Made by a program: the position numbers and the translations under genes
From: a bacterium
GTDB lineage: Bacteria > UBA10199 > 2-02-FULL-50-16 > JAJFLM01
DNA length: 64,000 nucleotides
NCBI GenBank assembly: GCA_965216315.1
Contig: CBDCFN010000016.1
Location: 288,001 to 352,000 of the forward strand
Reading direction: 5' to 3'
Notes under the pieces: model-generated
Databases searched by the model: none
What the model was told of the DNA's origin: nothing
Seen by the model: the letters and a program-made list of their open reading frames with translations, nothing else
In this document: one piece after another, positions 1 through 64,000 of the stretch
How the letters are laid out: every line of letters starts with the position of its first letter
How positions within the stretch are numbered: position 1 is the stretch's first letter

Positions 1-2694
1 GTACGCCTTTTTTTAATTACGATACTATTCTTTTATTCTATTCACCTTGCACAAGCAGCGGGCTTTTGTGTCGATGATCTTGGCGACGGAACCCCGAACG
101 GAGCAGATTGTGCCAGTACCTGTGACGGCAGTAATGATTGCTCCTTACGCGATGCGGTCAAGGCGGCGAATGACAACTCGGGAACTCCCGATACGATTAC
201 GTTTGGCGTGACAGGGACGATCACCTTTACTGAGGCGGATTCTCTGGCTATTAATGACGATCTAATCATTACCGGACCGGGCCAGGATAAGCTGACCATT
301 GATGCGAATGGCCTGTCCCGCACCATCTCTGCATTATTTGCCAGCGTCGAGATTTACAACGTAACGCTCACGGGAGGGGCTGACTCCATTGGAGCCGGCG
401 TTGCGGCTTCAATCGGAACTCTGCTGATAGAAGATAGTACGGTGACCGGAAACAATGCCACTCAGTTCGGCGGTGGTCTTCATTGTGAATTGGCGGACTG
501 CACTCTGAATCGGGTGACATTTTCGAACAATGATTGTGTCCTCCATGGCGGTGGCGCGTACGTGACTTCCGGTACCTTGACGGTGAACAACAGTACGTTC
601 ACGGCAAATACGGCACAGTTGGGCGCGGGTCTCGAAGTGAACGATACGCTGTTGACTTTGAACAACGTAACGGTGAGCGGCAATCAGGCGACAAGCCATG
701 GAGGCGGCATTTTAGTGAATGAAGGAACGCTGTCATTGAACAATGCGACGATCACGTCGAATACCGCCGATACGGATGGCGATGATGACGGCGACGGCGG
801 CGGTCTCTATCTCGTGAGCGGAACGACGACGCTGTCACAGAATAGCATTATCGCAGCGAATCATGACGCGAGCACGAGCGGAGTGCCAACCATCCATCCG
901 GATTGCAGCGGGCCTGGGTCGATCACTTCGAACGGTTACAATATCGTCGGGAATGCGGAGGGCTGCAACGGAACACCCGGCGTGGGAGATCAGGTGGGAG
1001 ACGCGAGCCAGCCGCTCGATCCCTTGCTCGGTGAGTTGCAGGATAACGGCGGGGCGACCGACACGCATTCACCGTTGCCGGGAAGTCCGGCGATTGATAC
1101 GGGCAATGCAGCGGCGTGCACCGACGGTGCCGGTGCCGCATTGACGACGGATCAGCGCGCTAAAACCCGTGCTGTCGATGCGAATGGCGACGGACTGGCA
1201 CGCTGTGATGTTGGGGCCTATGAAATACAAATATTTGTTATCGATAGTTTGCTGGATACGAGTGACGCGGCTAGTGGAGATGAAAGCTGTGCCGATGTCT
1301 CGGGCAATTGCACGCTCCGCGCAGCGATCCAAGAGACGAATGTTTTACCTGGAACTCAGGCGGCGACGATCGCGGTCACGGGGTCGATTGCGCTTGCTTC
1401 CACGATGACGAGCGTTTCCGATGCATTTATCCTCAATGGATCGGGTGCCGACCAGTTGACTATTCAAGGGAGCGGTGTCGGCCGTGTCATGGCGATTAAC
1501 GGCGGAACCGAGCCAACCCGGGTCGAAATCAACAGTGTCTCCATTGAGGGTGGAGTAGTAGGCGCCCTGCGTGTATTTAATGATGACTTCTTGATCCTCC
1601 GTAATTGTATCATTGCCAATAATACTCTGAATGCGGCGCTCATGTATGATGACAACACCGAAGGCATTATCGATGCCTGCGTGATATCGGATAACACAAG
1701 TACGGGGGCCGGCGGAGGCATTAATTTCAAGGGTTCGGAATTGATGATTCAGCGCTCGCTGTTCACCAATAATCATACGGACAATGACGGCGGTGCCGTG
1801 GAAATTCAGAGCGATAGTATCGTCACGGTGATCAACTCGACTATTAGCGGCAATCACGCCGACCGCAACGGTGGTGGTTTTGACCTGGGTAACGGCGAAA
1901 CGCTTAACATCATCAATTCGACACTAGTAAACAACACGGCAGACTTTGATGATGGGACCGATGGCGATGGAGGGGCGATTCGCTCTCTTTCCGGTTCGTT
2001 TGTTAACATCAAGAGCAGCATCCTTGCCGGTAATCAACATCGTATCGGGGCTAACGCGACGTTGTCCAATTGTAACATGGATGTGTCGGTGACTTCGTTG
2101 GGGAATAATATTGAAGACGGGACGGATTGCGGATTTACGGAAGCGGGTGATCTACAGAGCACGGATCCATTGCTCGGAACACTCGCCGATAATGGGGGGC
2201 TGACCCTGACTCATGCGCTATTACTGAGTAGCCCCGCCATTGACGCCATTGTCGGTGACTGTGAAGATCTGGCTAATGATCCGATCACTCAAGATCAAAG
2301 GGGGTTCACTCGGCCAGTAAATACGGATTGTGACATCGGTGCCTTTGAGGTCGGGAATTGTGGTGACGGCGTGATAGATCCCGGTGAAGCCTGTGATGAT
2401 GGAGCCGGACTGAATAGTGATACCGAAGCCGATGCCTGTCGGACCGATTGCAGCCTCCCGGTTTGTGGTGATGGCGTCGTCGATAGCGGCGAGGCCTGTG
2501 ATGACGATAACATGACGGATGGAGATGGTTGTACCAGTCTTTGTGAAATTGAAGAGCCGCCTGCGGACGATAGTGTACCGCCGGCGGATGACGACCCGCC
2601 GACGCAGGATGACACTTCTAATAATGAGACGCAGTCGGATGACGAGGTAGGGAGCTCTGGCTGTTCGCTAATTCGGGCCACAACACGTTCGTAG
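1..2694 (+). CDS. Secreted CSLREA / choice-of-anchor-Q beta-helix surface protein with C-terminal Cys-rich (DUF4215-like) repeats; 5' end lies outside the window
   Basis: Frame is open from base 1 (VRLFLITILFFYSIHLAQAAGFC..., signal-peptide tail). Two modules start with CSLRDA and CTLRAA. GGG-x beta-helix repeats, two DPLLGxLxDNGG...DQR..R...CDxGAxE motifs, two CGDGV.D.GEACDD repeats, and a GSSGCSLIR tail. Confidence 0.85.
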   Translation, partial: VRLFLITILFFYSIHLAQAAGFCVDDLGDGTPNGADCASTCDGSNDCSLRDAVKAANDNSGTPDTITFGVTGTITFTEADSLAINDDLIITGPGQDKLTIDANGLSRTISALFASVEIYNVTLTGGADSIGAGVAASIGTLLIEDSTVTGNNATQFGGGLHCELADCTLNRVTFSNNDCVLHGGGAYVTSGTLTVNNSTFTANTAQLGAGLEVNDTLLTLNNVTVSGNQATSHGGGILVNEGTLSLNNATITSNTADTDGDDDGDGGGLYLVSGTTTLSQNSIIAANHDASTSGVPTIHPDCSGPGSITSNGYNIVGNAEGCNGTPGVGDQVGDASQPLDPLLGELQDNGGATDTHSPLPGSPAIDTGNAAACTDGAGAALTTDQRAKTRAVDANGDGLARCDVGAYEIQIFVIDSLLDTSDAASGDESCADVSGNCTLRAAIQETNVLPGTQAATIAVTGSIALASTMTSVSDAFILNGSGADQLTIQGSGVGRVMAINGGTEPTRVEINSVSIEGGVVGALRVFNDDFLILRNCIIANNTLNAALMYDDNTEGIIDACVISDNTSTGAGGGINFKGSELMIQRSLFTNNHTDNDGGAVEIQSDSIVTVINSTISGNHADRNGGGFDLGNGETLNIINSTLVNNTADFDDGTDGDGGAIRSLSGSFVNIKSSILAGNQHRIGANATLSNCNMDVSVTSLGNNIEDGTDCGFTEAGDLQSTDPLLGTLADNGGLTLTHALLLSSPAIDAIVGDCEDLANDPITQDQRGFTRPVNTDCDIGAFEVGNCGDGVIDPGEACDDGAGLNSDTEADACRTDCSLPVCGDGVVDSGEACDDDNMTDGDGCTSLCEIEEPPADDSVPPADDDPPTQDDTSNNETQSDDEVGSSGCSLIRATTRS

Positions 2695-2715
2695 GTTCGA
2701 CTAGCACCTAACTCG

Positions 2716-2760
2716 CCCCGTGAGATAGTCAGCACCTCTATCTCACGGGGTTCTCTCTCT
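2716..2760 (+). terminator. Intrinsic terminator-like hairpin
   Basis: Perfect 13-bp stem CCCCGTGAGATAG/CTATCTCACGGGG followed by a pyrimidine run, just after the CSLREA gene stop. Confidence 0.65.
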
Positions 2761-2856
2761 CGAAATTTTTCAGCTGTTGACTCCAGTTACCACTTTCTAC
2801 CTCACGAGGCGGTGTTTTCCGAAACCGCGTCTGCGACGGACCGATGAGAGTCCATT

Positions 2857-4749
2857 ATGGTCCATTACTCCACGATGCCCGGCCTCTGTCAGGCCCTGAC
2901 GACCTTATCGCTGGTGGCGGGAAACAATATCGGCAATGCGCAGGCGCTGGCGCCTCCGATCCTGCCGCGCGACAGCGTCCAACTCGCAGCCGGGCCCCGT
3001 CTCTTTGATGTGGAGTGGTCTCGGCCACGGAGTTGGCTCATTGCCGGCTTGATTGGCGCGGGTGCTGCCGGTTTGTTTTGGTCGTTTATGAATCCGCGAC
3101 GTAGGCGAGAAACGGGCGATACGACGTTCAAATTTAACCCCGTGAAGATCGTGCCGGAAGAACCGCTTATCGACCGACTTCGTAGCGCCCAAGTTGACGG
3201 TCGTCAGATAGAATTGTTCCATCGGGATCGCCAAGAAAAATACGTTGGGGTAATTGAGTCGATTCAAGACAATCGTTGGCTTCGCTTATCGCAGGGCAGG
3301 GAAGGGCATGCGCTCATTGAAATTGAGGGGTTGCTGACGGTACGCGATCGCGACGATGACCGGACAGGCCAGTTCGTTCACCCGGCGTTGAAGTGGGCTC
3401 AGCTGCCGGATAAATCAGTTAACCGCAATGGCGACTATCGTGTCCTCGTCGATTTTGATGACCCTCGCCTCGTAGCATTTATCGAACAGCTGTTTCATCC
3501 TTTGAGAGTCCAACTCTTTTTTAAGCGGAAATCGCAGCTGCAGGTGACTTACGAAGTCTATCAAACGATCAAGGATTACACGCCGTATGATTATGACTTT
3601 CTGGATCGCCTCGATGCAACGGATAGGCCGCGTGAGCTCTATCGCCTGGGTGACTTTATCGATGGGGGTATTTGTAACGAACGGGCGATGTTGATTCAAG
3701 TCGCCCTGCAGTACTTAGGTGTCGAGTCGGAATTCCGGACTGGTAAGTGGGGAGGCGGGAATCACGCCTGGGTCAATGCACGACCGCATGACGAGACGGA
3801 TAAGAAACGTAACTTACTCTTGGATCCTCAAAACAAACGTCTTCTCGATCGTGGAAATCATCATGATCAAGCGAGACTCAATGAATATCATCAACATGCC
3901 TATCGGCCGGGCAAGCTCGCCCCTCATTTGATGACGGTCGAGCATAACGAGATGTCAGCGATGGTGATTGAGCGCCTGTTGAACGAAGGGTTGAATTTTA
4001 CACAAGTTGTGAAGTTGCAAGCCGCGTCGCATGAAAGTTGGGAGCGCATCGTGAATAACCGCCGCTTCCAGATTGATTTGGCGCTGAGTTTCGATGATGA
4101 CGATTCGCTGGATCGTGTGTTGATCGAGGATAAGCAGAATGCCTTCAGTCGCCTATCGCCGAGGCAGCGTGATGAGGAAATCAATGTCGCGATGGAACTC
4201 TACGGCAGTCTCAGGAAGAGTGAGAAGGGATTTATGTTTGAAATATCAGGAGAAGAGCGAAGCCTCGTGTTGCCGTTATATTTCATCAAGTTCTATGCGG
4301 AACGAAGGCGGCTCTTGCATGTGTCCCGACGCTTTCCTTACGGGCGGACGGAAGGACTGAAGCAGGCCCTTCTTAAAGCGCTGCGTATTCGCTTGACCGG
4401 GAAGGGTTATCAGGATCCCGGTATCGATCCGGAAGATATACGGCGTTGGGTAGCCGGACGTCAGAAGTATCTTGATCAGTTCCGCAATGAAATGCAAAGC
4501 CGGCCCAATATCGTAGAACGATTGCTCCGACAAGAATTGGCTGACGGTGTGAATCTAAATACCGGACAGATAGCCGAGCTGGTTGTGTTCATTGAACAAC
4601 ATTGGCAACAGGCCAAGCAACAATATGGTGACGATGCTGTGCTCAAGCGGGATTACATTCGCGTCTGTGTCGTCGCGTATAACACGCTGTATCCTCATCT
4701 TGATTTGCGGCTTCGGGAAGATTTACTCAGTAATACAGAGGTTATTTAG
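2857..4749 (+). CDS. Orphan protein with one TM segment and a transglutaminase-like (Cys-His-Asp) domain
   Basis: 630 aa ORF. GGICNERA ... GGNHAWV ... LLLDP spacing fits a transglutaminase-like triad. Hydrophobic WLIAGLIGAGAAGLFW segment. Confidence 0.6.
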   Translation: MVHYSTMPGLCQALTTLSLVAGNNIGNAQALAPPILPRDSVQLAAGPRLFDVEWSRPRSWLIAGLIGAGAAGLFWSFMNPRRRRETGDTTFKFNPVKIVPEEPLIDRLRSAQVDGRQIELFHRDRQEKYVGVIESIQDNRWLRLSQGREGHALIEIEGLLTVRDRDDDRTGQFVHPALKWAQLPDKSVNRNGDYRVLVDFDDPRLVAFIEQLFHPLRVQLFFKRKSQLQVTYEVYQTIKDYTPYDYDFLDRLDATDRPRELYRLGDFIDGGICNERAMLIQVALQYLGVESEFRTGKWGGGNHAWVNARPHDETDKKRNLLLDPQNKRLLDRGNHHDQARLNEYHQHAYRPGKLAPHLMTVEHNEMSAMVIERLLNEGLNFTQVVKLQAASHESWERIVNNRRFQIDLALSFDDDDSLDRVLIEDKQNAFSRLSPRQRDEEINVAMELYGSLRKSEKGFMFEISGEERSLVLPLYFIKFYAERRRLLHVSRRFPYGRTEGLKQALLKALRIRLTGKGYQDPGIDPEDIRRWVAGRQKYLDQFRNEMQSRPNIVERLLRQELADGVNLNTGQIAELVVFIEQHWQQAKQQYGDDAVLKRDYIRVCVVAYNTLYPHLDLRLREDLLSNTEVI

Positions 4750-4868
4750 CGTCCATATAACTTGCATCCCCAAGGATTCGGAAATTTCCTTTTGACTAGC
4801 ACGTTTCCCGGGTGAGTTGCGATAAGGCTTTTAAGTTAGCAAATAACATCAGCACCCTCCCCTTAAGG

Positions 4869-4910
4869 CCCCCGTGGGACGATCGAAGACTCGACCCACG
4901 GGGGTTTCTA
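4869..4910. terminator. GC-rich hairpin between convergent genes (terminator or sRNA 3' end)
   Basis: 10-bp stem CCCCCGTGGG/CCCACGGGGG followed by TTTCT. Confidence 0.55.
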
Positions 4911-4963
4911 TGACGTCAAACAATGATTGGAGCAGTGAAAATAAATGAGGCGTTCGATGATTT

Positions 4964-5800
4964 TTAGGGTTTAGCGGATTGTTCAAACAACCACGCAATC
5001 GAATCCGTCCGGAACCCCGCGGCGCCGGGGTGACCGCCGCCGCCGAAGGAGATTGCGATTTCCGAGACATCGACGGTATCGGAGCGGAGGCTGAAGGACC
5101 AGCTCTTGCCGCTGAAGGAGAAAATCAAGGCCACCGGATAACCGAGCTCCTTATAGATATACTCCCCGATCTCGCTGGCATCATCGGTCCAGTTGACGGC
5201 GAGAGCCTTGTGGCCCTTGAGGTCGATCTCAATGCCTTTTTCGACGGCGAGTTTGAAACGCTCCGTCAGTAGGCGGCGACTGCGGCGGCCGAGCGCAATG
5301 AGTTCATCCCATTTCGCTTGGGTGCTGCCGGTCAGTAATTCTTTCCAGGTTTCGCTGGCCGGGTCGAGTATGCCCTCCGATTCTCGAATGGCATGACTGA
5401 TCTCACGGCTGTCCGGGAGTTCCCAAACCCAAATATCTTTGTCGCGGACGTATTGCAGAATTTTGGGGACCTCTTGTGCGGGAAAGAGTTTCTTCCAGGT
5501 CAGGGTTGCGCCGCTCTCATTGAGGTCGATGTCGCCGAAACCGACCGCGTCGCGGATCGGAAGCGCGGTCTTGTGATGGTCATACCAGTGCAGTTCAGCC
5601 GCGGTGCTTTCAATTTCTTTGAGGACATCAGGAGGAAAACTGAAGTCGACGATAAAGACCCGTTTGCCGGCCAGGGTTGTTGGTGGCTCCTCTCCGTGAT
5701 TGGTCGGGTAGAGTTCCGCATCGGGATACTTGTGCCGGACGGCGGCTGCGGAGGCCGCGCCATCGACGCATTCGGCATGGTAGATACAGGCGGTTTTCAT
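4964..5800 (-). CDS. DHH/DHHA1 family phosphoesterase (nanoRNase-like)
   Basis: Motifs YHAECVDG, IVDFS, YDHH and SLRS...FGGGGHPGAAGF. Confidence 0.9.
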   Translation of the reverse strand: MKTACIYHAECVDGAASAAAVRHKYPDAELYPTNHGEEPPTTLAGKRVFIVDFSFPPDVLKEIESTAAELHWYDHHKTALPIRDAVGFGDIDLNESGATLTWKKLFPAQEVPKILQYVRDKDIWVWELPDSREISHAIRESEGILDPASETWKELLTGSTQAKWDELIALGRRSRRLLTERFKLAVEKGIEIDLKGHKALAVNWTDDASEIGEYIYKELGYPVALIFSFSGKSWSFSLRSDTVDVSEIAISFGGGGHPGAAGFRTDSIAWLFEQSAKP

Positions 5801-5909
5801 CCTGATTTAAGTTTTTAGCCATTCTGACCCGTTTGTAAACCGGGAACCTGCTCAAATTCGTGGAAAGCCGCTTGCTTCGGTGCTTAGACCTGATATAGAT
5901 TGGGTTCTT

Positions 5910-7217
5910 ATGCCGGATAGAAAGAAAGAACTTATTACCGCCGAGGAGGCCCTCGAGTATCATCGGGAGGGGCGGCATGGCAAAATTGAGGTGATTCCCT
6001 CTAAGCCCTGTCACTCGCAACGGGATCTGTCGCTGGCCTATACGCCGGGCGTGGCCGAGCCTTGTCGTGAGATCGAGAAGGATCCCGGGAATTCCTTTTT
6101 ATATACGGCGCGCAATAATTTGGTTGCCGTCGTTACCAATGGAACGGCGGTGCTTGGTCTGGGGAATATCGGCCCGCGTGCGGCCAAGCCGGTGATGGAA
6201 GGTAAGGCCATTCTCTTCAAGCAATTCGCAGATATCGATGTCTTTGATATCGAAATTGATGCTGAAGATCCCGATGAATTTATTAACGTGATCGATCGCA
6301 TCCATACGACTTTCGGCGGGATCAATCTGGAAGACGTCCGGGCACCGGATTGTTTTAAGATAGAAGAGGCCTTGGTTGAGCGATTAAGTATTCCGGTTTT
6401 TCATGATGATCAGCACGGGACAGCCGTCATTACGACAGCCGCGCTGATTAATGCCCTGGAGATTGTTAATAAAAAACCACAGGACATCGAAGTTGTTTTT
6501 AGCGGGGCGGGGGCGGCAGCGATTGCCTGCGCCAAAATGATTGTCGATCTCGGCGTACCTCAAGAAAATATTATTTTGTGTGACCGGCGCGGTGTGGTCT
6601 TTGAGGGCCGTGAACCAACCGAACCGTATCGTGGCCAGTTTGCTCAGAAAACCAAGCTACGTACCTTGGCCGATGCGATGGTGGGTCGTGATGTTTTTAT
6701 CGGGGTTTCCAATAAGGACTTGGTGACGACGGATATGCTCAAGAGCATGGCCAAGAATCCTATTGTCTTTGCGATGGCCAATCCCGATCCGGAGATTCCT
6801 TATGAAGTCGCGCGTGAAGTACGCTCGGATGTTATTATGGCGACCGGGCGGTCGGATTACCCCAATCAGGTGAATAACGTCTTAGGCTTTCCGTTTATCT
6901 TTAGGGGCACCTTGGATGTCGGTGCTCTGCGCATCAATGAAGAGATGAAAATGGCGGCAGCCCAAGCCTTGGCCAAACTCACCCGGGAACCCGTTCCGGA
7001 GGATGTGCATCGCGCCTATGCCGAATCGGCGCTTGAGTTTGGTCCTGAGTATATTATTCCTAAGCCACTCGATCCGCGTGTCCTCCTCTATGTGGCGCCG
7101 GCTGTCGCACAGGCAGCCGTTAAGAGCGGCGTGGCCCATCGTCCGATTACGGACATGGAGGCCTACGCACAAGAATTACGCCAACTGCTGACGCGCCGCG
7201 GACGCATCGATAGGTAG
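5910..7217 (+). CDS. NAD(P)-dependent malic enzyme (MaeB-type catalytic part, no PTA domain)
   Basis: [53 protein letters not shown]. Start taken at ATG 5910. Confidence 0.92.
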
Positions 7218-7233
7218 TTACGAGCAAAAGAAA

Positions 7234-8499
7234 ATGGGTGTTTCTTCCAATATTGCGTCTTTGCGCCGTGACGCGCTTGAGCCGAGCAAAAGCCTGTTGG
7301 TCCGGACATCGGAGCTCGTTCTAAAGGGAAAAAATCGTTACAGCTTTGAGGCCCAGTTGCTCAAGAATATCCACCGCAGTGTGGGGGGCGAACTGGCCTA
7401 TACGCATAAGAAGGTGCGCGCCTCTCATCTGCTTGAGTTTGAGGACGTTCCCAGTCCGGCGTTAATGGGGCGTTTACAAAAGATATTTGGGATCGCCTAT
7501 CTGGCGCCGGTTTACGTTGCTGAATTAGACGTTGAGAGTCTCGTGCGCGATCTGTTGCAACGCTTGCCCAACGAGGGAGTGGCAAGCTTTGCCGTACGCA
7601 CGCGGCGCTTGAACCGTAATTTTCCATATAATTCGCCGGAACTGAACGCCGCTCTCGGGGCTGAGATTCAAAAGGCCAGGGGCTGGCCGGTTGATCTCGA
7701 TGTGCCGGATTTGGCCATCAACATCGAAGTCTTGGACGATGTCATCTATTGGCATTGGCAACGCTATCAAGGGCCGCGAGGACTGCCTGTCGGTGTAAGC
7801 GGCAAAGTAATCGCTCTGTTGTCAGGCGGCATCGACTCACCGGTAGCGGCTTTTCAGCTAGCGAGTCGCGGTTGCCTTCCGGTGTATGTTCATTTTCATA
7901 GCGCCCCCTATACGTCACGGGCCTCGATAGAAAAAGCGATCGAAGTTGTGGAGCAATTAGAGAAATATCATTATCAAACGCGTTTGTATTTGGTTCCTTT
8001 GGCGCCTATCCAAAAAGAAATAGTGACGCGTTGCCCGGAACGTTTGCGGGTCATTCTCTATCGCCGGTTTATGATTCGAATCGCGGAGCGTATTGCCCGC
8101 AATGAAAAGGCCCAAGCGTTGGTGACCGGTGAGAGTGTGGGGCAAGTGGCGAGCCAAACGCTATCGAATATGCGCACGATTGAGTCGGTGACATTGCTGC
8201 CTATTTTGCGCCCCTTAGTCGGTACGGATAAACAGGATATTGTGGAAAGAGCGCGAGAGATAGGGACGTATGAGCTGTCCATTCAGCCCGATCAGGATTG
8301 TTGTAGCTATCTGATGCCGCGACGACCGGTGACGCATAGCCGGATCAGTGATCTGGAGGCCGCTGAGCAGGAACTCGACATCGAGTCCTTGGTGCTAGCG
8401 GCGTTTCAGGAAACGGAGAAACGCAGCGGTAAAAACAGCGCTTTTCCCTTTCGTCGAAATAGGGTATCCCCAGAACCGGAGGGGGCCGACGATGACTAG
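7234..8499 (+). CDS. thiI: tRNA 4-thiouridine synthase ThiI (THUMP + PP-loop, no rhodanese domain)
   Basis: ELVLKGKNR, GLPVG, LLSGGIDSPVA, TGESVGQVASQT, LRPL, DCC. Confidence 0.93.
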   Translation: MGVSSNIASLRRDALEPSKSLLVRTSELVLKGKNRYSFEAQLLKNIHRSVGGELAYTHKKVRASHLLEFEDVPSPALMGRLQKIFGIAYLAPVYVAELDVESLVRDLLQRLPNEGVASFAVRTRRLNRNFPYNSPELNAALGAEIQKARGWPVDLDVPDLAINIEVLDDVIYWHWQRYQGPRGLPVGVSGKVIALLSGGIDSPVAAFQLASRGCLPVYVHFHSAPYTSRASIEKAIEVVEQLEKYHYQTRLYLVPLAPIQKEIVTRCPERLRVILYRRFMIRIAERIARNEKAQALVTGESVGQVASQTLSNMRTIESVTLLPILRPLVGTDKQDIVERAREIGTYELSIQPDQDCCSYLMPRRPVTHSRISDLEAAEQELDIESLVLAAFQETEKRSGKNSAFPFRRNRVSPEPEGADDD

Positions 8500-8926
8500 A
8501 AAGATTTTGGGGAGCTTGAGTTACGAAGAAGTCTTGGGGATGTTCAATGAAGACCTGTGTCAGAAGCATCTGGGGATAGAGGCGACGACAGTTAATAAAG
8601 AAGAGGCCCGCGGTCGCATGCATCTCAAGGAATGGCACATGAATTTTGAAAAGACCGTTCATGGGGGCATGCTCTTTTCGATGCTCGATTCGCTGATGGG
8701 GATGGCGGTCTTTCCCCACCTAAATGAAGATGAACGGATACTCGCGATCGACCTAAAGATTAATTATCTCTTAGCGGCGACCTTAGAAATGAAGGTGCTC
8801 GAGTGCAAGGCCAACCTGGTCAGTCGGACCCGCCGCCTTGCCGTTGCCGAAGGCGAGATCTACGATCCGGAAGGGCGGATTATCAGTAAGGCCCTCGGAA
8901 CTTTCGCGATTTTTAAGTCCAGTTAG
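8492..8926 (+). CDS. PaaI family (hotdog fold) thioesterase
   Basis: N...VHGGMLFSMLD motif and DLKINYL. Confidence 0.9.
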   Translation: MTRKILGSLSYEEVLGMFNEDLCQKHLGIEATTVNKEEARGRMHLKEWHMNFEKTVHGGMLFSMLDSLMGMAVFPHLNEDERILAIDLKINYLLAATLEMKVLECKANLVSRTRRLAVAEGEIYDPEGRIISKALGTFAIFKSS

Positions 8927-9015
8927 CTCGGATTGATTTGCGACTGGAAGCCCTTTTTTTGAAATCTCACCAATAGTATTAAGGAGACGACGCGCGTAAA
9001 GAGTTGTTGCGCCAG

Positions 9016-9024
9016 TGTGGATAA
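9016..9024 (-). promoter_or_regulatory. DnaA box
   Basis: TGTGGATAA is the exact reverse complement of TTATCCACA. A degenerate inverted copy TTATCCGTA follows at 9029-9037. Confidence 0.4.
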
Positions 9025-9092
9025 GTATTTATCCGTAAAGGCGCAACTTTTTTCAGTGACTGTCGAACAAGCCCGGACAGGAATTGATCCAG

Positions 9093-10946
9093 ATGGTGCT
9101 TATTTCGACACATGTATCGCTTTCTTCTCAAATGCTCCTTGCCGGTGTCGGTCATCACACGAACGCCCTCGTCTTGGCTGCCGGGACGCAAGAGCCTCTA
9201 ACGGACGTCGGGCGCGAGTTGAGGGCCCCAGCCGAGTCACCGGTGCGCACACCTCCGGAGTTGGAAGCGAAGCCGCAGTATCGACTCGAGGATACCCCGA
9301 TAGCGCGACTCTCCGGTGCTCATCTGATCGGATGTCTCGGTATCCTCCTCGTTCTGGGAGAATATTTTTTCGACCTGAAAGGTCTTAGTAGTGGGGGCGG
9401 CTTGTTGGCCATGGCTGTCATCAATGGGTCGGGAAAGGATGGCGAGGCGCCCGACGCGGAGACGGAAGAAAGCGGTGCTGAGGACGTCAAAGGGGCGGTC
9501 TTTGCGACGGAAGAGGGCGATGCGACGATTGCTTTCGATCTGGATTTGGGGGCGGATTTCGATTTTGGGCTGGGGGATGCGGTTACCGAGGACTCGTCTT
9601 CGGACCCGATTATTGAGCAGATCCAGGAGTTATTAAGTGGTACGGGAGACCAAAGTGATACGGTGGCTCCAGTTTCGCGCTTGCGTGACTTGTTGCAATG
9701 GTTTTCGTTTGCGGAAAAAATGGAATTTGTTCGGAATGCAGTGAGTGTGACGAGTCCGGGCCACGTTCTAAGCCGTCTCAAGGCGTTGGCAGTGGATGCC
9801 ACCGATGACACACAACGCATTCCGGTGCTGCAATTGTTAAATGCCTCGATGGCCCTTACCGAGGTTCCGACGCATCTGATTTTCGAGACTTTGCATGAAA
9901 TAGGGGCTGGGTGCGAACTCGATGGGGTCCGGAGTCGGGAGTGGTCCAAGGTGAAAGAAGAGATTCGCGATCTAGCTCATTCAGAAGCGCCGAAAGAAGC
10001 GATTATTACTCGAATCCATGAGCGACGTTCTCAGCTGTGGAAAATCGGCTTTCCTCTTGGGATGGTGGATGAGTTGATTGATCTTTCGACGCGGTATGGA
10101 GATGACGAGAAAAATTATCGTCGTATCTATACCTTGGTTGCGGCCAAGTTGGCTGCCAAACGGTGGGAACAAGAGGATCTTATCGGCCGCTATTATATGG
10201 CGCAGTATGTCGCCGGGCGTATCGCGGCGACAGGGGACCTAGTGCGCGCACGCATGGTGCTTTCGGATGCTGGGTACCAGGGCTTTTTGAATGACCGCGC
10301 TCACGCGCATGACGCAGCCTATGAAGTGCTCGCTTTTTTGGTAGGCGAGCAAAGAGCGGGCATCGATCGTGTCACGCAGGCGATTATTGTCATGGATGAG
10401 GACGTGATTCGAGACATTACGGCGGCGTATCAACGGGACGTTCATGGAATTTTGCCTCCCGTGCATGCGCTGATTCGTGCGATCCGGCGACGCGCTACCG
10501 AAAGTTTTTACAATGGTAAGGTCACGCGGGCCAGAAAGTATCTTAAGGGGGCTAGCATCTTGGTGCAAACGGTTATCACGGATCCTATTTTGCAGCTCAA
10601 TGCCGCTGCAGACGATCTACCGGCCGGTGGCCTTCTGAGTCAACTGAGAACACGCTTGTTGGAGGCGATTGAGAAGGGGCCCGAATATGCGCCGGAGCAG
10701 TGGGCCCTGCTGGTCAACGAAGTGGGAAATACGTTGTCCGATTTAGGCCGCGTCGACGCGGCCTATGATATGTTGCGAGCCCTCCAGAAATTAGACTTGT
10801 GCAATATCATGATTTATCACGATCTCATTGTTTCTATTGTTACCAAGATTGAGATCATGATGCATCAAGGATTCACGGGAGAAGAGCTGGCGCGGCTGAC
10901 AGAGCTGCGCGACCGCTTTACCATGTGGCAAGATAAATTGGTTTAG
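9093..10946 (+). CDS. Large helical orphan protein with an N-terminal hydrophobic segment and an acidic linker
   Basis: Long ORF with no recognised domain. Start taken at ATG 9093. Confidence 0.7.
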   Translation: MVLISTHVSLSSQMLLAGVGHHTNALVLAAGTQEPLTDVGRELRAPAESPVRTPPELEAKPQYRLEDTPIARLSGAHLIGCLGILLVLGEYFFDLKGLSSGGGLLAMAVINGSGKDGEAPDAETEESGAEDVKGAVFATEEGDATIAFDLDLGADFDFGLGDAVTEDSSSDPIIEQIQELLSGTGDQSDTVAPVSRLRDLLQWFSFAEKMEFVRNAVSVTSPGHVLSRLKALAVDATDDTQRIPVLQLLNASMALTEVPTHLIFETLHEIGAGCELDGVRSREWSKVKEEIRDLAHSEAPKEAIITRIHERRSQLWKIGFPLGMVDELIDLSTRYGDDEKNYRRIYTLVAAKLAAKRWEQEDLIGRYYMAQYVAGRIAATGDLVRARMVLSDAGYQGFLNDRAHAHDAAYEVLAFLVGEQRAGIDRVTQAIIVMDEDVIRDITAAYQRDVHGILPPVHALIRAIRRRATESFYNGKVTRARKYLKGASILVQTVITDPILQLNAAADDLPAGGLLSQLRTRLLEAIEKGPEYAPEQWALLVNEVGNTLSDLGRVDAAYDMLRALQKLDLCNIMIYHDLIVSIVTKIEIMMHQGFTGEELARLTELRDRFTMWQDKLV

Positions 10947-12592
10947 CGCCAGCCAGGTGTCCAATTGTTAGCCGTAAAAATACGATCCTTACTGGCATTA
11001 ATTCGCTGTGAGCGTTCGGTCGAACTCATTTCATCATTGATATTTCGATCACTGTGGTGATGCTGGATAAGTGCGCGATAGATCGGTTTTACTTGCATTT
11101 TGCTGACGGATAATCGCTGGTTTCTTTCCAGGGCGGTCGCAATCATTTCAAAGGCACGAATGCTCATTTCGATTTCATGGATGTTGAGGGCGCGCTTTAT
11201 CAGTTCATCAAAGGCCGATTGCGTGCGAATGCTGGAGCCCATTGCGGCGGCTAACAACTCTTGGAGCTCCATTTCATAGAGATTTTTTCGCCGGACAGGT
11301 TCGCTGTATTGAAACTGCCGGCGTCGCTCATAGTTCCAGGCCTTGGTTCGATTCGATTTTTCAAATTCACGGAGAATATCTCTAGCTCCCCATTGGGCCT
11401 CACCGGCTGAAACATTATCCGCGATGCCGCGGATTTCCATGTGAAGCGTGGGGTCATAACACGCACGGAATAAGAAAGTGCTGGCAAGTCCGTGCTGAAA
11501 ATATTTGAGACGAGATAAAGACATGAGAGCTTCTTGGCGTGTCATTTGGTTAGAGTTATTAAGTAAATTTGCAAGGCTTGAGATGGCGTGTTCCACATGG
11601 TGCTTATGGGCCAATTGCTCAAGAATACGGATGGCTCGGACATGGCCCTCTTGTGCTAATGTTTCGACTCGGTTGAAGGCCGACTGGACGTAACGCGCTT
11701 CGTCGGCGAGACGTTCGTAGTCGATGGTTTCCTCAGCCAGGGCGAGAATGTCAGATAGATAGGTTGTAATCGAACGCGCTTCAACGGCGTGGGTGCTTCC
11801 GGAGTCACCGATGCCCTTGAGGCACTCGAAGGCTTCGGGATGGCCGAGGCGCGAGAGGCGTTCTAATATATCCAGATGCTGGGAGGCGCTGTTCGGGTCT
11901 TCGTAGTACGCATCTATTAAGTGCATCAGGGGTATTGAGTGGACCTGCTGCGTGAGCCTGGTCAGATGGGGAAAATATTCCGCTGTTTGGAGGAGGATCC
12001 CGAGTGCATCCCAATGTCCCAGGCGGGCCAAATGTTGCAATGAGCTGGAGGTTGACAGAACATCATAATTTCCGATCGTGGAATGGAGCGCGCGCATTGG
12101 CAGCTGTGAAATCGTTCGACGCATCGAGCTCGATAGCGCTCGGTCTGGTGGCAGAATCGCCAAATATTGAGCCAATGCATTCCAATCACCCTTAATCGCT
12201 TGCCGCTGTAGTGTCACCTGATAAGAGACCTGTTGAGGGATTTGCGGGCGCTGTCGGACGGGGAGCGGTGGTTGCGGTCTTGGTTGGGTCGGTTGTTCTT
12301 TTGGCTTTTTTCCGAATAATTTCGAGAAGAAGCCGGGTTTTTTGGGGTTATCTTTATCGGACAGACGATAGCTCAGTTCGCTTGGAGGACTATAGTGGCT
12401 GCGCCCATCCGCACCGATGTGAACGGTGAGAGCAGGCTGAGTCGTGTTCTCAAGGCCGCTTAGCGTCAGTAGCCTCAGTTCGTCTGCACTGAAGCTCGAT
12501 GGATGTCCACTGGTGCCAGACATCAAGACAAAGACTGGGCTGGTGATTCCGGTGGCTTGGAAACAGAGCGAACTTGATAGGGATATATGCAT
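10943..12592 (-). CDS. Orphan helical-repeat protein with a C-terminal degenerate J-domain
   Basis: SD GAGGTG before the ATG. Ser-rich N-terminus, Pro/Gln linker, HEAT-like helices, and C-terminal KPIYRALIQHHHSDRN...SQRINASKD. Confidence 0.65.
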   Translation of the reverse strand: MHISLSSSLCFQATGITSPVFVLMSGTSGHPSSFSADELRLLTLSGLENTTQPALTVHIGADGRSHYSPPSELSYRLSDKDNPKKPGFFSKLFGKKPKEQPTQPRPQPPLPVRQRPQIPQQVSYQVTLQRQAIKGDWNALAQYLAILPPDRALSSSMRRTISQLPMRALHSTIGNYDVLSTSSSLQHLARLGHWDALGILLQTAEYFPHLTRLTQQVHSIPLMHLIDAYYEDPNSASQHLDILERLSRLGHPEAFECLKGIGDSGSTHAVEARSITTYLSDILALAEETIDYERLADEARYVQSAFNRVETLAQEGHVRAIRILEQLAHKHHVEHAISSLANLLNNSNQMTRQEALMSLSRLKYFQHGLASTFLFRACYDPTLHMEIRGIADNVSAGEAQWGARDILREFEKSNRTKAWNYERRRQFQYSEPVRRKNLYEMELQELLAAAMGSSIRTQSAFDELIKRALNIHEIEMSIRAFEMIATALERNQRLSVSKMQVKPIYRALIQHHHSDRNINDEMSSTERSQRINASKDRIFTANNWTPGWR

Positions 12593-12766
12593 ATGACACC
12601 TCGTTAGCTCCGTTTGATCGCAGGTAAAATATGAAAGTTGTTAATGAAGGTGTAAAAAGCGAATCCGACTGGATTCAGCGTCCCCGTTCCGGAATTTATG
12701 CGTTCGAGTATACAGCAAAATAAGCCCTTGCGCCCGCTCGGGGCCTGTATTAGACAGGGTCTCGCG

Positions 12767-13519
12767 ATGAGGGTGGTACTAATAGCAATGGCAATCTTGG
12801 GGGTCCTTATGTCTGGAGACGGTGCGGATGCGACTATGAAGTCGAAGAAATCCAAGAAAATCATTCCGGCCAAGCCGGAAGAAGTTCTCAAGGATTTGCA
12901 GGCAGGTAATGCACGTTACGTCAGTGGTCAGTTGGAGCGTCCCCATCAGTCGAAGGAAGATCGAGAGCGTCTCGTTGCAGGGCAAAATCCTCCGACTGTT
13001 GTACTCGCGTGCTCGGATTCGCGTGTCATGCCGGAGTTGATTTTTGATAAGGGGCTTGGTGACCTATTTGTCGTGCGAGTCGCGGGTAATGTGGTCAATC
13101 CCGAAAACATTGCCAGTATCGAATTTGCAGTCAAAAACCTGAGTTCGTCCCTCATTGTCGTGTTGGGCCATGAAGGGTGTGGTGCGGTGAATGCGGCAAT
13201 CAATATTTCGCCGAGCGAGAGTGCGGGTTCACCGAGTCTCGATGTGCTGGTTCATGCGATCCGAAGTAATATTCAAAGTGTCGGTGTGAGTCTTCATCCC
13301 GAAGGAGATTCATTCCGCGATCAGGTCATTGCCAACGTTCAAGGCGTGATTGAAGATTTGAATAAGCAAAGTCCCGTGATCGGTGAGTTGTTGGACAAGA
13401 AAAAGTTAAAGATCATACCGGCTATTTATTCTTTAGGGTCGGGAAAGGTCGCGGTGCTCAATGCTATTGAACAAGTCGCCTCGAGCCCTTCAATCGAAAC
13501 CGCCGAAAAACCCAAATAA
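12767..13519 (+). CDS. Beta-class carbonic anhydrase with signal peptide
   Basis: GNARY, ACSDSRV, DLFVVRVAGN and LGHEGCGAV zinc-ligand motifs. Confidence 0.93.
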   Translation: MRVVLIAMAILGVLMSGDGADATMKSKKSKKIIPAKPEEVLKDLQAGNARYVSGQLERPHQSKEDRERLVAGQNPPTVVLACSDSRVMPELIFDKGLGDLFVVRVAGNVVNPENIASIEFAVKNLSSSLIVVLGHEGCGAVNAAINISPSESAGSPSLDVLVHAIRSNIQSVGVSLHPEGDSFRDQVIANVQGVIEDLNKQSPVIGELLDKKKLKIIPAIYSLGSGKVAVLNAIEQVASSPSIETAEKPK

Positions 13520-13525
13520 ATCGCT

Positions 13526-13867
13526 TTATTGTAATTGGAACCAACGACCACTGCTTGTGCGGCACACGCGTTTGCGCAGGTAATAGGCTGTTTCGCCTTC
13601 GTCCGCCGTCATGGTCAGTTGACGACAGGGGCGATTGCGTTTGAAGAATTCTCGGTTGATCGTCAGTGTATAGTTTGTCTGCGTGCGCGGATTGTACCAG
13701 CGACTCGTGCGTCCCGGCAGAGTGCCGTCAATCCTTTGCTCCAGCTCGTGATCGTCGGATAAGTCCAGTAAAGGCGCGATGGGCTCCGATAGGGCTATCG
13801 CGCCGGCGGTTGAACTCGCCAAGAAGAGGGCGAGGCCGCTGAATACCGTGATTATTTTTGATGCCAT
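13526..13867 (-). CDS. Small secreted protein, RT0821/Lpp0805 (17 kDa antigen C-terminal)-like
   Basis: Signal peptide, then WYNPRT...PCRQ...VCRTSSGRW. Confidence 0.7.
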   Translation of the reverse strand: MASKIITVFSGLALFLASSTAGAIALSEPIAPLLDLSDDHELEQRIDGTLPGRTSRWYNPRTQTNYTLTINREFFKRNRPCRQLTMTADEGETAYYLRKRVCRTSSGRWFQLQ

Positions 13868-13964
13868 AAGGCCTGGATTCTTAACAACTTGTAGCGATCT
13901 TGGCAATAGCCCAGTTGATCCCGTTTGTGTGGAAGTGGTATTATTGGTTTCTAGGGCGGTACCA

Positions 13965-14459
13965 ATGACACTTAACAATCTTGCCCACGATATCAAGATC
14001 TTCCATGGCCTAAAACCTGAAGAATTAGCGCATATTACGCCCCACCTGCAGACATCCACCTTTCATAAGGGCGATTGGGTTGTCAATGAAGGGACCGATG
14101 CCGACGGGATGTACGTCATCCAGTCGGGAGAGGTCGAGGTCTGGAAAAGTGCTAATGGTGAGAAAAAAGGGGTCTGCATTGGTGAACTCGAGTCCGGTGA
14201 TTGTTTTGGAGAAATGTCTCTTGTGGATTGTCAGCGCCGGTCGGCCAGTGTCCTCGCCGTGACCGAGCTTGCGGTCATGAGCCTTTCTTACTATGCGATC
14301 AGTCTACTCTATGAGGAAGACCCCAAACTCTATGGTTTGCTGATGATGAATATCGCGCGGGAGATCAGCCGGCGCCTGCGCCGTTGTGATCAGACCATTC
14401 TTGAGTTTGCCTTGCCCGTCGATCCTGACGCCCTGCCGGAATTACGCGCCAAGAATTAG
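13965..14459 (+). CDS. Stand-alone cyclic nucleotide-binding domain protein
   Basis: EG...GMYVIQSGEVEV, FGEMSL...RSASV; no HTH domain. Confidence 0.88.
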   Translation: MTLNNLAHDIKIFHGLKPEELAHITPHLQTSTFHKGDWVVNEGTDADGMYVIQSGEVEVWKSANGEKKGVCIGELESGDCFGEMSLVDCQRRSASVLAVTELAVMSLSYYAISLLYEEDPKLYGLLMMNIAREISRRLRRCDQTILEFALPVDPDALPELRAKN

Positions 14460-15940
14460 TGATCGGGTTGGGAGCCATGGTCGTGTCCCCCCGCACCCGT
14501 AATACAGCATGTCGCCCCATAGCGTTCTTCACCCGGTGACACATGTTTGATTTGGTGTAAGAGGGGTTCAGGATAGAGCCCGATCACGAGGACCTTCGCC
14601 AGCAGCACCATAACGACAATCACTAAGGTCGGCGACGGCCTCCATCCACCGACCCCGGCCTGTTTTTCGGAAAAATAGAGAGAGGCCACGACGCGGAGAT
14701 AATAGTAGGCTCCCAGAGCGGCACCGATGATAACCGCTGCGACTAAGAAATACTTTTCTCCCGCGAGCGCACTTTGGAAGATGGACCATTTACCGATAAA
14801 ACCGGCGGTCATTGGTATCCCTGCGAGTGAAAAGAAGCTAAGCGCAAGACCCGCGGCGTACAGCGGTTTGCGGTGACCGAGACCGCGATAATTTTCCAAG
14901 TCTCCGGCCTCTTCAGAGTCCCCTTCACTCAACAAGAGGACGGCAAAGGCGGTTAAGGCCGTGACGACGTAGGTGACTAGGTAGATCAAGCTTGCCGACC
15001 AAGCGGCCCCGACACAAAGCGGTACAAAGGCATAGCCGAGGTGGGCGATCGAAGAATACGCGAGCAGGCGTTTGAGGTTCTGCTGAAACAGTGCCAACAG
15101 GTTACCGATGATGATGCTGGCAACGACGATGACGACGAGGATTTGAGTAAACTCGGCCGAGTGGTTGAATAAGCTTAGGTAACGCAGGACCAATCCAAAA
15201 ATGGCCACTTTAGAGCCGGTGGCGATGAGCGCCGTGACCGATGTCGGTGCGCCTTGATAGACGTCGGGGGCCCACATATGGAACGGAGCGAGCGACAACT
15301 TGAAGCAAACGCCAACAAAAAGACAGAGCGTTCCGGTCAACCAGAGTATTGGGTCGCTGGATTGGGCGGCGGCTTCAGCGATGCCCGGTAGGTCGAGCGT
15401 CCCGTAGCCGAGATAGAAAAGGGCGATGCCAAGCAGGACAAAGCCGGATGAAACGGCACTGAGAATCAGGTACTTGACGGCGGCCTCCGTTCCGATGCTG
15501 CGATTCGCATAGAAGGCGATGAGCACATAGAGACAGGCGGAGTAGATTTCGAGACCGAGAAAAAAGACGGCCAGATGCGTGGTCGACACGACTGTTGCCA
15601 TGCCGACGAGACAAAAGAGCAGGAGTCCGTAGAAAATTTCACGGGAGTCAACGGACTTGTCGAGGGCGCAATATCCCAGTAGCGCGATCACGATCGCGAC
15701 GGCATACAGGATCTTGATGAAAAAGAGGCCGATGGGATCAAAGATGAAGAGCTGGCCGACCGCCATGCTGCCGCTGGTTTCCAGGCGGGTGAGGCTGTAA
15801 AGTCCTGCAGCTAAGGCGCCGATACAAAGCCAAGCGAGCCAACGTTTTTGTTTCATCGCGGCGCCAATGATCAAGAGCGCCGTTCCGGCAATAGCTGGAA
15901 TCATCAGCGGCGCAAACGATGTCAGGAGTAGTTTGATCAT
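14456..15940 (-). CDS. nuoN: NADH-quinone oxidoreductase subunit N
   Basis: EAAVKY, FKLSLAPFHMWAPDVYQGAP, KRLLAYSSIAH; last gene of the operon. Confidence 0.95.
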   Translation of the reverse strand: MIKLLLTSFAPLMIPAIAGTALLIIGAAMKQKRWLAWLCIGALAAGLYSLTRLETSGSMAVGQLFIFDPIGLFFIKILYAVAIVIALLGYCALDKSVDSREIFYGLLLFCLVGMATVVSTTHLAVFFLGLEIYSACLYVLIAFYANRSIGTEAAVKYLILSAVSSGFVLLGIALFYLGYGTLDLPGIAEAAAQSSDPILWLTGTLCLFVGVCFKLSLAPFHMWAPDVYQGAPTSVTALIATGSKVAIFGLVLRYLSLFNHSAEFTQILVVIVVASIIIGNLLALFQQNLKRLLAYSSIAHLGYAFVPLCVGAAWSASLIYLVTYVVTALTAFAVLLLSEGDSEEAGDLENYRGLGHRKPLYAAGLALSFFSLAGIPMTAGFIGKWSIFQSALAGEKYFLVAAVIIGAALGAYYYLRVVASLYFSEKQAGVGGWRPSPTLVIVVMVLLAKVLVIGLYPEPLLHQIKHVSPGEERYGATCCITGAGGHDHGSQPDH

Positions 15941-17478
15941 GGGGTGGGCACCTCGTCGGGATGAGGGCTCGCTTCGACCGGAGGCGCTAGTTCAATAATT
16001 TCGATCGAGTCGACGGGCACGGCCTGGACCGTTCCGGCCCAAAGTGCTTCCGTGACTTTGAGCGTGGGGCCGGGGCGGAGACCAAACCAGATCAGGAGCA
16101 AGGCCAACGGGACGAGGAGACTCCATTCCCGCAGACTGAGGTCCGTCGAAGGGTCATTTTCAAATTTAAGCAGGCCGTAAACGCTCTTGCCGATAAACTT
16201 TAATGAATAGAGTGCTGCAAAAAAGAGACCGATGGCTCCGGCAACCGCCAGCTGAGGCCAGACTTGATAGGTGCCGAGCAAGGTGAGTAACTCCGCGATA
16301 AAGTTACCGAGTCCCGGCAGTCCCAACGAGGCAATTGCAAAGAAAACGAGAAAACCGGAGAGACGGGGTAATGTTTTCCAGAGGCCGCCGAGCTGGCTGA
16401 GGCTGCGCGTATGAAAGCGTTCATCAATCATTCCCACGACGGCAAAGAGGGCTCCCGTACTGACGCCATGACAGACCATTTGGAATACGGCTCCTTGTCC
16501 GGCCAATGGTGTGCCTGCTGCCAAAGCCAATAACACAAAGCCCATGTGGCTGATGCTGGAGTAAGCGACGAGTCGTTTGAGATCGCGTTGGCTAAAGGCC
16601 AAGATGGCGCCGTAGAAAATTCCCGCCACCCCGATCAAAGCGCCCCACCAGGCATAGGTTTGGACGGCTTCGGGACACAAAGGCAGTGCGAAGCGGATCA
16701 GGCCATAGCCGCCGGTCTTGAGGAGAAGTCCCGCGAGTATGATCGACCCCGCCGTCGGGGCCTCGGTATGCGCGTCGGGCAGCCAGGTGTGAACGCCGAA
16801 GGCCGGCAGCTTGACGGCAAAACCGATGAAGAGCCCGAGCAGGATCCAGGTCTGCTGCGTCAGCGATAAGTCGGTTTGCAGGAGCGCACCGGCGTCAAAG
16901 GTAAAATGGCCGGTGTTCTGTCCATGGATCCAGTAGAGGGCCAAGATGGAGCCGAGCAGAAAAATACCGCTGATAAAGGTAAAGAGGAAGAACTTGATCG
17001 CGGCGTAAACGCGATTTTCGTGGCCCCAAACCCCGATCAAAAAATACATCGGGATGAGCATCATTTCCCAAAAGAAGTAGAACAAAAACAGATCGTGGGC
17101 GGTGAATACCCCGACGATGCCCGCCACGATCCACAGGAGGCAGAAGTAGAAGGCGCCTGTTTTTTCCTTAATATAATTCCAGGAGGCGCCGATGGAAATC
17201 AACGTGAGTAACGCGGTCAAAGCAACCAGCAAAAATCCCATCCCATCGAGCTCAAGGCGGATGGCGATTCCGGCTGAGGGAATCCACGGAATCGTGATGC
17301 CGGCAAAGTAATCGTTTGGTTGCGGCGGCATGACGACGTAGAGACACCAAACCTGCCCGATGAGGAGGACCGCTGTCGCCAGGGCGATGATCCGGGCGGC
17401 GCCGCGGTAGAGCCGTTCTCCAAAATAGGCGATGATGGCGCCGCTGAATGGAATGAGGAGGAGAGTGATGAGTTTCAT
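15937..17478 (-). CDS. nuoM: NADH-quinone oxidoreductase subunit M
   Basis: FWEMMLIPMYFLIG, HTWLPDAHTEAPTAGS. Confidence 0.96.
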   Translation of the reverse strand: MKLITLLLIPFSGAIIAYFGERLYRGAARIIALATAVLLIGQVWCLYVVMPPQPNDYFAGITIPWIPSAGIAIRLELDGMGFLLVALTALLTLISIGASWNYIKEKTGAFYFCLLWIVAGIVGVFTAHDLFLFYFFWEMMLIPMYFLIGVWGHENRVYAAIKFFLFTFISGIFLLGSILALYWIHGQNTGHFTFDAGALLQTDLSLTQQTWILLGLFIGFAVKLPAFGVHTWLPDAHTEAPTAGSIILAGLLLKTGGYGLIRFALPLCPEAVQTYAWWGALIGVAGIFYGAILAFSQRDLKRLVAYSSISHMGFVLLALAAGTPLAGQGAVFQMVCHGVSTGALFAVVGMIDERFHTRSLSQLGGLWKTLPRLSGFLVFFAIASLGLPGLGNFIAELLTLLGTYQVWPQLAVAGAIGLFFAALYSLKFIGKSVYGLLKFENDPSTDLSLREWSLLVPLALLLIWFGLRPGPTLKVTEALWAGTVQAVPVDSIEIIELAPPVEASPHPDEVPTP

Positions 17479-19316
17479 CGTGCCAGTACCCCCGCAGCAA
17501 AGATGATGCAGCCCACGACGAGGGCCGCGGCATACCAGCGGACACGACCGTTTTGGCTCAGTCGAACCGCCTGATTGAGACCGTGTACGAGCGAGAGCCC
17601 GAAGTTGATTCCGACATCAAACCATTCGCGATGGAGCATGTCGGAGAGTCGTTCGACGCCGCGGACGAAAATACGTTGATAGATCGCATCGATGTAAAAG
17701 CCGTTGCTCGATAGTTTTTGGATGAGAGCGACTCCCGCGGCACGTTTTTTAAAGACGGTATAGGCGATCAGGATGCCGCCGATGCCGGCGGCCGCGGCGA
17801 GACCCTGGGTCATTAATTCTTCCGCCAGAGTGCCGTGGGCCGCGGGTGCGGCGATGACAAAGCTCTGATTGATCCAGTCGGCCCACCAATGCAGTCCCCC
17901 TAAAGTCGGAGGCGTCTCGACGAAACCGGCGATGAGTGCGAGCACGGCGAGTATGATCAAGGGGATGCGAATCGCACTACCGGGTGCATGGAGCTTGCCC
18001 TCATAGGCCTTGCCGAAAAAGGTCATCAAGACCATGCGTGCGCTGTACCAACCGGTGAGCAAGGCTGTCGTGACGCCCAGCATCCAGAGGATATAATGGT
18101 GACCGGCAAAGGCGTCCCAAAGAATCGCATCCTTACTGTAAAAACCACTCGTGACCAATGGCAAGGCGGCGAGGGCCGCGGAACCCGCGATAAAGGTCCA
18201 GAAGGTCAACGGCAGTTTGCGGCGTAGTCCGCCGAGCTTGCGCATGTCTTGTTCGCCATGGGCTGCATGGATGACGGCGCCGGCGCCCAGAAAGAGCAGG
18301 GCCTTAAAAAAGGCGTGCGTGAAGAAATGAAAGATCGCCGCGTCAAAGGCTCCCACGCCGAGGGCCAAAAACATGTAACCGATCTGACTGATCGTGGAAT
18401 AGGCGAGGACGCGCTTAATATCGTTTTGGCCGATTGCCGTGATGCCGGCGTAAAACGCGGTCACGGCTCCGACGACGGCGACGAGGTACAAGACTTCCGG
18501 CGTTGCACTGAAGACCGGTTGCATGCGTGCAATCAGATAGACGCCGGCCGTCACCATTGTTGACGAGTGCAACAGGGCGGAGACCGGGGTCGGGCCGGCC
18601 ATCGCGTCCGGGAGCCAAACTTGTAACGGAAACTGGGCGGACTTGGCGACCGCTGCGATGAGCAGTAGAAGGGTCACCGTGGTCAGGGCCGCAGGCGATT
18701 CACTGGTCATGACCGGGAGCATTTTGAGGACGTAGGGCAGTGACCAGTCATGGACCTGTTGAAAAATAATAAAGAGCGCGATCATGAAGGCGACGTCACC
18801 GATGCGGGTCACGTAAAAGGCCTTTTGGGCGCAGCGGACATTCGCGTCATCTTCATACCAAAAGCCGATGAGGAGATAGGAGCAGAGCCCGACGCCTTCC
18901 CAGCCCAAAAATAATAACAGCATATCATCCGCCAAGAGCAGGATCAGCATCGCGCCGACGAAAAGATTAAGGTAGGCAAAGAAACGATTATGTCCAGGGT
19001 CTTCACGCATGTACTCGGTTGAGTACACGTGAATCAAGAAGCCGATAAAGCAGACGATGCTGACCATCGTCGCGGAGAGTGTGTCCATTTGCAGGCTGAA
19101 TGTCGGTGTAAAAGCTCCGATGCCTTCGATCCAGGGTCCGTAGCTCTGGTTGATTGCACCGTGACTCAGTTGGGGGAGCTGGAGTGCCGCGATAATACCG
19201 GCACCGGCGACGGTGCCGCAGCCGATGGTTCCTGCGAGCGCGCGAGGGATGCGTGAGCCGAAGAGGGCCAGGACGATGAAGCCGACGATTGGAAGTAAGC
19301 AGATCAGACCCAGCAT
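17475..19316 (-). CDS. nuoL: NADH-quinone oxidoreductase subunit L
   Basis: GWEGVGLCSYLLIGFW, KSAQFPLQVWLPDAMAGPTPVSAL, HAFFKALLFL. Confidence 0.96.
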   Translation of the reverse strand: MLGLICLLPIVGFIVLALFGSRIPRALAGTIGCGTVAGAGIIAALQLPQLSHGAINQSYGPWIEGIGAFTPTFSLQMDTLSATMVSIVCFIGFLIHVYSTEYMREDPGHNRFFAYLNLFVGAMLILLLADDMLLLFLGWEGVGLCSYLLIGFWYEDDANVRCAQKAFYVTRIGDVAFMIALFIIFQQVHDWSLPYVLKMLPVMTSESPAALTTVTLLLLIAAVAKSAQFPLQVWLPDAMAGPTPVSALLHSSTMVTAGVYLIARMQPVFSATPEVLYLVAVVGAVTAFYAGITAIGQNDIKRVLAYSTISQIGYMFLALGVGAFDAAIFHFFTHAFFKALLFLGAGAVIHAAHGEQDMRKLGGLRRKLPLTFWTFIAGSAALAALPLVTSGFYSKDAILWDAFAGHHYILWMLGVTTALLTGWYSARMVLMTFFGKAYEGKLHAPGSAIRIPLIILAVLALIAGFVETPPTLGGLHWWADWINQSFVIAAPAAHGTLAEELMTQGLAAAAGIGGILIAYTVFKKRAAGVALIQKLSSNGFYIDAIYQRIFVRGVERLSDMLHREWFDVGINFGLSLVHGLNQAVRLSQNGRVRWYAAALVVGCIIFAAGVLAR

Positions 19317-19317
19317 G

Positions 19318-19629
19318 TTATCCTTTCAGCTCCTGTAAGGCGTCCGGATCCAAACGCGGATTACTCTTGTGGACGCGTAAAAAGAGGGCGAGTCCAATGC
19401 CGACTTCGATGGCCGCCATGACCAGCATTAATAAGACCATGACTTGGCCGTCGGCCTGTCCCCACTTGGAGCCCGCCCCGACGAAGAGCAGGGCGATTCC
19501 GTTGATCATGATTTCGACACCGATCAGAATAAAGAGCAGATTGCGCCGCGCGAGGATGCCGACCAGGCCGATAAAAAAGAAGCCTAAGGAGAGTCCGAGG
19601 AGATGAGCTGTGGGGAGACTCGCGATCAT
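19318..19629 (-). CDS. nuoK: NADH-quinone oxidoreductase subunit K
   Basis: RRNLL...EIMING, AAIEVGIGLAL. Confidence 0.95.
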   Translation of the reverse strand: MIASLPTAHLLGLSLGFFFIGLVGILARRNLLFILIGVEIMINGIALLFVGAGSKWGQADGQVMVLLMLVMAAIEVGIGLALFLRVHKSNPRLDPDALQELKG

Positions 19630-20105
19630 GATGGCTTCTTTCCGTTGGTTAAATGAAAGGCCCCGACGAGGCCCACTAAAAGAAACACCGCGACCAGGTG
19701 GAGGGTGTAAACATATTCCCCAAATACAGCCTGACTCAATGCATCGACGCCGACTGTCTGGGGCGCTAAATCTTGCGTGTTCGCACGGAGCAGGGTGGCA
19801 AACTGAAGGGCCAGAATGCCGGTCAGCAACAACGGCGGAAACCAGCCGCGCAGAATGGCGCCGCGTGATGAGGCCGGAGGGTTGATCATCATGACGACGA
19901 ATAGGAACAAAACGATGATCGCCCCGGCATAAACAATGATTTCCAAGGCGGCCACAAACGGTGCTCCGAGCGAGAAGAAGAGTATGGCCATCGCGATCAA
20001 GACGACAATAAGATAGAGGATGCCGTGCAGGGCCTCGCGTCGGGTGATGGCGAGGAGTGCCGCGGCGAGGCCGATGGCGGCCGTCGTGTAAAATAATGGA
20101 TTCAT
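19626..20105 (-). CDS. nuoJ: NADH-quinone oxidoreductase subunit J
   Basis: [20 protein letters not shown]. Confidence 0.95.
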
Positions 20106-20623
20106 GGCATCAGGCTCCTCAAGTCGATCGGCGGCAATTCGTTTTCGCCTTCGCCTTTATTTTTGGCATTCGTGGCGATGCCGGCGACCTTGTAAAAATT
20201 ATAACCGTGATACTTGCCGGGGCCGTTAATCAATAAATCTTCTTTTTCGTAGACCAGGTTGTTGCGATTGTATTCTCCGAGTTCAACGTCGGGTGTGAGT
20301 TGAATCGCATAGGTCGGACAGGCCTCTTCGCAGAGGCCGCAGAAAATACAGCGTGAAAAATTGATCCGAAACCATTCGGGATAACGGCGGCCGTCGCTTT
20401 CTCTTTCAGCCGCTTGCATCGCGATACAGTCAACGGGGCAGACGGCGGCGCACAGATAGCAGGAGACGCAGCGTTCTTCGCCATCAGGATCACGCGACAG
20501 AATAATGCGGCCGCGATAGCGCGGCGGGAGGACCGGACGTTGCTCGGGATACTGAACCGTATCGGCACGACGTAAGAAGATGTGCTTTAAGGTGACGGCT
20601 AATCCTTTGAGTATGCTTAACAT
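20102..20623 (-). CDS. nuoI: NADH-quinone oxidoreductase subunit I
   Basis: Two CxxCxxCxxxCP ferredoxin motifs. Start taken at ATG 20623. Confidence 0.96.
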
Positions 20624-20627
20624 AGGT

Positions 20628-21578
20628 CTACCCCACCCATAACCCAATCACCGCGGTTACCAGGATGTTTAATAAAGCGATTTCGATTAAATATTTCCAG
20701 CCAAAGGTCATTAATTGATCGTAACGAACCCGGGGCAGGGTGCCGCGCACCAAGATAAACGAAAAGATCAATACCCCGACTTTGAGTAAGAACCACACGA
20801 GGGGGGGCAACCAGGGACCGCGCCAACCGCCGAGGAAAAGCACCGTTGTCATCGCACTGATCAGTAAAATGCCGAGATATTCGCCGAGAAAAAAGAGAGC
20901 GAACTTCATGCTGCTGTATTCGGTGTGGAAGCCGCTGATCAATTCGTTTTCAGCCTCCGGTAAATCAAACGGGGTGCGCTTCGCTTCGGCAAAGCCCGCA
21001 ATGATAAAGATGAGGAAGGCCACCGGCTGATGGACGAGCATGGGAAGATCTTGTGCCAGGACGATCTCGCGGAGGTTAAAGGTGCCGGCCTCCATGACAA
21101 CGGCGACAACGGCCAGCCCCATCGCTAGCTCGTAACTGATCATCTGGGCGGCGGCGCGAATTCCGGCCAAGAGGGAATATTTATTATTGGAGGCCCAGGA
21201 GCCTAGCGTGACACTGTAGACCCCGAGCGACGAGAGCCCTAAAAAGGCCAACAAGCCGACATTGAAATCGGTGATCCACAGGGTTTCCGTAAACGGGACA
21301 AAGGCAAAGGCGATCAGGACCGAGATCATGACGATAGTCGGGGCGATGAGAAAGATGAAACGATTGGCGAACGGCGGGATCCAGTCTTCTTTGAACATCA
21401 ATTTGATCGCATCGGCCAAAGACTGCAAGAGACCCATTGGTCCGACCCGATTCGGTCCAATCCGGTCCTGGATGCCGGCCAATAAGCGCCGCTCGACCCA
21501 AACCAGTAAGGGCGCAATCGACATCAAGGCGACGATGACAATCAGTACCTTGAGGATAATGGGCAGTGTCAACGTCAT
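20628..21578 (-). CDS. nuoH: NADH-quinone oxidoreductase subunit H
   Basis: [33 protein letters not shown]. Confidence 0.96.
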
Positions 21579-24187
21579 GAGTGCGACTCCAGTCGGGCGG
21601 CGACGGGTTGGAGGACGTGGCGGGTCTCCGGGTAGCCCGCAGGAATGATGCCCGTGTCTAGGGGAACGCTAGCGTCGAGGCGCACGCGCAGCTCCGCACT
21701 TTGTTGCTGCCAAGAGACCGTGGGGACATCGCCCGCCTTTAAATTCAATTGGGCCGCCGTGTCGGGATGCAGGTCAAGATAGGCGTCCGGTGCCAACTCG
21801 GCGATGCTTGCGCTCTCGCGGGAAGTCGATTCCGAGCCGAAGATTTCCGCGGCGGGGATAAGCAGGATTTCCCCTTTCTTTGACGTGGGCGTTTCCCCCT
21901 TTGACAAAGGGGGATTAAGGGGGATTTTTTCAGAGTCACCATTTGATTCAATGAGCCGTTTCCCCGCCGGCCCGCCGTGCAAGCCGCGCCCCAATTCAAT
22001 CTGAAATTTATTGATGGCCTCTTGCGAATTCCAGCCCGGGGCCCAGAAACGCGGGATGAGACTCGATGGAGGTTCTTCGGGGCTGCCTTCCATGGAAAAA
22101 CTCAAGGGGGTCTCGTCATCCTCGGGCGGACGCAGATGCTCGCGCACGTCCCGGATATCCGGCATGGCCGTGCGCCCACTGAAGCGATGGCTCAGACGGC
22201 CGATTTTTTGGCCGTGCAGTTTAAATAAGGCGGGCGGGGCAATCTCCAGGGCCGGCCGAAAGACGGGCTTTCGTTCCGCCAGGTCCGTCAATACGTCTTC
22301 CGGATGGGGCCAAAGTGCGGACCGTGTTTCCCCGGACCGGTTAGGGAGGTCGCGGAGAACTTCCCAGGCCTGCGGAACCCACGGTTCCGGCAAATAAACT
22401 TGGAAGGCCCGGCCCGCCCGGCCTTCCGCGTTGACCCAGGTGCCATTGCTCTCAGTGGGCGTCGCGACGGGAATAACCTCGGTGGCCAGCGATGTCAGTA
22501 CCGATTCGGAATGATCCAAGACGAGGAGCCGGTCGAGTTTGGCATGAGCGGCTTGCAGGCTTTTACCGTCATCGATGCGATCGAGGAGATCGTTTTCGAG
22601 TACGATCAGGCGTTGGCTTTTTCCCGTTTCGATGCGGGTCAGGATGTCGGCCACGGAGTGACCGCCGATGAGGCCGATTCCGAGCGTGTTGGCTTCCGGA
22701 AAGGCGATCAGAAATCGGGCTTGTTTGCCTTGATCCGTTAATGTCTGAGTCAGTTGGCCGGCCTGTTGCAATAGCGCGCTCAGTCCATGGTTGAAGCCCA
22801 CGATGATAAGCGGGCGGGTGGCCGCCTGCAATGCGCTGGTCACTTGGGCTTCAAAACTGTCTTTGGCGCCGGTCCCCGCCGTTATCGATTCCGTGGCATG
22901 AAGAAGTTCAGTCGGAGTCAATGATTGTCGGGCCGTTGCCACGGCATCCAGTGCGGTCCCCCGTGACGATGCAATCCAGAGTGAGGCCCCTTTTTTAACG
23001 GCCTGACGAATTGACAAATCGTGCCGTGGAATTTCGTTGGTGACGTCGCAGCCGATCACGAAAATAGCGTCGGCGGATTCGATATCCGGGAGTGTCGGCG
23101 TGGTGATATTCTCTTGTTGGTAAATCGTTGCGCCGACGTTCACCAGTTCATGCTGGACGCCGGATAGTCCATTGGAAAAATTCTCTTCACCGACCAGTTG
23201 CATCAAGGCGTAGTTTGCCTCCAGCGAGGCACGCGGCGAACCGATGCCGACGACAGGAGCCTCGTCGCGGCAAAAGTCTTGAATGATTTGCCAGGCGGCC
23301 TGTCGATCATCCACATGGTGGGACCCGCCTTTTTGGATTTGGGGTTCACGGAGTCGATCATCGGAGTTATTGAAACCGAAACCGAAGCGGCCCCGGTCGC
23401 AAATAAAGTAGCCATTGACTTCTTCGTTGTACCGCGGCAGGACGCGGCGCAGTTCGCCGTAGCGGGCGCCTGGTATCGTGTTACAGCCGACGCTGCATTG
23501 GGTGCAGATGGAGGGGGCGGTCGCCTGATCCCACTTGCGCGTGTAATTCGAGCGGAAGGTCTTGTCGGTAAAAACGCCGGTCGGGCAAATATCAATGAGG
23601 TTGCCCGCAAAGGGATTTTCGAGCACGCCGTCTTCCGTGCGACCAAAATAAACGTCGTTGTGTTGTCTCATGACGACGAGATCATGTCCGCCCGCGTAGT
23701 CTTGATAATAGCGGACACAGCGATAACATTGGATGCAGCGGTTCATCTCGTGGTTGATGAGCGGGCCTAAATACTGATTGGCATGCGTTTGTTTGGGGCC
23801 GCGGTGACGGCGGGTGCGATGACCGGTCATGACCGTCATGTCCTGGAGGTGGCACTCGCCGCCTTCATCGCAGACCGGGCAATCGTGAGGGTGGTTGATC
23901 ATCAACAACTCAACGACCATCTTGCGGAGCGCCGCGGCCTGCGGGTCTTCGATCGAAATCCTCTTGCCATCGGCAACCGGTTCCATACAGGACATGATGA
24001 TACGTCCGTCCTTGTCGTCTTCATCCTTGTAGGTCTTTACCGCGCACAGGCGGCACGAACCGACGGACCCCAGTGCCGAGTGATAGCAAAAATAGGGGAG
24101 ATCGAGGCCGTTATCCAGGATGCCTTCGAGGCAATTGCGCCCTTCGCCGACTTCGTATTCTTTTCCGTCTATCAATAACTTCGGCAT
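21575..24187 (-). CDS. nuoG: NADH-quinone oxidoreductase subunit G (long, E. coli-type)
   Basis: PYFCYH...GSCRLC, NHPHDCPVCDEGGECHLQD, RCIQCYRC, CTQCSVGC. Confidence 0.96.
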   Translation of the reverse strand: MPKLLIDGKEYEVGEGRNCLEGILDNGLDLPYFCYHSALGSVGSCRLCAVKTYKDEDDKDGRIIMSCMEPVADGKRISIEDPQAAALRKMVVELLMINHPHDCPVCDEGGECHLQDMTVMTGHRTRRHRGPKQTHANQYLGPLINHEMNRCIQCYRCVRYYQDYAGGHDLVVMRQHNDVYFGRTEDGVLENPFAGNLIDICPTGVFTDKTFRSNYTRKWDQATAPSICTQCSVGCNTIPGARYGELRRVLPRYNEEVNGYFICDRGRFGFGFNNSDDRLREPQIQKGGSHHVDDRQAAWQIIQDFCRDEAPVVGIGSPRASLEANYALMQLVGEENFSNGLSGVQHELVNVGATIYQQENITTPTLPDIESADAIFVIGCDVTNEIPRHDLSIRQAVKKGASLWIASSRGTALDAVATARQSLTPTELLHATESITAGTGAKDSFEAQVTSALQAATRPLIIVGFNHGLSALLQQAGQLTQTLTDQGKQARFLIAFPEANTLGIGLIGGHSVADILTRIETGKSQRLIVLENDLLDRIDDGKSLQAAHAKLDRLLVLDHSESVLTSLATEVIPVATPTESNGTWVNAEGRAGRAFQVYLPEPWVPQAWEVLRDLPNRSGETRSALWPHPEDVLTDLAERKPVFRPALEIAPPALFKLHGQKIGRLSHRFSGRTAMPDIRDVREHLRPPEDDETPLSFSMEGSPEEPPSSLIPRFWAPGWNSQEAINKFQIELGRGLHGGPAGKRLIESNGDSEKIPLNPPLSKGETPTSKKGEILLIPAAEIFGSESTSRESASIAELAPDAYLDLHPDTAAQLNLKAGDVPTVSWQQQSAELRVRLDASVPLDTGIIPAGYPETRHVLQPVAARLESHS
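21894..21927. repeat. Short palindromic mini-repeat in-frame within nuoG
   Basis: TCCCCCTTT-GAC-AAAGGGGGA followed by TTAAGGGGGATTT; encodes IPLNPPLSKGE in NuoG. Confidence 0.6.
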
Positions 24188-24189
24188 GC

Positions 24190-25458
24190 TTATAATTCCG
24201 TTCCGAGCAGGTGCGCTTCAAAGGCCGGCCGAAATTTCTTTACGGCACTGACCAGCGGTCCCATTGCACCGAGTGCAAGGGCGCAGAAAGCGTTGCGTCC
24301 CAAGAGCGGGCCTTCTTCGAGGACGATACCCAGCTCTTCCATTTGGCCGTCTCCCTGGAGGAAGGCCCGGATGATATCGCGCATCCACGGCAGCCCTTCG
24401 CGACAGGGTGTGCACCACCCACACGATTCTTGTGCAAAAAATTCCATTAAGTTGGCGGTGTAGCCGACGATGTCCGTCTTGTCGTCCACGACCATCACCG
24501 CCGCGGTCCCCAGGCGATTGTTGATGGCTTCGAGGCCGGTAAAATCCATCGGCACATCAAATTCATCCGGGGTCAGAAAGTCCGTCGAAGCCCCGCCTGG
24601 AATGATGGCCTGAATGCCGTAGCCATCTTGCATGCCTCCGCATTGCTCTTCAATGATCTCAATCAGGGGAACCCCCATCGGAAGTTCGTAACAACCGGGT
24701 CGCTTGACGCGGCCACTGACGCCGAAGATCTTGGTGCCGGAATCGGTACGCAGACTAATGTCGCGGAACCAATCGTCACCGTTGAGCATGATGTGGGGGA
24801 GGTTGCAGAGGGTTTCGACGTTGTTGACGATGGTCGGTTTGCCCCACAGTCCTTGTACCGGAGGAAAGGGGGGCTTGCTGCGCGGATTGCCGCGCTTGCC
24901 CTCTAACGCATTGAGCATCGCGGTTTCTTCGCCGATGATATAGCGCCCCGCACTGCTTTTGACATATAAATCAAAATCGAGTCCGGACCCGAGGATGTTT
25001 TTACCTAAATAACCCTTAGCATAGGCCTGTTCAATCGCTTGCTTGAGGCGTTTGACGCCGACATGGTAGGCCCAGCGCACGTAGATATAACCGATGTTCA
25101 TATCCATCGCGTAGGCCGCGATGATCATGCCTTCGATGAGTTGGTGAGGATCGTTCTCGATGAGCAGGCGATCTTTAAAAGTTCCCGGTTCCATCTCGTC
25201 GCAGTTGCAGATAAGGAACTTGGGCTTTGGCGAATCGGGTCCCTGGGGGACAAAGCTCCATTTCATCCCGGTCGAGAAGCCCGCCCCGCCGCGGCCCCGC
25301 AAATCGGATTCTTTGACGACGCGAATCAAATCCGCGGGCGCATGCTTGAAAACCTTTTTGAGTCCCTCATAGCCGCCGCTCTTTTCGTAGTCGGCGATAT
25401 CGAGGACGGGTTGGCCCGCCGCGCGCATGCGTTTTAATAAAACGAGTTTTTCTTCCAT
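24190..25458 (-). CDS. nuoF: NADH-quinone oxidoreductase subunit F
   Basis: LRGRGGAGF, DEMEPGTFKD, ESCGWCTPCREG. Confidence 0.96.
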   Translation of the reverse strand: MEEKLVLLKRMRAAGQPVLDIADYEKSGGYEGLKKVFKHAPADLIRVVKESDLRGRGGAGFSTGMKWSFVPQGPDSPKPKFLICNCDEMEPGTFKDRLLIENDPHQLIEGMIIAAYAMDMNIGYIYVRWAYHVGVKRLKQAIEQAYAKGYLGKNILGSGLDFDLYVKSSAGRYIIGEETAMLNALEGKRGNPRSKPPFPPVQGLWGKPTIVNNVETLCNLPHIMLNGDDWFRDISLRTDSGTKIFGVSGRVKRPGCYELPMGVPLIEIIEEQCGGMQDGYGIQAIIPGGASTDFLTPDEFDVPMDFTGLEAINNRLGTAAVMVVDDKTDIVGYTANLMEFFAQESCGWCTPCREGLPWMRDIIRAFLQGDGQMEELGIVLEEGPLLGRNAFCALALGAMGPLVSAVKKFRPAFEAHLLGTEL

Positions 25459-25465
25459 TTCCCTT

Positions 25466-25491
25466 ACGGGCGCAGCGAGCGGCGCCCCTAC
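25466..25491 (-). repeat. GTAG-type REP-like palindrome
   Basis: Minus strand reads GTAGGGGCGCCGCTCGCTGCGCCCGT; its TAG is the nuoE stop codon. Confidence 0.55.
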
Positions 25492-25955
25492 TCCTTTTCT
25501 TTCGCCAAGATCTGCTCGATCTCTTCCAGTTTAATTTTGCTACACAACTTTTTGCCGACCAGCATGCTCGGGGCTTGGTCGCAATTGCCAAGGCAGACGA
25601 TGGGCAAGAGGGTGAATGCCCCATCTTCGCTGGTCTCGCCCATTTTGACCTTGAGTAATTCTTGGAGTCGCTCGCGGATTTCCGGTTCGCCCATCGACCA
25701 ACACACGGCACTGTTGCAGAGGTGAATCACTTTTTTGCCGACGGGTTGGCGGTAGATGAGGTTGTAGAAGCTGGCGACCGATTCTAGTTCGTCCGCACTG
25801 ATTTCCAGGAAGTCAGCGGCATCCTGCATCGTTTCCGGTGAGATCCAACCGCGCTTTGCCTGCAGCCAGTTCAGCACGGAAATCTTTGCCGCGTGGCGGT
25901 GCACGTAGCCTTCGACTTCGTGCTCCAGTGCTGCTTTTTCTTCTTCCGTTAACAT
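25488..25955 (-). CDS. nuoE: NADH-quinone oxidoreductase subunit E
   Basis: SVASFY, CNSAVC, CLGNCDQAP. Confidence 0.95.
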   Translation of the reverse strand: MLTEEEKAALEHEVEGYVHRHAAKISVLNWLQAKRGWISPETMQDAADFLEISADELESVASFYNLIYRQPVGKKVIHLCNSAVCWSMGEPEIRERLQELLKVKMGETSEDGAFTLLPIVCLGNCDQAPSMLVGKKLCSKIKLEEIEQILAKEKE

Positions 25956-25958
25956 TTC

Positions 25959-27743
25959 TTACCTATCTATATCCGCTAAGACGTAATCCAGGCTTCCCAA
26001 GACCGTGAGCAGGTCGGCGACTTGATGGCCGCGGACGAGCATGGGGAGCGTCTGCAGATGATTAAACGACGGGGTCCGAATGCGGAGTCGGTACGGCGTC
26101 GTCCCCCCGTCACTGACAATAAAATAACCGTTGTTGCCCTTGGGCGCCTCGATCGAGGCATGAGCGCCGCCGATTGGATAACTGAAGCCCCAGCTCACGC
26201 CGAGAAAGTGGTGGATGAGACTCTCGATGTCCTCCATTGTCTCCGCCTTCTTGCCCGGAACGGCCAGCGGGTGATCCGCGATATAATCACCCGGCTCGAT
26301 ACGGTTCATGACCTGATCAATGATGCGCAAGGATTGCCGGACCTCTTCGATGCGCACGGTGCAGCGGGCGTATGAGTCGCCCGCGGTTGCAGTCGGAATA
26401 TCAAAGTCGTATTCGTCGTAACCGCTATAAGGACGTTTTTTTCGAAAATCCCAGTCGAGACCGCACGAGCGGAGATTCGGTCCGGTGACCCCCCATTCAA
26501 TCGCTTCCTGTAACGTGTACACGCCGACGCCCTGGGTACGGGCCTTAAAGATGCCGCTCTTGGGCATCAAGGTGACGAAGTCGTCGATGTTTTTTTGTAA
26601 TTGTTCCGCGAAGGTCTTAACCATGACCTCCCACCCGGTCGGCAGATCTTGCGCAACGCCACCGATGCGGAACCAGTTGGGATGCATGCGGTCTCCCGTA
26701 ATCGCCGCGACGATGTCGAAGATACGTTCGCGATCCTTGAAGGTCCAAAACACCGGCGTCATCGCGCCGACGTCATGACCGTAGGTGCCGAGCCAGACGA
26801 GGTGACTGGCAATGCGATAGAGTTCGCACATTAGTACGCGGATCTGTTGCGCACGTTGCGGGACGCGGATGTCAGCGAGTTTTTCGACGGCCAAGAGGTA
26901 GGCGAGGTTGTTGTTGACGCCGCCCAAGTAATCGATGCGATCCGTGTAGGGAATAAAAGTATGGAAGGTCTGGCGTTCGCCCATCTTCTCCGCGCCACGG
27001 TGGTGAAAGCCGATGTCGGGGACGATGTCGACAATCTCTTCGCCGTGCAGCCTTAAGATCATCCGCAGCACGCCGTGGGTTCCCGGATGGTTCGGGCCGA
27101 GATTGAGATACATGTATTCACTGTCAGAGTCTTCCGTGTCGTTGGGCAGTCCCCATTCTTCAGGACGGAAAGTCAGCGCGTCTTCGTGTTGTTTGTATTC
27201 GGCTTCGCTCTGCATGTAGGCCGGCAGCTCGGTTGCGCGCGCGGGATGATCCTTGCGCAGCGGATGGCCGACCCAATCCGGCGGATTGAGAATGCGGCGC
27301 AGGCAAGGATGGTCTTCAAAGGTAATCCCGAACATATCCCAGGCCTCACGTTCGTACCAATTGGCGGCCGGCCAAATGTCGGTGACGCTGGGAACACTCA
27401 GTTGATTTTCGCTTAGGGGAACTTGCAGCCGGATGTCGCTGTTCCGTTGGTACGAGAGCAGGTGGTAGACGACGCTGAAGTCTTCGCCGTCGACCTTGCC
27501 TTGGCGGCGGGAGCGCTCGTCAATCGCGGTCAGGTCGTAAAAGGCCTGGTAGGGGCGGTCAACCTCGCTCTTTAAAAAACTCAAGATGGGTTTGCATTGA
27601 TCCGCCGCGACTTTCAGAGTGGGTAGCTCGTCTTGATATGTGACGCGTTCCAGCTCCGTCTCGGGAAAACGCTTTTTGAGGGTCTCGACTATCGTATGAT
27701 CATGTTCCACTTTTATGACTTCCTCTTGAATCCCTTCATCCAC
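25959..27743 (-). CDS. nuoCD: Fused NADH-quinone oxidoreductase subunit C/D
   Basis: NuoC motifs ([19 protein letters not shown]) and NuoD motifs ([28 protein letters not shown]) in one ORF. Confidence 0.96.
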
Positions 27744-28399
27744 TTAAACAGCGGCGGCCGACTATCCGGAGCCGCCAACAACCCTTGCTTCTTGCGCTCG
27801 GCCCGCTTCTCGATCCGGTTGACCGGGCCTTCCCAGGCCGGGCGCTTGCCGTCGGGTTCGATGACCCAGGAGAGTGGGCGGTGTTCGCTGCCGATCTTGT
27901 CGCGTAGCAGCAACAGCCCTTCCATAAAGGCCTCGGGCCGCGGCGGGCAGCCGGGGATGTAGACATCCACGGGCATGAAACTGTCGACGCCCTGGACGAC
28001 GCTATAAATATCGTACATGCCGCCGGAATTGGCGCAGGAGCCCATCGAGATGATCCAGCGCGGTTCCATCATCTGGTCGTAGAGCCGCTTGATGACGGGG
28101 GCCATCTTTTTGAAGACGGTTCCCGCGATGACCATGAGATCGGCCTGGCGCGGCGTGCCGCGCAGGACTTCCGCTCCAAAGCGCGCGACGTCGTGCCGGG
28201 AGGTCAGCGAGGTCATCATTTCCACGTAACAACAAGACAGGCCGAAGTTGAACGGCCAGATCGAATTCTTGCGGCCCCACTTGACCAGGCTGTCTAAGGT
28301 CGAGAGGATCACGCCTTGACTGACGTTCGCCGCTTCGGCGCTCGGTAGCTCTTCGCCGGGTTGAATCCGCTGGCTTGCCGGAGGCATCAAGGGGTTCAT
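27713..28399 (-). CDS. nuoB: NADH-quinone oxidoreductase subunit B
   Basis: [32 protein letters not shown]. Start ATG 28399 overlaps the nuoA stop. Confidence 0.96.
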
Positions 28400-28767
28400 C
28401 GCCGCACCTTCTTGTTGATGATCTCCAGGCCGCCCTTTTGCCAGGGGTAGATGAGCCCGGCGAGCAGCAGGACGATGAAGATCGTGACATGGGCCAAGCC
28501 GGCCCAACCCGCCTGCTTGTAGCGGTAGGCCCAGAGCAGGATGAAGGCGACTTCGAGATCGAAGATCAGAAAGAAGATCGCAATGCGGTAGAATTGGATC
28601 GGAAAACGGTTGCGCGCGCCGCCGGTCGGGACGATGCCGGACTCAAAGACCTCGTTGCGGGCCCCGCCGCGGTGGCGGCCGCCGAGCAGCCAAGTAATGA
28701 GTAAGACAGTCGCGGCCAGAGCGAGAACGACGGCGATGTAGAAGATGAAAGGCCCCAGCATTTCCAT
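28396..28767 (-). CDS. nuoA: NADH-quinone oxidoreductase subunit A
   Basis: [14 protein letters not shown]. Confidence 0.95.
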
Positions 28768-28976
28768 AAGATTTGGACAAGCTCCCTAGTTTACCGCTCG
28801 ATTGTGAAACGGACCGCGACCAGAACACTAACATTCTCGCGCAGATACACACGTTATTGGGGTAAAAAAGCGGGCTGAAACTACCGTTTGCGGGGGCTTG
28901 ATGTCAAGGAGATGGGTCAGGTGATGACGCACTATGTCGATGAGCTAATTAATTGGAATCCCTAGCGGAAAAACGA

Positions 28977-29005
28977 TTGACAATTATCCACAGGTCGCTC
29001 ATAAC
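28977..29005 (+). promoter_or_regulatory. Sigma70-like promoter of speD-speE with a DnaA box in the spacer
   Basis: TTGACA (28977-28982), N17, CATAAC; TTATCCACA at 28984-28992. Confidence 0.5.
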
Positions 29006-29139
29006 AGGGCCCGATTTTCGCTTTGGGTCCCCGTGCGAGGGGCGGCGTTGCCGCGGCGCGGGGAAGAGCGATTATCTTTTTATGACGGTTAACCAACAAG
29101 GCTATAAAAACAGCCCTAATCGACGCGAGGTGGGGAGAT

Positions 29140-29595
29140 TTGTCTCAATTAGGCACCCATTTCATCGCCGAGTTCTGGGAATGTCCAGGCGAGGTCTTGA
29201 ACGATCACGATCGTTTACGTGACTTGACTCACGAGGCGGCGATGTCCGCCCGTGTGACTGTGCTTAACAGTCAGTTTCACCAGTTTTCCCCCCATGGGGT
29301 GACTGGAATTCTTCTCTTATCTGAATCCCATTTATCCATTCACACTTGGCCGGAACGTGGTTATTGCGCGACGGATTTATTTACCTGTGGTGATCCCGTC
29401 GCGGCCCGTGATGCCTTGTTGGAGTTGGCCAGTCGCATGGGGGCGGGTCGTGTTGAGCTTCAAACTATCGCCCGCGGGTGTACCGGTGCGATCGCCAACC
29501 TGAGTGTTGAAAGTCGCATCCTCTATCCGCCGTTTCAGTGGACACCGGCGCCGGCGACGCCAGCGCTGCACCGAGCCCATGTCACCGAAGAGTAA
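29140..29595 (+). CDS. speD: S-adenosylmethionine decarboxylase proenzyme
   Basis: HQFSPHGVTG, LSESHLSIHTWPE (self-cleavage E-S), DLFTCG; adjacent to speE. Confidence 0.92.
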   Translation: MSQLGTHFIAEFWECPGEVLNDHDRLRDLTHEAAMSARVTVLNSQFHQFSPHGVTGILLLSESHLSIHTWPERGYCATDLFTCGDPVAARDALLELASRMGAGRVELQTIARGCTGAIANLSVESRILYPPFQWTPAPATPALHRAHVTEE

Positions 29596-30451
29596 CGAAA
29601 AGACCGTTTATACCGGCTTTGAAGGCGAGCGGAGTGGCTATTACTTCGACGTCCGCGAGACCCTCTTTGATCAGCAGAGTGAGTTTCAGCGGGTCCAGAT
29701 CGTCGACACCTACGATTATGGAAAAATTTTATTGCTTGAAAACGAAGTCATGACGACGGATTGGGACGGTTTCGTCTATCCGGAGATGCTCATGCATCCG
29801 GCCCTGATGAGTCACGCGGCGCCGCAGTCGGTAGCGATCATCGGCGGCGGTGACGGCGGTGCGGTGACCGAGACCTGTCGGCATCCCGATGTCGAATCGG
29901 TGCAGCTCTGCGAAATCGACGAACTGGTCGTGACCGCCTCACGCGAATTCTTTCCCAAGCTGGCCGCCGGGCTCAACGATGAGCGTGCCCGATGCTTTTA
30001 CGAAGAGGGCGGGGCGTGGTTGCAGAAGAATCCCGCGAGCTTCGATGTGTTGGCGGTTGACGGGACGGACCCGATCGGTCCCGGCGTGCAACTCTTTGAA
30101 GAGGCGTTTTATCAAACGTCGTTGGCCGCGTTGAAGCCGGGCGGTATCTTTGTGCAGCAGGTCGAGAGCCCGTTTTATTGTGCGCCGCCTAAAAAGACGG
30201 TCTTTGATTTGAGTTTCCCCGAGATCATCCAACGCGCGCGGGCGGTGTTTCCACGCGTGCACGTCTACACCGCGACGATTCCGCTCTACATCGGTGCGCT
30301 CTGGTCCTTCATGATCGCCGGCGACGAAAACCTGTCGATCGATCCGCGTCCCGAGCGCTGGGAAAAGATCCAGGGCCAGACGCGTTACTACACCCCGGAA
30401 ATTCATCGGGCGGCCTTCGCGCTGCCGGCCTTCGTGCGCGAGTTGATTTAA
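29579..30451 (+). CDS. speE: Polyamine aminopropyltransferase (spermidine synthase)
   Basis: SEFQ, IIGGGDGG, CEID, DGTDP, RYYTPEIHRAAFALP. Confidence 0.93.
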   Translation: MSPKSNEKTVYTGFEGERSGYYFDVRETLFDQQSEFQRVQIVDTYDYGKILLLENEVMTTDWDGFVYPEMLMHPALMSHAAPQSVAIIGGGDGGAVTETCRHPDVESVQLCEIDELVVTASREFFPKLAAGLNDERARCFYEEGGAWLQKNPASFDVLAVDGTDPIGPGVQLFEEAFYQTSLAALKPGGIFVQQVESPFYCAPPKKTVFDLSFPEIIQRARAVFPRVHVYTATIPLYIGALWSFMIAGDENLSIDPRPERWEKIQGQTRYYTPEIHRAAFALPAFVRELI

Positions 30452-30523
30452 TAACAACTGCAGCTGATATCTCTAATAATTTCAATGTTGTATGCTTAAT
30501 CTCGCTGAGACTCCTGTTTTGTT

Positions 30524-30552
30524 TGAACCAGCTGCGTACGCGCCTCGTCTAA
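30524..30552 (+). promoter_or_regulatory. ECF (sigmaE-like) promoter candidate
   Basis: TGAACC-N17-GTCTAA upstream of the GAGGAGG SD of the His-rich gene. Confidence 0.45.
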
Positions 30553-30572
30553 ATTAAGGTGAGGAGGGAATC

Positions 30573-30806
30573 ATGCCTAAACGGATTATCGCGTCCCTAG
30601 CGGCGGCGTTCATATTGGTCAGCCTGATGGGCTGCTTCGGGATTCGGCATCGGCATCACCGGCATCACTATGGGCACCATCACCACCACGGGCATCACTA
30701 CGTGGGTCACTACCACGGTCGTCATTATCATCGTCATGGCCCCTACTACAAACGCCATCACCATCGGCGCTATCCGTATCGCTACTGGTCGCACCGGCAT
30801 TATTAA
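30573..30806 (+). CDS. Small His/Arg/Tyr-rich lipoprotein
   Basis: Strong SD, signal peptide with LMGC lipobox, mature part dominated by H, R, Y and G. Confidence 0.75.
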   Translation: MPKRIIASLAAAFILVSLMGCFGIRHRHHRHHYGHHHHHGHHYVGHYHGRHYHRHGPYYKRHHHRRYPYRYWSHRHY

Positions 30807-30967
30807 GTTGTTGGCGCGGGTGGCGTTCCGAGCCCTTTGGAACGACACAGAAGTCGCAGCCAAAGGGCGAGGGCACGACAGGACCCGCGCACTCACTGCA
30901 TCCATTTGTTATGAAATATTAACGGCCGCTTAGCACATTTGTTTCGACCATGCCGATTCATAGGGGC

Positions 30968-31903
30968 ATGAGCTCCTTTCTCTTGCCGGCCGGCTACCAG
31001 TTTATACCGGGTGGACTCTTTATGGGGCACACCCTTGCGCCCTTCGGTATGAAGATGACGCCCGTGACCAACGCGGAGTGGCAGGAATCGTTAGATGTCA
31101 TCGCGGGTCCGGACCGCGCGCTTTTGTTGGAGCACGACTGGCAGAGCGGTGCGACGCAACTCCTCAAGCAGGGACCGGACTATGAGACATTGATGGGCGG
31201 ACCCGTGCTGCCCGGACGCAGTCGTTATGATGACCAGGGCAGTTTCAATCCATCCGATCTCATCATCTTCGGCGCGCAGATCCTCGTGCGGCTCGAGAAT
31301 CGTCCTGCTTTTCGCTACGATGAAATGAATCGCCGTTTTAGTGACCCTAAGCAACCGGTGCTGGGCATCAGTTATTTCCACGCCAAGGCCTGGTGTCTCC
31401 TCTCCAGTCTGGCAAGTGAGGGGCAGTATCAATATGATCTCCCAACTGATGCCCAGTACCACTTCGTCGCGAGCGAAGGCGGCACCAAAGAGTATGGGAC
31501 CGAGACCGGAACGGTGCGTGATCCCGCGGGACGCAAGCTAGCGCACCTTGATGAGAATCCCCAAAACAGCAGGTATCATGGCATGGGCTCGACGGTGGCC
31601 GTCGATGATGCGCGCTATGTACAAGACTTACCGTTTCAAGTGCAGTCGACCGGCAACGTATTTCGGTGGATGCGCTTCAATGAGCGCTTCAACCGTTCCG
31701 AGACTTATCCTTCGGGTGCCTATGGTCGTCGTGGCGGTTCGTGGAACGCGCCGCTAATTACCGGCCGCGCCGACTATCGCGCAAGCAGCCGACCCGATCA
31801 ACGGTCCCCCGACTTGGGCTTTCAACCGGTCGTGACGAATAAGATCCTCGCTGCGAGCCGCAAACTCATTACTCATTCCAAGGGGATCATCATCGACGAT
31901 TAG
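30968..31903 (+). CDS. FGE-sulfatase (SUMF1, C-type lectin fold) domain protein
   Basis: IPGGLFMG, TPVTNAEW, QPV..IS...AKAWC, LPTDAQY, GNVFRW, RGGSW, DLGFQPV. Start taken at ATG 30968. Confidence 0.8.
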   Translation: MSSFLLPAGYQFIPGGLFMGHTLAPFGMKMTPVTNAEWQESLDVIAGPDRALLLEHDWQSGATQLLKQGPDYETLMGGPVLPGRSRYDDQGSFNPSDLIIFGAQILVRLENRPAFRYDEMNRRFSDPKQPVLGISYFHAKAWCLLSSLASEGQYQYDLPTDAQYHFVASEGGTKEYGTETGTVRDPAGRKLAHLDENPQNSRYHGMGSTVAVDDARYVQDLPFQVQSTGNVFRWMRFNERFNRSETYPSGAYGRRGGSWNAPLITGRADYRASSRPDQRSPDLGFQPVVTNKILAASRKLITHSKGIIIDD

Positions 31904-32113
31904 TAGCGTCATCAAATTGACGTTTTTTAATAAAATAAGACCCTCGAATGACGACTGAATGAGTCAGGCTTCGTTGTTTTTCAGTATGGCTATTGCGCTG
32001 ATTCAGTATGCATCAGAGTTTGCGGGATATTGTAAGGTGGATAAAAATTCGCCGTATTCCTTCATTCATTTCAGGACTACAATTTTTTTATGGATTGAAG
32101 GGGGTGAGGGGGG

Positions 32114-32362
32114 ATGAAGCACTTTCCTTTATGTCTGTTGGCGATCGTAGCGGTCTTGTTTATCGCACCGCAACTGTCACCGGTGCACGGCGGTTCATTT
32201 AATCAAAGTTTATCAATCAACACGCCAGCTCCATGTGACTACGTCGCACGCCGCGGTTGCTGCTCGTGGCACGGCGGCGTGTGCGGATGTCACAAAGCAT
32301 CCGATCGCATCCGTTGTTGCGATGGGACCTTGAGTCCGACGTGTACGTGTAGTGGGTATTGA
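32114..32362 (+). CDS. Small secreted Cys-rich protein
   Basis: Signal peptide, then RRGCCSWHGGVCGC...CCDGTLSPTCTC. Confidence 0.75.
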   Translation: MKHFPLCLLAIVAVLFIAPQLSPVHGGSFNQSLSINTPAPCDYVARRGCCSWHGGVCGCHKASDRIRCCDGTLSPTCTCSGY

Positions 32363-32375
32363 GTAAGGAGAGAAT

Positions 32376-33392
32376 ATGGGTTGGAGGGGTGCACTGCGTT
32401 CATTAAATTCTCTGTCCAAAGAAATGGATCGAGAGGCGAGACGTCGACGAAAAGAGCAGGAAGCAATAGATGCTGGAGTCATAGTTGCTGAATATCTGAG
32501 CTATATTGAACGATTAACATCTGTGCATAAGAGCGTATCTGCACCTATTGATTGGGAGCTAATAGCTTCTAAGCCTGCGCCTGATAAACCTCAGAGGTCT
32601 ACTGTCCATGAAAAGAAAGCGGTGAAAAAATCATTAGAGTATAAACCAGGTTTTATTGATCGGATTTTAGGAAGAGAAAAGAAAGTAAGGAATAAACTTA
32701 CTTCAAAGATAGAGAAGGCTATTAATAAAGATGAGAATATCTATCAAAATTTATTTGTAAACTACAAAAAGGAATTCAATGAATGGCAAGAAAAGCACAA
32801 TTTAGCAAGATCCGTAATTGAAGGAAAAACAGAGGCCTATGTTGATGCTATTGAGAAATTCAAGGGTCTGACGGATATCGCGGAATTGGGTACGCAGGTT
32901 AATTTCCGAACTATTAATTCTAAAGCGATAACAGCAACACTTAACATTCACGGGAGGGATATAATTCCTGAGGAGGAAGTCAAACAGCTAAAAAGCGGTA
33001 AACTGTCTGTTAGGGATATGCCCAAAACTAAATTTAATGAGTTGCATCAGGACTATGTTTGTAGCTGTTTGCTGAGGCTTGCGAATGAGCTTTTTTCATT
33101 GCTTCCAATTGATAAAATACTTGTAACGGCACGTGATGAATTACTAAATACGCAGACAGGTTATCTTGAAGATCAGCCTATCGCCTCTGTTTATATACCA
33201 AGAGAAACTCTAAGTAAGCTTAAACTGGATTTCATTGACCCTTCTGACTCTATGAACAACTTTGTACATAAAATGAATTTTAAGAAAACAGCGGGTTTTA
33301 GTTTAATTCCTAAAGCCAGTCTCTTAGAGTTAGAGGAATTATGCTATTCTGAACCTAGTATTAATTGTAGTGGGGAAGCCACAAATCTCTAG
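32376..33392 (+). CDS. Conserved-looking hypothetical protein in the AT-rich island
   Basis: 338 aa with SD AAGGAG. Coiled N-terminus and C-terminal QDYVCSC...IDPSDSM.NF...FKKT.GF. Confidence 0.75.
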   Translation: MGWRGALRSLNSLSKEMDREARRRRKEQEAIDAGVIVAEYLSYIERLTSVHKSVSAPIDWELIASKPAPDKPQRSTVHEKKAVKKSLEYKPGFIDRILGREKKVRNKLTSKIEKAINKDENIYQNLFVNYKKEFNEWQEKHNLARSVIEGKTEAYVDAIEKFKGLTDIAELGTQVNFRTINSKAITATLNIHGRDIIPEEEVKQLKSGKLSVRDMPKTKFNELHQDYVCSCLLRLANELFSLLPIDKILVTARDELLNTQTGYLEDQPIASVYIPRETLSKLKLDFIDPSDSMNNFVHKMNFKKTAGFSLIPKASLLELEELCYSEPSINCSGEATNL

Positions 33393-33417
33393 CTTTATTG
33401 AGGACTATAGGTCTGCA

Positions 33418-34047
33418 ATGAAAATTTCTAAGGTTTCTGAGAAAACTTTTGAATTAAATTTTTGCAGTTCACTAAATTTCCTTCATCATAACTGGATATC
33501 TTGGATCGGATTAACGCAGAAGCAAGAATCGCAGTTTGGATTTGATGCACTGGCTCGGCATTTATGTGGACCATTCAATCTGTTTGTTCTCCAATTTAAG
33601 GTCATTGCCAGATCAATCAGGAAGCGTGATAATGCCTTCATTTACAAAACGGCTTCGTCACAACTGTCATCTCTTATTAGAGTTGCAGATGGAAGAAAAA
33701 GGTTTGTTTACTATGTATTGTCTTTGATCGTATCACCTGGAGAATTATTTAAACTCAAGTTGCCAAATCCACCTGTAGTAATTTTTGATGTAACCGATAT
33801 TCAGGGTAGGCTTTCTATGAAGCAAGATAGCCACACAATTGAATATATTCCTTCAATTGACCCTGCGTTTGTAAGGATTAAATCAGAGATTAAAAAAGTG
33901 CCAATTATTCCATTTAGCAAATTTATCGGTGAGATAGAAAAGGCTGGAAGCGATATGGTAAGGCAGAACTTGAGTTATAGAGTCGGTGAGGGAAAACACC
34001 TATTTGGAAGGGGCAGAGCTATGGGTATCTATTGCCCTAGGCGGTAG
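33418..34047 (+). CDS. Hypothetical protein, possible PD-(D/E)XK nuclease fold
   Basis: SEKTFELN...TQKQESQFGFDA...FVLQFK pattern (E..G.D...QxK). Start taken at ATG 33418. Confidence 0.55.
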   Translation: MKISKVSEKTFELNFCSSLNFLHHNWISWIGLTQKQESQFGFDALARHLCGPFNLFVLQFKVIARSIRKRDNAFIYKTASSQLSSLIRVADGRKRFVYYVLSLIVSPGELFKLKLPNPPVVIFDVTDIQGRLSMKQDSHTIEYIPSIDPAFVRIKSEIKKVPIIPFSKFIGEIEKAGSDMVRQNLSYRVGEGKHLFGRGRAMGIYCPRR

Positions 34048-34118
34048 TGCTGAATTCCATGAATTTTCCATTCATCTATCTGTATCGTGGCCGGCAGTGT
34101 GTTTTTATAAATTGATCT

Positions 34119-36209
34119 ATGACTGAATTTTCTCTTTCTCAAATTATCGATGCTAAGGGTCAAGGTATTGTTACACTTAAGCTTGCAGGGAAATATCTGA
34201 GCGCTCAGTTATTTGGCACGCACGATAGAACGCCAGATATAGATGGTGTAATTCACTTGAGGTATCGTGTGGACGAAGATCTACATAGAATACTCCATTT
34301 TCAATTAAAAAGTACGCAGAACCTAAAAAACAACCATTTTTACTGCAGGCGAGATATTTTAGATTATCTTTCTTCAGCTAATACACCTACTTTGCTTCTT
34401 GTCGCTGATGTATCTAGAGAAAGACTATATTGGTACTATCTTTCAGGGGAAGAAAGGGAGTTACTTAATCTTGATAGTGATAAAAGGGGGAGGAAACTCG
34501 ATTTAACAGATAAAGAAATCCCTGATAATCTTGCGGAGATTACAGAAAAGTGGTTTGAGATTGCAGGGAGAAGTCGACCGCCGCAATTGCCTCCGCTCGC
34601 TACTTCTGCTGATGCTCAAGTTGTAATGCAGCCTGCCTCATCATTGGTTGGGAAGCGAGAAGCTAATTTAATTATAAAAAAAGTAGAAGAAAATATAAAT
34701 AATAAGAATGTATCGGATCTCATTGAAGAGTTAAGTCTTCTTAATAAGTCAACTGCTTCTGAACGGCAGAAGTACGCGTATCATATACATGTAGGAAATG
34801 TTTATATGACACATGGGTTTCTGTCGAAAGCTCAAGCATCTTATGTGAAAGCTATGCGCTACCGAGGTAGTGATATGGTTGCTATTAATAATCGTGCTCT
34901 AGCATATGCCTTAGATGATAATGATGACAGAGCGTTAAAGCTATTAAAGAGATATAAGGGCGATAATCCGAAAAACGCGTCATATTGGGTATGTTTGGGA
35001 ATAGCGCATGTTGGTAAGGCTAAGAATTCAAGAAGAAGTAAATATCATCTTAGGCAGGCAAAAGAAGCGTACGAGAAGGCAAGAAAGCTAGATTCAAAGG
35101 ATGATAATATCGCATTTAACTATCTCAGATGTCTTGAGCTGATTAACGATGAAGATCAATTGAGGAAATGGGAGCAGGTCTGTGAAGAGAAATATTTATC
35201 TAACCCTTTGATAAGGAATCATTTAGCTATTAAGCGATTCAAGCTCTTCAGGGAAACGCTGCAGAATAAATTTTTGAAAGAAATGGGTGATCTTATTAGA
35301 CCAGCATTCGAAGAAATTGCAACATTTGATGCCGATGACAATGTCGTAATGAAAATGCCTTTTGGGGAGTATACCGCGCAAACCTATAGGCCTATTCTAG
35401 ATAATATGGCCGTATATTTATATCACTCACATAAGACTCAGAAGGCTGAAAATATTTGGAAAGCTTTGTTGCTGGATTCCGATCAATATGAAAGTGCTCA
35501 TCAAAATATGGGCATGATTAGATTGTCTGAAGGCAATTTTGAAGAAGCTGTAGAGCATCTTGAGAAGGCAAAGTCGAATCCAGAGTTTCGTTATCAAACT
35601 CTAGCGGGCGCGTTAATGGAAAGTGTGAGGGCTAGAAGGGAGATTGGAGGATACATTCTTATACATAGGATTAAAGAGGCTGCTAGATATTTCAAGAAAG
35701 CGTACGAGAAAGAGAAACTTTTGTATCTTAAGGTTAATGAAGCAGCTTGTCGGCTTTACTATGATGTTGAATCGGCAAAAAGAATATTAAGCAGAGTGTT
35801 AGAGATTGATCCCAATCATTATTTAGCCAGATTAAATTGGGATTCTATACAATACGATAAATCGAGAAATTGGAAGGTATTTAGGCGTAAAATGGAGTCT
35901 CTTACCGAGAAGCATCCTGATGAGTATGTTCATTTGTTTGTGCTTGCTTCACACTTTAAGAAGAGAGGTGAATATGATGTTGCTGAAGAGACTTATGATA
36001 GCGCAATGCTTAAATTGATGAGTAATAATCATAGAATCGAAGATATGATGGCTCAGGGACTGATTCTTGAATTTACTGATTTTTTAGAGAAGATCGGTAA
36101 TTTAAAGAAAGCTATGAAGATATTGAATCAATGCGTTAAGAATCTGAGCTTTACTGATCGGTTGCAAGCAAAGCTAAGTGAGATGACATTTCATAGCCAT
36201 GGTCTGTGA
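34119..36209 (+). CDS. DUF4365-like PD-(D/E)XK nuclease domain fused to a long TPR array
   Basis: N-terminal DRTPDIDG...FQLKST...YL...PTLLLV...LYW, followed by multiple TPR-like units (e.g. AHQNMGMIRLSEGNFEEAVEHLEKA). Confidence 0.75.
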   Translation: MTEFSLSQIIDAKGQGIVTLKLAGKYLSAQLFGTHDRTPDIDGVIHLRYRVDEDLHRILHFQLKSTQNLKNNHFYCRRDILDYLSSANTPTLLLVADVSRERLYWYYLSGEERELLNLDSDKRGRKLDLTDKEIPDNLAEITEKWFEIAGRSRPPQLPPLATSADAQVVMQPASSLVGKREANLIIKKVEENINNKNVSDLIEELSLLNKSTASERQKYAYHIHVGNVYMTHGFLSKAQASYVKAMRYRGSDMVAINNRALAYALDDNDDRALKLLKRYKGDNPKNASYWVCLGIAHVGKAKNSRRSKYHLRQAKEAYEKARKLDSKDDNIAFNYLRCLELINDEDQLRKWEQVCEEKYLSNPLIRNHLAIKRFKLFRETLQNKFLKEMGDLIRPAFEEIATFDADDNVVMKMPFGEYTAQTYRPILDNMAVYLYHSHKTQKAENIWKALLLDSDQYESAHQNMGMIRLSEGNFEEAVEHLEKAKSNPEFRYQTLAGALMESVRARREIGGYILIHRIKEAARYFKKAYEKEKLLYLKVNEAACRLYYDVESAKRILSRVLEIDPNHYLARLNWDSIQYDKSRNWKVFRRKMESLTEKHPDEYVHLFVLASHFKKRGEYDVAEETYDSAMLKLMSNNHRIEDMMAQGLILEFTDFLEKIGNLKKAMKILNQCVKNLSFTDRLQAKLSEMTFHSHGL

Positions 36210-36486
36210 GTGTCTCGCTAAACTCGAACAAGCCTTATTAAACGCCGGCATCAAAGAGACGTATCGCGGCCAGGCCTGGTCGCAGAACTGTCGCGAGTGG
36301 GTGTACTTTGATTGCGTCTTAGATCTGCCAAGTCTGCGCGAGCGCTTTGGCTTAAGCGATCTCGTCAAAGACCATGAACATCGTGGAACCCATGACGGGA
36401 GCGAGCGGGGTTTTGTTTGTTCCGAATGTCAGGACGGCGTGATGGGCGTGCATCCGAGTCAAAAGAGGTCGGATACGTTTAAATAG
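36199..36486 (+). CDS. Small hypothetical protein with Cys/His residues
   Basis: 95 aa, CEC...HRGTHDG...CSEC. Base composition returns to the genome-like level. Confidence 0.65.
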   Translation: MVCECLAKLEQALLNAGIKETYRGQAWSQNCREWVYFDCVLDLPSLRERFGLSDLVKDHEHRGTHDGSERGFVCSECQDGVMGVHPSQKRSDTFK

Positions 36487-36509
36487 ACGTGGCTTTGGAG
36501 AAAATTAAT

Positions 36510-36872
36510 TTATAAGAATCTCCGGTAATCAACGCCAAAGGCCTTGGCAAATTTTTTGGCTGTAATTTTGCCAATGGAACGAAAGCCACGCTTCATTTCT
36601 GAAATATGTCCCTGAGGAATGCCGGTGGCTTTCTCAAGCTTCTTTTGAGTCCACTTTTGCAAGTCCATATAAGTCATTAGAGCCGCTTGAGGCGTATCGA
36701 TATCCGGATCGAGTTTTTTTAATTCGGCCTGTAGCTCTTCAATCGGATGGATATCGTCGACCTCGCGGCGAATCGACTCCGCAATCGCCTTGCGCACGTC
36801 GGCACTAATTTTGTTGGGGATGGAAACCTTGATCTTTCCCGCAGACGTTGAAACGGTCATTGTTTTACTCAT
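36510..36872 (-). CDS. HTH (Cro/C1, XRE) antitoxin, HigA-like
   Basis: WTQKKLEKATGIPQGHISEMKRGFRSIG; overlaps the toxin stop codon. Confidence 0.85.
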   Translation of the reverse strand: MSKTMTVSTSAGKIKVSIPNKISADVRKAIAESIRREVDDIHPIEELQAELKKLDPDIDTPQAALMTYMDLQKWTQKKLEKATGIPQGHISEMKRGFRSIGKITAKKFAKAFGVDYRRFL

Positions 36873-37150
36873 TTTTTATACGCGCCTTCCCTTGTCGTGA
36901 CTTCAATAATCTCAATAATCAATATCCCATGAAAAACTTCGAAAATGAGACGATGTCGATAATCAATCTTAAGCCGCCAATAATCTCTTAGTTGTCCTTC
37001 CATTCGTTTTGAATCCCACACTTTTGGCGCAGGTCCTTCGAGTTCGAGATCTTTAATGGCAGCATAAAGTTTCCTTCTTGATGACGGCCTTAGCGTCTTA
37101 ATGACTTTGAATAATTTATTCTTATTTCGAAATTTAACCGTCCATTTCAT
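36869..37150 (-). CDS. RelE/HigB family toxin
   Basis: 93 aa basic protein: WTVKF...KRMEG...YWRLKIDYRHRLIFEV...TREGAYK. Toxin-first gene order. Confidence 0.85.
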   Translation of the reverse strand: MKWTVKFRNKNKLFKVIKTLRPSSRRKLYAAIKDLELEGPAPKVWDSKRMEGQLRDYWRLKIDYRHRLIFEVFHGILIIEIIEVTTREGAYKK

Positions 37151-37190
37151 CGCGAGGGCTATACCCTATGCAGTCTCTAACGGCAATTAA

Positions 37191-37219
37191 ATAATATACC
37201 ATATATGGTATATCGTCAA
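37191..37219 (-). promoter_or_regulatory. TA promoter with palindromic operator
   Basis: Minus strand TTGACG-N17-TATTAT. A perfect 20-bp palindrome ATATACCATATATGGTATAT (37194-37213) fills the spacer. Confidence 0.8.
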
Positions 37220-37303
37220 TGAGGCCTTCAAGGTTGTGCTCAATTGTTAGTTTAATCTTAATCGGCTGAAATCATTGACCTTTTAAGAGGGTCCAGTGAC
37301 TTG

Positions 37304-37621
37304 CTATTGCCGATTCTTGACTCCGACATATTGTTTGCCGTCAAAGTCTTCGAAGAATTGATCAATCGCCGGATGCTTGATGGGCGCCGCTTCGGTGTCC
37401 GGTTCGAGGTGGCGCTCCGCGACGTAGGTCATATTCGCAGTATTGTCCGGGAGGACGTGATACCACGGTTTGTCCTTCGGCGGCCGCGACTTGGCGACCT
37501 CTTCGTACCATTCGTCACTGGCCTCAAAGACCGGATCGACGTCGACGATGACGCCGCGATAGCCGAACTTGCGGTGGTGAACGAGCTGGCCGATCTGAAA
37601 TTTGGCTTCGTAAATCTCCAC
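37304..37621 (-). CDS. hspQ: Heat shock protein HspQ (YccV-like)
   Basis: AKFQIGQLVHHRKFGYRGVIVDVDP, PWYHVL, TYVAERHL. GTG start after GGAGG. Confidence 0.9.
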   Translation of the reverse strand: MEIYEAKFQIGQLVHHRKFGYRGVIVDVDPVFEASDEWYEEVAKSRPPKDKPWYHVLPDNTANMTYVAERHLEPDTEAAPIKHPAIDQFFEDFDGKQYVGVKNRQ

Positions 37622-37703
37622 GGAGTGCCTCCAGCCCCCGGTCATAGGGGACTCGGTGGAATAACTCAAGACTCAACCGCCGAAATGTTGTATGTTGCGC
37701 CCT

Positions 37704-38216
37704 ATGGAAACAGCCAACTATTGGAAAAAATGTAGCGTCTGTAAAAAGGAAATTGGTTTCAATGCGCCTTATCAAGTCTGCTCGGTCAGTACTTGTCAGA
37801 GTAAACGGACGGGCCTGACCTTTTGTTCGGTCGAGTGTTGGGACTCGCACTTAGGCTTCGCGAATCATCGCAGCTCGTTCGCCGAGGAACGCCGCTCACC
37901 GTCGCAGCAGGCCTATCAGCAGGAGGTCGCGGCGGAACGCGCGAATCCGACCCTACCGCGGGAGGAGGATAAACCCGCCGCGCGCCGTATCATTGCACGC
38001 TCGGAAGCGCCGGCGCCCGCTCCCGGCAAGATTCAGACCGATACTTTGGTGGTCGTGTCCAAGGTAAAAAAACTGATCAAGGAACAGTCGGGCTACAATA
38101 CCAGCCAATGCGCGATCGACGCCTTGACCGAAAAGGTGATTGAGGAATGTCTCAAGGGCATCACCGAAGCGCGCCAAGCGGAACGCAAGACGGTGATGGG
38201 CCGCGATATCAAGTAA
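37704..38216 (+). CDS. Zinc finger + bacterial histone-fold protein (ZZ-histone type)
   Basis: N-terminal CSVC/CSVSTC/CSVECWDSH. C-terminal LVVVSKVKKLIKEQSGYNTS...ARQAERKTVMGRD resembles Bdellovibrio histone Bd0055. Confidence 0.85.
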   Translation: METANYWKKCSVCKKEIGFNAPYQVCSVSTCQSKRTGLTFCSVECWDSHLGFANHRSSFAEERRSPSQQAYQQEVAAERANPTLPREEDKPAARRIIARSEAPAPAPGKIQTDTLVVVSKVKKLIKEQSGYNTSQCAIDALTEKVIEECLKGITEARQAERKTVMGRDIK

Positions 38217-38219
38217 CGC

Positions 38220-39086
38220 TTATTTACGCGCCATGATCGCCCAGGTGCTTGAGGGCATCCAGACTTCTTCGCCGCGCAGGTATTGTTTCATCAATTCCCG
38301 CAGCTCGCGCCGAATTTCAGGGAGTTGCTTTTGCCCTTCCGCTTCCGCTTCACGGATAATCTCACCGGAAGGTCCGACGAGAATCTGATAATCGATTGCT
38401 TCTTCGAGGCTGGTGCCGACACAGACGTCCGCATCGATGCGTTCAAACAGTTCCACATTATCGAAACCGGCCGCCTGCAACATCGCGCGATCGGTCTCTT
38501 CGTTGCCCCATGAAAAGGGCCCGGGTCCACAGGTTTTGGCCTGATCACCCGGCGGGGGCAGGTACTTCAAGGCGATCTCCTTGGCGAGCCGCCAACAGGG
38601 ATTCTCTTGGAGTGAGCGCCACACGATGAGCCCGAGTTTGCCACCCGGCTTGAGTGCGCCGTGCGCGTTCTTCAACGCCATGACGGCGCTTTGAAAAAAC
38701 ATGATGCCGAAGCGAGAGAAGGCGACGTCAAAGCTGTCGGCGGGGAGCTCTTGCGTCATCGCGTCGCCGAGGAGGTATTCGACGTTGGTGACGCCGGCGG
38801 CGGCTTGTTCTTGCTGGGCAATTTCTAAAAAAGCCTCAGTGCAATCAACGCCTACGACCTTGCCGCTCGGACCGACGAGTTGACTGATCTCAAGACAGGT
38901 CTCGCCGTAACCGCAACCGATGTCCAGCACCTGATGGCCCGCTTCAATACCAAATTTAGGGAGCGCAATGTCGCTGTGGATGCCGCCGTTGCCGGAGAGC
39001 AGGTGTCGAAAGCGATTCCACTTCGGGACCAGGATCTCGTTCCAACAATTGATAAAGTCGTCGTTTTGGGCAGTGTCTAAGCTCAT
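38220..39086 (-). CDS. Class I SAM-dependent methyltransferase
   Basis: VLDIGCGYG, FDVAFSRFGIMFF, LKPGG. Confidence 0.9.
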   Translation of the reverse strand: MSLDTAQNDDFINCWNEILVPKWNRFRHLLSGNGGIHSDIALPKFGIEAGHQVLDIGCGYGETCLEISQLVGPSGKVVGVDCTEAFLEIAQQEQAAAGVTNVEYLLGDAMTQELPADSFDVAFSRFGIMFFQSAVMALKNAHGALKPGGKLGLIVWRSLQENPCWRLAKEIALKYLPPPGDQAKTCGPGPFSWGNEETDRAMLQAAGFDNVELFERIDADVCVGTSLEEAIDYQILVGPSGEIIREAEAEGQKQLPEIRRELRELMKQYLRGEEVWMPSSTWAIMARK

Positions 39087-39167
39087 CGGCGGATCGTACT
39101 ATCCGAGCGGGGGCCCGTCACCGCCGGGCGATTGACTTAGTGCGTGCCTCATGTTTGGGTGGCGGTC

Positions 39168-39455
39168 ATGTACATTGCCATGAACAAATTCAAAGTTGTC
39201 GACGGTCAAGGCGCGGCGTTCGAGCAGATGTGGCAGCAGCGTGAAACCTATCTCGATGACGTGCCGGGCTTTCAAACGTTTCATCTGTTGAAGGGCGGCG
39301 ATGGAATATACATCTCGCACTCGACCTGGGAGAGCGCCCAGGCCTTTCAGGCGTGGACCGAGTCCGAGGCCTTCCGCAAGGCCCACGCTCAGGGCGGTTC
39401 CAAGGGCCTGCTCGCCGGGCCGCCGGAATTTTCCGGTTATGAGGTCGTATTGTAA
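39168..39455 (+). CDS. Antibiotic biosynthesis monooxygenase (IsdG-like) protein
   Basis: MYIAMNKF, VPGF, WES...F.AWT.SEAFRKAH. Confidence 0.88.
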   Translation: MYIAMNKFKVVDGQGAAFEQMWQQRETYLDDVPGFQTFHLLKGGDGIYISHSTWESAQAFQAWTESEAFRKAHAQGGSKGLLAGPPEFSGYEVVL

Positions 39456-39575
39456 GCCTGTTGCCAGAGATACGGCGAAATCCGCTTATTCGACGCTGCG
39501 ATAGAAGAGCATTGCATTTCTTATTGATATCAATTAGTTCCGACGCTACAGTTTCGTGGCGCTTAGGGCGCAAGA

Positions 39576-39647
39576 GGGCGAGTAGCTCAGTGGGAGAGCA
39601 CCTGGTTTACACCCAGGGGGTCGTAGGTTCGAAACCTACCTCGCCCA
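39576..39647 (+). tRNA. tRNA-Val(TAC), CCA not encoded
   Basis: Cloverleaf: GGGCGAG/CTCGCCC acceptor stem, CCTGG-TTTACAC-CCAGG anticodon arm, GTTCGAAA T-loop. Confidence 0.96.
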
Positions 39648-39665
39648 CATGGGCAACTCTTGAGC

Positions 39666-39739
39666 GGGGTGGTAGTTCAGTTGGTTAGAATGCCGGCCTG
39701 TCACGCCGGAGGTCGCGGGTTCGAGTCCCGTCCACCCCG
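39666..39739 (+). tRNA. tRNA-Asp(GTC), CCA not encoded
   Basis: GGGGTGG/CCACCCC acceptor stem, CCGGC-CTGTCAC-GCCGG anticodon arm, GTTCGAGT T-loop. Confidence 0.96.
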
Positions 39740-39810
39740 CTGAAGAGTTAACAGTATTGGCTTTAGGCTTTTCACACCCCAAAAAGGCGAGTAAAATGCC
39801 GGATGAATCC

Positions 39811-40107
39811 ATGACAAGTGCCATACGAATGCTCGTCTTAGACGTGCTCAAGCCCTTGGAACCCTCGATCATCAAATATTCTCAAGCTCTCGCCGATGTT
39901 GAGGGCATTGATGGAGTCAACATCACGGTTGTCGAGGTGGATCGGCAGACCGAAACGATCAAGATCTCCCTGCAAGGCAAGGACATCGAATATTCGCTGC
40001 TGAATGATATTATCCAAGGGCTTGGCGGTTCCATCCATTCCATCGACAAGGTTTCGGCCGGAAGCAAGATGATCAGCGAAGTGCCTTCGCGCAGCACTCA
40101 CGAATGA
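39811..40107 (+). CDS. DUF211 family protein
   Basis: IRMLVLDVLKP.EPSI...GVNITVVEVD...GGSIHSID. Confidence 0.85.
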   Translation: MTSAIRMLVLDVLKPLEPSIIKYSQALADVEGIDGVNITVVEVDRQTETIKISLQGKDIEYSLLNDIIQGLGGSIHSIDKVSAGSKMISEVPSRSTHE

Positions 40108-40637
40108 AGCCACAGTCTCGATATTTAATTCGCGGTATTATGGATGGGTTGATCTCAACCTTAGGGGTTGTTATCGGCGCCTTCAATCCCGATGCCGCAA
40201 TCGTTGTTGCGGCGGGTGCCGCCGGTGCCGTCGCCAACGGGGTTTCCAATATCATGGCCGCCCTGACGGCCGAGTACGCGGAGCGTTATCAAGATCTGCG
40301 CAAATTGGAACAGGCGACGCTGAGCGATCTGAGCGGGACCCATCACGAAAAACAGTTGCGGCGGCGGATGCGACTCGACGCCGCGGCGGATGGACTGGCG
40401 AGCATCAGCGGTGGAGTGATTCCCCTGGTGCCGTTTTTCTTTCTAAGAGGGCCGATGGCGCTCTATGGTTCAATCGCGGTCAGTTGTAGCTTGATGGGTA
40501 TCTTAGGGGTTTGGGTCGGGGCGCTGACCAAACAAAACATGGCCCTCATGTTTATCAAACTCGTCATCATGACGGTCGTGACAGCGTTTATCTGTTTCGT
40601 GATCGGCAATCTCATTCAGGGAGGCACGTTCTTATAA
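40104..40637 (+). CDS. VIT1/CCC1-like (TIGR00267-type) membrane protein
   Basis: RGIMDGLISTLGVV, ANGVSN..A...AE..E, GGVIPLVPF. Confidence 0.8.
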   Translation: MKPQSRYLIRGIMDGLISTLGVVIGAFNPDAAIVVAAGAAGAVANGVSNIMAALTAEYAERYQDLRKLEQATLSDLSGTHHEKQLRRRMRLDAAADGLASISGGVIPLVPFFFLRGPMALYGSIAVSCSLMGILGVWVGALTKQNMALMFIKLVIMTVVTAFICFVIGNLIQGGTFL

Positions 40638-41524
40638 TGTCCGTATTAGAGGCCCTCGTATTGGGTGTCATTCAAGGGTTGACCGAGTTTCTCCCGATTT
40701 CCAGTTCGGGCCATCTGGTGATCATTCAACAACTCTTTGGCCTTGAGGAGTCCGGCGCGGAGTTGTTGGGTTTTGATCTCGCCTTGCACTTCGGGACCTT
40801 GCTTTCCGTGCTGGCGGTGTTTTATCGGGATATTGGCGAAATGATTGCTGGATGTTTTCTCCTCTTGCGGCGGGTGGCCCGAAGAGTCCTTATTGTTGGG
40901 GCTCCCACGTCACAACAAAAGGACTCTGACAGGACAGGACCCGCCCCACTTCGAGAAAACAGAGGCGCCTACCTGGCCTTCCTTGTTCTCGCCGGCACGA
41001 TCCCCGCCGCGATCATCGGTGTCGCCTTCGCCGATTTTTTTCGTTCCCTCTTTGACTCGGCACTCGCGGCCGGCACCATGTTGTTGGTGACCGGCGCGAT
41101 CCTGTGGGGGACGCGCTTTGTCAAGAGCTCCGAGCGCCAGCTTAAGGATCTTTGCCTCGCCGACGCCCTCATCGTCGGCTGTGCGCAGGCCCTGGCGATC
41201 TTTCCCGGCATCTCACGGTCGGGTAGCACGATTGCGGCGGGTTTGTTCAGCCGCTGGGATCGCGAACTGGCCGCCCGCTATTCTTTTTTACTCGCGGTTC
41301 CCGCGATTGCCGGCGGCATCATCTTTGAGTTGGAGAACTTGAACCAGTGGTCGACGCAGGCGGCCTTGCCGTTGTTGGTCGGAGTCGTCGCGGCGGCCCT
41401 GTCCGGCTTCTTTGCGATTCATTGGCTGCTGCGCATCGTTCAACGAGGCCACTTCGCCAACTTTGCCTACTACTGCTGGGCGGTCGGCCTCGCGACGCTC
41501 GTTTATTTTGGGATCTTTGCTTAA
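40637..41524 (+). CDS. uppP: Undecaprenyl-diphosphate phosphatase
   Basis: QGLTEFLPISSSGHL, PGISRSGSTI, YSFLL.VP. Confidence 0.95.
   Translation: MSVLEALVLGVIQGLTEFLPISSSGHLVIIQQLFGLEESGAELLGFDLALHFGTLLSVLAVFYRDIGEMIAGCFLLLRRVARRVLIVGAPTSQQKDSDRTGPAPLRENRGAYLAFLVLAGTIPAAIIGVAFADFFRSLFDSALAAGTMLLVTGAILWGTRFVKSSERQLKDLCLADALIVGCAQALAIFPGISRSGSTIAAGLFSRWDRELAARYSFLLAVPAIAGGIIFELENLNQWSTQAALPLLVGVVAAALSGFFAIHWLLRIVQRGHFANFAYYCWAVGLATLVYFGIFA
40869..40945. repeat. Imperfect palindrome inserted in-frame in uppP
   Basis: GGCGGGT...AGAGTCCTT-A-TTGTTG ... CAACAA-AAGGACTCT...ACCCGCC. Confidence 0.55.
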
Positions 41525-41541
41525 TCTGTTACGATCCCCGC

Positions 41542-41943
41542 ATGGCCATTCGAATGCTGTTGGCATTTTTGGCGGTGATGGATCTGGGCCTGGGGTTGTG
41601 TTGTGTGCTCGCCCCGGAGATCTTCATCGAATTCGTCTGGCCCCAGGCCGATGCGGACACCTTGTTTCTGATCCGTCGGACCGGCGCGATCTGGCTCTTC
41701 TTTGCGGTCGCCGAGTTGGCGGCCTGGCAGAAACCCAACCTGATGCGGCGCCGCCTCGTTGCGGCGTTGCGGTTTATGGATATCGTTCCGGATCTCTTGT
41801 GGGTGACGCTCGCCTACGACGAGTTGAGCGCGATGGGTCGCATTCTGATCGAGGCGGCACCGCCCTTTAATCTCTTGGTCGGGATTTGGCTTTGGTACAA
41901 GCCCGCGCGGGCCCCGGCGCACGAACCCCTTTATTTTAGCTAG
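41542..41943 (+). CDS. Small multi-pass membrane protein
   Basis: About four hydrophobic segments; lies between uppP and recN. Confidence 0.65.
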   Translation: MAIRMLLAFLAVMDLGLGLCCVLAPEIFIEFVWPQADADTLFLIRRTGAIWLFFAVAELAAWQKPNLMRRRLVAALRFMDIVPDLLWVTLAYDELSAMGRILIEAAPPFNLLVGIWLWYKPARAPAHEPLYFS

Positions 41944-41988
41944 GTTATGCCGGTTGCGCGGGTGGAAGGCCTGTGCTAACCCTCGACC

Positions 41989-43683
41989 ATGCTGCAGTCT
42001 TTGCACATTCGGAACTTCGCGATTATCGAAGACGTCGCCCTCGAGTTCGGTCCCGGCCTCAACGTGCTGACCGGTGAAACCGGTGCGGGTAAATCGATCA
42101 TCATTCAGGCGTTGAGTTTGTTGATGGGTCAGCGCGGGAGTTCGGAATGGATTCGCAAGGACGAGGCGTCCGCGGTCGTGACGGGGCTCTTTAACGTCAG
42201 TGATCGACCTGATCTCCTCAAAAAAATCGATGAGTGGGGGGTGCCGCTGGATGAACCGGAATTACTCGTGCAACGTACGCTGGCACGGAGTGGCCGCAAT
42301 CAAGTCCGGCTCAACGGCATGCCGGCAACGGTGGCGATGCTCGCCGAACTCGCCGAACGTCTCGTTGATATCGTTTCCCAAAAAGAACATGAAATGCTGT
42401 TGCGCTCGGAAGTCCAACGCGACCTGCTCGATCAGTTTGGGGGGCTAGAGAAAACCCGCCAGGCGTATCGTGATTCATTGGAAAAACTCCATCACTTGCA
42501 ACAAGAGCGGGCGGCCCTCGAAGAAGGGGATCGCAGCAATCGTGAGATGGAAGAGTTTTTGCGCTTTCAAGCCAAGGAAATAAAAGAAGCCCAACTGCAC
42601 GCGGGTGAGGACGAAGAGCTTAAAACCGAGAAGTCGCGCATCAAGAATGCCGCGCACTTGGGCGAGTTGTGTACACTGGCGGAAACTCTCTTGGTCTCCG
42701 GTGATGACACCGTGACCGGACGCTTAGCGCAGTTGGAACAACAACTGGCCCGCGTGAGTGACGATGATGCCCAATTGGCAGAGCTGCTGGTGGTATTACA
42801 GTCCGTCCAGGCTCAATTGGCGGATGTCGCGCGGACTTTCACCAATAATTTACAGGAGCTCAATTTCGAACCGGGTCGCCTCGAAGCGATCGAGTCGCGA
42901 CTTGCCGAAATTGATCGACTCAAACGTAAATATGGCGCCAGTGTCGAGGAGGTCTTGCTGTTTGCTGAAGAGGTAACGTCCAAACTCGAAGGGCTGGAAA
43001 ATTTTGAAGAGCGTGCGGTTGAATTGAGACAGGCCTGTGAAGAGGGCGAGCAAGAGTTGGTCGCCCTCGACAAAAAATTACAAGAAGCCCGCCGCAAGGT
43101 CGCGAAACGTTTGGCCAAGGAAGTCGTCAAGGAGCTGACCGATTTGGGGATGGAACAAGCGGTGTTCGAAGTCGCTTGGGAGGCCGTCGCCAACGGTCTG
43201 TTGACTGCGCATGGCAAGCAATATGATCGCTTGGGAAGTCAGCGGGCCGTTTTCAACTTAGTGGCCAATCCCGGCGAAGATCCGAAGCCACTCGTGCGCA
43301 TCGCCTCGGGGGGCGAGCGTTCACGTATCTTGCTCGCGATCAAAAAAATCCTCGTTGATTTTGCGGATCTCGCCACGTCCATCTATGACGAGGTCGATGA
43401 AGGTGTCGGGGGTGCGACGGCGAGCAAGATCGGTGAGAAACTAGCGGAGATTGCCAAGCAGCGCCAAGTCATCTGTATTACGCATCAGGCGCAGATTGCC
43501 GCCTTTGCATCGGCTCATTTCGTTATCCACAAGGAATTCGGGGATGCCCGGACTCAGACTTGCGTGCGGCGGCTGGAACAAGACGAACACGAGCTGGAAT
43601 TGGCGCGCATGTTGGCCGGCAAAAAAGTTACTGCGCAGGCGCGTGAGCATGCTCGCGAATTGATTCGGAGCGCCGGCGCGTGA
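41989..43683 (+). CDS. recN: DNA repair protein RecN
   Basis: LTGETGAGKS, coiled coil, ASGGERSR, DEVDEGVGG, VICITHQAQIAA. Confidence 0.96.
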   Translation: MLQSLHIRNFAIIEDVALEFGPGLNVLTGETGAGKSIIIQALSLLMGQRGSSEWIRKDEASAVVTGLFNVSDRPDLLKKIDEWGVPLDEPELLVQRTLARSGRNQVRLNGMPATVAMLAELAERLVDIVSQKEHEMLLRSEVQRDLLDQFGGLEKTRQAYRDSLEKLHHLQQERAALEEGDRSNREMEEFLRFQAKEIKEAQLHAGEDEELKTEKSRIKNAAHLGELCTLAETLLVSGDDTVTGRLAQLEQQLARVSDDDAQLAELLVVLQSVQAQLADVARTFTNNLQELNFEPGRLEAIESRLAEIDRLKRKYGASVEEVLLFAEEVTSKLEGLENFEERAVELRQACEEGEQELVALDKKLQEARRKVAKRLAKEVVKELTDLGMEQAVFEVAWEAVANGLLTAHGKQYDRLGSQRAVFNLVANPGEDPKPLVRIASGGERSRILLAIKKILVDFADLATSIYDEVDEGVGGATASKIGEKLAEIAKQRQVICITHQAQIAAFASAHFVIHKEFGDARTQTCVRRLEQDEHELELARMLAGKKVTAQAREHARELIRSAGA

Positions 43684-45038
43684 GTTCAGATCGCGAAATC
43701 GCATCGCTCGTGCATAGCTTCTTACCTCTCGCCGAAGTCGACAATGCCGAGATCTATCTCGAGACGCGACAGAACTTAGAAATCCAAGTTAAAGATCGTG
43801 AGATTAATTCATTGCAGCGTGCCCGGGAGCAGGGCGTTGCCGTTCGGCTTGAGCGTGAGGGCCATGTCGGTTTTGCCTATTCGACCGATTTGACCCGGGG
43901 CGCGCTCGAAAGACTGGTCGCACAGTCATACAATAGTTTGCAGACCGTCGAACCGAAGTATCGTCAGTATCTTCCTGACCTAAACATGTTGCATAGTGTG
44001 CCGACGCTCCAACAGTATGATGAAGGTTTAGCGACGCGCCCTTTGGTGGATAAGATCGAAGTCGCACTGCATCTGGAACAGGTGGCGCTTGAATATGACA
44101 AACGGGTGCAACAGGTCCGTATGGGGACATATCAAGATGAAGTGAAAGAGGTGTTGTTGTGGAGCTGCAAGCCGGAGCAGGAACCGGCGGAGCGGCATTA
44201 TCGCAGCACCTTGTGCCAAGTCTATTTAATGGTGATAGCCGCGGATGACACCGGCCAAGAGTCGAGTTGGAATATCGGTTTTGCCCCTTACTTTGATGAG
44301 CTGCCAACGGACGCGGTGGCGCGCGATGCGGCTGAGGAGGCCGTTGGTCGCCTTCAGGCCCAAGTCCTGAAGACCGGTCACTATACGGCGGTACTTGACC
44401 GATCGGTGGTGGCGGCGTTTCTCGGTATTTTAGCCCCGTCTTTTCTCGGCGATGCTGTTCAGAAGCATAAATCTCGCTTGGAGGGTAAGCTGGGGGAGGC
44501 CATTTATGCGGACTGCGTCAATCTCGTCGATGATGGCTGCCTGCGGGGGGGCATGGCCAGTTTTCCCTACGACGGCGAGGGCGTTCCGAGTCAGAAAACG
44601 CCGGTTGTCGCAAAGGGTGTCCTTCAGACCTATTTATATGATACAAGTAGTGGTCGGACCGCTGGGAAGGAGTCCACTGGAAATAGCGTGCGCGCTAATA
44701 TTAAGGAAGCCCCGCGAGCGGGGACGCGGAATTTTTATCTGAGTCCAGGCACCGCGTCGATCGACGAACTCGTGGTGGGAATAGAAAACGGCGTTGCGAT
44801 TCATGACGTGATCGGAATGCATACGGCCAATCCCATTACGGGAGATTTTTCGGTCGGTGCTTCCGGCTATCGGATTCGCGATGGAAAAAAGGCAGAAGCC
44901 ATAAGAGGATTTGCTATTTCTGGGAATTTACATAATATTTTTTCGTTAGTGGAACGCATTGGCGCTGATTTAAAGTTTTATGGATCTGTGGGAGCGCCTT
45001 CCGTGCGTATTGCGGAGCTGTCAGTGGGTGGTCAATAA
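43680..45038 (+). CDS. pmbA: TldD/PmbA family protein (PmbA/TldE-like)
   Basis: SFPYDGEG, STGN, NPITGDFSVGASG, ISGN; no HExxH motif. Confidence 0.85.
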   Translation: MSSDREIASLVHSFLPLAEVDNAEIYLETRQNLEIQVKDREINSLQRAREQGVAVRLEREGHVGFAYSTDLTRGALERLVAQSYNSLQTVEPKYRQYLPDLNMLHSVPTLQQYDEGLATRPLVDKIEVALHLEQVALEYDKRVQQVRMGTYQDEVKEVLLWSCKPEQEPAERHYRSTLCQVYLMVIAADDTGQESSWNIGFAPYFDELPTDAVARDAAEEAVGRLQAQVLKTGHYTAVLDRSVVAAFLGILAPSFLGDAVQKHKSRLEGKLGEAIYADCVNLVDDGCLRGGMASFPYDGEGVPSQKTPVVAKGVLQTYLYDTSSGRTAGKESTGNSVRANIKEAPRAGTRNFYLSPGTASIDELVVGIENGVAIHDVIGMHTANPITGDFSVGASGYRIRDGKKAEAIRGFAISGNLHNIFSLVERIGADLKFYGSVGAPSVRIAELSVGGQ

Positions 45039-45799
45039 TGATTGAAGCCTATGGTCTCAGTGATGTGGGGCGACGTCGCGAGAAGAACGAGGACTCGATC
45101 CTCGTCGATAATGGCCTTCATGTTTATATGGTTGCCGACGGGATGGGCGGCCATCTGGGTGGCGAATTCGCGAGCAACCTAACCGTCAAAACGGTCCAAG
45201 AAGTCTTTCAGAAATTAGAAGAGGATCCTGAAGCGACCCTCGTTGCGGGTGGTGAAGAGGCGGCCACGGATATCGGGGAGCGTCTTAAATATTCCATTCG
45301 CGTGGCGTCGATGCGTGTCTATGACGAGGCGAGTAAAAATGAGAGCCTCTCCGGTATGGGCACCACCGCGGTCGGTATCGCTATTAATGATGATAGGGCC
45401 TATATAGCCAATGTCGGTGACAGTCGTGCCTATCTGATCCGGGATAAAACGATCACTCAATTGACCGAGGACCATTCCCTGGTTTCGGAACAACTGAAGG
45501 CCGGCCTGATCACCGACGAAGGGGCCCGCACCCATCGCCTGAAGAATATTATTACCCGCTCGGTGGGCTTTCAACGCGATGTTGAGGCCGACCTGCTGAC
45601 GCGGGATCTCGAGGATAAAGACATTTTTTTGCTTTGTTCCGATGGCCTCAGCAACCTCGTTGAGGACCAGCGTATTCTCCGCATTATCCGCAAGAACGGG
45701 TCCCTGGATAAGGCCTGTGAACGCCTCATCGAGGCCGCCAATGACGAGGGAGGCGACGATAATGTCTCTGTCGTGTTGGTCCGCGTCTCTGAGGCCTAA
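45038..45799 (+). CDS. PP2C-type Ser/Thr phosphatase (Stp1/IreP family)
   Basis: SDVGRRREKNED, VADGMGG, GMGTT, NVGDSRAY, LCSDGL, GGDDNVS. Confidence 0.95.
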   Translation: MIEAYGLSDVGRRREKNEDSILVDNGLHVYMVADGMGGHLGGEFASNLTVKTVQEVFQKLEEDPEATLVAGGEEAATDIGERLKYSIRVASMRVYDEASKNESLSGMGTTAVGIAINDDRAYIANVGDSRAYLIRDKTITQLTEDHSLVSEQLKAGLITDEGARTHRLKNIITRSVGFQRDVEADLLTRDLEDKDIFLLCSDGLSNLVEDQRILRIIRKNGSLDKACERLIEAANDEGGDDNVSVVLVRVSEA

Positions 45800-45924
45800 G
45801 TCCCTGTAATTAAAAGAGAAATTAGCAGCCAAAAGACTTGACAGAGGGCCGGATCGTCTTGTAGGTAGGGGTCACTCCAGCCTGTAGCGAAACTTTTTCT
45901 ATAAAAGGACGATAAAGAATACGA

Positions 45925-46929
45925 GTGATGAAGACGGCAAATTCTCAGCAAAAGCGCAGACAGGGGTCATCTTTCCATTTATTGATGGTTCCCGATGATT
46001 CGAGCCAGATTCACCGGCTACGGGTCCGTACCTGGCAATTACGCAGCGGCATCCTCTTAGCCGTCGGTCTCATCCTCGGTCTCGCCGTGACGACGGGGGG
46101 CTATCTCCGTTATCAAGGGCTCTATCGCAAGACGGCGGATATCCGGGGTCGTTACGCTCAGCTCCAACAAGAACAATCACGCCTCTCGCAGCGGCTCGTT
46201 TTGCTCGAGGCGACAGTCAGCCGTGCCGAAAAACTGGCCAGCAAGGTCGATTCGCTCGTCGGTCCGCAAGTGACGGTTCAGGCCCAAGGGGTAGGCCCCA
46301 TCGAAGGGCGGCAGCGTCAGGCCATCGGCGATCCACAAATTTTTTCAAATCTTAATGACCTCGATCCCGCGGTCTTTGCAGGCCAATTTGGCGGTATGAT
46401 GGAAAAGATGCAGGCACGTTCACTTGGCGTCGAAAATCAGGTGACGGCCCTTTACCAGAAATACCAAGATCAAATGGTCCGGCTCTCGTCGACACCGAGC
46501 CTTTGGCCGGTCTATGGGTGGATGACGTCCCGCTTTGGTCCGCGCCGCTCGCCGTTTGGAGGCAAGGCCCGCTTTCATGATGGTCTTGATATCGCCGCTC
46601 CTTGGGGTACGACGGTCAAGGCAGCGGGCGATGCCGTGGTGAAATATGCGGGCTATAAAGGTGGTCTCGGTAAGACCGTCATCCTGGATCACGGTTTTGG
46701 GATTCAGACCGTCTATGGTCACAACTCAAAGCTGCTCGTTAAGGAAGGTGATACGGTCGGTCGTGGTAAACAGATTGCCGCGGTTGGGAATACCGGGCAC
46801 AGCACGGGCCCGCATCTTCATTTCGAGGTCCGCGTTGATGGCGTTGCCGTCGACCCCATGACTTATCTGCCCCCCCGGACTGAATTGACGAAGTCCGAAG
46901 TCCTCTCTTCTAAAAAGAAGGCCCTCTAA
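45925..46929 (+). CDS. M23 family metallopeptidase with TM segment and coiled coil
   Basis: HDGLDI, TVYGH, STGPHLHFEV. Confidence 0.93.
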   Translation: MMKTANSQQKRRQGSSFHLLMVPDDSSQIHRLRVRTWQLRSGILLAVGLILGLAVTTGGYLRYQGLYRKTADIRGRYAQLQQEQSRLSQRLVLLEATVSRAEKLASKVDSLVGPQVTVQAQGVGPIEGRQRQAIGDPQIFSNLNDLDPAVFAGQFGGMMEKMQARSLGVENQVTALYQKYQDQMVRLSSTPSLWPVYGWMTSRFGPRRSPFGGKARFHDGLDIAAPWGTTVKAAGDAVVKYAGYKGGLGKTVILDHGFGIQTVYGHNSKLLVKEGDTVGRGKQIAAVGNTGHSTGPHLHFEVRVDGVAVDPMTYLPPRTELTKSEVLSSKKKAL

Positions 46930-46983
46930 GTTAGCTCAAGAGCTTGCTATTCGTTTAGGCCCTATAGTAATCGATTGCCATGC

Positions 46984-47181
46984 CGGCGATAATGAAAAAG
47001 CTGTTTGGCAGTCAAAACGAGCGCGACCGATTCGCTCACCAAAAGCGCAGCTTCCGGTTCGCTAAAGTCAGGGGGCGAATCTTCTCTCCCCCTGACAACC
47101 CCCATCGTCGGGATAAGTGAAGGGGAGGCTTTTATGCGGCAATAATGAAAAAGTTGTTTGGTAGCCAAAACGAGCGCGACC
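46984..47181 (+). repeat. 45-bp direct duplication of the secA 5' end (46984-47028 and 47137-47181)
   Basis: CGGC[G/A]ATAATGAAAAAG[C/T]TGTTTGG[C/T]AG[T/C]CAAAACGAGCGCGACC; 4 mismatches, offset 153 bp. Confidence 0.9.
47030..47136 (+). repeat. ~107-bp palindromic dispersed element, copy 1
   Basis: Shares AAAGCGCAGCTTCCG, GGGGGCGAA, TCTCCCCCT and CCCCCATCGT in the same order with 59936-60045. Confidence 0.85.
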
Positions 47182-49835
47182 TTAAGAGGCTGAATCCGCT
47201 GGTCGAGCAAATCAATGCGCTCGAGCCCAGCATAGAAAAACTCAGCGACGATGAACTGCGTGGCAAGACCGCCGAGTTTCGGCAGCGGCTCAGTGAAGGC
47301 GCCAAGCTGGATGATCTCTTGCCGGAGGCCTTTGCCTGTGTGCGCGAGGCCTCAAAACGCACTCTTAAAATGCGGCACTTTGATGTCCAGTTGTTGGGGG
47401 GCATCGTACTGCATCAAGGCATGATTGCTGAGATGAAGACCGGTGAAGGAAAGACGCTGGTCGCGACCTTGCCGGTTTATTTGAATGCCCTGACCGGAAA
47501 GGGTGTGCACGTTGTGACGGTCAATGATTACCTGGCCAAACGTGATGCTCAATGGATGGGGCACATTTATGAGTTTCTTGGGATGAGTGTCGGCGTTATC
47601 GTTCACGGCCTCAACGACGAACAACGCAAAGCGGCCTATGCGGCTGATATCACTTACGGTACTAATAACGAAATTGGTTTCGATTTTTTGCGTGATAACA
47701 TGAAGTTTGATCGCGCGGATTTTTCTCAACGTAATTTCCATTATGCGATTGTCGATGAAGTGGATTCTATTTTAATCGACGAAGCGCGGACGCCGTTGAT
47801 TATTTCAGGGCCTTCCGAGAGATCCACGGATAAATATTATCAAATCAATCGAATTATTCCCGGCCTCGAAAAGGGTGAAGTCATCGAGGATGAGGAAGGG
47901 AATAAATCGACGACGGGTGATTTCACCGTCGATGAAAAATCGAAGTCGGCGATGCTGACCGATGAAGGGGTCGCCAAGGTCGAGAAAAAGCTCAATATTG
48001 ATAACCTGTATGACCCGCGTAATATCGATGTTCTCCACCATGTCAATCAGGCGCTCAAGGCCCATGCGATGTTTAAGCGCGATGTCGACTACGTCGTTAA
48101 AGAAGGCAAAGTGATGATTGTCGATGAATTTACGGGTCGCCTCATGGCCGGGCGCCGTTGGTCCGACGGTTTGCATCAGGCGGTTGAAGCCAAAGAAGGC
48201 GTGACGATTGAAAATGAAAATCAGACGCTGGCGACGATCACCTTCCAGAACCTGTTTCGAATGTATGAAAAGCTGTCGGGGATGACGGGAACTGCGGAGA
48301 CGGAGGCGCCGGAATTCGGCAAAATCTACAAGCTGGAAGTCCGTGTCATGCCGACCAATCGCGAGCTTGTCCGCAAGGATGAAGCGGACGTGATCTATAA
48401 GACGGAGCGGGAAAAATTTCATGAAGTGATTGAGGATATCAAAGAACGCCACAAAAAAGGGCAGCCTGTACTGGTGGGGACGATCTCCATTGAAAAGTCC
48501 GAAGTCCTCGCGCAGCTCCTCAAGCGAGAAGGCTTCCCCCATCATGTATTGAATGCCAAGCATCATACCAAAGAAGCCGAGATCATCGCTCAGGCGGGAC
48601 GACTCGGGTCCGTCACGATCTCAACCAACATGGCCGGACGTGGAACCGATATTGTCTTGGGCGGGAATCCGGAGTTTCTGGCCAAGAGCAAGTTCGATCC
48701 GGAGGAAAGCCCGGACAAATATCAGAAGGCATTAGCCGAGTTTGAGGCGCAGTGTAGCGCGGAACGCGAACAGGTGCTGGCTGCGGGAGGACTTTATGTC
48801 TTGGGGACGGAAAGACACGAGTCAAGGCGTATCGACAACCAGCTCCGGGGCCGCTCGGGTCGTCAGGGGGATCCCGGAGAATCGCGGTTTTATCTCTCGC
48901 TTGAAGATGACCTGCTACGTATTTTCGGGTCGGAGCGGATTAGCCGCATGATGGATCGCTTGGGCATTGAGGAGTATGAGCCGATCACGCATCCCTGGAT
49001 TTCCAAGGCGATAGCGAATGCGCAAAAGAAAGTTGAAGGCCACAACTTCGGGATCCGTAAAAACCTGTTGGAATACGATGACGTGATGAACCAACAACGT
49101 CAGACGGTTTATCAGATGCGCCGCAAGATTCTTGAAAGTGAAGATTTTACGGACTCGGCTTACGACTCGATTGACTATGCCGTCGCCGACACGGTGGATG
49201 CGCTTGTTCCTGATAAAGTGCAGCCGGATGATTATGATACGAGTTCTTTGGATGAAAAATGCCTGTCTCTGTTTGGATGGTGTCCGGAGTACAACCGCCT
49301 CGACCGTGATGATTGGAGTCCGGACGGGATCGGTAAGTACCTCTATGATCGCGCGTTAGAGACGTATAATCAGAAGGTGGAACAGTATACTCCTGAGATC
49401 ATGAATCATGTGGGCAAGGTTTTGGCACTCTCGACCTTGGATTCGCTCTGGAAGGACCACCTCTTGGCGATGGATCACTTGCGTGAAGGCATTGGGCTGC
49501 GGGGCTACGGACAAAAAGATCCGCTGTTGGAATATAAACGCGAAGGGCTCGGTATTTTTCAGATGATGTTGAGCCGTTTTCATGCGGAGCTTGTCGAAAA
49601 GATCTTTCACGTTCAGATCACATCGGAAGCCGGTGCATCGATTGAAGCGGGCGACGAATCTCCGGCCATGTCCATGGGCCGCGGCTCTTTGCCGGGTCTT
49701 CCCGAAGGCGGGCAACGCCCGGAAGCCGAGCCGCAGACCAAGGGGACGGTTGTCCGTGAAGGCGAGAAGGTCGGGCGTAATGAGCCTTGCCCGTGTGGCT
49801 CGGGCAAGAAGTATAAGAAGTGCCACGGAAAATAA
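47145..49835 (+). CDS. secA: Preprotein translocase subunit SecA
   Basis: [32 protein letters not shown]-terminal SEC-C motif [18 protein letters not shown]. Confidence 0.98.
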
Positions 49836-49837
49836 CG

Positions 49838-51058
49838 ATGGCAAAGAAAGCAAGATCGCTGGTTGTGCCGGGTTTTCACTTTGCGGGGCTCGCCTGTGGC
49901 ATCAAGCCGAAGCGCAAAAAAGACCTGGCCCTCATTTATTCGGAAGTCCCGGCGACGGTGGTCGGAACTTTCACCCAACATCCGGCAGCCGCGGCGCCGG
50001 TCGTGTTAAGCCGGCGCCACATCCGCAAGGGCATCGCCCAGGCGGTTGTTATCAATAGCGGTAACGCCAATGCCTGTACCGGTGACCGCGGTATGAAAGA
50101 CGCTCGGGTGATGGCCAAAACAACGGCACAGTGTCTGCAAGTCACGTCGTCGCGCGTCCTGGTTTGTTCGACAGGGGTGATCGGCGTGCCTCTTCCCATC
50201 CGGCAAGTTGTTAGCGGGATTAAGCAAGGTGCCGGCCAACTGAAGCCGCAAGCATTAGGGGCCGCTGCTGAAGCGATTATGACGACGGATAAAGGGCCCA
50301 AAAAAACCGGGGCGATCGATCAGGTCGGCCGGCTGCCGTTTCGACTCGTTTCTTTTGCCAAAGGGGCGGGGATGATAGAGCCCCATATGAAATTGGAACG
50401 GCCGCATGCAACCCTGCTGGCCTTCGCGATGACGGATCTCTGTTTAGAGCCGCGATGGGCGGCGCGCGTGCTCAGTGAAGCCGTTGAAGCCTCATTCAAT
50501 TGTATTTCGGTCGATGGCGATACCTCGACCAATGATACCTGCTTGCTACTGGCCAATGGTAAGGCGGGCAATAAGCCACTCAAGCCCGGTACGGCCGGCG
50601 CGCGCCGGTTTGAGCGTCTCCTTGCCGAGCAACTCCAGTACCTCGCCAAGGAAATGGTGGCGGACGGCGAAGGGGCGACGAAGGTCGCGACCATTATCGT
50701 CAAGGGGGCCAAGACCCATAGTCAAGCGCGTCAAATAGCCTATACCATCGCTAATTCGCAGCTCGTGCGGACCTCGTTTTACGGCGCGGATCCCAATTGG
50801 GGCCGCGTTCTTGCCGCTGCCGGCAATTCCGGCGCAACTTGTCGACCCGACAAGGTCGATATTTCTTATGGAAATGTTCGAGTTTGCCGGAAAGGGCTCG
50901 ATGCGGGGCCCGTAGCGGAACGTCGCGCTAAAAAGGTCCTCCAGGCCCAGGAATTCAGCGTGACGATTGACTGCCATCTCGGACAAGGCACCCACCAACT
51001 CCTTTCTAGCGATCTCGGCATTGAATATGTTAAGTTAAATAGCTGTTATAGAAGCTAA
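49838..51058 (+). CDS. argJ: Ornithine acetyltransferase ArgJ
   Basis: [50 protein letters not shown]. Confidence 0.95.
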
Positions 51059-51082
51059 CATTAACATTTTTTTGTCTCGATT

Positions 51083-53218
51083 ATGGCTGATTTGGCAGAA
51101 TCATTGAGCGGCATTAATAAGCTAATCGCTAAGTACAGTGATCTCGTGATTGCGGGACTCGTTGTGGCGGTCTTGGCGATTATTGTCATTCCGCTGCCAA
51201 CTTGGCTCATTGATATCATGATAACCATCAATATCACCGGTGGTGTCATCTTGATGTTGACGGCCCTTTACATCAATAACGCCCTTCAAATCGCGAGTTT
51301 TCCGACCATCTTGCTGATTTCCACCTTGTACCGGCTGTCGATCAATATCGCGACCACGCGTCAGATTCTGGGGACCGGTCAGGCCGGTGAAGTGATCTAT
51401 GCCTTTGGTAATTTCGTGGTCGGGGGCAACTACGTCGTCGGGGGAATACTCTTTGCGATCATTACCTTGGTCAACTTTCTCGTCATTGCCAAAGGTTCGG
51501 AGCGTGTGTCGGAAGTCGGGGCCCGCTTTACCTTGGACGCGATGCCCGGAAAGCAGATGTCTATCGATGCGGATTTGAGGGCGGGCATTATCGATCAGGA
51601 TGACGCGCAGGAACGACGCGCCACCTTGCAGCGTGAATCTCAGATGTACGGGGCTATGGACGGTGCGATGAAGTTCGTTAAAGGGGACGCGATCGCCGGT
51701 ATCGTCATTACCTTCATCAACGTTATCGGTGGCCTCTCCATCGGGGTATTGCAGCGCGGGCTCGAGTTAGGCAATGCGGCCAAACAATATACCTTGCTCT
51801 CGATTGGTGACGGGCTGGTGTCGCAGGTTCCGGCGCTGATTATTTCGGTGTCGGCCGGTATCGTCGTTACGCGTGTCGCCTCGGAAGGTGAGGACGCGAA
51901 TCTCGGCCGCGACATTATCAGCCAGATGACGGCCTACCCGAAGGCCCTGATGATTGGGGCGGGATTGCTCTTTGTGATGGGAATTATCCCGGGCTTGCCG
52001 ACCGTGCCCTTCCTGGTGCTGGCGGCGGCCTTAGGCGCCTTATCGTTCTTCTTGGTGCGCGGCAAGGTGAAGGCCGTGCAGGATGTCATGGAGACACCGA
52101 AGGAAGAGGTTGTTAAGAAAGCGGTCGCGAAACATGGGGATCAGCTCCCTTTTATTATGCCTGCGCCGATCTCGCTGGAAGTCGGTTCCGGTTTGATCCC
52201 TTTTGTCGACGATACGCAGGATGGAGGGCGTTTTATCAATGAATTGATTCCATTGCTGCGGCATGGCCTTTACTATGAATTAGGCGTCAATTTTCCGGGT
52301 ATTCAGGTGCGTGGCCAAAATATTGATATGGAGCCGAATGCCTACGTGATCAACATCAATGAGGTGCCGGTCGCGCATGGTAGCGCGGAAAGTGGTTGCA
52401 TCCTCGTCGGCGAACCGCTGGAACAGCTGTCGTTGTTTAATATTACGGGAAAAGAGACAATTCATCCCATTGATGGATCGGTGGTGACCTGGATTTCCGA
52501 ACAGTACCGTGAAGTCGCGCAGCAGGCCGGCTTTCGAATGTGGGACGTGGCGGAGTATCTCATCCTGCATCTCTCCCATTTACTCCGCAAACATGCCCAT
52601 GAATTCTTAGGCCTCCAGGAAGTGCAGACCTTGCTCAACGAGCTCGAAAAGACGCATCCGGCGCTGATCAAGGAGTTAGTGCCGAAGGTGATTACAATCT
52701 TGCAATTATCAGAAATATTTCAGCGTTTGGTCCAGGAAGACATTTCGATTCGCGATCTCAAAAATATCTTTTCGACGATGGCGCAGTGGGGAGAAATTGA
52801 GCGGGATTCGGTCGCGCTTACCGAACATATTCGCGCGGGTCTCAAGCGTTACGTGACTTATAAGTATGCCGGCCAGACCGCCACGCTGGCCGTGTATCTC
52901 TTGGATCCGAATATCGAGGAAATGATCAAGGCGGCGATACGCAAGACAGATAAAGGCAACTATCTCGCGCTCGAACCGGAGATCATGCAGGAACTCGTGG
53001 AAGCGGTCGGTAAAGAGATCGCCAGTCATCCCATGCCGCCGGCGGCCAAGCCTCCGGTTATCCTAACGATCTCGGAGGTGCGTCGGTACTTCCGTAAGAT
53101 TATCGAGCTCGAATTTCCGCAGCTGTCTGTCCTGTCTTACCAGGAATTATCAGAAAATCTGCGTATTCAGCCGATCGCGCGGATCACCTTGCCAAATCGC
53201 CAGATTCAAGCGGCGTGA
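51083..53218 (+). CDS. sctV: Type III secretion export gate SctV (FHIPEP family)
   Basis: KGSERVSEVGARFTLDAMPGKQMSIDADL, YGAMDGAMKFVKGDAIAG, VLSYQEL. Neighbours are injectisome-type, not flagellar. Confidence 0.9.
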   Translation: MADLAESLSGINKLIAKYSDLVIAGLVVAVLAIIVIPLPTWLIDIMITINITGGVILMLTALYINNALQIASFPTILLISTLYRLSINIATTRQILGTGQAGEVIYAFGNFVVGGNYVVGGILFAIITLVNFLVIAKGSERVSEVGARFTLDAMPGKQMSIDADLRAGIIDQDDAQERRATLQRESQMYGAMDGAMKFVKGDAIAGIVITFINVIGGLSIGVLQRGLELGNAAKQYTLLSIGDGLVSQVPALIISVSAGIVVTRVASEGEDANLGRDIISQMTAYPKALMIGAGLLFVMGIIPGLPTVPFLVLAAALGALSFFLVRGKVKAVQDVMETPKEEVVKKAVAKHGDQLPFIMPAPISLEVGSGLIPFVDDTQDGGRFINELIPLLRHGLYYELGVNFPGIQVRGQNIDMEPNAYVININEVPVAHGSAESGCILVGEPLEQLSLFNITGKETIHPIDGSVVTWISEQYREVAQQAGFRMWDVAEYLILHLSHLLRKHAHEFLGLQEVQTLLNELEKTHPALIKELVPKVITILQLSEIFQRLVQEDISIRDLKNIFSTMAQWGEIERDSVALTEHIRAGLKRYVTYKYAGQTATLAVYLLDPNIEEMIKAAIRKTDKGNYLALEPEIMQELVEAVGKEIASHPMPPAAKPPVILTISEVRRYFRKIIELEFPQLSVLSYQELSENLRIQPIARITLPNRQIQAA

Positions 53219-54277
53219 TTATAGCAATTTAAGTAGGAACCAAATCGACCCGACAAGAATAACCAAGCCAATAACGGCGGCGCCGATTTCGACCGGGCTG
53301 AAACGTTGCCAAAAGGGAGTGGAGGTCTCCGCCATCGGTGCCTCGGGGGGCATTTCAGTGGGCAGCTGGGGAGGCATTTCCGGAGGCATCTCGACCGGCG
53401 CTTCTTCCGGCGGTGGGGCCTCAGGTGCAGGTTTCTCGACAGCCTGTTCCGTGGTTCCGCTGCTATCGGCACGTCGTGCGACCCGGGCGATACTCTCATC
53501 GCCGCTTTCTCGGTTGATGACGGGTGGCGGGGCTTCCGCCCTGGGGGGTGGCGAGGCGGCCAGATAGTCCCAGCCATGTTCCGTGGGATTGCGGTAGAGG
53601 AGGGGCAGCGTCCCGAGTAAGATGCGATCCCCATCACTTAACACGACTTCATTGATTTTTTCGTCGTTGACGAAAACCCCATTTTTGCTGGCGAGATCAA
53701 TGATGCTGACCGTGTCCCATTTTTTGACGATACGGGCATGCTTGCGGGAGATTACCTCAGATTCAATTTGGAACTCACAGGCCGGATCGCGACCGACGAC
53801 GACTTCCTGGGTTTTGCCATCGAGGATGAAGCGTTTGCCTTCATGGCCGCCTCCGACAACTTCCAGTACGGGGGCGTTGTCCTTGTCGACGGCGCGGAGT
53901 AATTTTTTAATCATCTTGATTTCAAGGACGTCCGTGTCGGTAATTTCCCCGAAATCAGGGTTGGTGCTGCCGTTGATGATGAAAACAATTTCGAAATTTT
54001 CAATCTGAATCTTGTCACTGTTACGCAACAACATTTTTTCATGGGCTTGCAGTCGCTGACTATTGACGTAGGTTCCGTTGCCGCTATCAAGATCGACAAT
54101 AAAAAAACTCCCGTTTTCAAAACGGATCTCAGCATGATTGCGGGACACGCTTTTGGAAGGGAGGACGATGAAATTGGAGCGGTCACGGCCGATTACAATC
54201 GACTCCTGGTCCATGCGGTAAGAATTTTTTTGACCGCTATCGCGGTCCTTAACGGCAATGGAAGGGTGGATGTCCAT
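53219..54277 (-). CDS. Double-FHA protein with Pro/Glu linker and C-terminal TM anchor
   Basis: Two GR...SR.HA...DL.S.NG FHA motifs; hydrophobic C-terminus. Confidence 0.88.
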   Translation of the reverse strand: MDIHPSIAVKDRDSGQKNSYRMDQESIVIGRDRSNFIVLPSKSVSRNHAEIRFENGSFFIVDLDSGNGTYVNSQRLQAHEKMLLRNSDKIQIENFEIVFIINGSTNPDFGEITDTDVLEIKMIKKLLRAVDKDNAPVLEVVGGGHEGKRFILDGKTQEVVVGRDPACEFQIESEVISRKHARIVKKWDTVSIIDLASKNGVFVNDEKINEVVLSDGDRILLGTLPLLYRNPTEHGWDYLAASPPPRAEAPPPVINRESGDESIARVARRADSSGTTEQAVEKPAPEAPPPEEAPVEMPPEMPPQLPTEMPPEAPMAETSTPFWQRFSPVEIGAAVIGLVILVGSIWFLLKLL

Positions 54278-54280
54278 GGC

Positions 54281-55522
54281 TTAGCAGCCTCCATTGGAGT
54301 CAGCCATATTCTTGGCGATCTGGGCCTCACGTGGAAAACGCTGCGCACCGCTTTTGACGAAGGGGCATAGGTATTGATTGGCTTTTTTGCGATTGCCTAA
54401 TTTGTTGTGGAGACTGCCGAGATTGTAGAGGGCCTGCGGGTGCTGGGGTTCGAGATCGAGTGCGGCTTCCATCCCTTTAATTGCTTGTTGGGGGTTGTCT
54501 TCTTTCAGGTAGGTCATGGCCTTATTGAAGGCCGCATCCGCATACGTCGGTTTGAGTTTGAGCGCCTTGTCAAAGGCCTCGCGTGCTTTAGAGTATTTTT
54601 TGAGGGCGTAGTAGGCATAGCCGAGGTTGAAGAAACCACGCGGATTTTTCTTGTCCAGTTGGGTGGCATGTTTGAAGGCCCCGAGTGCATCCATCGGGCG
54701 CCGATTTTTCAGATAAGATTCGCCGAGTTTTAGGAAGGTTGAACTGTCGTTGGTGTTCATCTTGAGAGCCCGGACAAAACTGGCCCGGGCGCGTTCCGGA
54801 TCACCTTTTTGCAAGTAGACGTTTCCCATCTTGATCCAGGGCTCGGCTGCATTCGGCCGAGTCTCCGTCGCCAAACGGAAGCGTATGAGGGCCTCTTCCC
54901 AACGTCCGAGTTGGTGGTAGATGTCGCCGAGCCGTAAATGCCCGTGATAGAGTTTGGCATCAATAGCAGTAGCTTCTTTCATGTGCTTGGCGGCTTTTTG
55001 TAGATAAGAGGTTGGGTCTTCGGCCTTGTCGGCGCGGCGCAGATCGACAATGGCGAGGTTGTAGTGGGCATCGGCAAATTTCTCATCGATATCGATCGCT
55101 TTGTTGAGATAGCTTTCGGCGCGACCGTAATCGCCTTTGTCCATATAAGTCGTGCCAAGATGGTTGTAGGAAGTCGCCCATTTTTTATCGGCTTTGATCG
55201 CTTGTTCGAAATAAGCGATCGCCTGCTCGAGATTGCCCTGGTATTTGTACACGAGACCCAGATTGCTCAGTGCTTCCGGATAATTGGGGCTGGCCTCGAC
55301 CGCGGTCTTGAACTCAAGTTCCGCTTCTTTGAATTTGCGTTCCTCTAAATAACGCACACCACGGTTATTGTGGTAGATCGCAATCTTGGGGGGGATGTTT
55401 TCGCGCTGCGGTTCGGCGACGGCACCTCCGCCAAACGATCCAAAACAACCGTTTAGGTTAATTGTCCAGACAGTTATGATAATGCCGACCACGATAAACG
55501 AATGCTTCATAAGCCTCACCAT
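54281..55522 (-). CDS. TPR-repeat lipoprotein
   Basis: Signal peptide with LNGC lipobox and roughly ten TPRs. Confidence 0.85.
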   Translation of the reverse strand: MVRLMKHSFIVVGIIITVWTINLNGCFGSFGGGAVAEPQRENIPPKIAIYHNNRGVRYLEERKFKEAELEFKTAVEASPNYPEALSNLGLVYKYQGNLEQAIAYFEQAIKADKKWATSYNHLGTTYMDKGDYGRAESYLNKAIDIDEKFADAHYNLAIVDLRRADKAEDPTSYLQKAAKHMKEATAIDAKLYHGHLRLGDIYHQLGRWEEALIRFRLATETRPNAAEPWIKMGNVYLQKGDPERARASFVRALKMNTNDSSTFLKLGESYLKNRRPMDALGAFKHATQLDKKNPRGFFNLGYAYYALKKYSKAREAFDKALKLKPTYADAAFNKAMTYLKEDNPQQAIKGMEAALDLEPQHPQALYNLGSLHNKLGNRKKANQYLCPFVKSGAQRFPREAQIAKNMADSNGGC

Positions 55523-55523
55523 T

Positions 55524-56567
55524 TTACTGACAATTTGTAAGCGAAGGAAGCGACGATGTATCGCCCTTTCCCAGCTGTTGCATCAATTTAAGGGATGAAA
55601 CGTCTCCAGGCAAGGCTTTCAAAGCCTCTTCGAGCTGTTGGGCCGCAGCCGCGCTGTCGCCTTTTTCTAAGCGATCCGCGGCGGAGGTTTGGAGGGCATC
55701 CGCTTCGAGGTATTGCGTGACGCGCCGGCCCCAGTGTTTGCCGATAATCGGACAGAGCAGCAGCATTTTGGTCAACTCACGTTCGGCTTGTTGGAAATAA
55801 TTCTTATAGTCACGGCCTTCAACTTTTGCCATGAAACCGATTTCCGCGAGGGTTTGCGCCAGCCCGAGATAGGCGTAGCAATAGTTGAAATCATTTTTGA
55901 TCGCTTCCTCGTAAAAACCGCGCGCTTTGAGAATATGTGCTTCCGTTCCTTTAGCATCGGCAATTTGCCCCAGCACCCAGAAATTCATTGCCGTTAAGTT
56001 GCGAACCCGGTTTTCGGTTCCCATGAGCACTTTTTTGTCGACGCGGACTTTTTTGAATGCCTTGCTGGCGCGGCGCGCGAGGTGAATGAAGAGTTCGGAG
56101 AGTTTTTTAGGGCTGGGCCAAGCAATAACTTCTTCTTCAATCGGCACCTGTTTTTTTGCGCTGACATCGACGAAACGCGTGAAGATTTCCAGCTTGTCCG
56201 TTTTTTTGTGATACTGGCCGGCAATGACATAATCGGCGTTGGCCGTTTTACCGAGTTGGATCGCTTCATTTAGGTCAAAAGTTGTTTCCGCACTTCGTTT
56301 TTCGATGACCTTGGTGTTCTTCGTTGATTCGAGCGCCAAGAAAAGTCCTAGACGCAGTGCGTCTGAAAGCCATTGGAGGTTGGGATCGTTTGTTTCGTTG
56401 ATATACGGCAAGATTAATATACGTTTATCTTTAGGGGAGGCCGCAAAGACCTTGCGATTAGCCTCGAAGATGGCAGGCCAGTTGTAACACGTGCGTGCCG
56501 GGGCTTGGCGGGGGCTAAGCATCACAACGAGGGCAAAACACGCTATAATGAAAACGGTGGGTTTCAT
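55524..56567 (-). CDS. Secreted TolB-N/FlgO/CsgG-like domain + TPR protein
   Basis: Signal peptide from ATG 56567; ILPYINET...WLSDAL...ADYVIAGQY...RFVDV, then TPR-like helices. Confidence 0.65.
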   Translation of the reverse strand: MKPTVFIIACFALVVMLSPRQAPARTCYNWPAIFEANRKVFAASPKDKRILILPYINETNDPNLQWLSDALRLGLFLALESTKNTKVIEKRSAETTFDLNEAIQLGKTANADYVIAGQYHKKTDKLEIFTRFVDVSAKKQVPIEEEVIAWPSPKKLSELFIHLARRASKAFKKVRVDKKVLMGTENRVRNLTAMNFWVLGQIADAKGTEAHILKARGFYEEAIKNDFNYCYAYLGLAQTLAEIGFMAKVEGRDYKNYFQQAERELTKMLLLCPIIGKHWGRRVTQYLEADALQTSAADRLEKGDSAAAAQQLEEALKALPGDVSSLKLMQQLGKGDTSSLPSLTNCQ

Positions 56568-56718
56568 GAATGTCGGCAATCTTACGCACATTCGACTGCG
56601 TTTGAAAACCGCTAAGTGTTTGAGAACGTTAAGGAACTGTGTTAAATGAAATAAGGTGAGGAATCTCACTCTACCCTAATAGCCCCTCATCTGAAATTTA
56701 AGGTTATTGAGAATATTT

Positions 56719-58869
56719 ATGGCGGATCCAAAGGACAAGACGACTGTAGAAGTAGAAGAGAATACCGAAATACGTGAAATCGGTGCCCTCGATGCCGCCG
56801 TCTTTCCTTGTTTGCGTGTCGTCGCCGGTCCGGGGCGCGGGGCTATTTATCCATTGCAGCCGGGGACCAACCTCGTGGGTCGTAGCGATATGGCCCACGT
56901 CATGCTCGATGACTCATCGATCTCACGTAATCATGCCGAGCTTGATGTGCGTGAAGAAGGGGCCCTCGTGCGTGACCTGGACAGTCGCAATGGAACACAG
57001 GTGCAGGGGGTTGCGATCACAAGTGACACCCCCATTATGCATGGGCAGCGCCTCAAGGTCGGGATCTATGATTTTCAATATTTGACGGAGGAGGCCGAGA
57101 TGCCGGCGGAAGATGAACCGCCGCAACCGCCACCGGAATCTGCTACGGAGGCGGCGGGTGCTGAAACCGTTGTTGAGGATGACGCTCCGACGGTTGATGA
57201 AGCGCCGCCCGAGGAAATGCCGCCGCAAGAAGAGGTGCCTGCGGAGGTGCCGCCCGAAATGCCGCCCGAAGTTCCTCCTGAGGCAACGGAACAACCGCCG
57301 GTGCCCGAAGCCGCGGCGGAGGCGCCGCCGAAGCCACCCGGCAAACTCGGTCCCTTGCTCGCGGTCTTTAAACGGATTCCGCGACGTTGGTATTTTATCA
57401 GTGTCGGTCTCTTGGTCGTCGCCGCGCTTGCTTATGGAGCGGTTTCCTACTTTACGGGTGGGCCGAGTGGCCCGCCGGAAATTCCCACCAAGCCGATCAC
57501 GACCCCGGACCCGCAAGCGATTCCGAGCGACGTTAAACTGGCGGTGCCGGAATACGTCCCGGTCTTTCTCGATTTTTCGGCGGCGCCGATTAGTGCGGAA
57601 GTCTTTTTTGGCGATGAGTCGGTGGGACGGACCCCGTTTCGCATGAGCGCCCATCTCAAGTACGGCAAGACGTATGAAGTCAAAGCCAAGTTCCGCCTCG
57701 AAGAGATCGACGAAGTCGTTGAACAAAAACAACGCATCGCTTTGGGTAAGGATCAGCAGGTGATTCCCGTCAATTTCGCCGGCGAGATTGGGCATATGAA
57801 AATCAAAGCCTTGCCGCGCGGGATAGACCTTTATTTAGAAGCCTTCTTTGCAAGCGATCCGCACCAGGCCAAGCCGATCAAATTTAACGAAGTGATCTTT
57901 GGTAAGCCGATTTACTTGCCCTTCGGTCGCTATGTGATGGAACTACGTCAAAGTCGTAAGTTGAGTGCGTCCAAGACCTTTATCAACGAAGTCGTGTATC
58001 GCCGTGAGTTTGTGATTGATAAGGATCAAGGCGTCTACGAAGTCGAGGTCAAAGCGGCGGAGCTCAGCGTGTTTCCGGCCAAGATCAATACGGTCCCGCC
58101 GGAGGCGACGTTAATCGTCGATGGCAAGGAGTTGGGGCCCACGCCCTTTGAGGGCGATCTGGCGGTCGGAAGTCATAAGCTGATGATTCGCAAGGAAGGG
58201 TATTTTCCGCACGAGCAGGAGATACGCGTTGATCTGAATACGCCCTTTGAGGCCGACATTGCCCTTAAGACATCGGAGGCGGGTCAGCGCATCAATGAGG
58301 CGCGGATCAAGATTCGACAACGTCGCTATAAAGAAGCGATTAATCTCTTGATCAACGCACTCAAAGAGAACCCGACGACTAAAGAGGTTGCGGAAACGCA
58401 TTACTTGATTGGGCAGGCGAATGTTTTCCTGAAAAACTATCCTGATGCGCGCGATTATTTCATTCAAGCGATGCGGCACCAGGAGTATCGCTATCCGGCG
58501 CGCCTCGGAATTGCTCAGCTTCATTACGCCCAGGGAGAACGGGTTAAGGCCTTGCAGATACTAACGGAGGTCCTGATCTCGGCGAAACGCAAGGATCTGC
58601 GTTCGGATGCGGGCAAATTGTTTCAGCAGATCTCTCCCTTCAAATCAGTTCTTTATGTCATGACCGAGCCGGAAGGGGCCGACGTGATCGTGAATGACAA
58701 AAAAGTTGCGGTCAAGACACCGCTCTTACTCCATGACTTGCTGGTGGGGGCCTATCGACTTTATTTTAGCCTGCCGGGTTATGAGCCCCACCATGTCAAA
58801 GTGGATATCGGGGTTTCCGAGTTCAAGCCGGTTACCGTGAAATTGCAGCCGATTAAACTGGCCGAGTAG
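56719..58869 (+). CDS. FHA - Pro/Glu linker - TM - PEGA/TPR protein
   Basis: VGR...ISRNHA...DLDSRNGT. A TM helix, several PEGA-like units (T.P..A.++VDG..+G.TP) and TPRs follow. Confidence 0.85.
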   Translation: MADPKDKTTVEVEENTEIREIGALDAAVFPCLRVVAGPGRGAIYPLQPGTNLVGRSDMAHVMLDDSSISRNHAELDVREEGALVRDLDSRNGTQVQGVAITSDTPIMHGQRLKVGIYDFQYLTEEAEMPAEDEPPQPPPESATEAAGAETVVEDDAPTVDEAPPEEMPPQEEVPAEVPPEMPPEVPPEATEQPPVPEAAAEAPPKPPGKLGPLLAVFKRIPRRWYFISVGLLVVAALAYGAVSYFTGGPSGPPEIPTKPITTPDPQAIPSDVKLAVPEYVPVFLDFSAAPISAEVFFGDESVGRTPFRMSAHLKYGKTYEVKAKFRLEEIDEVVEQKQRIALGKDQQVIPVNFAGEIGHMKIKALPRGIDLYLEAFFASDPHQAKPIKFNEVIFGKPIYLPFGRYVMELRQSRKLSASKTFINEVVYRREFVIDKDQGVYEVEVKAAELSVFPAKINTVPPEATLIVDGKELGPTPFEGDLAVGSHKLMIRKEGYFPHEQEIRVDLNTPFEADIALKTSEAGQRINEARIKIRQRRYKEAINLLINALKENPTTKEVAETHYLIGQANVFLKNYPDARDYFIQAMRHQEYRYPARLGIAQLHYAQGERVKALQILTEVLISAKRKDLRSDAGKLFQQISPFKSVLYVMTEPEGADVIVNDKKVAVKTPLLLHDLLVGAYRLYFSLPGYEPHHVKVDIGVSEFKPVTVKLQPIKLAE

Positions 58870-58934
58870 GGCGCGGCACCCGTCCTCCGAAGTAGCTCTG
58901 CTACGGAGGGTGGAAGTAGCGCCGCTACTTGCGC
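58866..58934. repeat. Nested REP-like palindromes
   Basis: GTAGGGCGC...GCGCCGCTAC encloses CCTCCG-AA-GTAGC-TCT-GCTAC-GGAGG. Confidence 0.5.
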
Positions 58935-59019
58935 AAGTGGCGTAAAATTGTTAAAATTTTCAAAACGTTATACGTGTTTGCCCGGATAACGGCTTGAATC
59001 AGTATTGAGGAGGTCCTTT

Positions 59020-59358
59020 TTGCCCAGAGACACGCAGACCCAAGATCAGGCGGCGCCGGAGCCGTTTCGCCCCCGCTATCCGGCTATTGAAAAGTTGGTT
59101 GATTCTGAGGACTTTGATGCCCTCAATCACAATTATGGCCAGGCCTATGACGAATTGGAAAAGCTGGCCAAGCAAAAAGGGGTGGGTGGATCGCGTGATT
59201 CCAAAAAGGCCATGAAGGCCCTCGAACTAGTGATGGATCTGCTGAAGTATCTCCTGAAGCTGAAGTACGAATATTTGGCTTCTATAGAGGGTGGGGATCA
59301 AAGTCCCCAAAAAAATCTTTCTGGAGACACGCAACTCCAGGGAGAGCGGGTGCGATAA
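59020..59358 (+). CDS. Small helical hypothetical protein in the T3SS cluster
   Basis: TTG start after GAGGAGG. Confidence 0.65.
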   Translation: MPRDTQTQDQAAPEPFRPRYPAIEKLVDSEDFDALNHNYGQAYDELEKLAKQKGVGGSRDSKKAMKALELVMDLLKYLLKLKYEYLASIEGGDQSPQKNLSGDTQLQGERVR

Positions 59359-59384
59359 TTTTGGTGAAAGGATAGAAGACCCAG

Positions 59385-59936
59385 ATGACATTAGCCGCAA
59401 TTGAACCCAAAGCCCTTCGCGTTCAGACAGGAGCCCCCTCGACCCCCAAAGGTCCGGGTTTCTCTGAAATCATGTCGGCTTTGGCGCCTGCGGCGGCTGA
59501 AAGCACTGGGCTCGCGACGAATAATGCGAATGCGGCTTCCCTGACGCACGCAGCGCTTACGGGCGCGGCAGTGGCGGCGGGTCCTCAAACGGGGGCCTAC
59601 GGTGGGACTTATGGGATGAGTACGCAGTCTCCTTTCTCTTCCGCCGGATACGGCGTTCCCGACAGCCTCGGGACCGGTTATTCGAGTGGAACTTACGCCG
59701 CGGGTGGCTCCACCGGCGGTTTCGGCGCAGCTATTGGCGGGGGCTCAGGCCTTCCGACCGATCCCTTCATGCAGCAGGATTATCTACTCAATAAAATGCG
59801 TGATACCAACATGCAGATGATCCAGATTCAGGCCTCGATTCAGCACGAAAACCGGCGCTGGACGACCAATTCAAATATCTTAAAGGCAAAACACGATACG
59901 GAAATGGCTCAAGTGCGGAACTTCCGGGTCACCTAA
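59385..59936 (+). CDS. T3SS needle/filament subunit-like (SctF-like) protein with Gly/Ala/Ser-rich N-terminus
   Basis: C-terminal amphipathic helix QIQASIQHENRRWTTNSNILKAKHDTEMAQVRNFR; lies next to a TPR chaperone and sctJ. Confidence 0.55.
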   Translation: MTLAAIEPKALRVQTGAPSTPKGPGFSEIMSALAPAAAESTGLATNNANAASLTHAALTGAAVAAGPQTGAYGGTYGMSTQSPFSSAGYGVPDSLGTGYSSGTYAAGGSTGGFGAAIGGGSGLPTDPFMQQDYLLNKMRDTNMQMIQIQASIQHENRRWTTNSNILKAKHDTEMAQVRNFRVT

Positions 59937-60045
59937 TTCGTGAACCGAAAGCGCAGCTTCCGCTTCACTCTAGTCAAGGGGGCGAAAACTTTCTCCCCCT
60001 TAACAATCCCCCATCGTGGGGTCTCTTAAGGAGGAAGCCTGTATG
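59936..60045 (+). repeat. ~107-bp palindromic dispersed element, copy 2
   Basis: Homologous to 47030-47136; ends in SD AAGGAGG plus ATG. Confidence 0.85.
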
Positions 60046-60459
60046 GTCCCGATGGAAAACGACGATCTCATCGTCATGATGGAGGCGGGTTACGTCTACC
60101 TTGGCATGCAGAAGTTCAAGGAGGCCAAGGCCGTCTTTGAAGGGGCCGCCGTGCTCGCGCCGGAAAGCGAGGTTCCACTCGTAGCGCTCGGAAGTGTCTT
60201 CTTTGCCCAGGAGAAATTTGACCAGGCGATCAGCTGGTATAAGAAGGCGCTCAAGAAGAATCCCAATAGTCCCTTCGCCAAGTCCTATTATGGGGAGGCC
60301 CTCATCTTTAAGGGCAAAAAGGACGAGGCCCTCGTTGCCTTGAATGAGGCGATTCAGATGGACCCGAAGGGCCAGTCCGGGATCTTTGCGCAGGCCCTGG
60401 TCGAGGCGGTCAAGGAAGGTTTTGTTCCCCCCAGTCGTGCCGGAGGGGCTGCGCCGTGA
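60043..60459 (+). CDS. Small TPR protein, T3SS chaperone-like (SycD/YscG type)
   Basis: Three TPRs, small size, between the needle-like gene and sctJ. Confidence 0.7.
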   Translation: MVPMENDDLIVMMEAGYVYLGMQKFKEAKAVFEGAAVLAPESEVPLVALGSVFFAQEKFDQAISWYKKALKKNPNSPFAKSYYGEALIFKGKKDEALVALNEAIQMDPKGQSGIFAQALVEAVKEGFVPPSRAGGAAP

Positions 60460-61463
60460 CGCGTTTGACTCGGCATGCTGTCGTCTTAGTATTGGCCTTG
60501 AGCCTTTGTGCCTGTGGTGAAGTCGTCTTGCACCAAAATCTCAACCAGATCGACGCGGACAAGATACTCGTTCTGTTGGACAAAAATGGGATTGAGGCCC
60601 ATACCGAAGCCGGGACCGACGGACAGGAGACGACCTGGTCGGTGCTGGTCTCCAAATCGGACGTCTCGATGGCGCGCCGGCTCCTTGTCGAAAACAATTT
60701 GCCCGCCCGCCCCGAATTAGGACTCTCCGGGGTCTATAGTGAAAAAGGACTGATCCCCACGCCAGATGAACAGCGGGCCCGTTTTCTGCTGGCGATGAAG
60801 GGGGAGGTCGTGAACGCGTTGCGCAAGATTCCCGGGGTCCATGAGGTCGGCGTCGTGCTGAATGTCCCGCAAGAATCCGAGTTGGCCTTGGGACAGATCG
60901 ATCAGGTCAAACCGTCGGCATCGGTTGTTCTCCGGGTGGCGGATCCGGCGATGCTCCACCAGGAGTTGACCGAAGAAAAGGTCAAACGCTTCGTCGCGAA
61001 TTCGATCAAGAATCTGGAGCCCAACAACGTCATTGTCATTATTAGTTCCGAGAAGAAAGATACGACGCAGCTCGGTGGGACCGTGTCGGCGCCGGGCGCC
61101 TTGCCGCCGCCCCCGCGTAATCCCCCCCCACCGTCGCCCGAAGGCGGACCGAGTTCGGATCTTGGTTCCGAGTCGGGGACCGCGGGCGGCGAGATCGTGA
61201 CGGTGGCGGGAATCGAGCTGGATGCGGCCTCCGTGGGCAAATTCCGTTTTTATCTGATTATCTTTTTATGCGTCTTGATTCTCCTCTCGGCGGCGTTGCT
61301 GTTGACGCTGTTCCGTTTTAGTCGGATGCGGCGCAAGGCCAAGCCGCGGCGGCTCGAGGCCGTGCCGATTGAGGGGCAACAAGGAGGGCCGGATTTGCTC
61401 CAGAGCGGCCAGGGAGCCATGGGAGTGGGTCCTGGACCCGGTGAAACGGGGACCGGTGCCTAA
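60456..61463 (+). CDS. sctJ: T3SS inner-membrane ring lipoprotein SctJ
   Basis: LCAC lipobox, LHQNL...A..I...L, GLIPTPDEQRAR, IPGV...V.LN.P, PSASV, FVANSI..L, C-terminal TM. Confidence 0.9.
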   Translation: MTRLTRHAVVLVLALSLCACGEVVLHQNLNQIDADKILVLLDKNGIEAHTEAGTDGQETTWSVLVSKSDVSMARRLLVENNLPARPELGLSGVYSEKGLIPTPDEQRARFLLAMKGEVVNALRKIPGVHEVGVVLNVPQESELALGQIDQVKPSASVVLRVADPAMLHQELTEEKVKRFVANSIKNLEPNNVIVIISSEKKDTTQLGGTVSAPGALPPPPRNPPPPSPEGGPSSDLGSESGTAGGEIVTVAGIELDAASVGKFRFYLIIFLCVLILLSAALLLTLFRFSRMRRKAKPRRLEAVPIEGQQGGPDLLQSGQGAMGVGPGPGETGTGA

Positions 61464-61488
61464 GCCCTGCGGCAGGCTCAGGGCAAGC
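61464..61488. repeat. Short REP-like palindrome
   Basis: GCCCTG-CGGCAGGCT-CAGGGC-AAGC right after the sctJ stop. Confidence 0.45.
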
Positions 61489-61540
61489 AACTGGAACGGT
61501 TTGAAGAGGCGATAATAGCTATAAGAGGTAGTATATTGTT

Positions 61541-61996
61541 ATGACTGCAGGTTTAAATGGCGTCAATCCCAGCATTATGCGGACCGAGGTCCGCTTTGTG
61601 GATCCGACCCGCCCGAAAATAAAGAAGATTGGTGCCGGCGCCAAGTTTGCGAGCGCCTTAGGGAGTTTTTTGGGACCGGTCGCCTCGATTGCCGGTATTT
61701 TCTTTCCACCGGCCTTTGCGATTGGCGCGGCGGCCTACGGAATGAAGGGGCTGGCCCAGCAGTCGATCATGCGGCAACAGGCGGCCAACGCGCAGCAGCA
61801 AGCGTCCTACCAGGCGCAACAGGGGCAGCAAACGATCTCTTTTATGGGCTATGAAGGCGGGCAGGCGCCGATTCGACCCGCGGCGGGCGGGGGACTGATG
61901 GGCCACCGGCCTCCGCAAGCGGATCCGATGATGGATATCCTCTTTATGCGGCAGGAGGCGACGCAACAGATGATTAATACCGATTATAGACGGTAG
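61541..61996 (+). CDS. Hypothetical T3SS-cluster protein with a hydrophobic hairpin (translocator-like)
   Basis: FASALGSFLGPVASIAGIFFPPAFAIGAAAYG followed by a Gln-rich coil; no signal peptide. Confidence 0.55.
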   Translation: MTAGLNGVNPSIMRTEVRFVDPTRPKIKKIGAGAKFASALGSFLGPVASIAGIFFPPAFAIGAAAYGMKGLAQQSIMRQQAANAQQQASYQAQQGQQTISFMGYEGGQAPIRPAAGGGLMGHRPPQADPMMDILFMRQEATQQMINTDYRR

Positions 61997-62009
61997 CGAA
62001 AGGGAATGT

Positions 62010-62369
62010 ATGGGGGTGCATCGACTCGATTCAAATAAAGTTCAACGTTCGCGCGCCGCGGATCCAGCGGCCGATTCCGCGACAAGCGGCGCAGGAACGG
62101 CCAAGGGCCCCGCGGAAGTATTGCCGTTTCCTTTTACGGAGATGCTGACGGTCGCGGGTTTTCGGGTCCCGACCCAATGGCAAGCGCACCCACAATTAGC
62201 GCAACTCCGCCAGAATGCGGAACATACCGCCGGTTTGGACCTTTCCTCGTTTCCACCGGAGATTCAGGAGGATATCCGCACGATGCTCGAATTTGCCGAG
62301 TCCCCGACCTTTAAGCGGCAGATGCAGGCCCTGTTGGATATTGACGTCCCTGACAACGATTCGGCGTAG
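62010..62369 (+). CDS. Hypothetical protein
   Basis: 119 aa ORF after an AAGGGA SD, in operon order. Confidence 0.6.
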   Translation: MGVHRLDSNKVQRSRAADPAADSATSGAGTAKGPAEVLPFPFTEMLTVAGFRVPTQWQAHPQLAQLRQNAEHTAGLDLSSFPPEIQEDIRTMLEFAESPTFKRQMQALLDIDVPDNDSA

Positions 62370-62529
62370 CGTCAGAACGTTCGAATCGCCCCAAAATGAG
62401 GTCTCCAGGCCCCATTTTGAAACCCTCTGGCGCATTGCGTTACCGAAAAGCTGTTTGCCAATTTTCGAAAAAACTCAGTATTGACAATGACTTAGAAGTG
62501 TTGTGGAAGGTTGGGAACAGTTGCCCGCT

Positions 62530-62546
62530 TTGGCACAAATACTGCA
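62530..62546 (+). promoter_or_regulatory. Sigma54 (-24/-12) promoter candidate
   Basis: TTGGCAC-AAATA-CTGCA, with correct GG/GC spacing, upstream of the sigma factor gene. Confidence 0.65.
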
Positions 62547-62582
62547 TCTTCATCCTGTACGAAGCGAAGGAGTCAAAATCGG

Positions 62583-63410
62583 ATGAGTTCAAAAGCTGTG
62601 AAAAAAGTTGCCAAAAAGAAGAGTCCCCCCGCCAAGCAGAAGAAAGACGAGCGCCGTCATTCGGAGACACGGGATCGTCTGATCAAGCAGTATCTTCCCT
62701 ATGCGGCGTCGATCGCGGGACGCGTGATGCAGATGTTATCGTCGGCAGTCGATTACGACGATGTCATGTGTTATGCGCGTTTAGGCCTGCTTGAAGCCGC
62801 CGAACGCTTTGATCCCAGCATGAACGTCGATTTTAAGACCTTTGCGTACTACCGTATCAAGGGCGCGATCTATGACGGGCTCCGCAAGAGCGGTTGGGTC
62901 CCCCGCGCTCTTTACGCCAAGATCAAGTTTGAGCAGGCGTCCAATAATTATCTTGAGTTTGTTTCTTCCAAGCGTTCGCTCGACGGCGATGAAGACCAAA
63001 AGGCCGCCGAGGTCTATGACACAGTTAACTCCCTCGCTTCAATTTACGTGATCTCGATCGATGCCTCGGAAGAGCCGATGGAGATTGAAGATACCAATGC
63101 CAAGAGCTCCGAGCAGCTCGCCCAGTTTCAACAGCTCAAGGGGCACATGAAGGCCTCGATTGAACTCCTCCCGGCCAAGGAACGCAAGCTGATCAAAATG
63201 TATTATTTCCAGAACAAGACCCTCGAAGAGGCGGGAGCTGAATTAGGTCTGTCGAAGAGTTGGACCTCGCGACTCCACGCCCGGGCCCTCGAAATGCTTT
63301 TCAAGAAGGTGAATGCCCGCATTCATCACTCGCACGGGGCGCAAGCGCCTGCGCAGCCGGACGAAGACACCCCTGATCTGCCGCAATTGCAGCAAGGAGG
63401 CACGCGGTGA
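62583..63410 (+). CDS. FliA/WhiG-family RNA polymerase sigma factor
   Basis: GLLEAAERFDP...FKTFAYYRIKGAIYDGLRK (region 2) and MYYFQNKTLEEAGAELGLSKSWTSRLH (region 4). Start taken at ATG 62583. Confidence 0.9.
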   Translation: MSSKAVKKVAKKKSPPAKQKKDERRHSETRDRLIKQYLPYAASIAGRVMQMLSSAVDYDDVMCYARLGLLEAAERFDPSMNVDFKTFAYYRIKGAIYDGLRKSGWVPRALYAKIKFEQASNNYLEFVSSKRSLDGDEDQKAAEVYDTVNSLASIYVISIDASEEPMEIEDTNAKSSEQLAQFQQLKGHMKASIELLPAKERKLIKMYYFQNKTLEEAGAELGLSKSWTSRLHARALEMLFKKVNARIHHSHGAQAPAQPDEDTPDLPQLQQGGTR

Positions 63411-63895
63411 GCATCGAAGCGAAAGTCGCTCAAACCGCGACCAAGGTCGCGACCGAAGTTGCCAAGCAAGGGGGCCAAAATCCGCTTCAAACCGGCGAAT
63501 CTCAGTTTATGAACGTGCTGCAGCAGCACGAAATCAAGATGGAAGCGTCCAGCAATGACATTATGTCGATGTTGGGGCAAGATGCCAGCCTCCATCCGGC
63601 CGATAACGCTGTTTCGGCCGATGGCCTCCAAATCCAGATTTCCGACGTCCAAAAGTTGGAATCTGTCGAATCATCCAACAAACTCGGCAATATGTTTGAA
63701 AACCTCAATCGTGATGGGCTCAATATGGAGCGCATTCAGGAGATGGTGATGTCTGGTGAGAAGATGAGTAATCGCGAATTGATGGCAATGCAGGCGATGA
63801 TTCACCAGTCAGCCCTTGAAATCCAGATTGGGGTTCAGGCGATGGACGCCGGGAAGTCCTCGATCCAAACGCTGGTACAAAGGACAACGCAATAG
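63407..63895 (+). CDS. T3SS inner rod SctI-like protein
   Basis: C-terminal ELMAMQAMIHQSALEIQI...KSSIQTLVQ resembles the YscI/HrpB2 C-terminus; supported by context. Confidence 0.55.
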   Translation: MSIEAKVAQTATKVATEVAKQGGQNPLQTGESQFMNVLQQHEIKMEASSNDIMSMLGQDASLHPADNAVSADGLQIQISDVQKLESVESSNKLGNMFENLNRDGLNMERIQEMVMSGEKMSNRELMAMQAMIHQSALEIQIGVQAMDAGKSSIQTLVQRTTQ

Positions 63896-63907
63896 TATAA
63901 CTACAAT

Positions 63908-64000
63908 ATGAATGAAGAATTGGCCACCTCAGGCAAGGTCATGGCGGCCTTAGCCATCTTGGAGGGGGAAAGGGATCCGGCGGCACTGTTTCGCTTTGCG
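63908..64000 (+). CDS. Partial ORF continuing beyond the window
   Basis: ATG at 63908, MNEELATSGKVMAALAILEG..., open to the window end. Confidence 0.55.
   Translation, partial: MNEELATSGKVMAALAILEGERDPAALFRFA

Follow-up and report, generated by a model that had tools for sequence, protein, structure and literature searches.

A FliA-like sigma factor of a secretin-less type III secretion cluster as the probable regulator of both machine and candidate cargo genes in the UBA10199 lineage

In a bacterium of the UBA10199 lineage, a FliA-like sigma factor encoded in a secretin-less type III secretion system (T3SS) cluster probably co-expresses the secretion machine, from promoters with a long spacer, and scattered genes whose tagged products are predicted cargo, from promoters with a short spacer. 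We put the probability of this reading at roughly 0.6. The window (the whole stretch of 64,000 nucleotides that was analysed) contains the sigma gene and part of the cluster; its features are collected in Table 1.

A promoter-like motif at about 300 sites

In an unseeded search of 1,519 upstream regions of the genome, CAAC-N16-CGAT ranked first of 1,048,576 dyads, with 137 occurrences observed and 3.15 expected. Approximately 300 genomic sites match RCAACTTT-N11-GCCGATAA, and longer spacers up to N13 are also used. The two octamers are separated by 11 bp in 77.5% of the sites, by one additional bp in 12.9% and by two in 8.9%. Among intergenic matches above 15 bits, counted without a spacer prior, 216 are N16, 35 N17, 30 N18 and 9 N19, while eleven other spacers yield 0-6 each. 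The matrix consensus of the -10 box, (G)(C)CGATAA, agrees with that of sigma-28. The motif is present in all 41 phylum genomes tested (26-105 exact N16 matches each; in the same genomes the reversed motif gave 0-21 matches and an N12 spacing 1-18), and exact N18 matches are more numerous than those of the reversed control in 27 of the 31 genomes compared, though not in all. The bipartite signal at these sites is likely to be a promoter.

The sequence-only reading had proposed seven degenerate sites in the window as a shared sigma-28-like motif, to be compared with the TAAA-N15 consensus, all of them correctly oriented and in intergenic or gene-start positions. All seven strings are present. 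Five belong together (13.2-20.1 bits under a matrix trained on the genome), and those at 4799 and 30933 fall outside the class. The sigma-28-type geometry and -10 box were borne out; the -35 box is RCAAC(TTT) and not TAAA. Although a pattern loose enough for all seven sites does not exceed chance expectation within the window (55 matches, compared with 50.6 +/- 6.2 in 20 Markov resamples), the genome-wide test of upstream regions that had been suggested gave strong enrichment of a sharper motif, which is overwhelmingly real as judged by its top rank and its excess over expectation. The handful of sites that had been implied is instead a regulon of about 300 promoters.

Downstream of the site at 4799 lie a hairpin and then a minus-strand gene approached from its 3' end, while the next called gene on the plus strand starts more than 1 kb away; the site was rejected as a gene promoter of the RCAAC class. 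An Rfam search for a structured RNA after it returned only two tRNAs in the window. At 30933 the ATG lies 11 nt after CGA, a distance typical of the regulon, so this site may be a weak member. Both sites would be rescued by a further class of promoters whose -35 box is GCAC, but such a class is not enriched, and GCACG and GCACA occur 0 times at N16 in upstream regions. The sctV-like gene of another genome (G038) is, like sctV here, preceded by an N18 site.

Table 1. Features of the window, in coordinates of the whole stretch; site scores in bits
Feature	Position	Strand	Details
N16-class promoter-like site, GAAAC variant	2821..2847	+	13.2 bits; orphan ATG 12 nt after CGA
630-aa orphan, uncharged S/T-rich N-terminus, likely leaderless	2857..4749	+	tag score sub-threshold; no Pfam or NCBIfam match
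Site of the sequence-only reading, rejected as gene promoter	4799..4825	+	6.7 bits
N16-class promoter-like site	9043..9069	+	20.1 bits
617-aa orphan with N-terminal tag, candidate cargo	9093..10946	+	tag score 7.0; no Pfam or NCBIfam match
549-aa gene, uncharged S/T-rich N-terminus	10943..12592	-	HEAT_2 E 2.4e-4, sub-cut-off; tag score sub-threshold
N16-class promoter-like site	12615..12641	-	17.3 bits
Site of the sequence-only reading, doubtful	30933..30959	+	1.3 bits; -35 variant unenriched; upstream of FGE-sulfatase-like gene (30968-31903)
N16-class site, overlooked by that reading	45889..45915	+	19.7 bits; precedes M23 peptidase gene
M23 peptidase gene	45985-46929	+	Peptidase_M23 match
N18-class site, overlooked by that reading, at argJ 3' end	50834..50862	+	16.7 bits; 223 nt upstream of sctV
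sctV, export gate	51083..53218	+	TIGR01399 806 bits, above cut-off
sctD-like FHA/TPR/PEGA protein	56719..58869	+	Yop-YscD_cpl E 4.7e-17; TIGR02500 sub-cut-off
sctE-position gene	59020-59358	+	adjoins needle-like gene
N17 site upstream of needle-like operon	59331..59358	+	19.6 bits; footprint
Needle-subunit (SctF)-like gene	59385..59936	+	family profile A1 vs PDB
SctG/CdsG-like TPR chaperone gene	60043-60459	+	CdsG and SycD models match, sub-cut-off
sctJ, inner ring lipoprotein	60456..61463	+	YscJ_FliF E 6e-23; TIGR02544 115 bits, sub-cut-off
N18 site upstream of two small genes and sigma gene	61487..61515	+	18.2 bits
Two small genes of no known function	61541-61996, 62010-62369	+	between N18 site and sigma gene
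Sigma-54-type -24/-12 site	62531..62545	+	upstream of sigma gene
FliA/WhiG-like sigma factor	62583..63410	+	sole one of its kind in genome
Small gene, inner-rod (sctI) position	63407..63895	+	position in cluster; no family match

The sigma factor and its type III secretion cluster

The genome gives five matches to sigma-70 region 2, and the one FliA-like sigma factor among them lies inside the T3SS cluster. The top NCBIfam and PDB matches of its regions 2 and 4 are FliA/WhiG, although its score of 133 does not reach the 189.6 required by TIGR02479. Region 2.4 resembles that of FliA/WhiG; region 4.2 differs from it and is near-invariant within the lineage. Of 93 phylum genomes, 91 encode the sigma factor, and its best 120 homologues all belong to relatives that are unnamed or uncultured. 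A sigma-54-type site precedes the sigma gene in 23 of 40 related loci and in none of 40 control stretches. The cluster is closed by a gene for an FHA-type enhancer-binding protein, and a Ser/Thr kinase is encoded at the same end. Flagellin was found in 10 of 65 phylum genomes, and a flagellar regulon was ruled out by the absence of matches to flagellin, rod and FlgM in the genome studied here (G000, 98.3% complete). This single sigma factor likely reads the approximately 300 sites, and its operon may be autoregulated through the N18 site upstream of the two small genes. The motif, the synteny of the sigma gene and the conserved sites support the earlier proposal that a shared sigma-28-type promoter links T3SS genes to dispersed orphan genes.

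The export apparatus SctRSTUV, the ATPase complex and SctJ, SctD and SctQ were all matched, with sctU apart from the cluster (C16:805005). The cluster runs on past the window with sctK/L/N/O/P/Q/R/S/T and genes for helical, secreted-type proteins, and it contains two matches to SycD/LcrH chaperones. Flagellum-specific genes are absent, while FliG-, FliM-, FliO- and FliK-like matches are still found in the cluster. No dedicated secretin SctC was found in the genome; the type II system contributes GspD, which is the one strong secretin, and there is a single weak match of 262 aa. The single T2SSE-family ATPase above cut-off is located in the type II operon. A Tad/Kil pilus was rejected as a partner, no Tad ATPase having been found in the genome.

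Modest evidence suggests that the needle-like gene encodes an SctF-like needle subunit. The gene stands in an E-F-G gene order, and with its family profile (A1) seven of the best eight PDB matches are chains from needle or needle-chaperone entries (best E 0.0022), PrgI and MxiH matching at E 0.3-1.3. The family is divergent, with no Pfam match among its 22 members and PF09392 in 11% of the Atlas neighbour cluster. The AlphaFold model has low confidence (pLDDT 57.7, pTM 0.22) and one confident C-terminal helix. A 298-aa neighbour weakly resembles tip proteins (Atlas 0.89-0.92, low recognition).

An N-terminal tag and the candidate cargo

De novo motif discovery identified an N-terminal tag of 16-27 uncharged residues ending L-A-(A/S)-(S/A/G), with a log-likelihood of 350 compared with 160-179 for shuffled sequences. 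The tag is carried by 93 of 241 N16 targets, a count that includes the training set, and 148 are untagged. Held-out downstream operon genes are tagged in 13 of 81 cases versus 10 of 986 (p 7e-10). The tagged GDH extends about 23 residues beyond the point at which untagged homologues begin, and a relative retains a similar tag. There is no membrane segment in 119 of 134 tagged proteins. The orphan targets are predicted to be effectors or otherwise secreted cargo, a prediction supported by the shared tag. The regulon had been proposed to comprise late substrates and scattered effectors; it also takes in early machine genes (sctV, the needle-like operon and the sigma operon), genes for lipoproteins and for proteins exported by Sec, and a number of housekeeping genes.

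The tag is limited to one family, with 3 of 25 N16 targets tagged in G001 and 0 of 22 in G003, and the S/T-rich class outside the family amounts to 3 of 25 in G023 and 2 of 18 in G038. A class-wide tag was therefore rejected, although the motif and the machine are class-wide. None of the 188 (of 304) regulon proteins scanned contains a eukaryote-like effector domain (ankyrin, LRR, F-box or U-box). Two candidate cargo proteins, of 2,588 and 3,854 aa, are unusually long; this counts against the main reading, as do the untagged and Sec-signal-bearing N16 targets, the family limit of the tag and the lack of a dedicated secretin. A eukaryotic origin was considered for a giant carboxylase, which has an ACC_central match, but the solved structures closest to the carboxylase portion are subunits of bacterial type.

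The most serious competing explanation, which we nevertheless regard as unlikely, is that the sigma factor is a global life-stage regulator resembling the attack-phase FliA of Bdellovibrio, a precedent described in the available text of PMC3627812. The T3SS would then be one client among many, tagged proteins would remain inside the cell or be exported by the Sec/type II route, and the tag would be a non-canonical signal for targeting, for storage or for turnover. The breadth of the regulon would fit such a role, as it comprises about 12% of genes and includes lipoproteins, Sec proteins, the M23 peptidase and a strong N17 site within the gene upstream of rpoD; so would the presence of a type II system in a genome with no T3SS secretin, the confinement of the tag to a family and the small-residue ending of the tag, which may recall peptidase sites. 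However, the majority of related loci have T3SS genes next to the sigma gene (sctK in 43 of 47, sctN in 39 of 47), and tags are far less hydrophobic than lipoprotein signals (medians of 1.65 and 2.77). The periplasm is unsuited to ATP- or GTP-using enzymes, and tagged enzymes of this kind would be non-functional there. Several tagged enzymes have untagged copies in the genome, which would already serve the cell's own use.

Spacer classes and their targets

N18 sites precede machine operons and lipoproteins, and N16 sites precede orphans and enzymes, some N16 targets being housekeeping genes (ribosomal S6, ribBA, bioB). With gene starts from a purpose-made gene caller and signal classes assigned by simple rules, Sec/lipoprotein signals were found in 17 of 30 N18 targets and 21 of 241 N16 targets (p 3e-9), and uncharged S/T-rich N-termini in 111 of 241 N16 targets and 2 of 62 N17/18 targets. 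The site before the needle operon is N18 in 25 of 26 relatives and that before the sigma operon in 29 of 32; the needle operon has N17 in G000 and L023.

The sharp sorting of targets by spacer and the conservation of N18 across the class would also be expected of two holoenzymes, in which case the T3SS sigma, possibly helped by an activator, would be confined to the machine promoters with a long spacer and N16 sites would be read by a different factor. N18 sites have no T-tract (0 of 30, compared with 60 of 241 N16 sites), their spacers are GC-richer in relatives (p 0.004; in G000, p 0.07), and the genome encodes a 292-aa sigma-70-family protein that could be the different factor. Yet both classes have identical boxes, N16 is the canonical sigma-28 geometry, the N17 class bridges the two continuously, no second FliA-like gene was found in the genome and no common palindrome is evident in the consensus of the N18 spacers, all of which make this division of labour improbable. 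The view that the motif is an operator or small repeat could appeal to the fact that the promoter reading comes from sequence alone, but it is scarcely credible for a non-palindromic, bipartite motif with a free spacer sequence, a downstream box equal to the sigma-28 -10 consensus, an orientation between tandem genes of 153 sense to 3 antisense (with 118 sites in divergent intergenic regions and 1 in a convergent one) and start codons that set in sharply 9 nt after CGA (72 of 304 target genes start 9-14 nt after it and only 5 at 0-8 nt).

Proposed mechanism and significance

If the T3SS sigma controls both classes, sigma-54 holoenzyme and an enhancer-binding protein (the FHA-type one at the end of the cluster) would switch the sigma factor on, and the latter would feed back onto its own operon. 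Such a sigma-54 to sigma-28 cascade, resembling the HrpL regulon, would co-express machine and cargo. The unchanged region 2.4 would read the GCCGATAA box and the changed region-4.2 helix would read CAAC. N18 and N16 promoters may fire at different times or levels, and about a quarter of the regulon transcripts would be leaderless. The tag would direct type III export and would have been added both to orphans and to enzymes that are ordinarily cytosolic, and the tagged proteins would act inside another cell, more likely that of a prokaryote than of a eukaryote. The available text of PMC9251005 describes how acquisition of an N-terminal signal turned a metabolic enzyme into a substrate of type III secretion.

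Tentatively, UBA10199 bacteria could retain a living example of the predicted intermediate between flagellum and injectisome, with a needle and no secretin, that is still run by the flagellar sigma factor; the spacer would order the machine first and the cargo second, and the family would inject more than 100 tagged proteins into a prokaryotic host. Among the injected proteins would be a complete set of enzymes for fatty-acid synthesis, synthases of nucleotide second messengers, sensor kinases and a lysozyme; the reading as a whole is doubtful.

The regulon yields an immediate set of candidate substrates for a secretin-less T3SS class whose effectors are not yet known according to the available text of PMC10433427. 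No bacterium of the phylum is in culture, and the literature searched contained no paper about secretion in it. The regulon suggests that UBA10199 lives in dependence on a host or as a predator, and the flagellar sigma factor appears to have stayed with the export apparatus after loss of the flagellum while its -35 specificity changed. The lineage offers a natural test case of whether two extra spacer bases can split a regulon into machine and cargo classes.

Comparison with known systems

HrpL is an ECF sigma factor with an hrp box, whereas the sigma factor described here is FliA/WhiG-like with sigma-28-type boxes. In Pseudomonas syringae, sigma-54 and enhancer-binding proteins activate this T3SS-cluster alternative sigma, and one box drives machine genes, scattered effectors and non-effectors, structural genes first and effectors second (available text of PMC8228185 and PMC3879358). 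The two systems share a T3SS-cluster sigma factor, machine and scattered targets and a single box, features that are read here purely from sequence; about 300 promoters, two spacer classes, the lack of a secretin and the lack of a known eukaryotic host set the present system apart.

Class-3 promoters of Escherichia coli sigma-28 are TAAAGTTT-n11-GCCGATAA (PMC2859248, in the text available). The -10 octamer, the TTT extension, the 11-bp spacing and the FliA/WhiG-type regions 2 and 4 are alike; RCAAC in place of TAAAG in a -35 box that is RCAACTTT and not TAAAGTTT, 12- and 13-bp spacers, the changed region-4.2 helix and the absence of flagellin, rod and FlgM are not. In Bdellovibrio bacteriovorus, where sigma-28 has likewise turned global regulator, the attack-phase regulon of FliA accounts for 92 of 140 mapped promoters, many of them for surface and uncharacterised proteins. 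Bdellovibrio differs in retaining the flagellum and TTAAG-N16-CCGATA, and the available text of PMC3627812, the source for these statements, does not describe a link to an injectisome-type cluster or to a cargo tag.

The T3SS* of Myxococcales is needle-less, works with a Tad/Kil pilus and has no known effectors or regulon according to the available text of PMC3459982 and PMC10433427. Like T3SS*, the present cluster belongs to a lineage of deltaproteobacterial type, lacks a secretin and comprises SctRSTUV, N, L, J, D, Q and LcrH/SycD chaperones; it differs in its needle-like gene between E- and G-position chaperone genes and in the failure to find a Tad ATPase. Chlamydia also retains sigma-28 without flagella. 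There it binds two genes only (PMC12282069 and PMC10597470, in the text available), in contrast to the hundreds of sites and more than 100 tagged proteins found here.

A large, conserved regulon of probable promoters

The source genome (G000; 2.96 Mb, 98.3% complete; 2,540 genes called with our own dicodon caller) has a real, large and conserved regulon of motif-bearing sites, very probably promoters. In an unseeded count over 1,519 upstream regions, CAAC-N16-CGAT ranks first of 1,048,576 spaced 4-mer pairs (137 vs 3.15 expected). Expectation-maximisation gives the motif as (C/A)(G/A)CAAC(T)TTT ... (G)(C)CGATAA, with about 281 sites, 77.5, 12.9 and 8.9% of which have spacers of 16, 17 and 18 (N16, N17 and N18). 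Matches above 14 bits are intergenic in 279 of 358 cases though intergenic DNA is 9.1% of the genome. Tandem gene gaps hold 153 sites on the sense strand vs 3 on the antisense strand, and convergent gaps hold 1 of 275 sites, vs 9% of intergenic DNA. We put the probability that the sites are promoters at about 0.97.

The sequence-only reading of the window had picked by eye seven window sites as sigma-28-like promoters of a candidate effector regulon. All seven strings are present where it placed them, but a pattern loose enough to take them all in is no commoner in the window than expected by chance (55 vs 50.6 +/- 6.2). Five of the sites carry the motif (13.2-20.1 bits), while those at 4799 (6.7 bits) and 30933 (1.3 bits) fail on score and have -35 variants without enrichment. 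The motif also stands before two other genes of the window, sctV and one for an M23 peptidase. The G+C hairpin after site 4799 may be a terminator or small RNA; the stretch has no Rfam match. Other strong upstream dyads genome-wide are the sigma-54 type TGGC-N8-TGC and the palindrome TAAC-N8-ATTA / TAAT-N8-GTTA.

In octamer form the motif reads RCAACTTT-N11-GCCGATAA. In the accessible text of PMC2859248 the E. coli sigma-28 promoter is TAAAGTTT-n11-GCCGATAA, so that the two are alike in octamer geometry; they differ in the -35 box. The regulon target set comprises 304 genes with a site of at least 13 bits. Target starts lie 9-14 nt after CGA in 72/304 and 0-8 nt after it in 5/304. Ribosome-binding words precede 14 of the 72 short-leader targets vs 133 of 211 with longer leaders, a contrast that is not independent since the caller favours such words and the stretch searched for them overlaps the -10 box. 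We infer that roughly one quarter of the regulon gives leaderless transcripts.

The sigma factor

G000 encodes five proteins with sigma-70 region 2, only one of which is FliA-like; it scores under the TIGR02479 cut-off. G000 (98.3% complete) has no match to flagellin, rod or FlgM families. The sigma occurs in 91 of 93 genomes of the phylum and in all 63 good ones; flagellin occurs in 10 of 65. The sigma of the type III secretion (T3SS) cluster looks like a dedicated paralogue because the flagellated genomes G014, G029 and G031 hold a second, weaker FliA match on the flagellin contig. Exact N16 matches number 26-105 per genome in 41 genomes vs 0-21 for the reversed motif and 1-18 at N12, these genomes being related and so not independent. 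In alignment, the stretch that we take to be region 2.4 resembles solved FliA/WhiG, whereas the helix that we take to be region 4.2 departs from them (SKSWTSRLH vs SESRVSQLH) and is near-invariant among 44 aligned sigma sequences. This combination agrees with a -10 element that was kept and a -35 element that changed; this sigma very probably reads the motif.

The sigma-54-type site before the sigma gene has counterparts in 23/40 related loci vs 0/40 control stretches; such sites occur in 93 of the 1,519 upstream regions of G000. Genes at the end of the T3SS cluster encode a Ser/Thr kinase and an enhancer-binding protein of FHA type. Through the N17 site before rpoD, the regulon may contribute to expression of the housekeeping sigma.

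As far as the accessible texts go, the G000 regulon would work like the HrpL regulon but is not a member of that type (PMC8228185, PMC3879358), the global scope of Bdellovibrio FliA resembles that of the G000 regulon (PMC3627812), and Chlamydia sigma-28 has two targets (PMC12282069, PMC10597470). Searches of mostly open literature found no paper on UBA10199, the uncultured lineage to which G000 probably belongs, together with type III secretion, nor any in which a FliA-type sigma controls an injectisome.

Features of the regulon and secretion cluster, with other window features (window, positions in the 64,000-nt stretch G000:C16:288001-352000; G000:C15 and G000:C16, contigs of the source genome; L, loci outside the window)
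Feature	Position	Remarks
FliA-like sigma gene	window 62583-63410 (+)	in T3SS cluster
Sigma-54-type site	window 62531	before sigma gene
Needle-like gene	window 59385-59936	between genes in E and G chaperone positions
Convergent gap with hairpin	window 4825-4964	
Low-GC island (38-40%)	window 32001-37700	DUF4365/TPR gene, HTH gene pair; adjoins two tRNA genes at 39576-39739
N17 site, 20.6 bits	G000:C15:164251-164284 (-)	within gene upstream of rpoD, ~580 nt before rpoD start
Orphan-gene operon	G000:C15:336243-345490 (L210)	most members tagged at start, one with HEAT repeats
3,854-aa type I synthase	G000:C15:370007-381571 (L108)	under N16 site
Tagged operon	G000:C16:1626042-1641897 (L110, L209)	acyl-CoA synthetase, 2,588-aa carboxylase-biotin ligase fusion, 1,991-aa weak carboxyl-transferase protein
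~17 co-oriented orphan genes	G000:C16:2157525-2201381 (L083, L076)	own very strong N16 site each; several paralogous, Cys-rich at start
Five proteins (491, 460, 611, 601, 298 aa)	L001:12938 to L002:1707	helical C-termini; beside two SycD chaperones
Five small/early cluster proteins	window 59385-62369, 63407-63895; L001:5645-6562	F-x-x-x-hydrophobic word at residues 26-48
51-codon ORF	L001:9244-9396	after sctR; last 16 residues duplicate sctR C-terminus (duplicated gene end)

Spacer classes

The spacer classes are real, a statement we make with high confidence. Without a spacer prior, intergenic matches above 15 bits number 216 at N16, 35 at N17, 30 at N18 and 9 at N19, and 0-6 at each of eleven further spacers. 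With gene starts and signal classes taken from simple rules, Sec or lipoprotein signals are found in 17/30 N18 targets (13 lipoproteins), 6/32 N17 targets, 21/241 N16 targets and 501/2,224 non-target genes; an uncharged S/T-rich start is found in 0/30, 2/32, 111/241 and 71/2,224, respectively. N18 targets other than those with Sec or lipoprotein signals include sctV, the operon of the sigma and two cluster genes for helical proteins. Scored again with no spacer prior, N18 is the top site in 25/26 loci ahead of the needle-like operon and in 29/32 ahead of the sigma operon; G000 and its closest relative have N17 before the needle-like operon. In two distant genomes (400 kb of each scanned) N18 sites precede lipoproteins in 3/4 and 1/3 cases, one other being sctV-like. 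Exact N18 matches exceed the control in 27/31 genomes, and N18 sites are without a T-tract. The classes may differ in sigma threshold or supercoiling sensitivity.

Tagged targets

Expectation-maximisation on the N-termini of N16 targets finds an S/T/A/L-rich run ending (P/S)-(L/V)-L-A-(A/S)-(S/A/G) (log-likelihood 350 vs 160-179 shuffled), reached from one of 12 starts with partial versions from three more. Called as this motif plus an uncharged start, the tag is present in 93/241 N16 targets, the training set, vs 3/62 N17/18 targets, and in 13/81 held-out downstream genes of N16 operons vs 10/986 downstream elsewhere (p 7e-10). G000 has 134 tagged proteins, which make up 7.9% of its protein residues; 119 of them have no membrane segment. 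Other genomes give counter-evidence: the tag is found in 3/25 N16 targets in G001 and 0/22 in G003, and few targets fall into the S/T-rich class in G023 and G038.

Among the 85 of 111 S/T-rich N16 proteins scanned, 58 lack a Pfam match; the 27 matched include phosphofructokinase, RelA/SpoT, lysozyme, two hybrid histidine kinases, GGDEF, adenylate cyclase, glutamate dehydrogenase (GDH), cysteine desulfurase, RtcB, acyl-CoA synthetase and the carboxylase-biotin ligase fusion. Among 75 other N16 proteins scanned, 46 lack a match, and those matched include the type I synthase, malic enzyme and some housekeeping genes. Several N16-target enzymes have untagged paralogues in G000. The tagged GDH lies above the bacterial NADP-GDH cut-off, about 23 residues precede the start point of its 446-454-aa homologues, and a 67%-identical relative has a similar tag. 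At slightly better than even odds, the tagged proteins are predicted to be type III cargo. The accessible text of PMC9251005 gives a precedent for an enzyme acquiring a type III signal. The cargo types, with no eukaryote-like repeat domains among the 188/304 regulon proteins scanned, would lean to a prokaryotic target.

The secretion machine

Clustered in G000 are sctV, D-like, J, L, N, O, Q-like, R, S and T with two SycD chaperone genes; sctU is located apart, and the P and K positions hold FliK- and FliG-like matches, respectively. Gene order around the sigma is conserved (sctK in 43/47 loci, sctN in 39/47, many loci being incomplete). The T3SS is secretin-less but probably not needle-less, because the sole strong secretin in G000 is GspD of a type II operon and the needle-like gene combines its position with a needle-like profile. 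Of the best 8 PDB matches to this profile (22 orthologues), 7 are chains of needle or needle-chaperone entries; the lowest E is 0.0022, while PrgI and MxiH lie at E 0.3-1.3. No orthologue among the 22 has a Pfam match, and the fold model is poor. No Tad ATPase was found in G000. Such a machine would resemble the ancestral injectisome, with needle and without secretin, proposed by Abby and Rocha in the accessible text of PMC3459982.

Atlas look-alikes of the needle-like product fall mostly in Myxococcota clusters, and in one of these 11% of members carry PF09392; a divergent needle may be concealed in myxobacterial systems labelled 'needle-less'. The five proteins with helical C-termini are candidate tip, filament or translocon parts. 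The F-x-x-x-hydrophobic word, noticed post hoc against a background of 579/2,540 proteins, resembles the flagellar gate-recognition motif. Elsewhere in the window, the low-GC island was likely acquired horizontally.

Follow-up and report, generated by a model that had tools for sequence, protein, structure and literature searches.

A candidate secretin-less T3SS island with flagellum-like components in an uncultured bacterial phylum

For the T3SSs of Myxococcales, Abby and Rocha proposed delivery across the inner membrane only (section 9 of PMC3459982). A locus in Archangium is syntenic with the island described here: it encodes SctJ, a FliG_C-positive protein (37 bits), SctL/N/O/P, a FliM-FliN fusion and FliO, and continues with SctR/S/T/U, TPR chaperones and SctV, then 2xFHA and TPR genes on the opposite strand. 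A Lentisphaeria locus with a needle protein (PF09392, 29.3 bits), a YscG-like TPR protein and SctJ has the same E-F-G-J order as the island. The island itself is chromosomal and spans about 38 kb (C16:339083 to about 376500). Its first third forms the end of the window, by which we mean the whole 64,000-nucleotide stretch analysed, and it runs about 24 kb beyond the window end. The island machine is a protein-export machine akin to both flagellum and injectisome. We infer its function from sequence, and our best explanation of the whole, with a probability of roughly 0.6, is a flagellum-like, secretin-less T3SS island with a kinase/FHA/sigma cascade, an exported filament and cargo, and a probable use in contact.

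Core machinery and its phylogenetic position

All of the T3SS, FHA, TPR and sigma genes that an initial annotation of the window had listed lie where it put them. Those of the core machine are as follows, together with the FliG homologue that crosses the window end.

51083..53218, plus strand: SctV export gate, 711 aa (PF00771, 787.6 bits)
60456..61463, plus strand: SctJ inner-membrane ring lipoprotein, 335 aa (PF01514, 82 bits)
63407..63895, plus strand: SctI-like (inner rod/FliE-like) protein, 162 aa (remote matches; window copy without Pfam match)
63908..64000, plus strand: 5' end of a FliG homologue, 336 aa (whole gene L002:1908-2918; FliG_C 29.3, above the cut-off of 23.3)

The SctV gene is immediately preceded by secA and argJ. 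Beyond the window follow the remainder of the FliG homologue, SctL/N/O/P, FliM-like, FliN-like and FliO-like proteins and SctR/S/T. Five large proteins of unknown type and two TPR chaperones are also encoded there, together with a sigma-54 activator that has an FHA domain and a Ser/Thr kinase with PEGA domains. Of the genes sought downstream, SctN and SctR/S/T were present, SctU is encoded elsewhere in the genome, away from the island, and no secretin is linked. Each T3SS core gene is single-copy in the genome. SctN scored above the NCBIfam cut-offs of both SctN and FliI_clade2, and FliJ above its own; SctU reached 357.1 against a cut-off of 358 (flhB 328.8 against 349), and SctQ (83 against 101) and SctT (135 against 163) fell below curated NCBI cut-offs. 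By sequence, the export apparatus is complete, with SctV and SctR/S/T in the island and SctU elsewhere. The sequence also shows an ATPase complex (SctL/N/O) with a length-control-type protein (FliK/SctP-like), a SctJ ring lipoprotein with a SctI-like protein, and a flagellum-style cytoplasmic complex of a three-domain FliG homologue (in the SctK position), FliM-like and FliN-like proteins and FliO.

SctJ scored 115 with TIGR02544 (cut-off 162) and merely 38 with FliF; it has a lipobox and a C-terminal TM segment (257-291), behind which some 44 residues extend into the cytoplasm. The inner-rod-like assignment of the 162-aa protein is remote: the family profile matched MxiI best in the PDB (E 0.16, C-terminus to C-terminus), and 4 of 6 orthologues matched PF17001 (T3SS_basalb_I; E 7e-4 to 0.01, below the cut-off). 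For the FliG homologue, the best 14 PDB matches of the family profile (top E 6.4e-11) and the best 13 Foldseek matches of the AF2 model (pLDDT 81.8) were all FliG.

The initial annotation captured the first third of the system, and missed the flagellum-like half, with FliG, FliM-like and FliO-like genes and both promoter types. It had found no secretin, rod or hook genes in the window, which we corroborate; Flg_bb_rod, Flg_bbr_C and Flagellin_N gave 0 matches each throughout the genome (98.3% complete), and hook genes were likewise absent (genome 98% complete). Its statement that motor genes are lacking needs amendment, with a FliG homologue beginning at 63908, followed by FliM-like and FliN-like genes; three MotA/ExbB-family genes sit far from the island.

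SctV is the only FHIPEP gene in the genome, and scored 806 with TIGR01399 (cut-off 692) and 698 with FlhA TIGR01398, below the cut-off of 772. We built SctV/FlhA trees (LG+G4, 86 rows; PMSF, 47 rows), in which seven rows deviate in composition and two have long branches, and for which the careful search is incomplete. Flagellar and non-flagellar proteins separated with an SH-aLRT of 100, and the window SctV fell in the non-flagellar clade rather than with FlhA. Its own clade (7 rows, support 100) stands among Myxococcota-labelled rows, outside a 17-row crown clade (support 98-99) of Chlamydiota, Verrucomicrobiota/Lentisphaerota, Desulfovibrionaceae and Pseudomonadota. These trees place the island system, as a deep-branching non-flagellar T3SS, apparently at the base of the non-flagellar clade, where the branching is a polytomy. 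Its neighbour there is the Myxococcota "T3SS*" type, and none of the secretin-bearing families includes it. The initial annotation had suggested a Bdellovibrionota-like organism; close homologues bear just the NCBI label 'Deltaproteobacteria bacterium'.

Almost all members of the phylum have the system: of 93 genomes, 91 gave a FHIPEP match (E ≤ 1e-50), in most cases with 70-91% identity to SctV. Of ten sampled relatives, six are colinear across the island and four have it split; in three (G024, G037, G060) the SctV match is broken in two, and one of these three relatives has an in-frame TAG. Flagellin occurs in only 11 of the 93 genomes, and flagellated members carry the island system together with flagellin and a second FHIPEP at 35-44% identity. 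This bears on whether the island is a decaying flagellum remnant, or a flagellar export core retained for other uses, such as nanotube or 'hat'-type structures, as its flagellar-type FliG, FliM, FliN, FliO and FliA-like genes and the FliI_clade2 and FliJ scores above cut-offs might suggest. That explanation is largely refuted by the intactness of all genes, the 70-91% identity of SctV across 24 families, the coexistence with flagellin and a second FHIPEP, the sub-cut-off FlhA score and non-flagellar grouping of SctV, and SctJ in place of FliF.

Envelope proteins and the lack of a linked secretin

Between SctV and the candidate filament genes lie four genes for putative envelope components.

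53219..54277, minus strand: tail-anchored cytoplasmic 2xFHA protein, 352 aa, with a Pro-rich linker (FHA 144 bits, two stretches)
54281..55522, minus strand: periplasmic TPR lipoprotein, 413 aa (TPR_2 173.7 bits; signal peptide and ...NLNGC lipobox)
55524..56591, minus strand: exported TPR-type protein, accessory/variable (look-alikes are TPR proteins)
56707..58869, plus strand: FHA-TM-PEGA-TPR protein, bitopic in the inner membrane (PEGA 84 bits, FHA 55 bits)

The 2xFHA protein contains GR...SR(N/K)H...NG motifs and a C-terminal hydrophobic anchor (residues 325-352); its orthologue adjoins SctV in eight of ten relatives and also in Archangium, and the TPR lipoprotein likewise has orthologues in eight of the ten and in Archangium. 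The third protein had been read as a TolB-N/TPR protein. Its TPR character is consistent with language-model look-alikes (ESM Atlas, score 0.96), which are TPR proteins; Pfam gave no significant match (TolB_N E 0.045, FlgO E 0.094). It has a conserved Cys behind the signal peptide and another near the C-terminus, with tblastn matches in 4 of 10 relatives and aligned sequences from five.

The FHA-TM-PEGA-TPR protein was matched in 8 of 10 relatives and scored 39 with TIGR02500 SctD (cut-off 86). Its AF2 model (pLDDT 72.8) has a cytoplasmic FHA domain, one TM helix and a periplasmic part in which three PEGA-like beta-sandwiches, a TPR region and one more beta-sandwich can be told apart; canonical SctD ring domains are absent from the model. 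The FHA fold matches pThr-binding FHA domains, with YscD at rank 37, and residues G58, R59, S73, R74, H76, N95 and G96 are invariant in eight sequences. The initial annotation had suggested that the TPR/PEGA/TolB-like proteins, this one among them, replace or supplement the outer ring. The modelled topology is inner-membrane and SctD-like; therefore, it is not an obvious outer ring, and we regard it as a candidate SctD analogue. Where a canonical SctD would be expected, the island has two membrane-anchored FHA proteins, one with periplasmic PEGA and TPR domains.

Secretin matches in the genome lie solely at C16:974670 and C16:16707, both outside the window: one gene accompanies T2SS GspC/E/F and the other encodes a 253-aa orphan among housekeeping genes. 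By tblastn, the loci of all ten relatives and of Myxococcota lack a secretin, as the initial annotation would predict, and the identical query was positive in six loci of secretin-bearing crown families. A standard injectisome used against eukaryotic hosts could borrow the GspD-type secretin or the orphan: secretin-family genes occur in this genome and across the phylum (89 of 93 genomes), SctU already stands apart from the island, and scattered T3SS loci have a precedent in Chlamydiales, as a part of PMC3459982 describes. We consider this quite improbable, since the large secretin belongs to a GspC-D-E-F operon and the small one to a housekeeping neighbourhood, SctV branches outside all secretin-bearing families, the 56707..58869 model lacks canonical SctD ring domains, and no translocon was detected. 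We also found no Tad or type IV pilus ATPase; therefore, the Kil-pilus partnership described for Myxococcus cannot apply.

A candidate filament subunit and its neighbours

Five small proteins are encoded around SctJ.

59005..59358, plus strand: small helical protein of 117 aa in the YscE position (no Pfam match)
59385..59936, plus strand: F-like protein, 183 aa (remote SctF likeness)
60016..60459, plus strand: small TPR chaperone of 147 aa in the YscG/CdsG position (TPR_2 62 bits)
61541..61996, plus strand: conserved protein of 151 aa that contains a hydrophobic, Gly-rich segment (no Pfam match)
62010..62369, plus strand: fast-evolving protein of 119 aa, encoded immediately before the sigma gene (ORF position conserved)

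The F-like protein has a Gly/Ala/Ser-rich N-terminal part and a conserved helical C-terminal region ending ...NFRVT. Neither it nor six orthologues matched Pfam, a seven-sequence profile found no PDB match, and weak needle or pilin matches occur in only 2 of 149 family representatives. More distant comparisons support a SctF likeness. The best ESM Atlas match (0.91) is a Myxococcota cluster, 11% of whose members have T3SS_needle_F; hhalign against a PF09392-positive Lentisphaeria protein gave P values of 2.6e-4 and 1e-4; and a 73-sequence profile matched a 43-residue chain of 7y6c (E 2.2e-4) and, at E 0.5-1.5, MxiH/PrgI, with C-terminus aligned to C-terminus. The needle-like label of the initial annotation thus survives as a remote assignment: we propose the 183-aa protein as a candidate SctF-type needle or pilus subunit.

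The 117-aa protein, a candidate co-chaperone, is kept in 6/6 colinear relatives and adjoins the F-like gene in Archangium (L133). The 147-aa chaperone is 47-59% identical to copies in relatives, and its weak matches are all below cut-offs (LcrH_SycD 40.9, CdsG 32.5, SctY 33.3). Complex prediction of this chaperone with the F-like C-terminus scored 0.51, which is weak support: of 157 solved complexes 116 reached this mark, as did 2 of 215 mismatched pairs, and passing scores ≤0.60 came from just 18 of the 157 and from both of those mismatches. The best of three controls scored 0.00, at least 61% of contacts agreed between runs, and partner pLDDT was at least 53. YscG-YscF-type complexes have solved structures, so the prediction may simply reproduce a known complex. 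The 151-aa gene aligns with a same-position ORF from 6/6 colinear relatives. An ORF also occupies the place of the 119-aa gene in 6/6, at only 12-19% identity, and a FlgM-like nature of this protein is speculative.

The same machine might export across the inner membrane only, into the periplasm or to build the envelope, with no surface filament or cell-to-cell delivery. No linked secretin and no recognisable translocon or tip protein were found, the F-like protein has no Pfam needle match, its TPR, PEGA and lipoprotein partners in the periplasm might serve as a dock there, and section 9 of PMC3459982 argues likewise for Myxo systems. We nevertheless judge this rather unlikely, since, if no polymer is made, it is difficult to account for a conserved family that has an SctF-like C-terminus, chaperone-type neighbours of its own and a late-type promoter dedicated to it, and five large signal-less proteins lie behind the same promoter types.

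Promoters and a proposed regulatory cascade

The sigma gene and three predicted promoters lie in the window.

59331..59358, plus strand: predicted sigma-28-type promoter 26 nt ahead of the F-like gene, GCAACT-N16-GCGATAA (motif)
61487..61515, plus strand: predicted sigma-28-type promoter ahead of the 151-aa gene, GCAACT-N16-GCGATAA (motif)
62531..62546, plus strand: predicted sigma-54-type promoter 37 nt ahead of the probable sigma start, TGGCAC-N5-CTGCA (motif)
62583..63410 (ORF 62511-63410), plus strand: FliA/WhiG-like (sigma-28-type) sigma factor (Sigma70_r2 and r4)

Translation of the sigma factor probably begins at Met25 of the 62511 ORF, i.e. at 62583, and the overlapping ORF 62396-62794 is probably spurious. 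Its best NCBIfam family is TIGR02479 (133, below the cut-off of 189.6), and tblastn found no paralogue in the genome. Copies occupy the same position in 6/6 colinear relatives (54-68% identity); Myxococcota-labelled genomes have copies 41-44% identical, adjoining F-like and TPR chaperone genes. The FHA, TPR and PEGA accessory genes with their own FliA-like sigma, a combination already singled out by the initial annotation, are kept in 6 of 10 sampled relatives and partly in Archangium.

The sigma-28-type pattern has 57 sites genome-wide (0-7 in 10 shuffles), with spacings of 15 (30 sites) and 17 (19 sites), including sites upstream of the F-like, 151-aa, 717-aa, 491-aa and 601-aa genes; the F-like site is conserved in 4 of 6 colinear relatives. 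The sigma-54-type pattern has 107 sites (8-17 in shuffles), also upstream of 460-aa and 624-aa genes, and 3 of 6 colinear relatives have the sigma-gene site in the corresponding place. The FHA sigma-54 activator and the 5-PEGA kinase are kept in 5 of 6.

We propose a cascade, kinase to FHA to sigma-54 to sigma-28, deduced solely from domain content and motif positions. The PEGA-domain Ser/Thr kinase would sense an envelope cue and phosphorylate targets, which canonical-looking FHA domains, both those in the membrane proteins and that of the FHA sigma-54 activator, would then recognise. The activator would fire sigma-54 promoters, one of them ahead of the FliA-like sigma gene, which heads the structural gene run from the SctI-like gene to SctT. 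The FliA-like sigma would in turn fire GCAACT-N15/17-CGATAA promoters, driving the divergent SctF-like filament subunit, held by E/G-type chaperones, and the large signal-less proteins encoded past SctT, which are the likely cargo for export. Probably the machine serves in contact with other cells, in predation or attachment.

Flagellar parts supposedly gone from injectisomes are retained in the island machine. New here are a true three-domain FliG at the SctK position, a large, remotely SctF-like family with E/G-type chaperones, and predicted sigma-54-type and sigma-28-type promoters upstream of island genes.

Composition and setting of the island

All genes that the initial annotation had named at window positions 51083–64000 were recovered in our ORF listing and Pfam and NCBIfam scans. 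The GC content of this stretch (0.51–0.59) is the same as that of the surrounding DNA. These genes make up the first third of a type III secretion (T3SS) gene island of ~38 kb, which continues for ~24 kb beyond the window (C16:288001–352000) on the same contig (C16) of a 2.96 Mb genome (16 contigs, 98.3% complete). Among listed sequencing runs, four DNA runs, all from one study, contain this stretch, and no RNA run is listed for it.

Genes of the island and the unlinked SctU gene
Window, 51083–64000: SctV, 711 aa
Downstream of SctV, opposite strand: 352-aa 2xFHA protein, anchored in the membrane by its C-terminus
Downstream of SctV, opposite strand: 413-aa TPR lipoprotein
Downstream of SctV, opposite strand: exported protein of ~355 aa (381-aa ORF), whose language-model look-alikes are TPR proteins
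Plus strand: 720-aa FHA/PEGA/TPR protein, two small proteins (117 aa and 183 aa), 147-aa TPR chaperone, SctJ, two more small proteins, FliA/WhiG-like sigma factor, 162-aa protein
Directly past the window: 336-aa FliG_C-positive protein
Past the window: SctL/FliH, SctN/FliI, YscO/FliJ-type protein, FliK/SctP-type protein (Flg_hook)
Past the window: FliM-domain protein, FliN/SctQ-C protein, FliO-domain protein
Past the window: SctR, SctS, SctT
Past the window: five large proteins without a Pfam family (717, 491, 460, ~611 and 601 aa)
Past the window: two TPR chaperone-like proteins
Far end, other strand: FHA-domain sigma-54 activator and Ser/Thr kinase with five PEGA domains
C16:805005–806087, unlinked to the island: SctU

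The initial annotation had suggested a search downstream for SctC, SctN and SctRSTU. SctN, SctR, SctS and SctT are encoded there; SctU is encoded elsewhere, and the island has no dedicated secretin (SctC). SctV scores 806 bits on the SctV equivalog model TIGR01399 (cut-off 692) and 698 on that of FlhA (cut-off 772). SctU is 0.9 bit short of the SctU equivalog cut-off (357.1; cut-off 358) and scores 328.8 on FlhB (cut-off 349). SctN, SctR, SctS, SctT, SctU, SctJ and SctQ each occur once in the genome; SctN and SctR exceed their curated cut-offs, and SctS, SctT, SctJ and SctQ are best-family matches below theirs. A TolB-N domain had been assigned to the ~355-aa exported protein; we rejected this label because the matches to TolB_N (E 0.045) and FlgO (E 0.094) are not significant. 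Neither a Pfam family nor any meaningful match among PDB sequences was found for the 717-aa and 624-aa (~611-aa) downstream proteins.

Several further observations concern these genes and their neighbours. The ~611-aa and 601-aa proteins (L002:16297 and L002:18233, in the stretch downstream of the window) and a 130-aa protein (C16:1468133) have in common the N-terminal motif M(D/E)L(Y/C)L(F/S)...IV...G.F (MDLxLFDN...), and all three lie behind sigma-28-type or sigma-54-type promoters. We do not take the motif for a secretion signal, since only three copies were found. A C-terminal domain common to the ~611-aa and 601-aa proteins recurs downstream of SctT in relatives. The SctU gene is accompanied by genes for a PEGA Ser/Thr kinase, an FHA-GGDEF protein and an OmpA-family protein (C16:803014–806087, locus L008). 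At the other end, the order secA-argJ-sctV (window 47145–53218, and the relatives' loci) is kept in several families of the phylum, and the argJ-sctV gap is only 24 nt; SctV may therefore be co-transcribed with housekeeping genes, separately from the rest of the system. A PP2C phosphatase is encoded 5 kb upstream of SctV, with PP2C and M23 peptidase genes just upstream of secA (window 45038–46929), and a PP2C gene adjoins SctV in a Polyangiaceae locus (L039). Farther upstream, window positions 32001–37000 have a low GC content (0.38–0.40, against ~0.55 around them) and encode two unknown ORFs, a 696-aa DUF4365 (endonuclease-like) and TPR protein, and a small HTH_3 regulator. It has the look of acquired DNA, perhaps a defence island.

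A non-flagellar system outside the secretin-bearing families

FHIPEP and SctU/FlhB are each encoded once in the genome. Searches with Flg_bb_rod, Flg_bbr_C and Flagellin_N gave no match in this 98.3%-complete genome, and controls with E. coli, Bacillus, Caulobacter and Thermotoga were positive; the result for the first two models indicates that flagellar rod proteins such as FlgB and FlgC are absent. None of the components by which we would recognise a flagellum (FlhA equivalog, FliF, rod, hook, filament) was found, the FlhA score being under its cut-off and the SctJ protein scoring 38 bits on the FliF model versus 115 on that of SctJ. The three MotA/ExbB-family genes are all far from the island. 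Secretin-family genes elsewhere in the genome encode a 988-aa GspD-type protein, as part of a GspC-D-E-F cluster, and a 253-aa orphan surrounded by housekeeping genes. By tblastn, none of 10 relatives' loci has a secretin, and the same query detects one in six loci of the crown type, that is, of the secretin-bearing non-flagellar families; secretins are encoded elsewhere in the genome in 89 of 93 genomes of the phylum. A single T2SS-E-type ATPase is all that was detected, which gives no indication of a type IV or Tad pilus.

To place SctV, we scanned species-representative genomes (80 named loci, flagellar FlhA and non-flagellar SctV) and built two trees, one of 86 sequences (IQ-TREE, quick search, LG+G4) and one of 47 rows (quick search, site-heterogeneous PMSF model). 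The first separates flagellar (54) from non-flagellar (32) sequences with a support of 100. SctV and six close homologs form a clade (support 100) among rows labelled Myxococcota, outside a 17-row clade (support 98) of Chlamydiota, Lentisphaerota/Verrucomicrobiota, Desulfovibrionaceae and Pseudomonadota. The PMSF tree gives the same picture, with a four-way polytomy at the base and a crown support of 99. Both are quick searches, in which seven rows deviate in composition and two are long-branched; a sister relation of our clade to L016 (one of the loci compared) and Archangium reaches an SH-aLRT of only 68, within the basal polytomy. A deep-branching non-flagellar T3SS had been proposed from the sequence, and the position of SctV in the non-flagellar clade and outside the secretin-bearing crown upholds that proposal. 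We observed neither of the outcomes that the initial annotation had set against itself, SctV grouping inside FlhA or a standard secretin-bearing family.

We then asked how widely the system is distributed in the phylum, using 93 species genomes of 1.1–4.6 Mb (one class, 24 families, 73 genera). An FHIPEP match at E <= 1e-50 is present in 91 of the 93, most of these matches being 70–91% identical to the SctV of the window; G021 and G041 have none, and G087 has only matches of 39–41% identity. Flagellin was found in only 11 genomes, all of which also have a second FHIPEP gene (35–44% identity), often on the flagellin contig. SctV is fragmentary or split in a few genomes. In three relatives the match lies in two adjacent pieces (G060:C1:1812749–1814834, G024:C18 and G037:C56, one with an in-frame TAG), which may reflect a frameshift, an assembly error or gene decay. 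Among 10 relatives compared over 25–40 kb, six are colinear from SctV to SctT and beyond, two have only SctV and the FHA module at that place, and two have SctV alone.

The closest known systems are the T3SS* of Myxococcus xanthus and the 'Myxo' group, which are likewise basal among non-flagellar T3SSs and lack a secretin or a recognised translocon. SctJ, SctI, SctQ, SctRSTUV, SctN, SctL, LcrH-type TPR chaperones and FliO are common to these systems and ours. In the excerpts available, Myxococcales systems are described as basal and without secretin, SctF or FliG (PMC3459982, Abby and Rocha 2012, 'Myxo' group). Similarly, the sections seen of two reports on M. xanthus T3SS* (MXAN_2434–2464) list SctD/J/I/Q/RSTUV/N/L and LcrH chaperones and describe no outer-membrane part, needle or translocon (PMC10433427; PMC12075869). 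FliO is recorded in Myxococcota non-flagellar systems in passages of a further paper (PMC12403147). An Archangium contig encodes, in order, SctJ, a 482-aa FliG_C-positive protein (37 bits), SctL, SctN, SctO, SctP, a FliM-FliN fusion, FliO, SctR, SctS, SctT, SctU, two TPR proteins and SctV, followed on the other strand by orthologs of a 2xFHA and a TPR protein of the window. Both lineages therefore share the FliG-like gene and, next to SctV, the FHA and TPR genes. The basal branch, the missing secretin and the synteny with Myxococcota loci are features that the island has in common with the Myxo type. There are also differences. The host belongs to a different lineage of small genomes, almost all of which have the system; SctJ, the E-F-G genes and the sigma gene are part of the island here, whereas the E-F-G and sigma genes of Archangium form a separate mini-cluster; SctU is unlinked here, unlike in Archangium; the Archangium match to the 720-aa protein runs through the FHA domain only; and, unlike in Myxococcus, no Tad/Kil-type ATPase was found, the Kil/Tad partner being absent.

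A FliG homolog, candidate filament proteins and an FHA protein

The 336-aa protein encoded between SctJ and SctL, the position of SctK in injectisomes, scores 29.3 on Pfam FliG_C (cut-off 23.3) and has no match to the NCBIfam FliG model at E <= 1e-5. A profile of nine sequences, including two Archangium proteins, was compared with the PDB: the top 14 matches are all FliG, the best (E 6.4e-11) being the middle and C-terminal domains of Thermotoga FliG, and no SctK chain appears at E <= 1. The AlphaFold model is all-helical (pLDDT 81.8), and its top 13 Foldseek matches are again all FliG, over 190–370 columns at modest E values (2.4e-3 to 0.2). From these sequence and model comparisons, we read the protein as a FliG that has probably not yet diverged into SctK. 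It might dock to the 44-aa cytoplasmic tail of SctJ, in the way of FliG on FliF, or to the FHA domains, in the way of SctK on SctD. In the printed profile alignment, the consensus has R-R-R at the columns facing a K-D-E stretch of Thermotoga FliG, which we take to be part of the charged torque-generating ridge, and no MotA-family gene lies near the island. Pfam's SctK families belong to the FliG clan, according to an extract of a preprint.

The small proteins of the window gave no T3SS family in Pfam at E <= 1. For the 162-aa protein, the family profile finds its best PDB match in MxiI, the inner-rod protein of Shigella (E 0.16, C-termini aligned), and PF17001 (SctI) is found below threshold in four of six orthologs. 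The 183-aa (F-like) protein has an N-terminal part rich in Gly, Ala and Ser and a conserved C-terminal region that ends in NFR. Its top ESM Atlas match (0.91; 188/256 features) is to a cluster from Myxococcota, 11% of whose members carry T3SS_needle_F, followed by the HrpA, MxiH/YscF and HrpE clusters at 0.81–0.82. By hhalign, the family aligns with a PF09392-positive Lentisphaeria protein (P 2.6e-4 with seven sequences, P 1e-4 with 73), whose gene (locus L014) is followed by a YscG-like TPR gene and SctJ, the same F-G-J order as in the island. Indeed, the island order 117 aa, 183 aa, TPR 147 aa and SctJ mirrors the YscE-F-G...J gene order. The best PDB match of the 73-sequence profile is a 43-residue chain of 7y6c (E 2.2e-4), an entry that bears the name of a needle co-chaperone family; MxiH (E 0.52–1.2) and PrgI (E 1.2–1.5) follow, all C-terminus to C-terminus. 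Complex prediction of the TPR 147-aa protein with F-like residues 118–183 scored 0.51 versus 0.00 for the best of three controls, which lends weak support. On the other side, neither the F-like copy of the window nor its six orthologs has a Pfam match, to PF09392 or any other family, and the seven-sequence profile found nothing among PDB sequences; weak matches to needle or pilin families appear in only two of 149 representatives, with PF09392 in one (E 2.9e-4, under the cut-off). As a remote homolog of the SctF needle family, the 183-aa protein is commended by its C-terminal helix, its chaperone and its gene context, and we regard it as a candidate SctF-like protein. A relation between the F-like and I-like families was rejected (hhalign probability 0.5).

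At E <= 1e-3 the F-like family comprises 1516 representative clusters, a large number, and it was found in all five Myxococcota-labelled genomes tested. One weak copy lies inside the Archangium T3SS contig; strong copies lie in a mini-cluster of E-like, F-like and TPR chaperone genes and a sigma gene, whose product is 41–44% identical to the sigma factor of the window.

We also considered whether the 720-aa protein is SctD. Modelled with eight sequences (pLDDT 72.8), it has an FHA domain (33–126), a disordered linker and one transmembrane helix (226–249), followed by three beta-sandwich domains (283–519), a TPR region (524–642) and a last beta-sandwich domain. It scores 39 on the SctD model TIGR02500 (cut-off 86), outside SctD membership. 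In Foldseek, the FHA domain is closest to Bdellovibrio DgcB (E 2e-8), then GarA and OdhI, with the FHA domain of Chlamydia trachomatis CT664 (3gqs) at rank 23 and YscD at rank 37. DgcB is itself an FHA-GGDEF protein, and the gene adjoining SctU is also of this type. The G-R, S-R-x-H and N-G positions, presumably the phosphothreonine-binding residues, are invariant in the eight sequences. As modelled, the topology of the protein is SctD-like and its periplasmic part is not.

Promoters, regulation and meaning

Reading of the intergenic regions revealed a repeated motif, GCAACT-N-CGATAA. Genome-wide, there are 57 putative sigma-28-type sites of the form GCAACT-N15/17-CGATAA, compared with 0–7 in 10 shuffled sequences; the spacing is 15 at 30 sites and 17 at 19, and nearly all sites lie directly upstream of an ORF start. 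The -10 half is the same as GCCGATAA, the sigma-28 -10 element, as would be expected of promoters cognate to a FliA/WhiG factor. Enteric FliA promoters have a TAAA -35 element, whereas that here is GCAACT. In the island, sites precede the F-like, 151-aa, 717-aa, 491-aa and 601-aa genes; four of six colinear relatives also have the F-like site, and sites after SctT recur too. The island sigma factor scores 133 on TIGR02479 (FliA/WhiG; cut-off 189.6), still its best-scoring family, and is the only one of its kind in the genome by tblastn. For the 119-aa protein encoded ahead of the sigma gene, an anti-sigma role like that of FlgM was considered and dropped, since its orthologs are only 12–19% identical and nothing supports such a role. 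The ~57 sigma-28-type promoters (on contigs C15 and C16, for example C16:2164725–2185677) precede lipoproteins, large secreted proteins and paralog arrays, including consecutive genes whose products begin MGCDLYGASNL... and an 860-aa protein that begins MMRINSNIGTQNAQ. Taken together, the predicted sites represent a sizeable putative regulon in a non-flagellated organism.

A sigma-54-type pattern occurs at 107 sites, against 8–17 in shuffled sequences. Three are in the island, one of them 37 nt ahead of where the sigma gene probably starts and the others in front of the 460-aa and 624-aa genes. The site at the sigma gene recurs in three of six relatives. The FHA sigma-54 activator (65–76% identical), the 5-PEGA kinase and two TPR proteins are kept at the far end of the island in five of six colinear relatives. 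From these gene and promoter positions we propose a cascade in which the kinase would act on the FHA activator, the activator would engage sigma-54, sigma-54 would drive expression of the sigma-28-like factor, and this factor would switch on filament and cargo genes.

Polar flagellates (Vibrio, Pseudomonas, Campylobacter) have a sigma-54 then sigma-28 gene hierarchy, and the island resembles flagella in its sigma-54 activator and sigma-54-type promoters, its FliA-like sigma with a GCCGATAA-type -10 element, and the gene order G-H-I-J-K-M-N-O-P-Q-R. It also resembles the flagellar export apparatus in having a FliG homolog with M and C domains and FliM, FliN, FliO, FliJ and FliK-type domains. 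Unlike flagella, it lacks FliF as well as a rod, a hook, a filament and a linked stator; SctJ and a protein resembling SctI stand in their place, and its SctV is not FlhA by NCBIfam score or tree position. With the chlamydial T3SS, in which CdsD has FHA domains and CdsE/F/G are the needle chaperone set, it shares FHA domains on inner-membrane components, export genes spread over several loci and, in the 147-aa TPR protein, a weak match to the CdsG family. However, the chlamydial system has a secretin and sits inside the crown clade, and the FHA proteins here, as modelled, lack ring-building periplasmic domains. Threonine phosphorylation controls the H1-T6SS of Pseudomonas (PpkA, Fha1, PppA), and Myxococcus has FHA-domain sigma-54 activators. 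By analogy with H1-T6SS, a comparable control might be formed here, on a different secretion system, by the membrane-bound Ser/Thr kinase with its periplasmic domains, the FHA proteins, in which canonical pThr-binding residues are kept, and the PP2C phosphatase encoded close by.

Most likely, the island encodes a functional, basal non-flagellar T3SS without a dedicated outer-membrane channel, in which injectisome-type SctV, SctJ, SctI and SctF-like parts would be combined with flagellum-type FliG, FliM, FliN and FliO and flagellum-style transcriptional logic. Its near-universal retention in a small-genome phylum and the precedent of Myxococcus T3SS* suggest, by analogy, use in contact with other cells; part of the text of one study describes T3SS* gathering at prey contact sites (PMC12075869). 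A fuller account, which as a whole is tentative (we put it at roughly 0.3), would make the island a living flagellum-injectisome intermediate, non-motile, with a FliG-FliM-FliN ring, FliO and a sigma-54 to sigma-28 hierarchy. The late sigma-28 class would encode an unrecognised, divergent family of needle or pilus subunits together with exported cargo; as that family occurs in Myxococcota too, the 'needleless' systems of that group may not be needleless. FHA domains reading Ser/Thr phosphorylation would gate assembly or firing. The machine would be the organelle that defines an uncultured phylum with small genomes, present in almost all its members, whose way of life depends on contact with other cells.

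As a secretin-less basal T3SS, the system is of a known kind. The host lineage and the universality of the system there are new, as is a FliG homolog recognisable in sequence, present also in Archangium, contrary to the 2012 description. The putative SctF-like family with its chaperones, the predicted sigma-54 and sigma-28 promoter architecture and the proposed Ser/Thr kinase and FHA module also appear to be new. In the literature covered, which is incomplete, we found no report of a T3SS in this lineage, of FliG in Myxo-type systems or of a sigma-28-linked needle-like gene.

The case for an origin of the injectisome from the flagellum has so far rested chiefly on trees and on the reduced systems of Myxococcales, which had been described without FliG and needle. 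The island and the Archangium locus indicate that basal systems keep a sequence-recognisable FliG at the SctK position, along with a FliM-like protein, FliO and a FliA-like sigma tied to a filament-type gene, and that they encode a large unannotated family with a putatively SctF-like C-terminus. This offers concrete, testable steps from flagellum to injectisome, namely FliG to SctK and flagellin-class to needle-class regulation. The predicted regulon of ~57 sigma-28-type promoters is a ready list of candidate cargo and surface proteins. That a whole uncultured phylum (1–4.6 Mb) keeps this machine more tightly than it keeps flagella points to a contact-dependent lifestyle.
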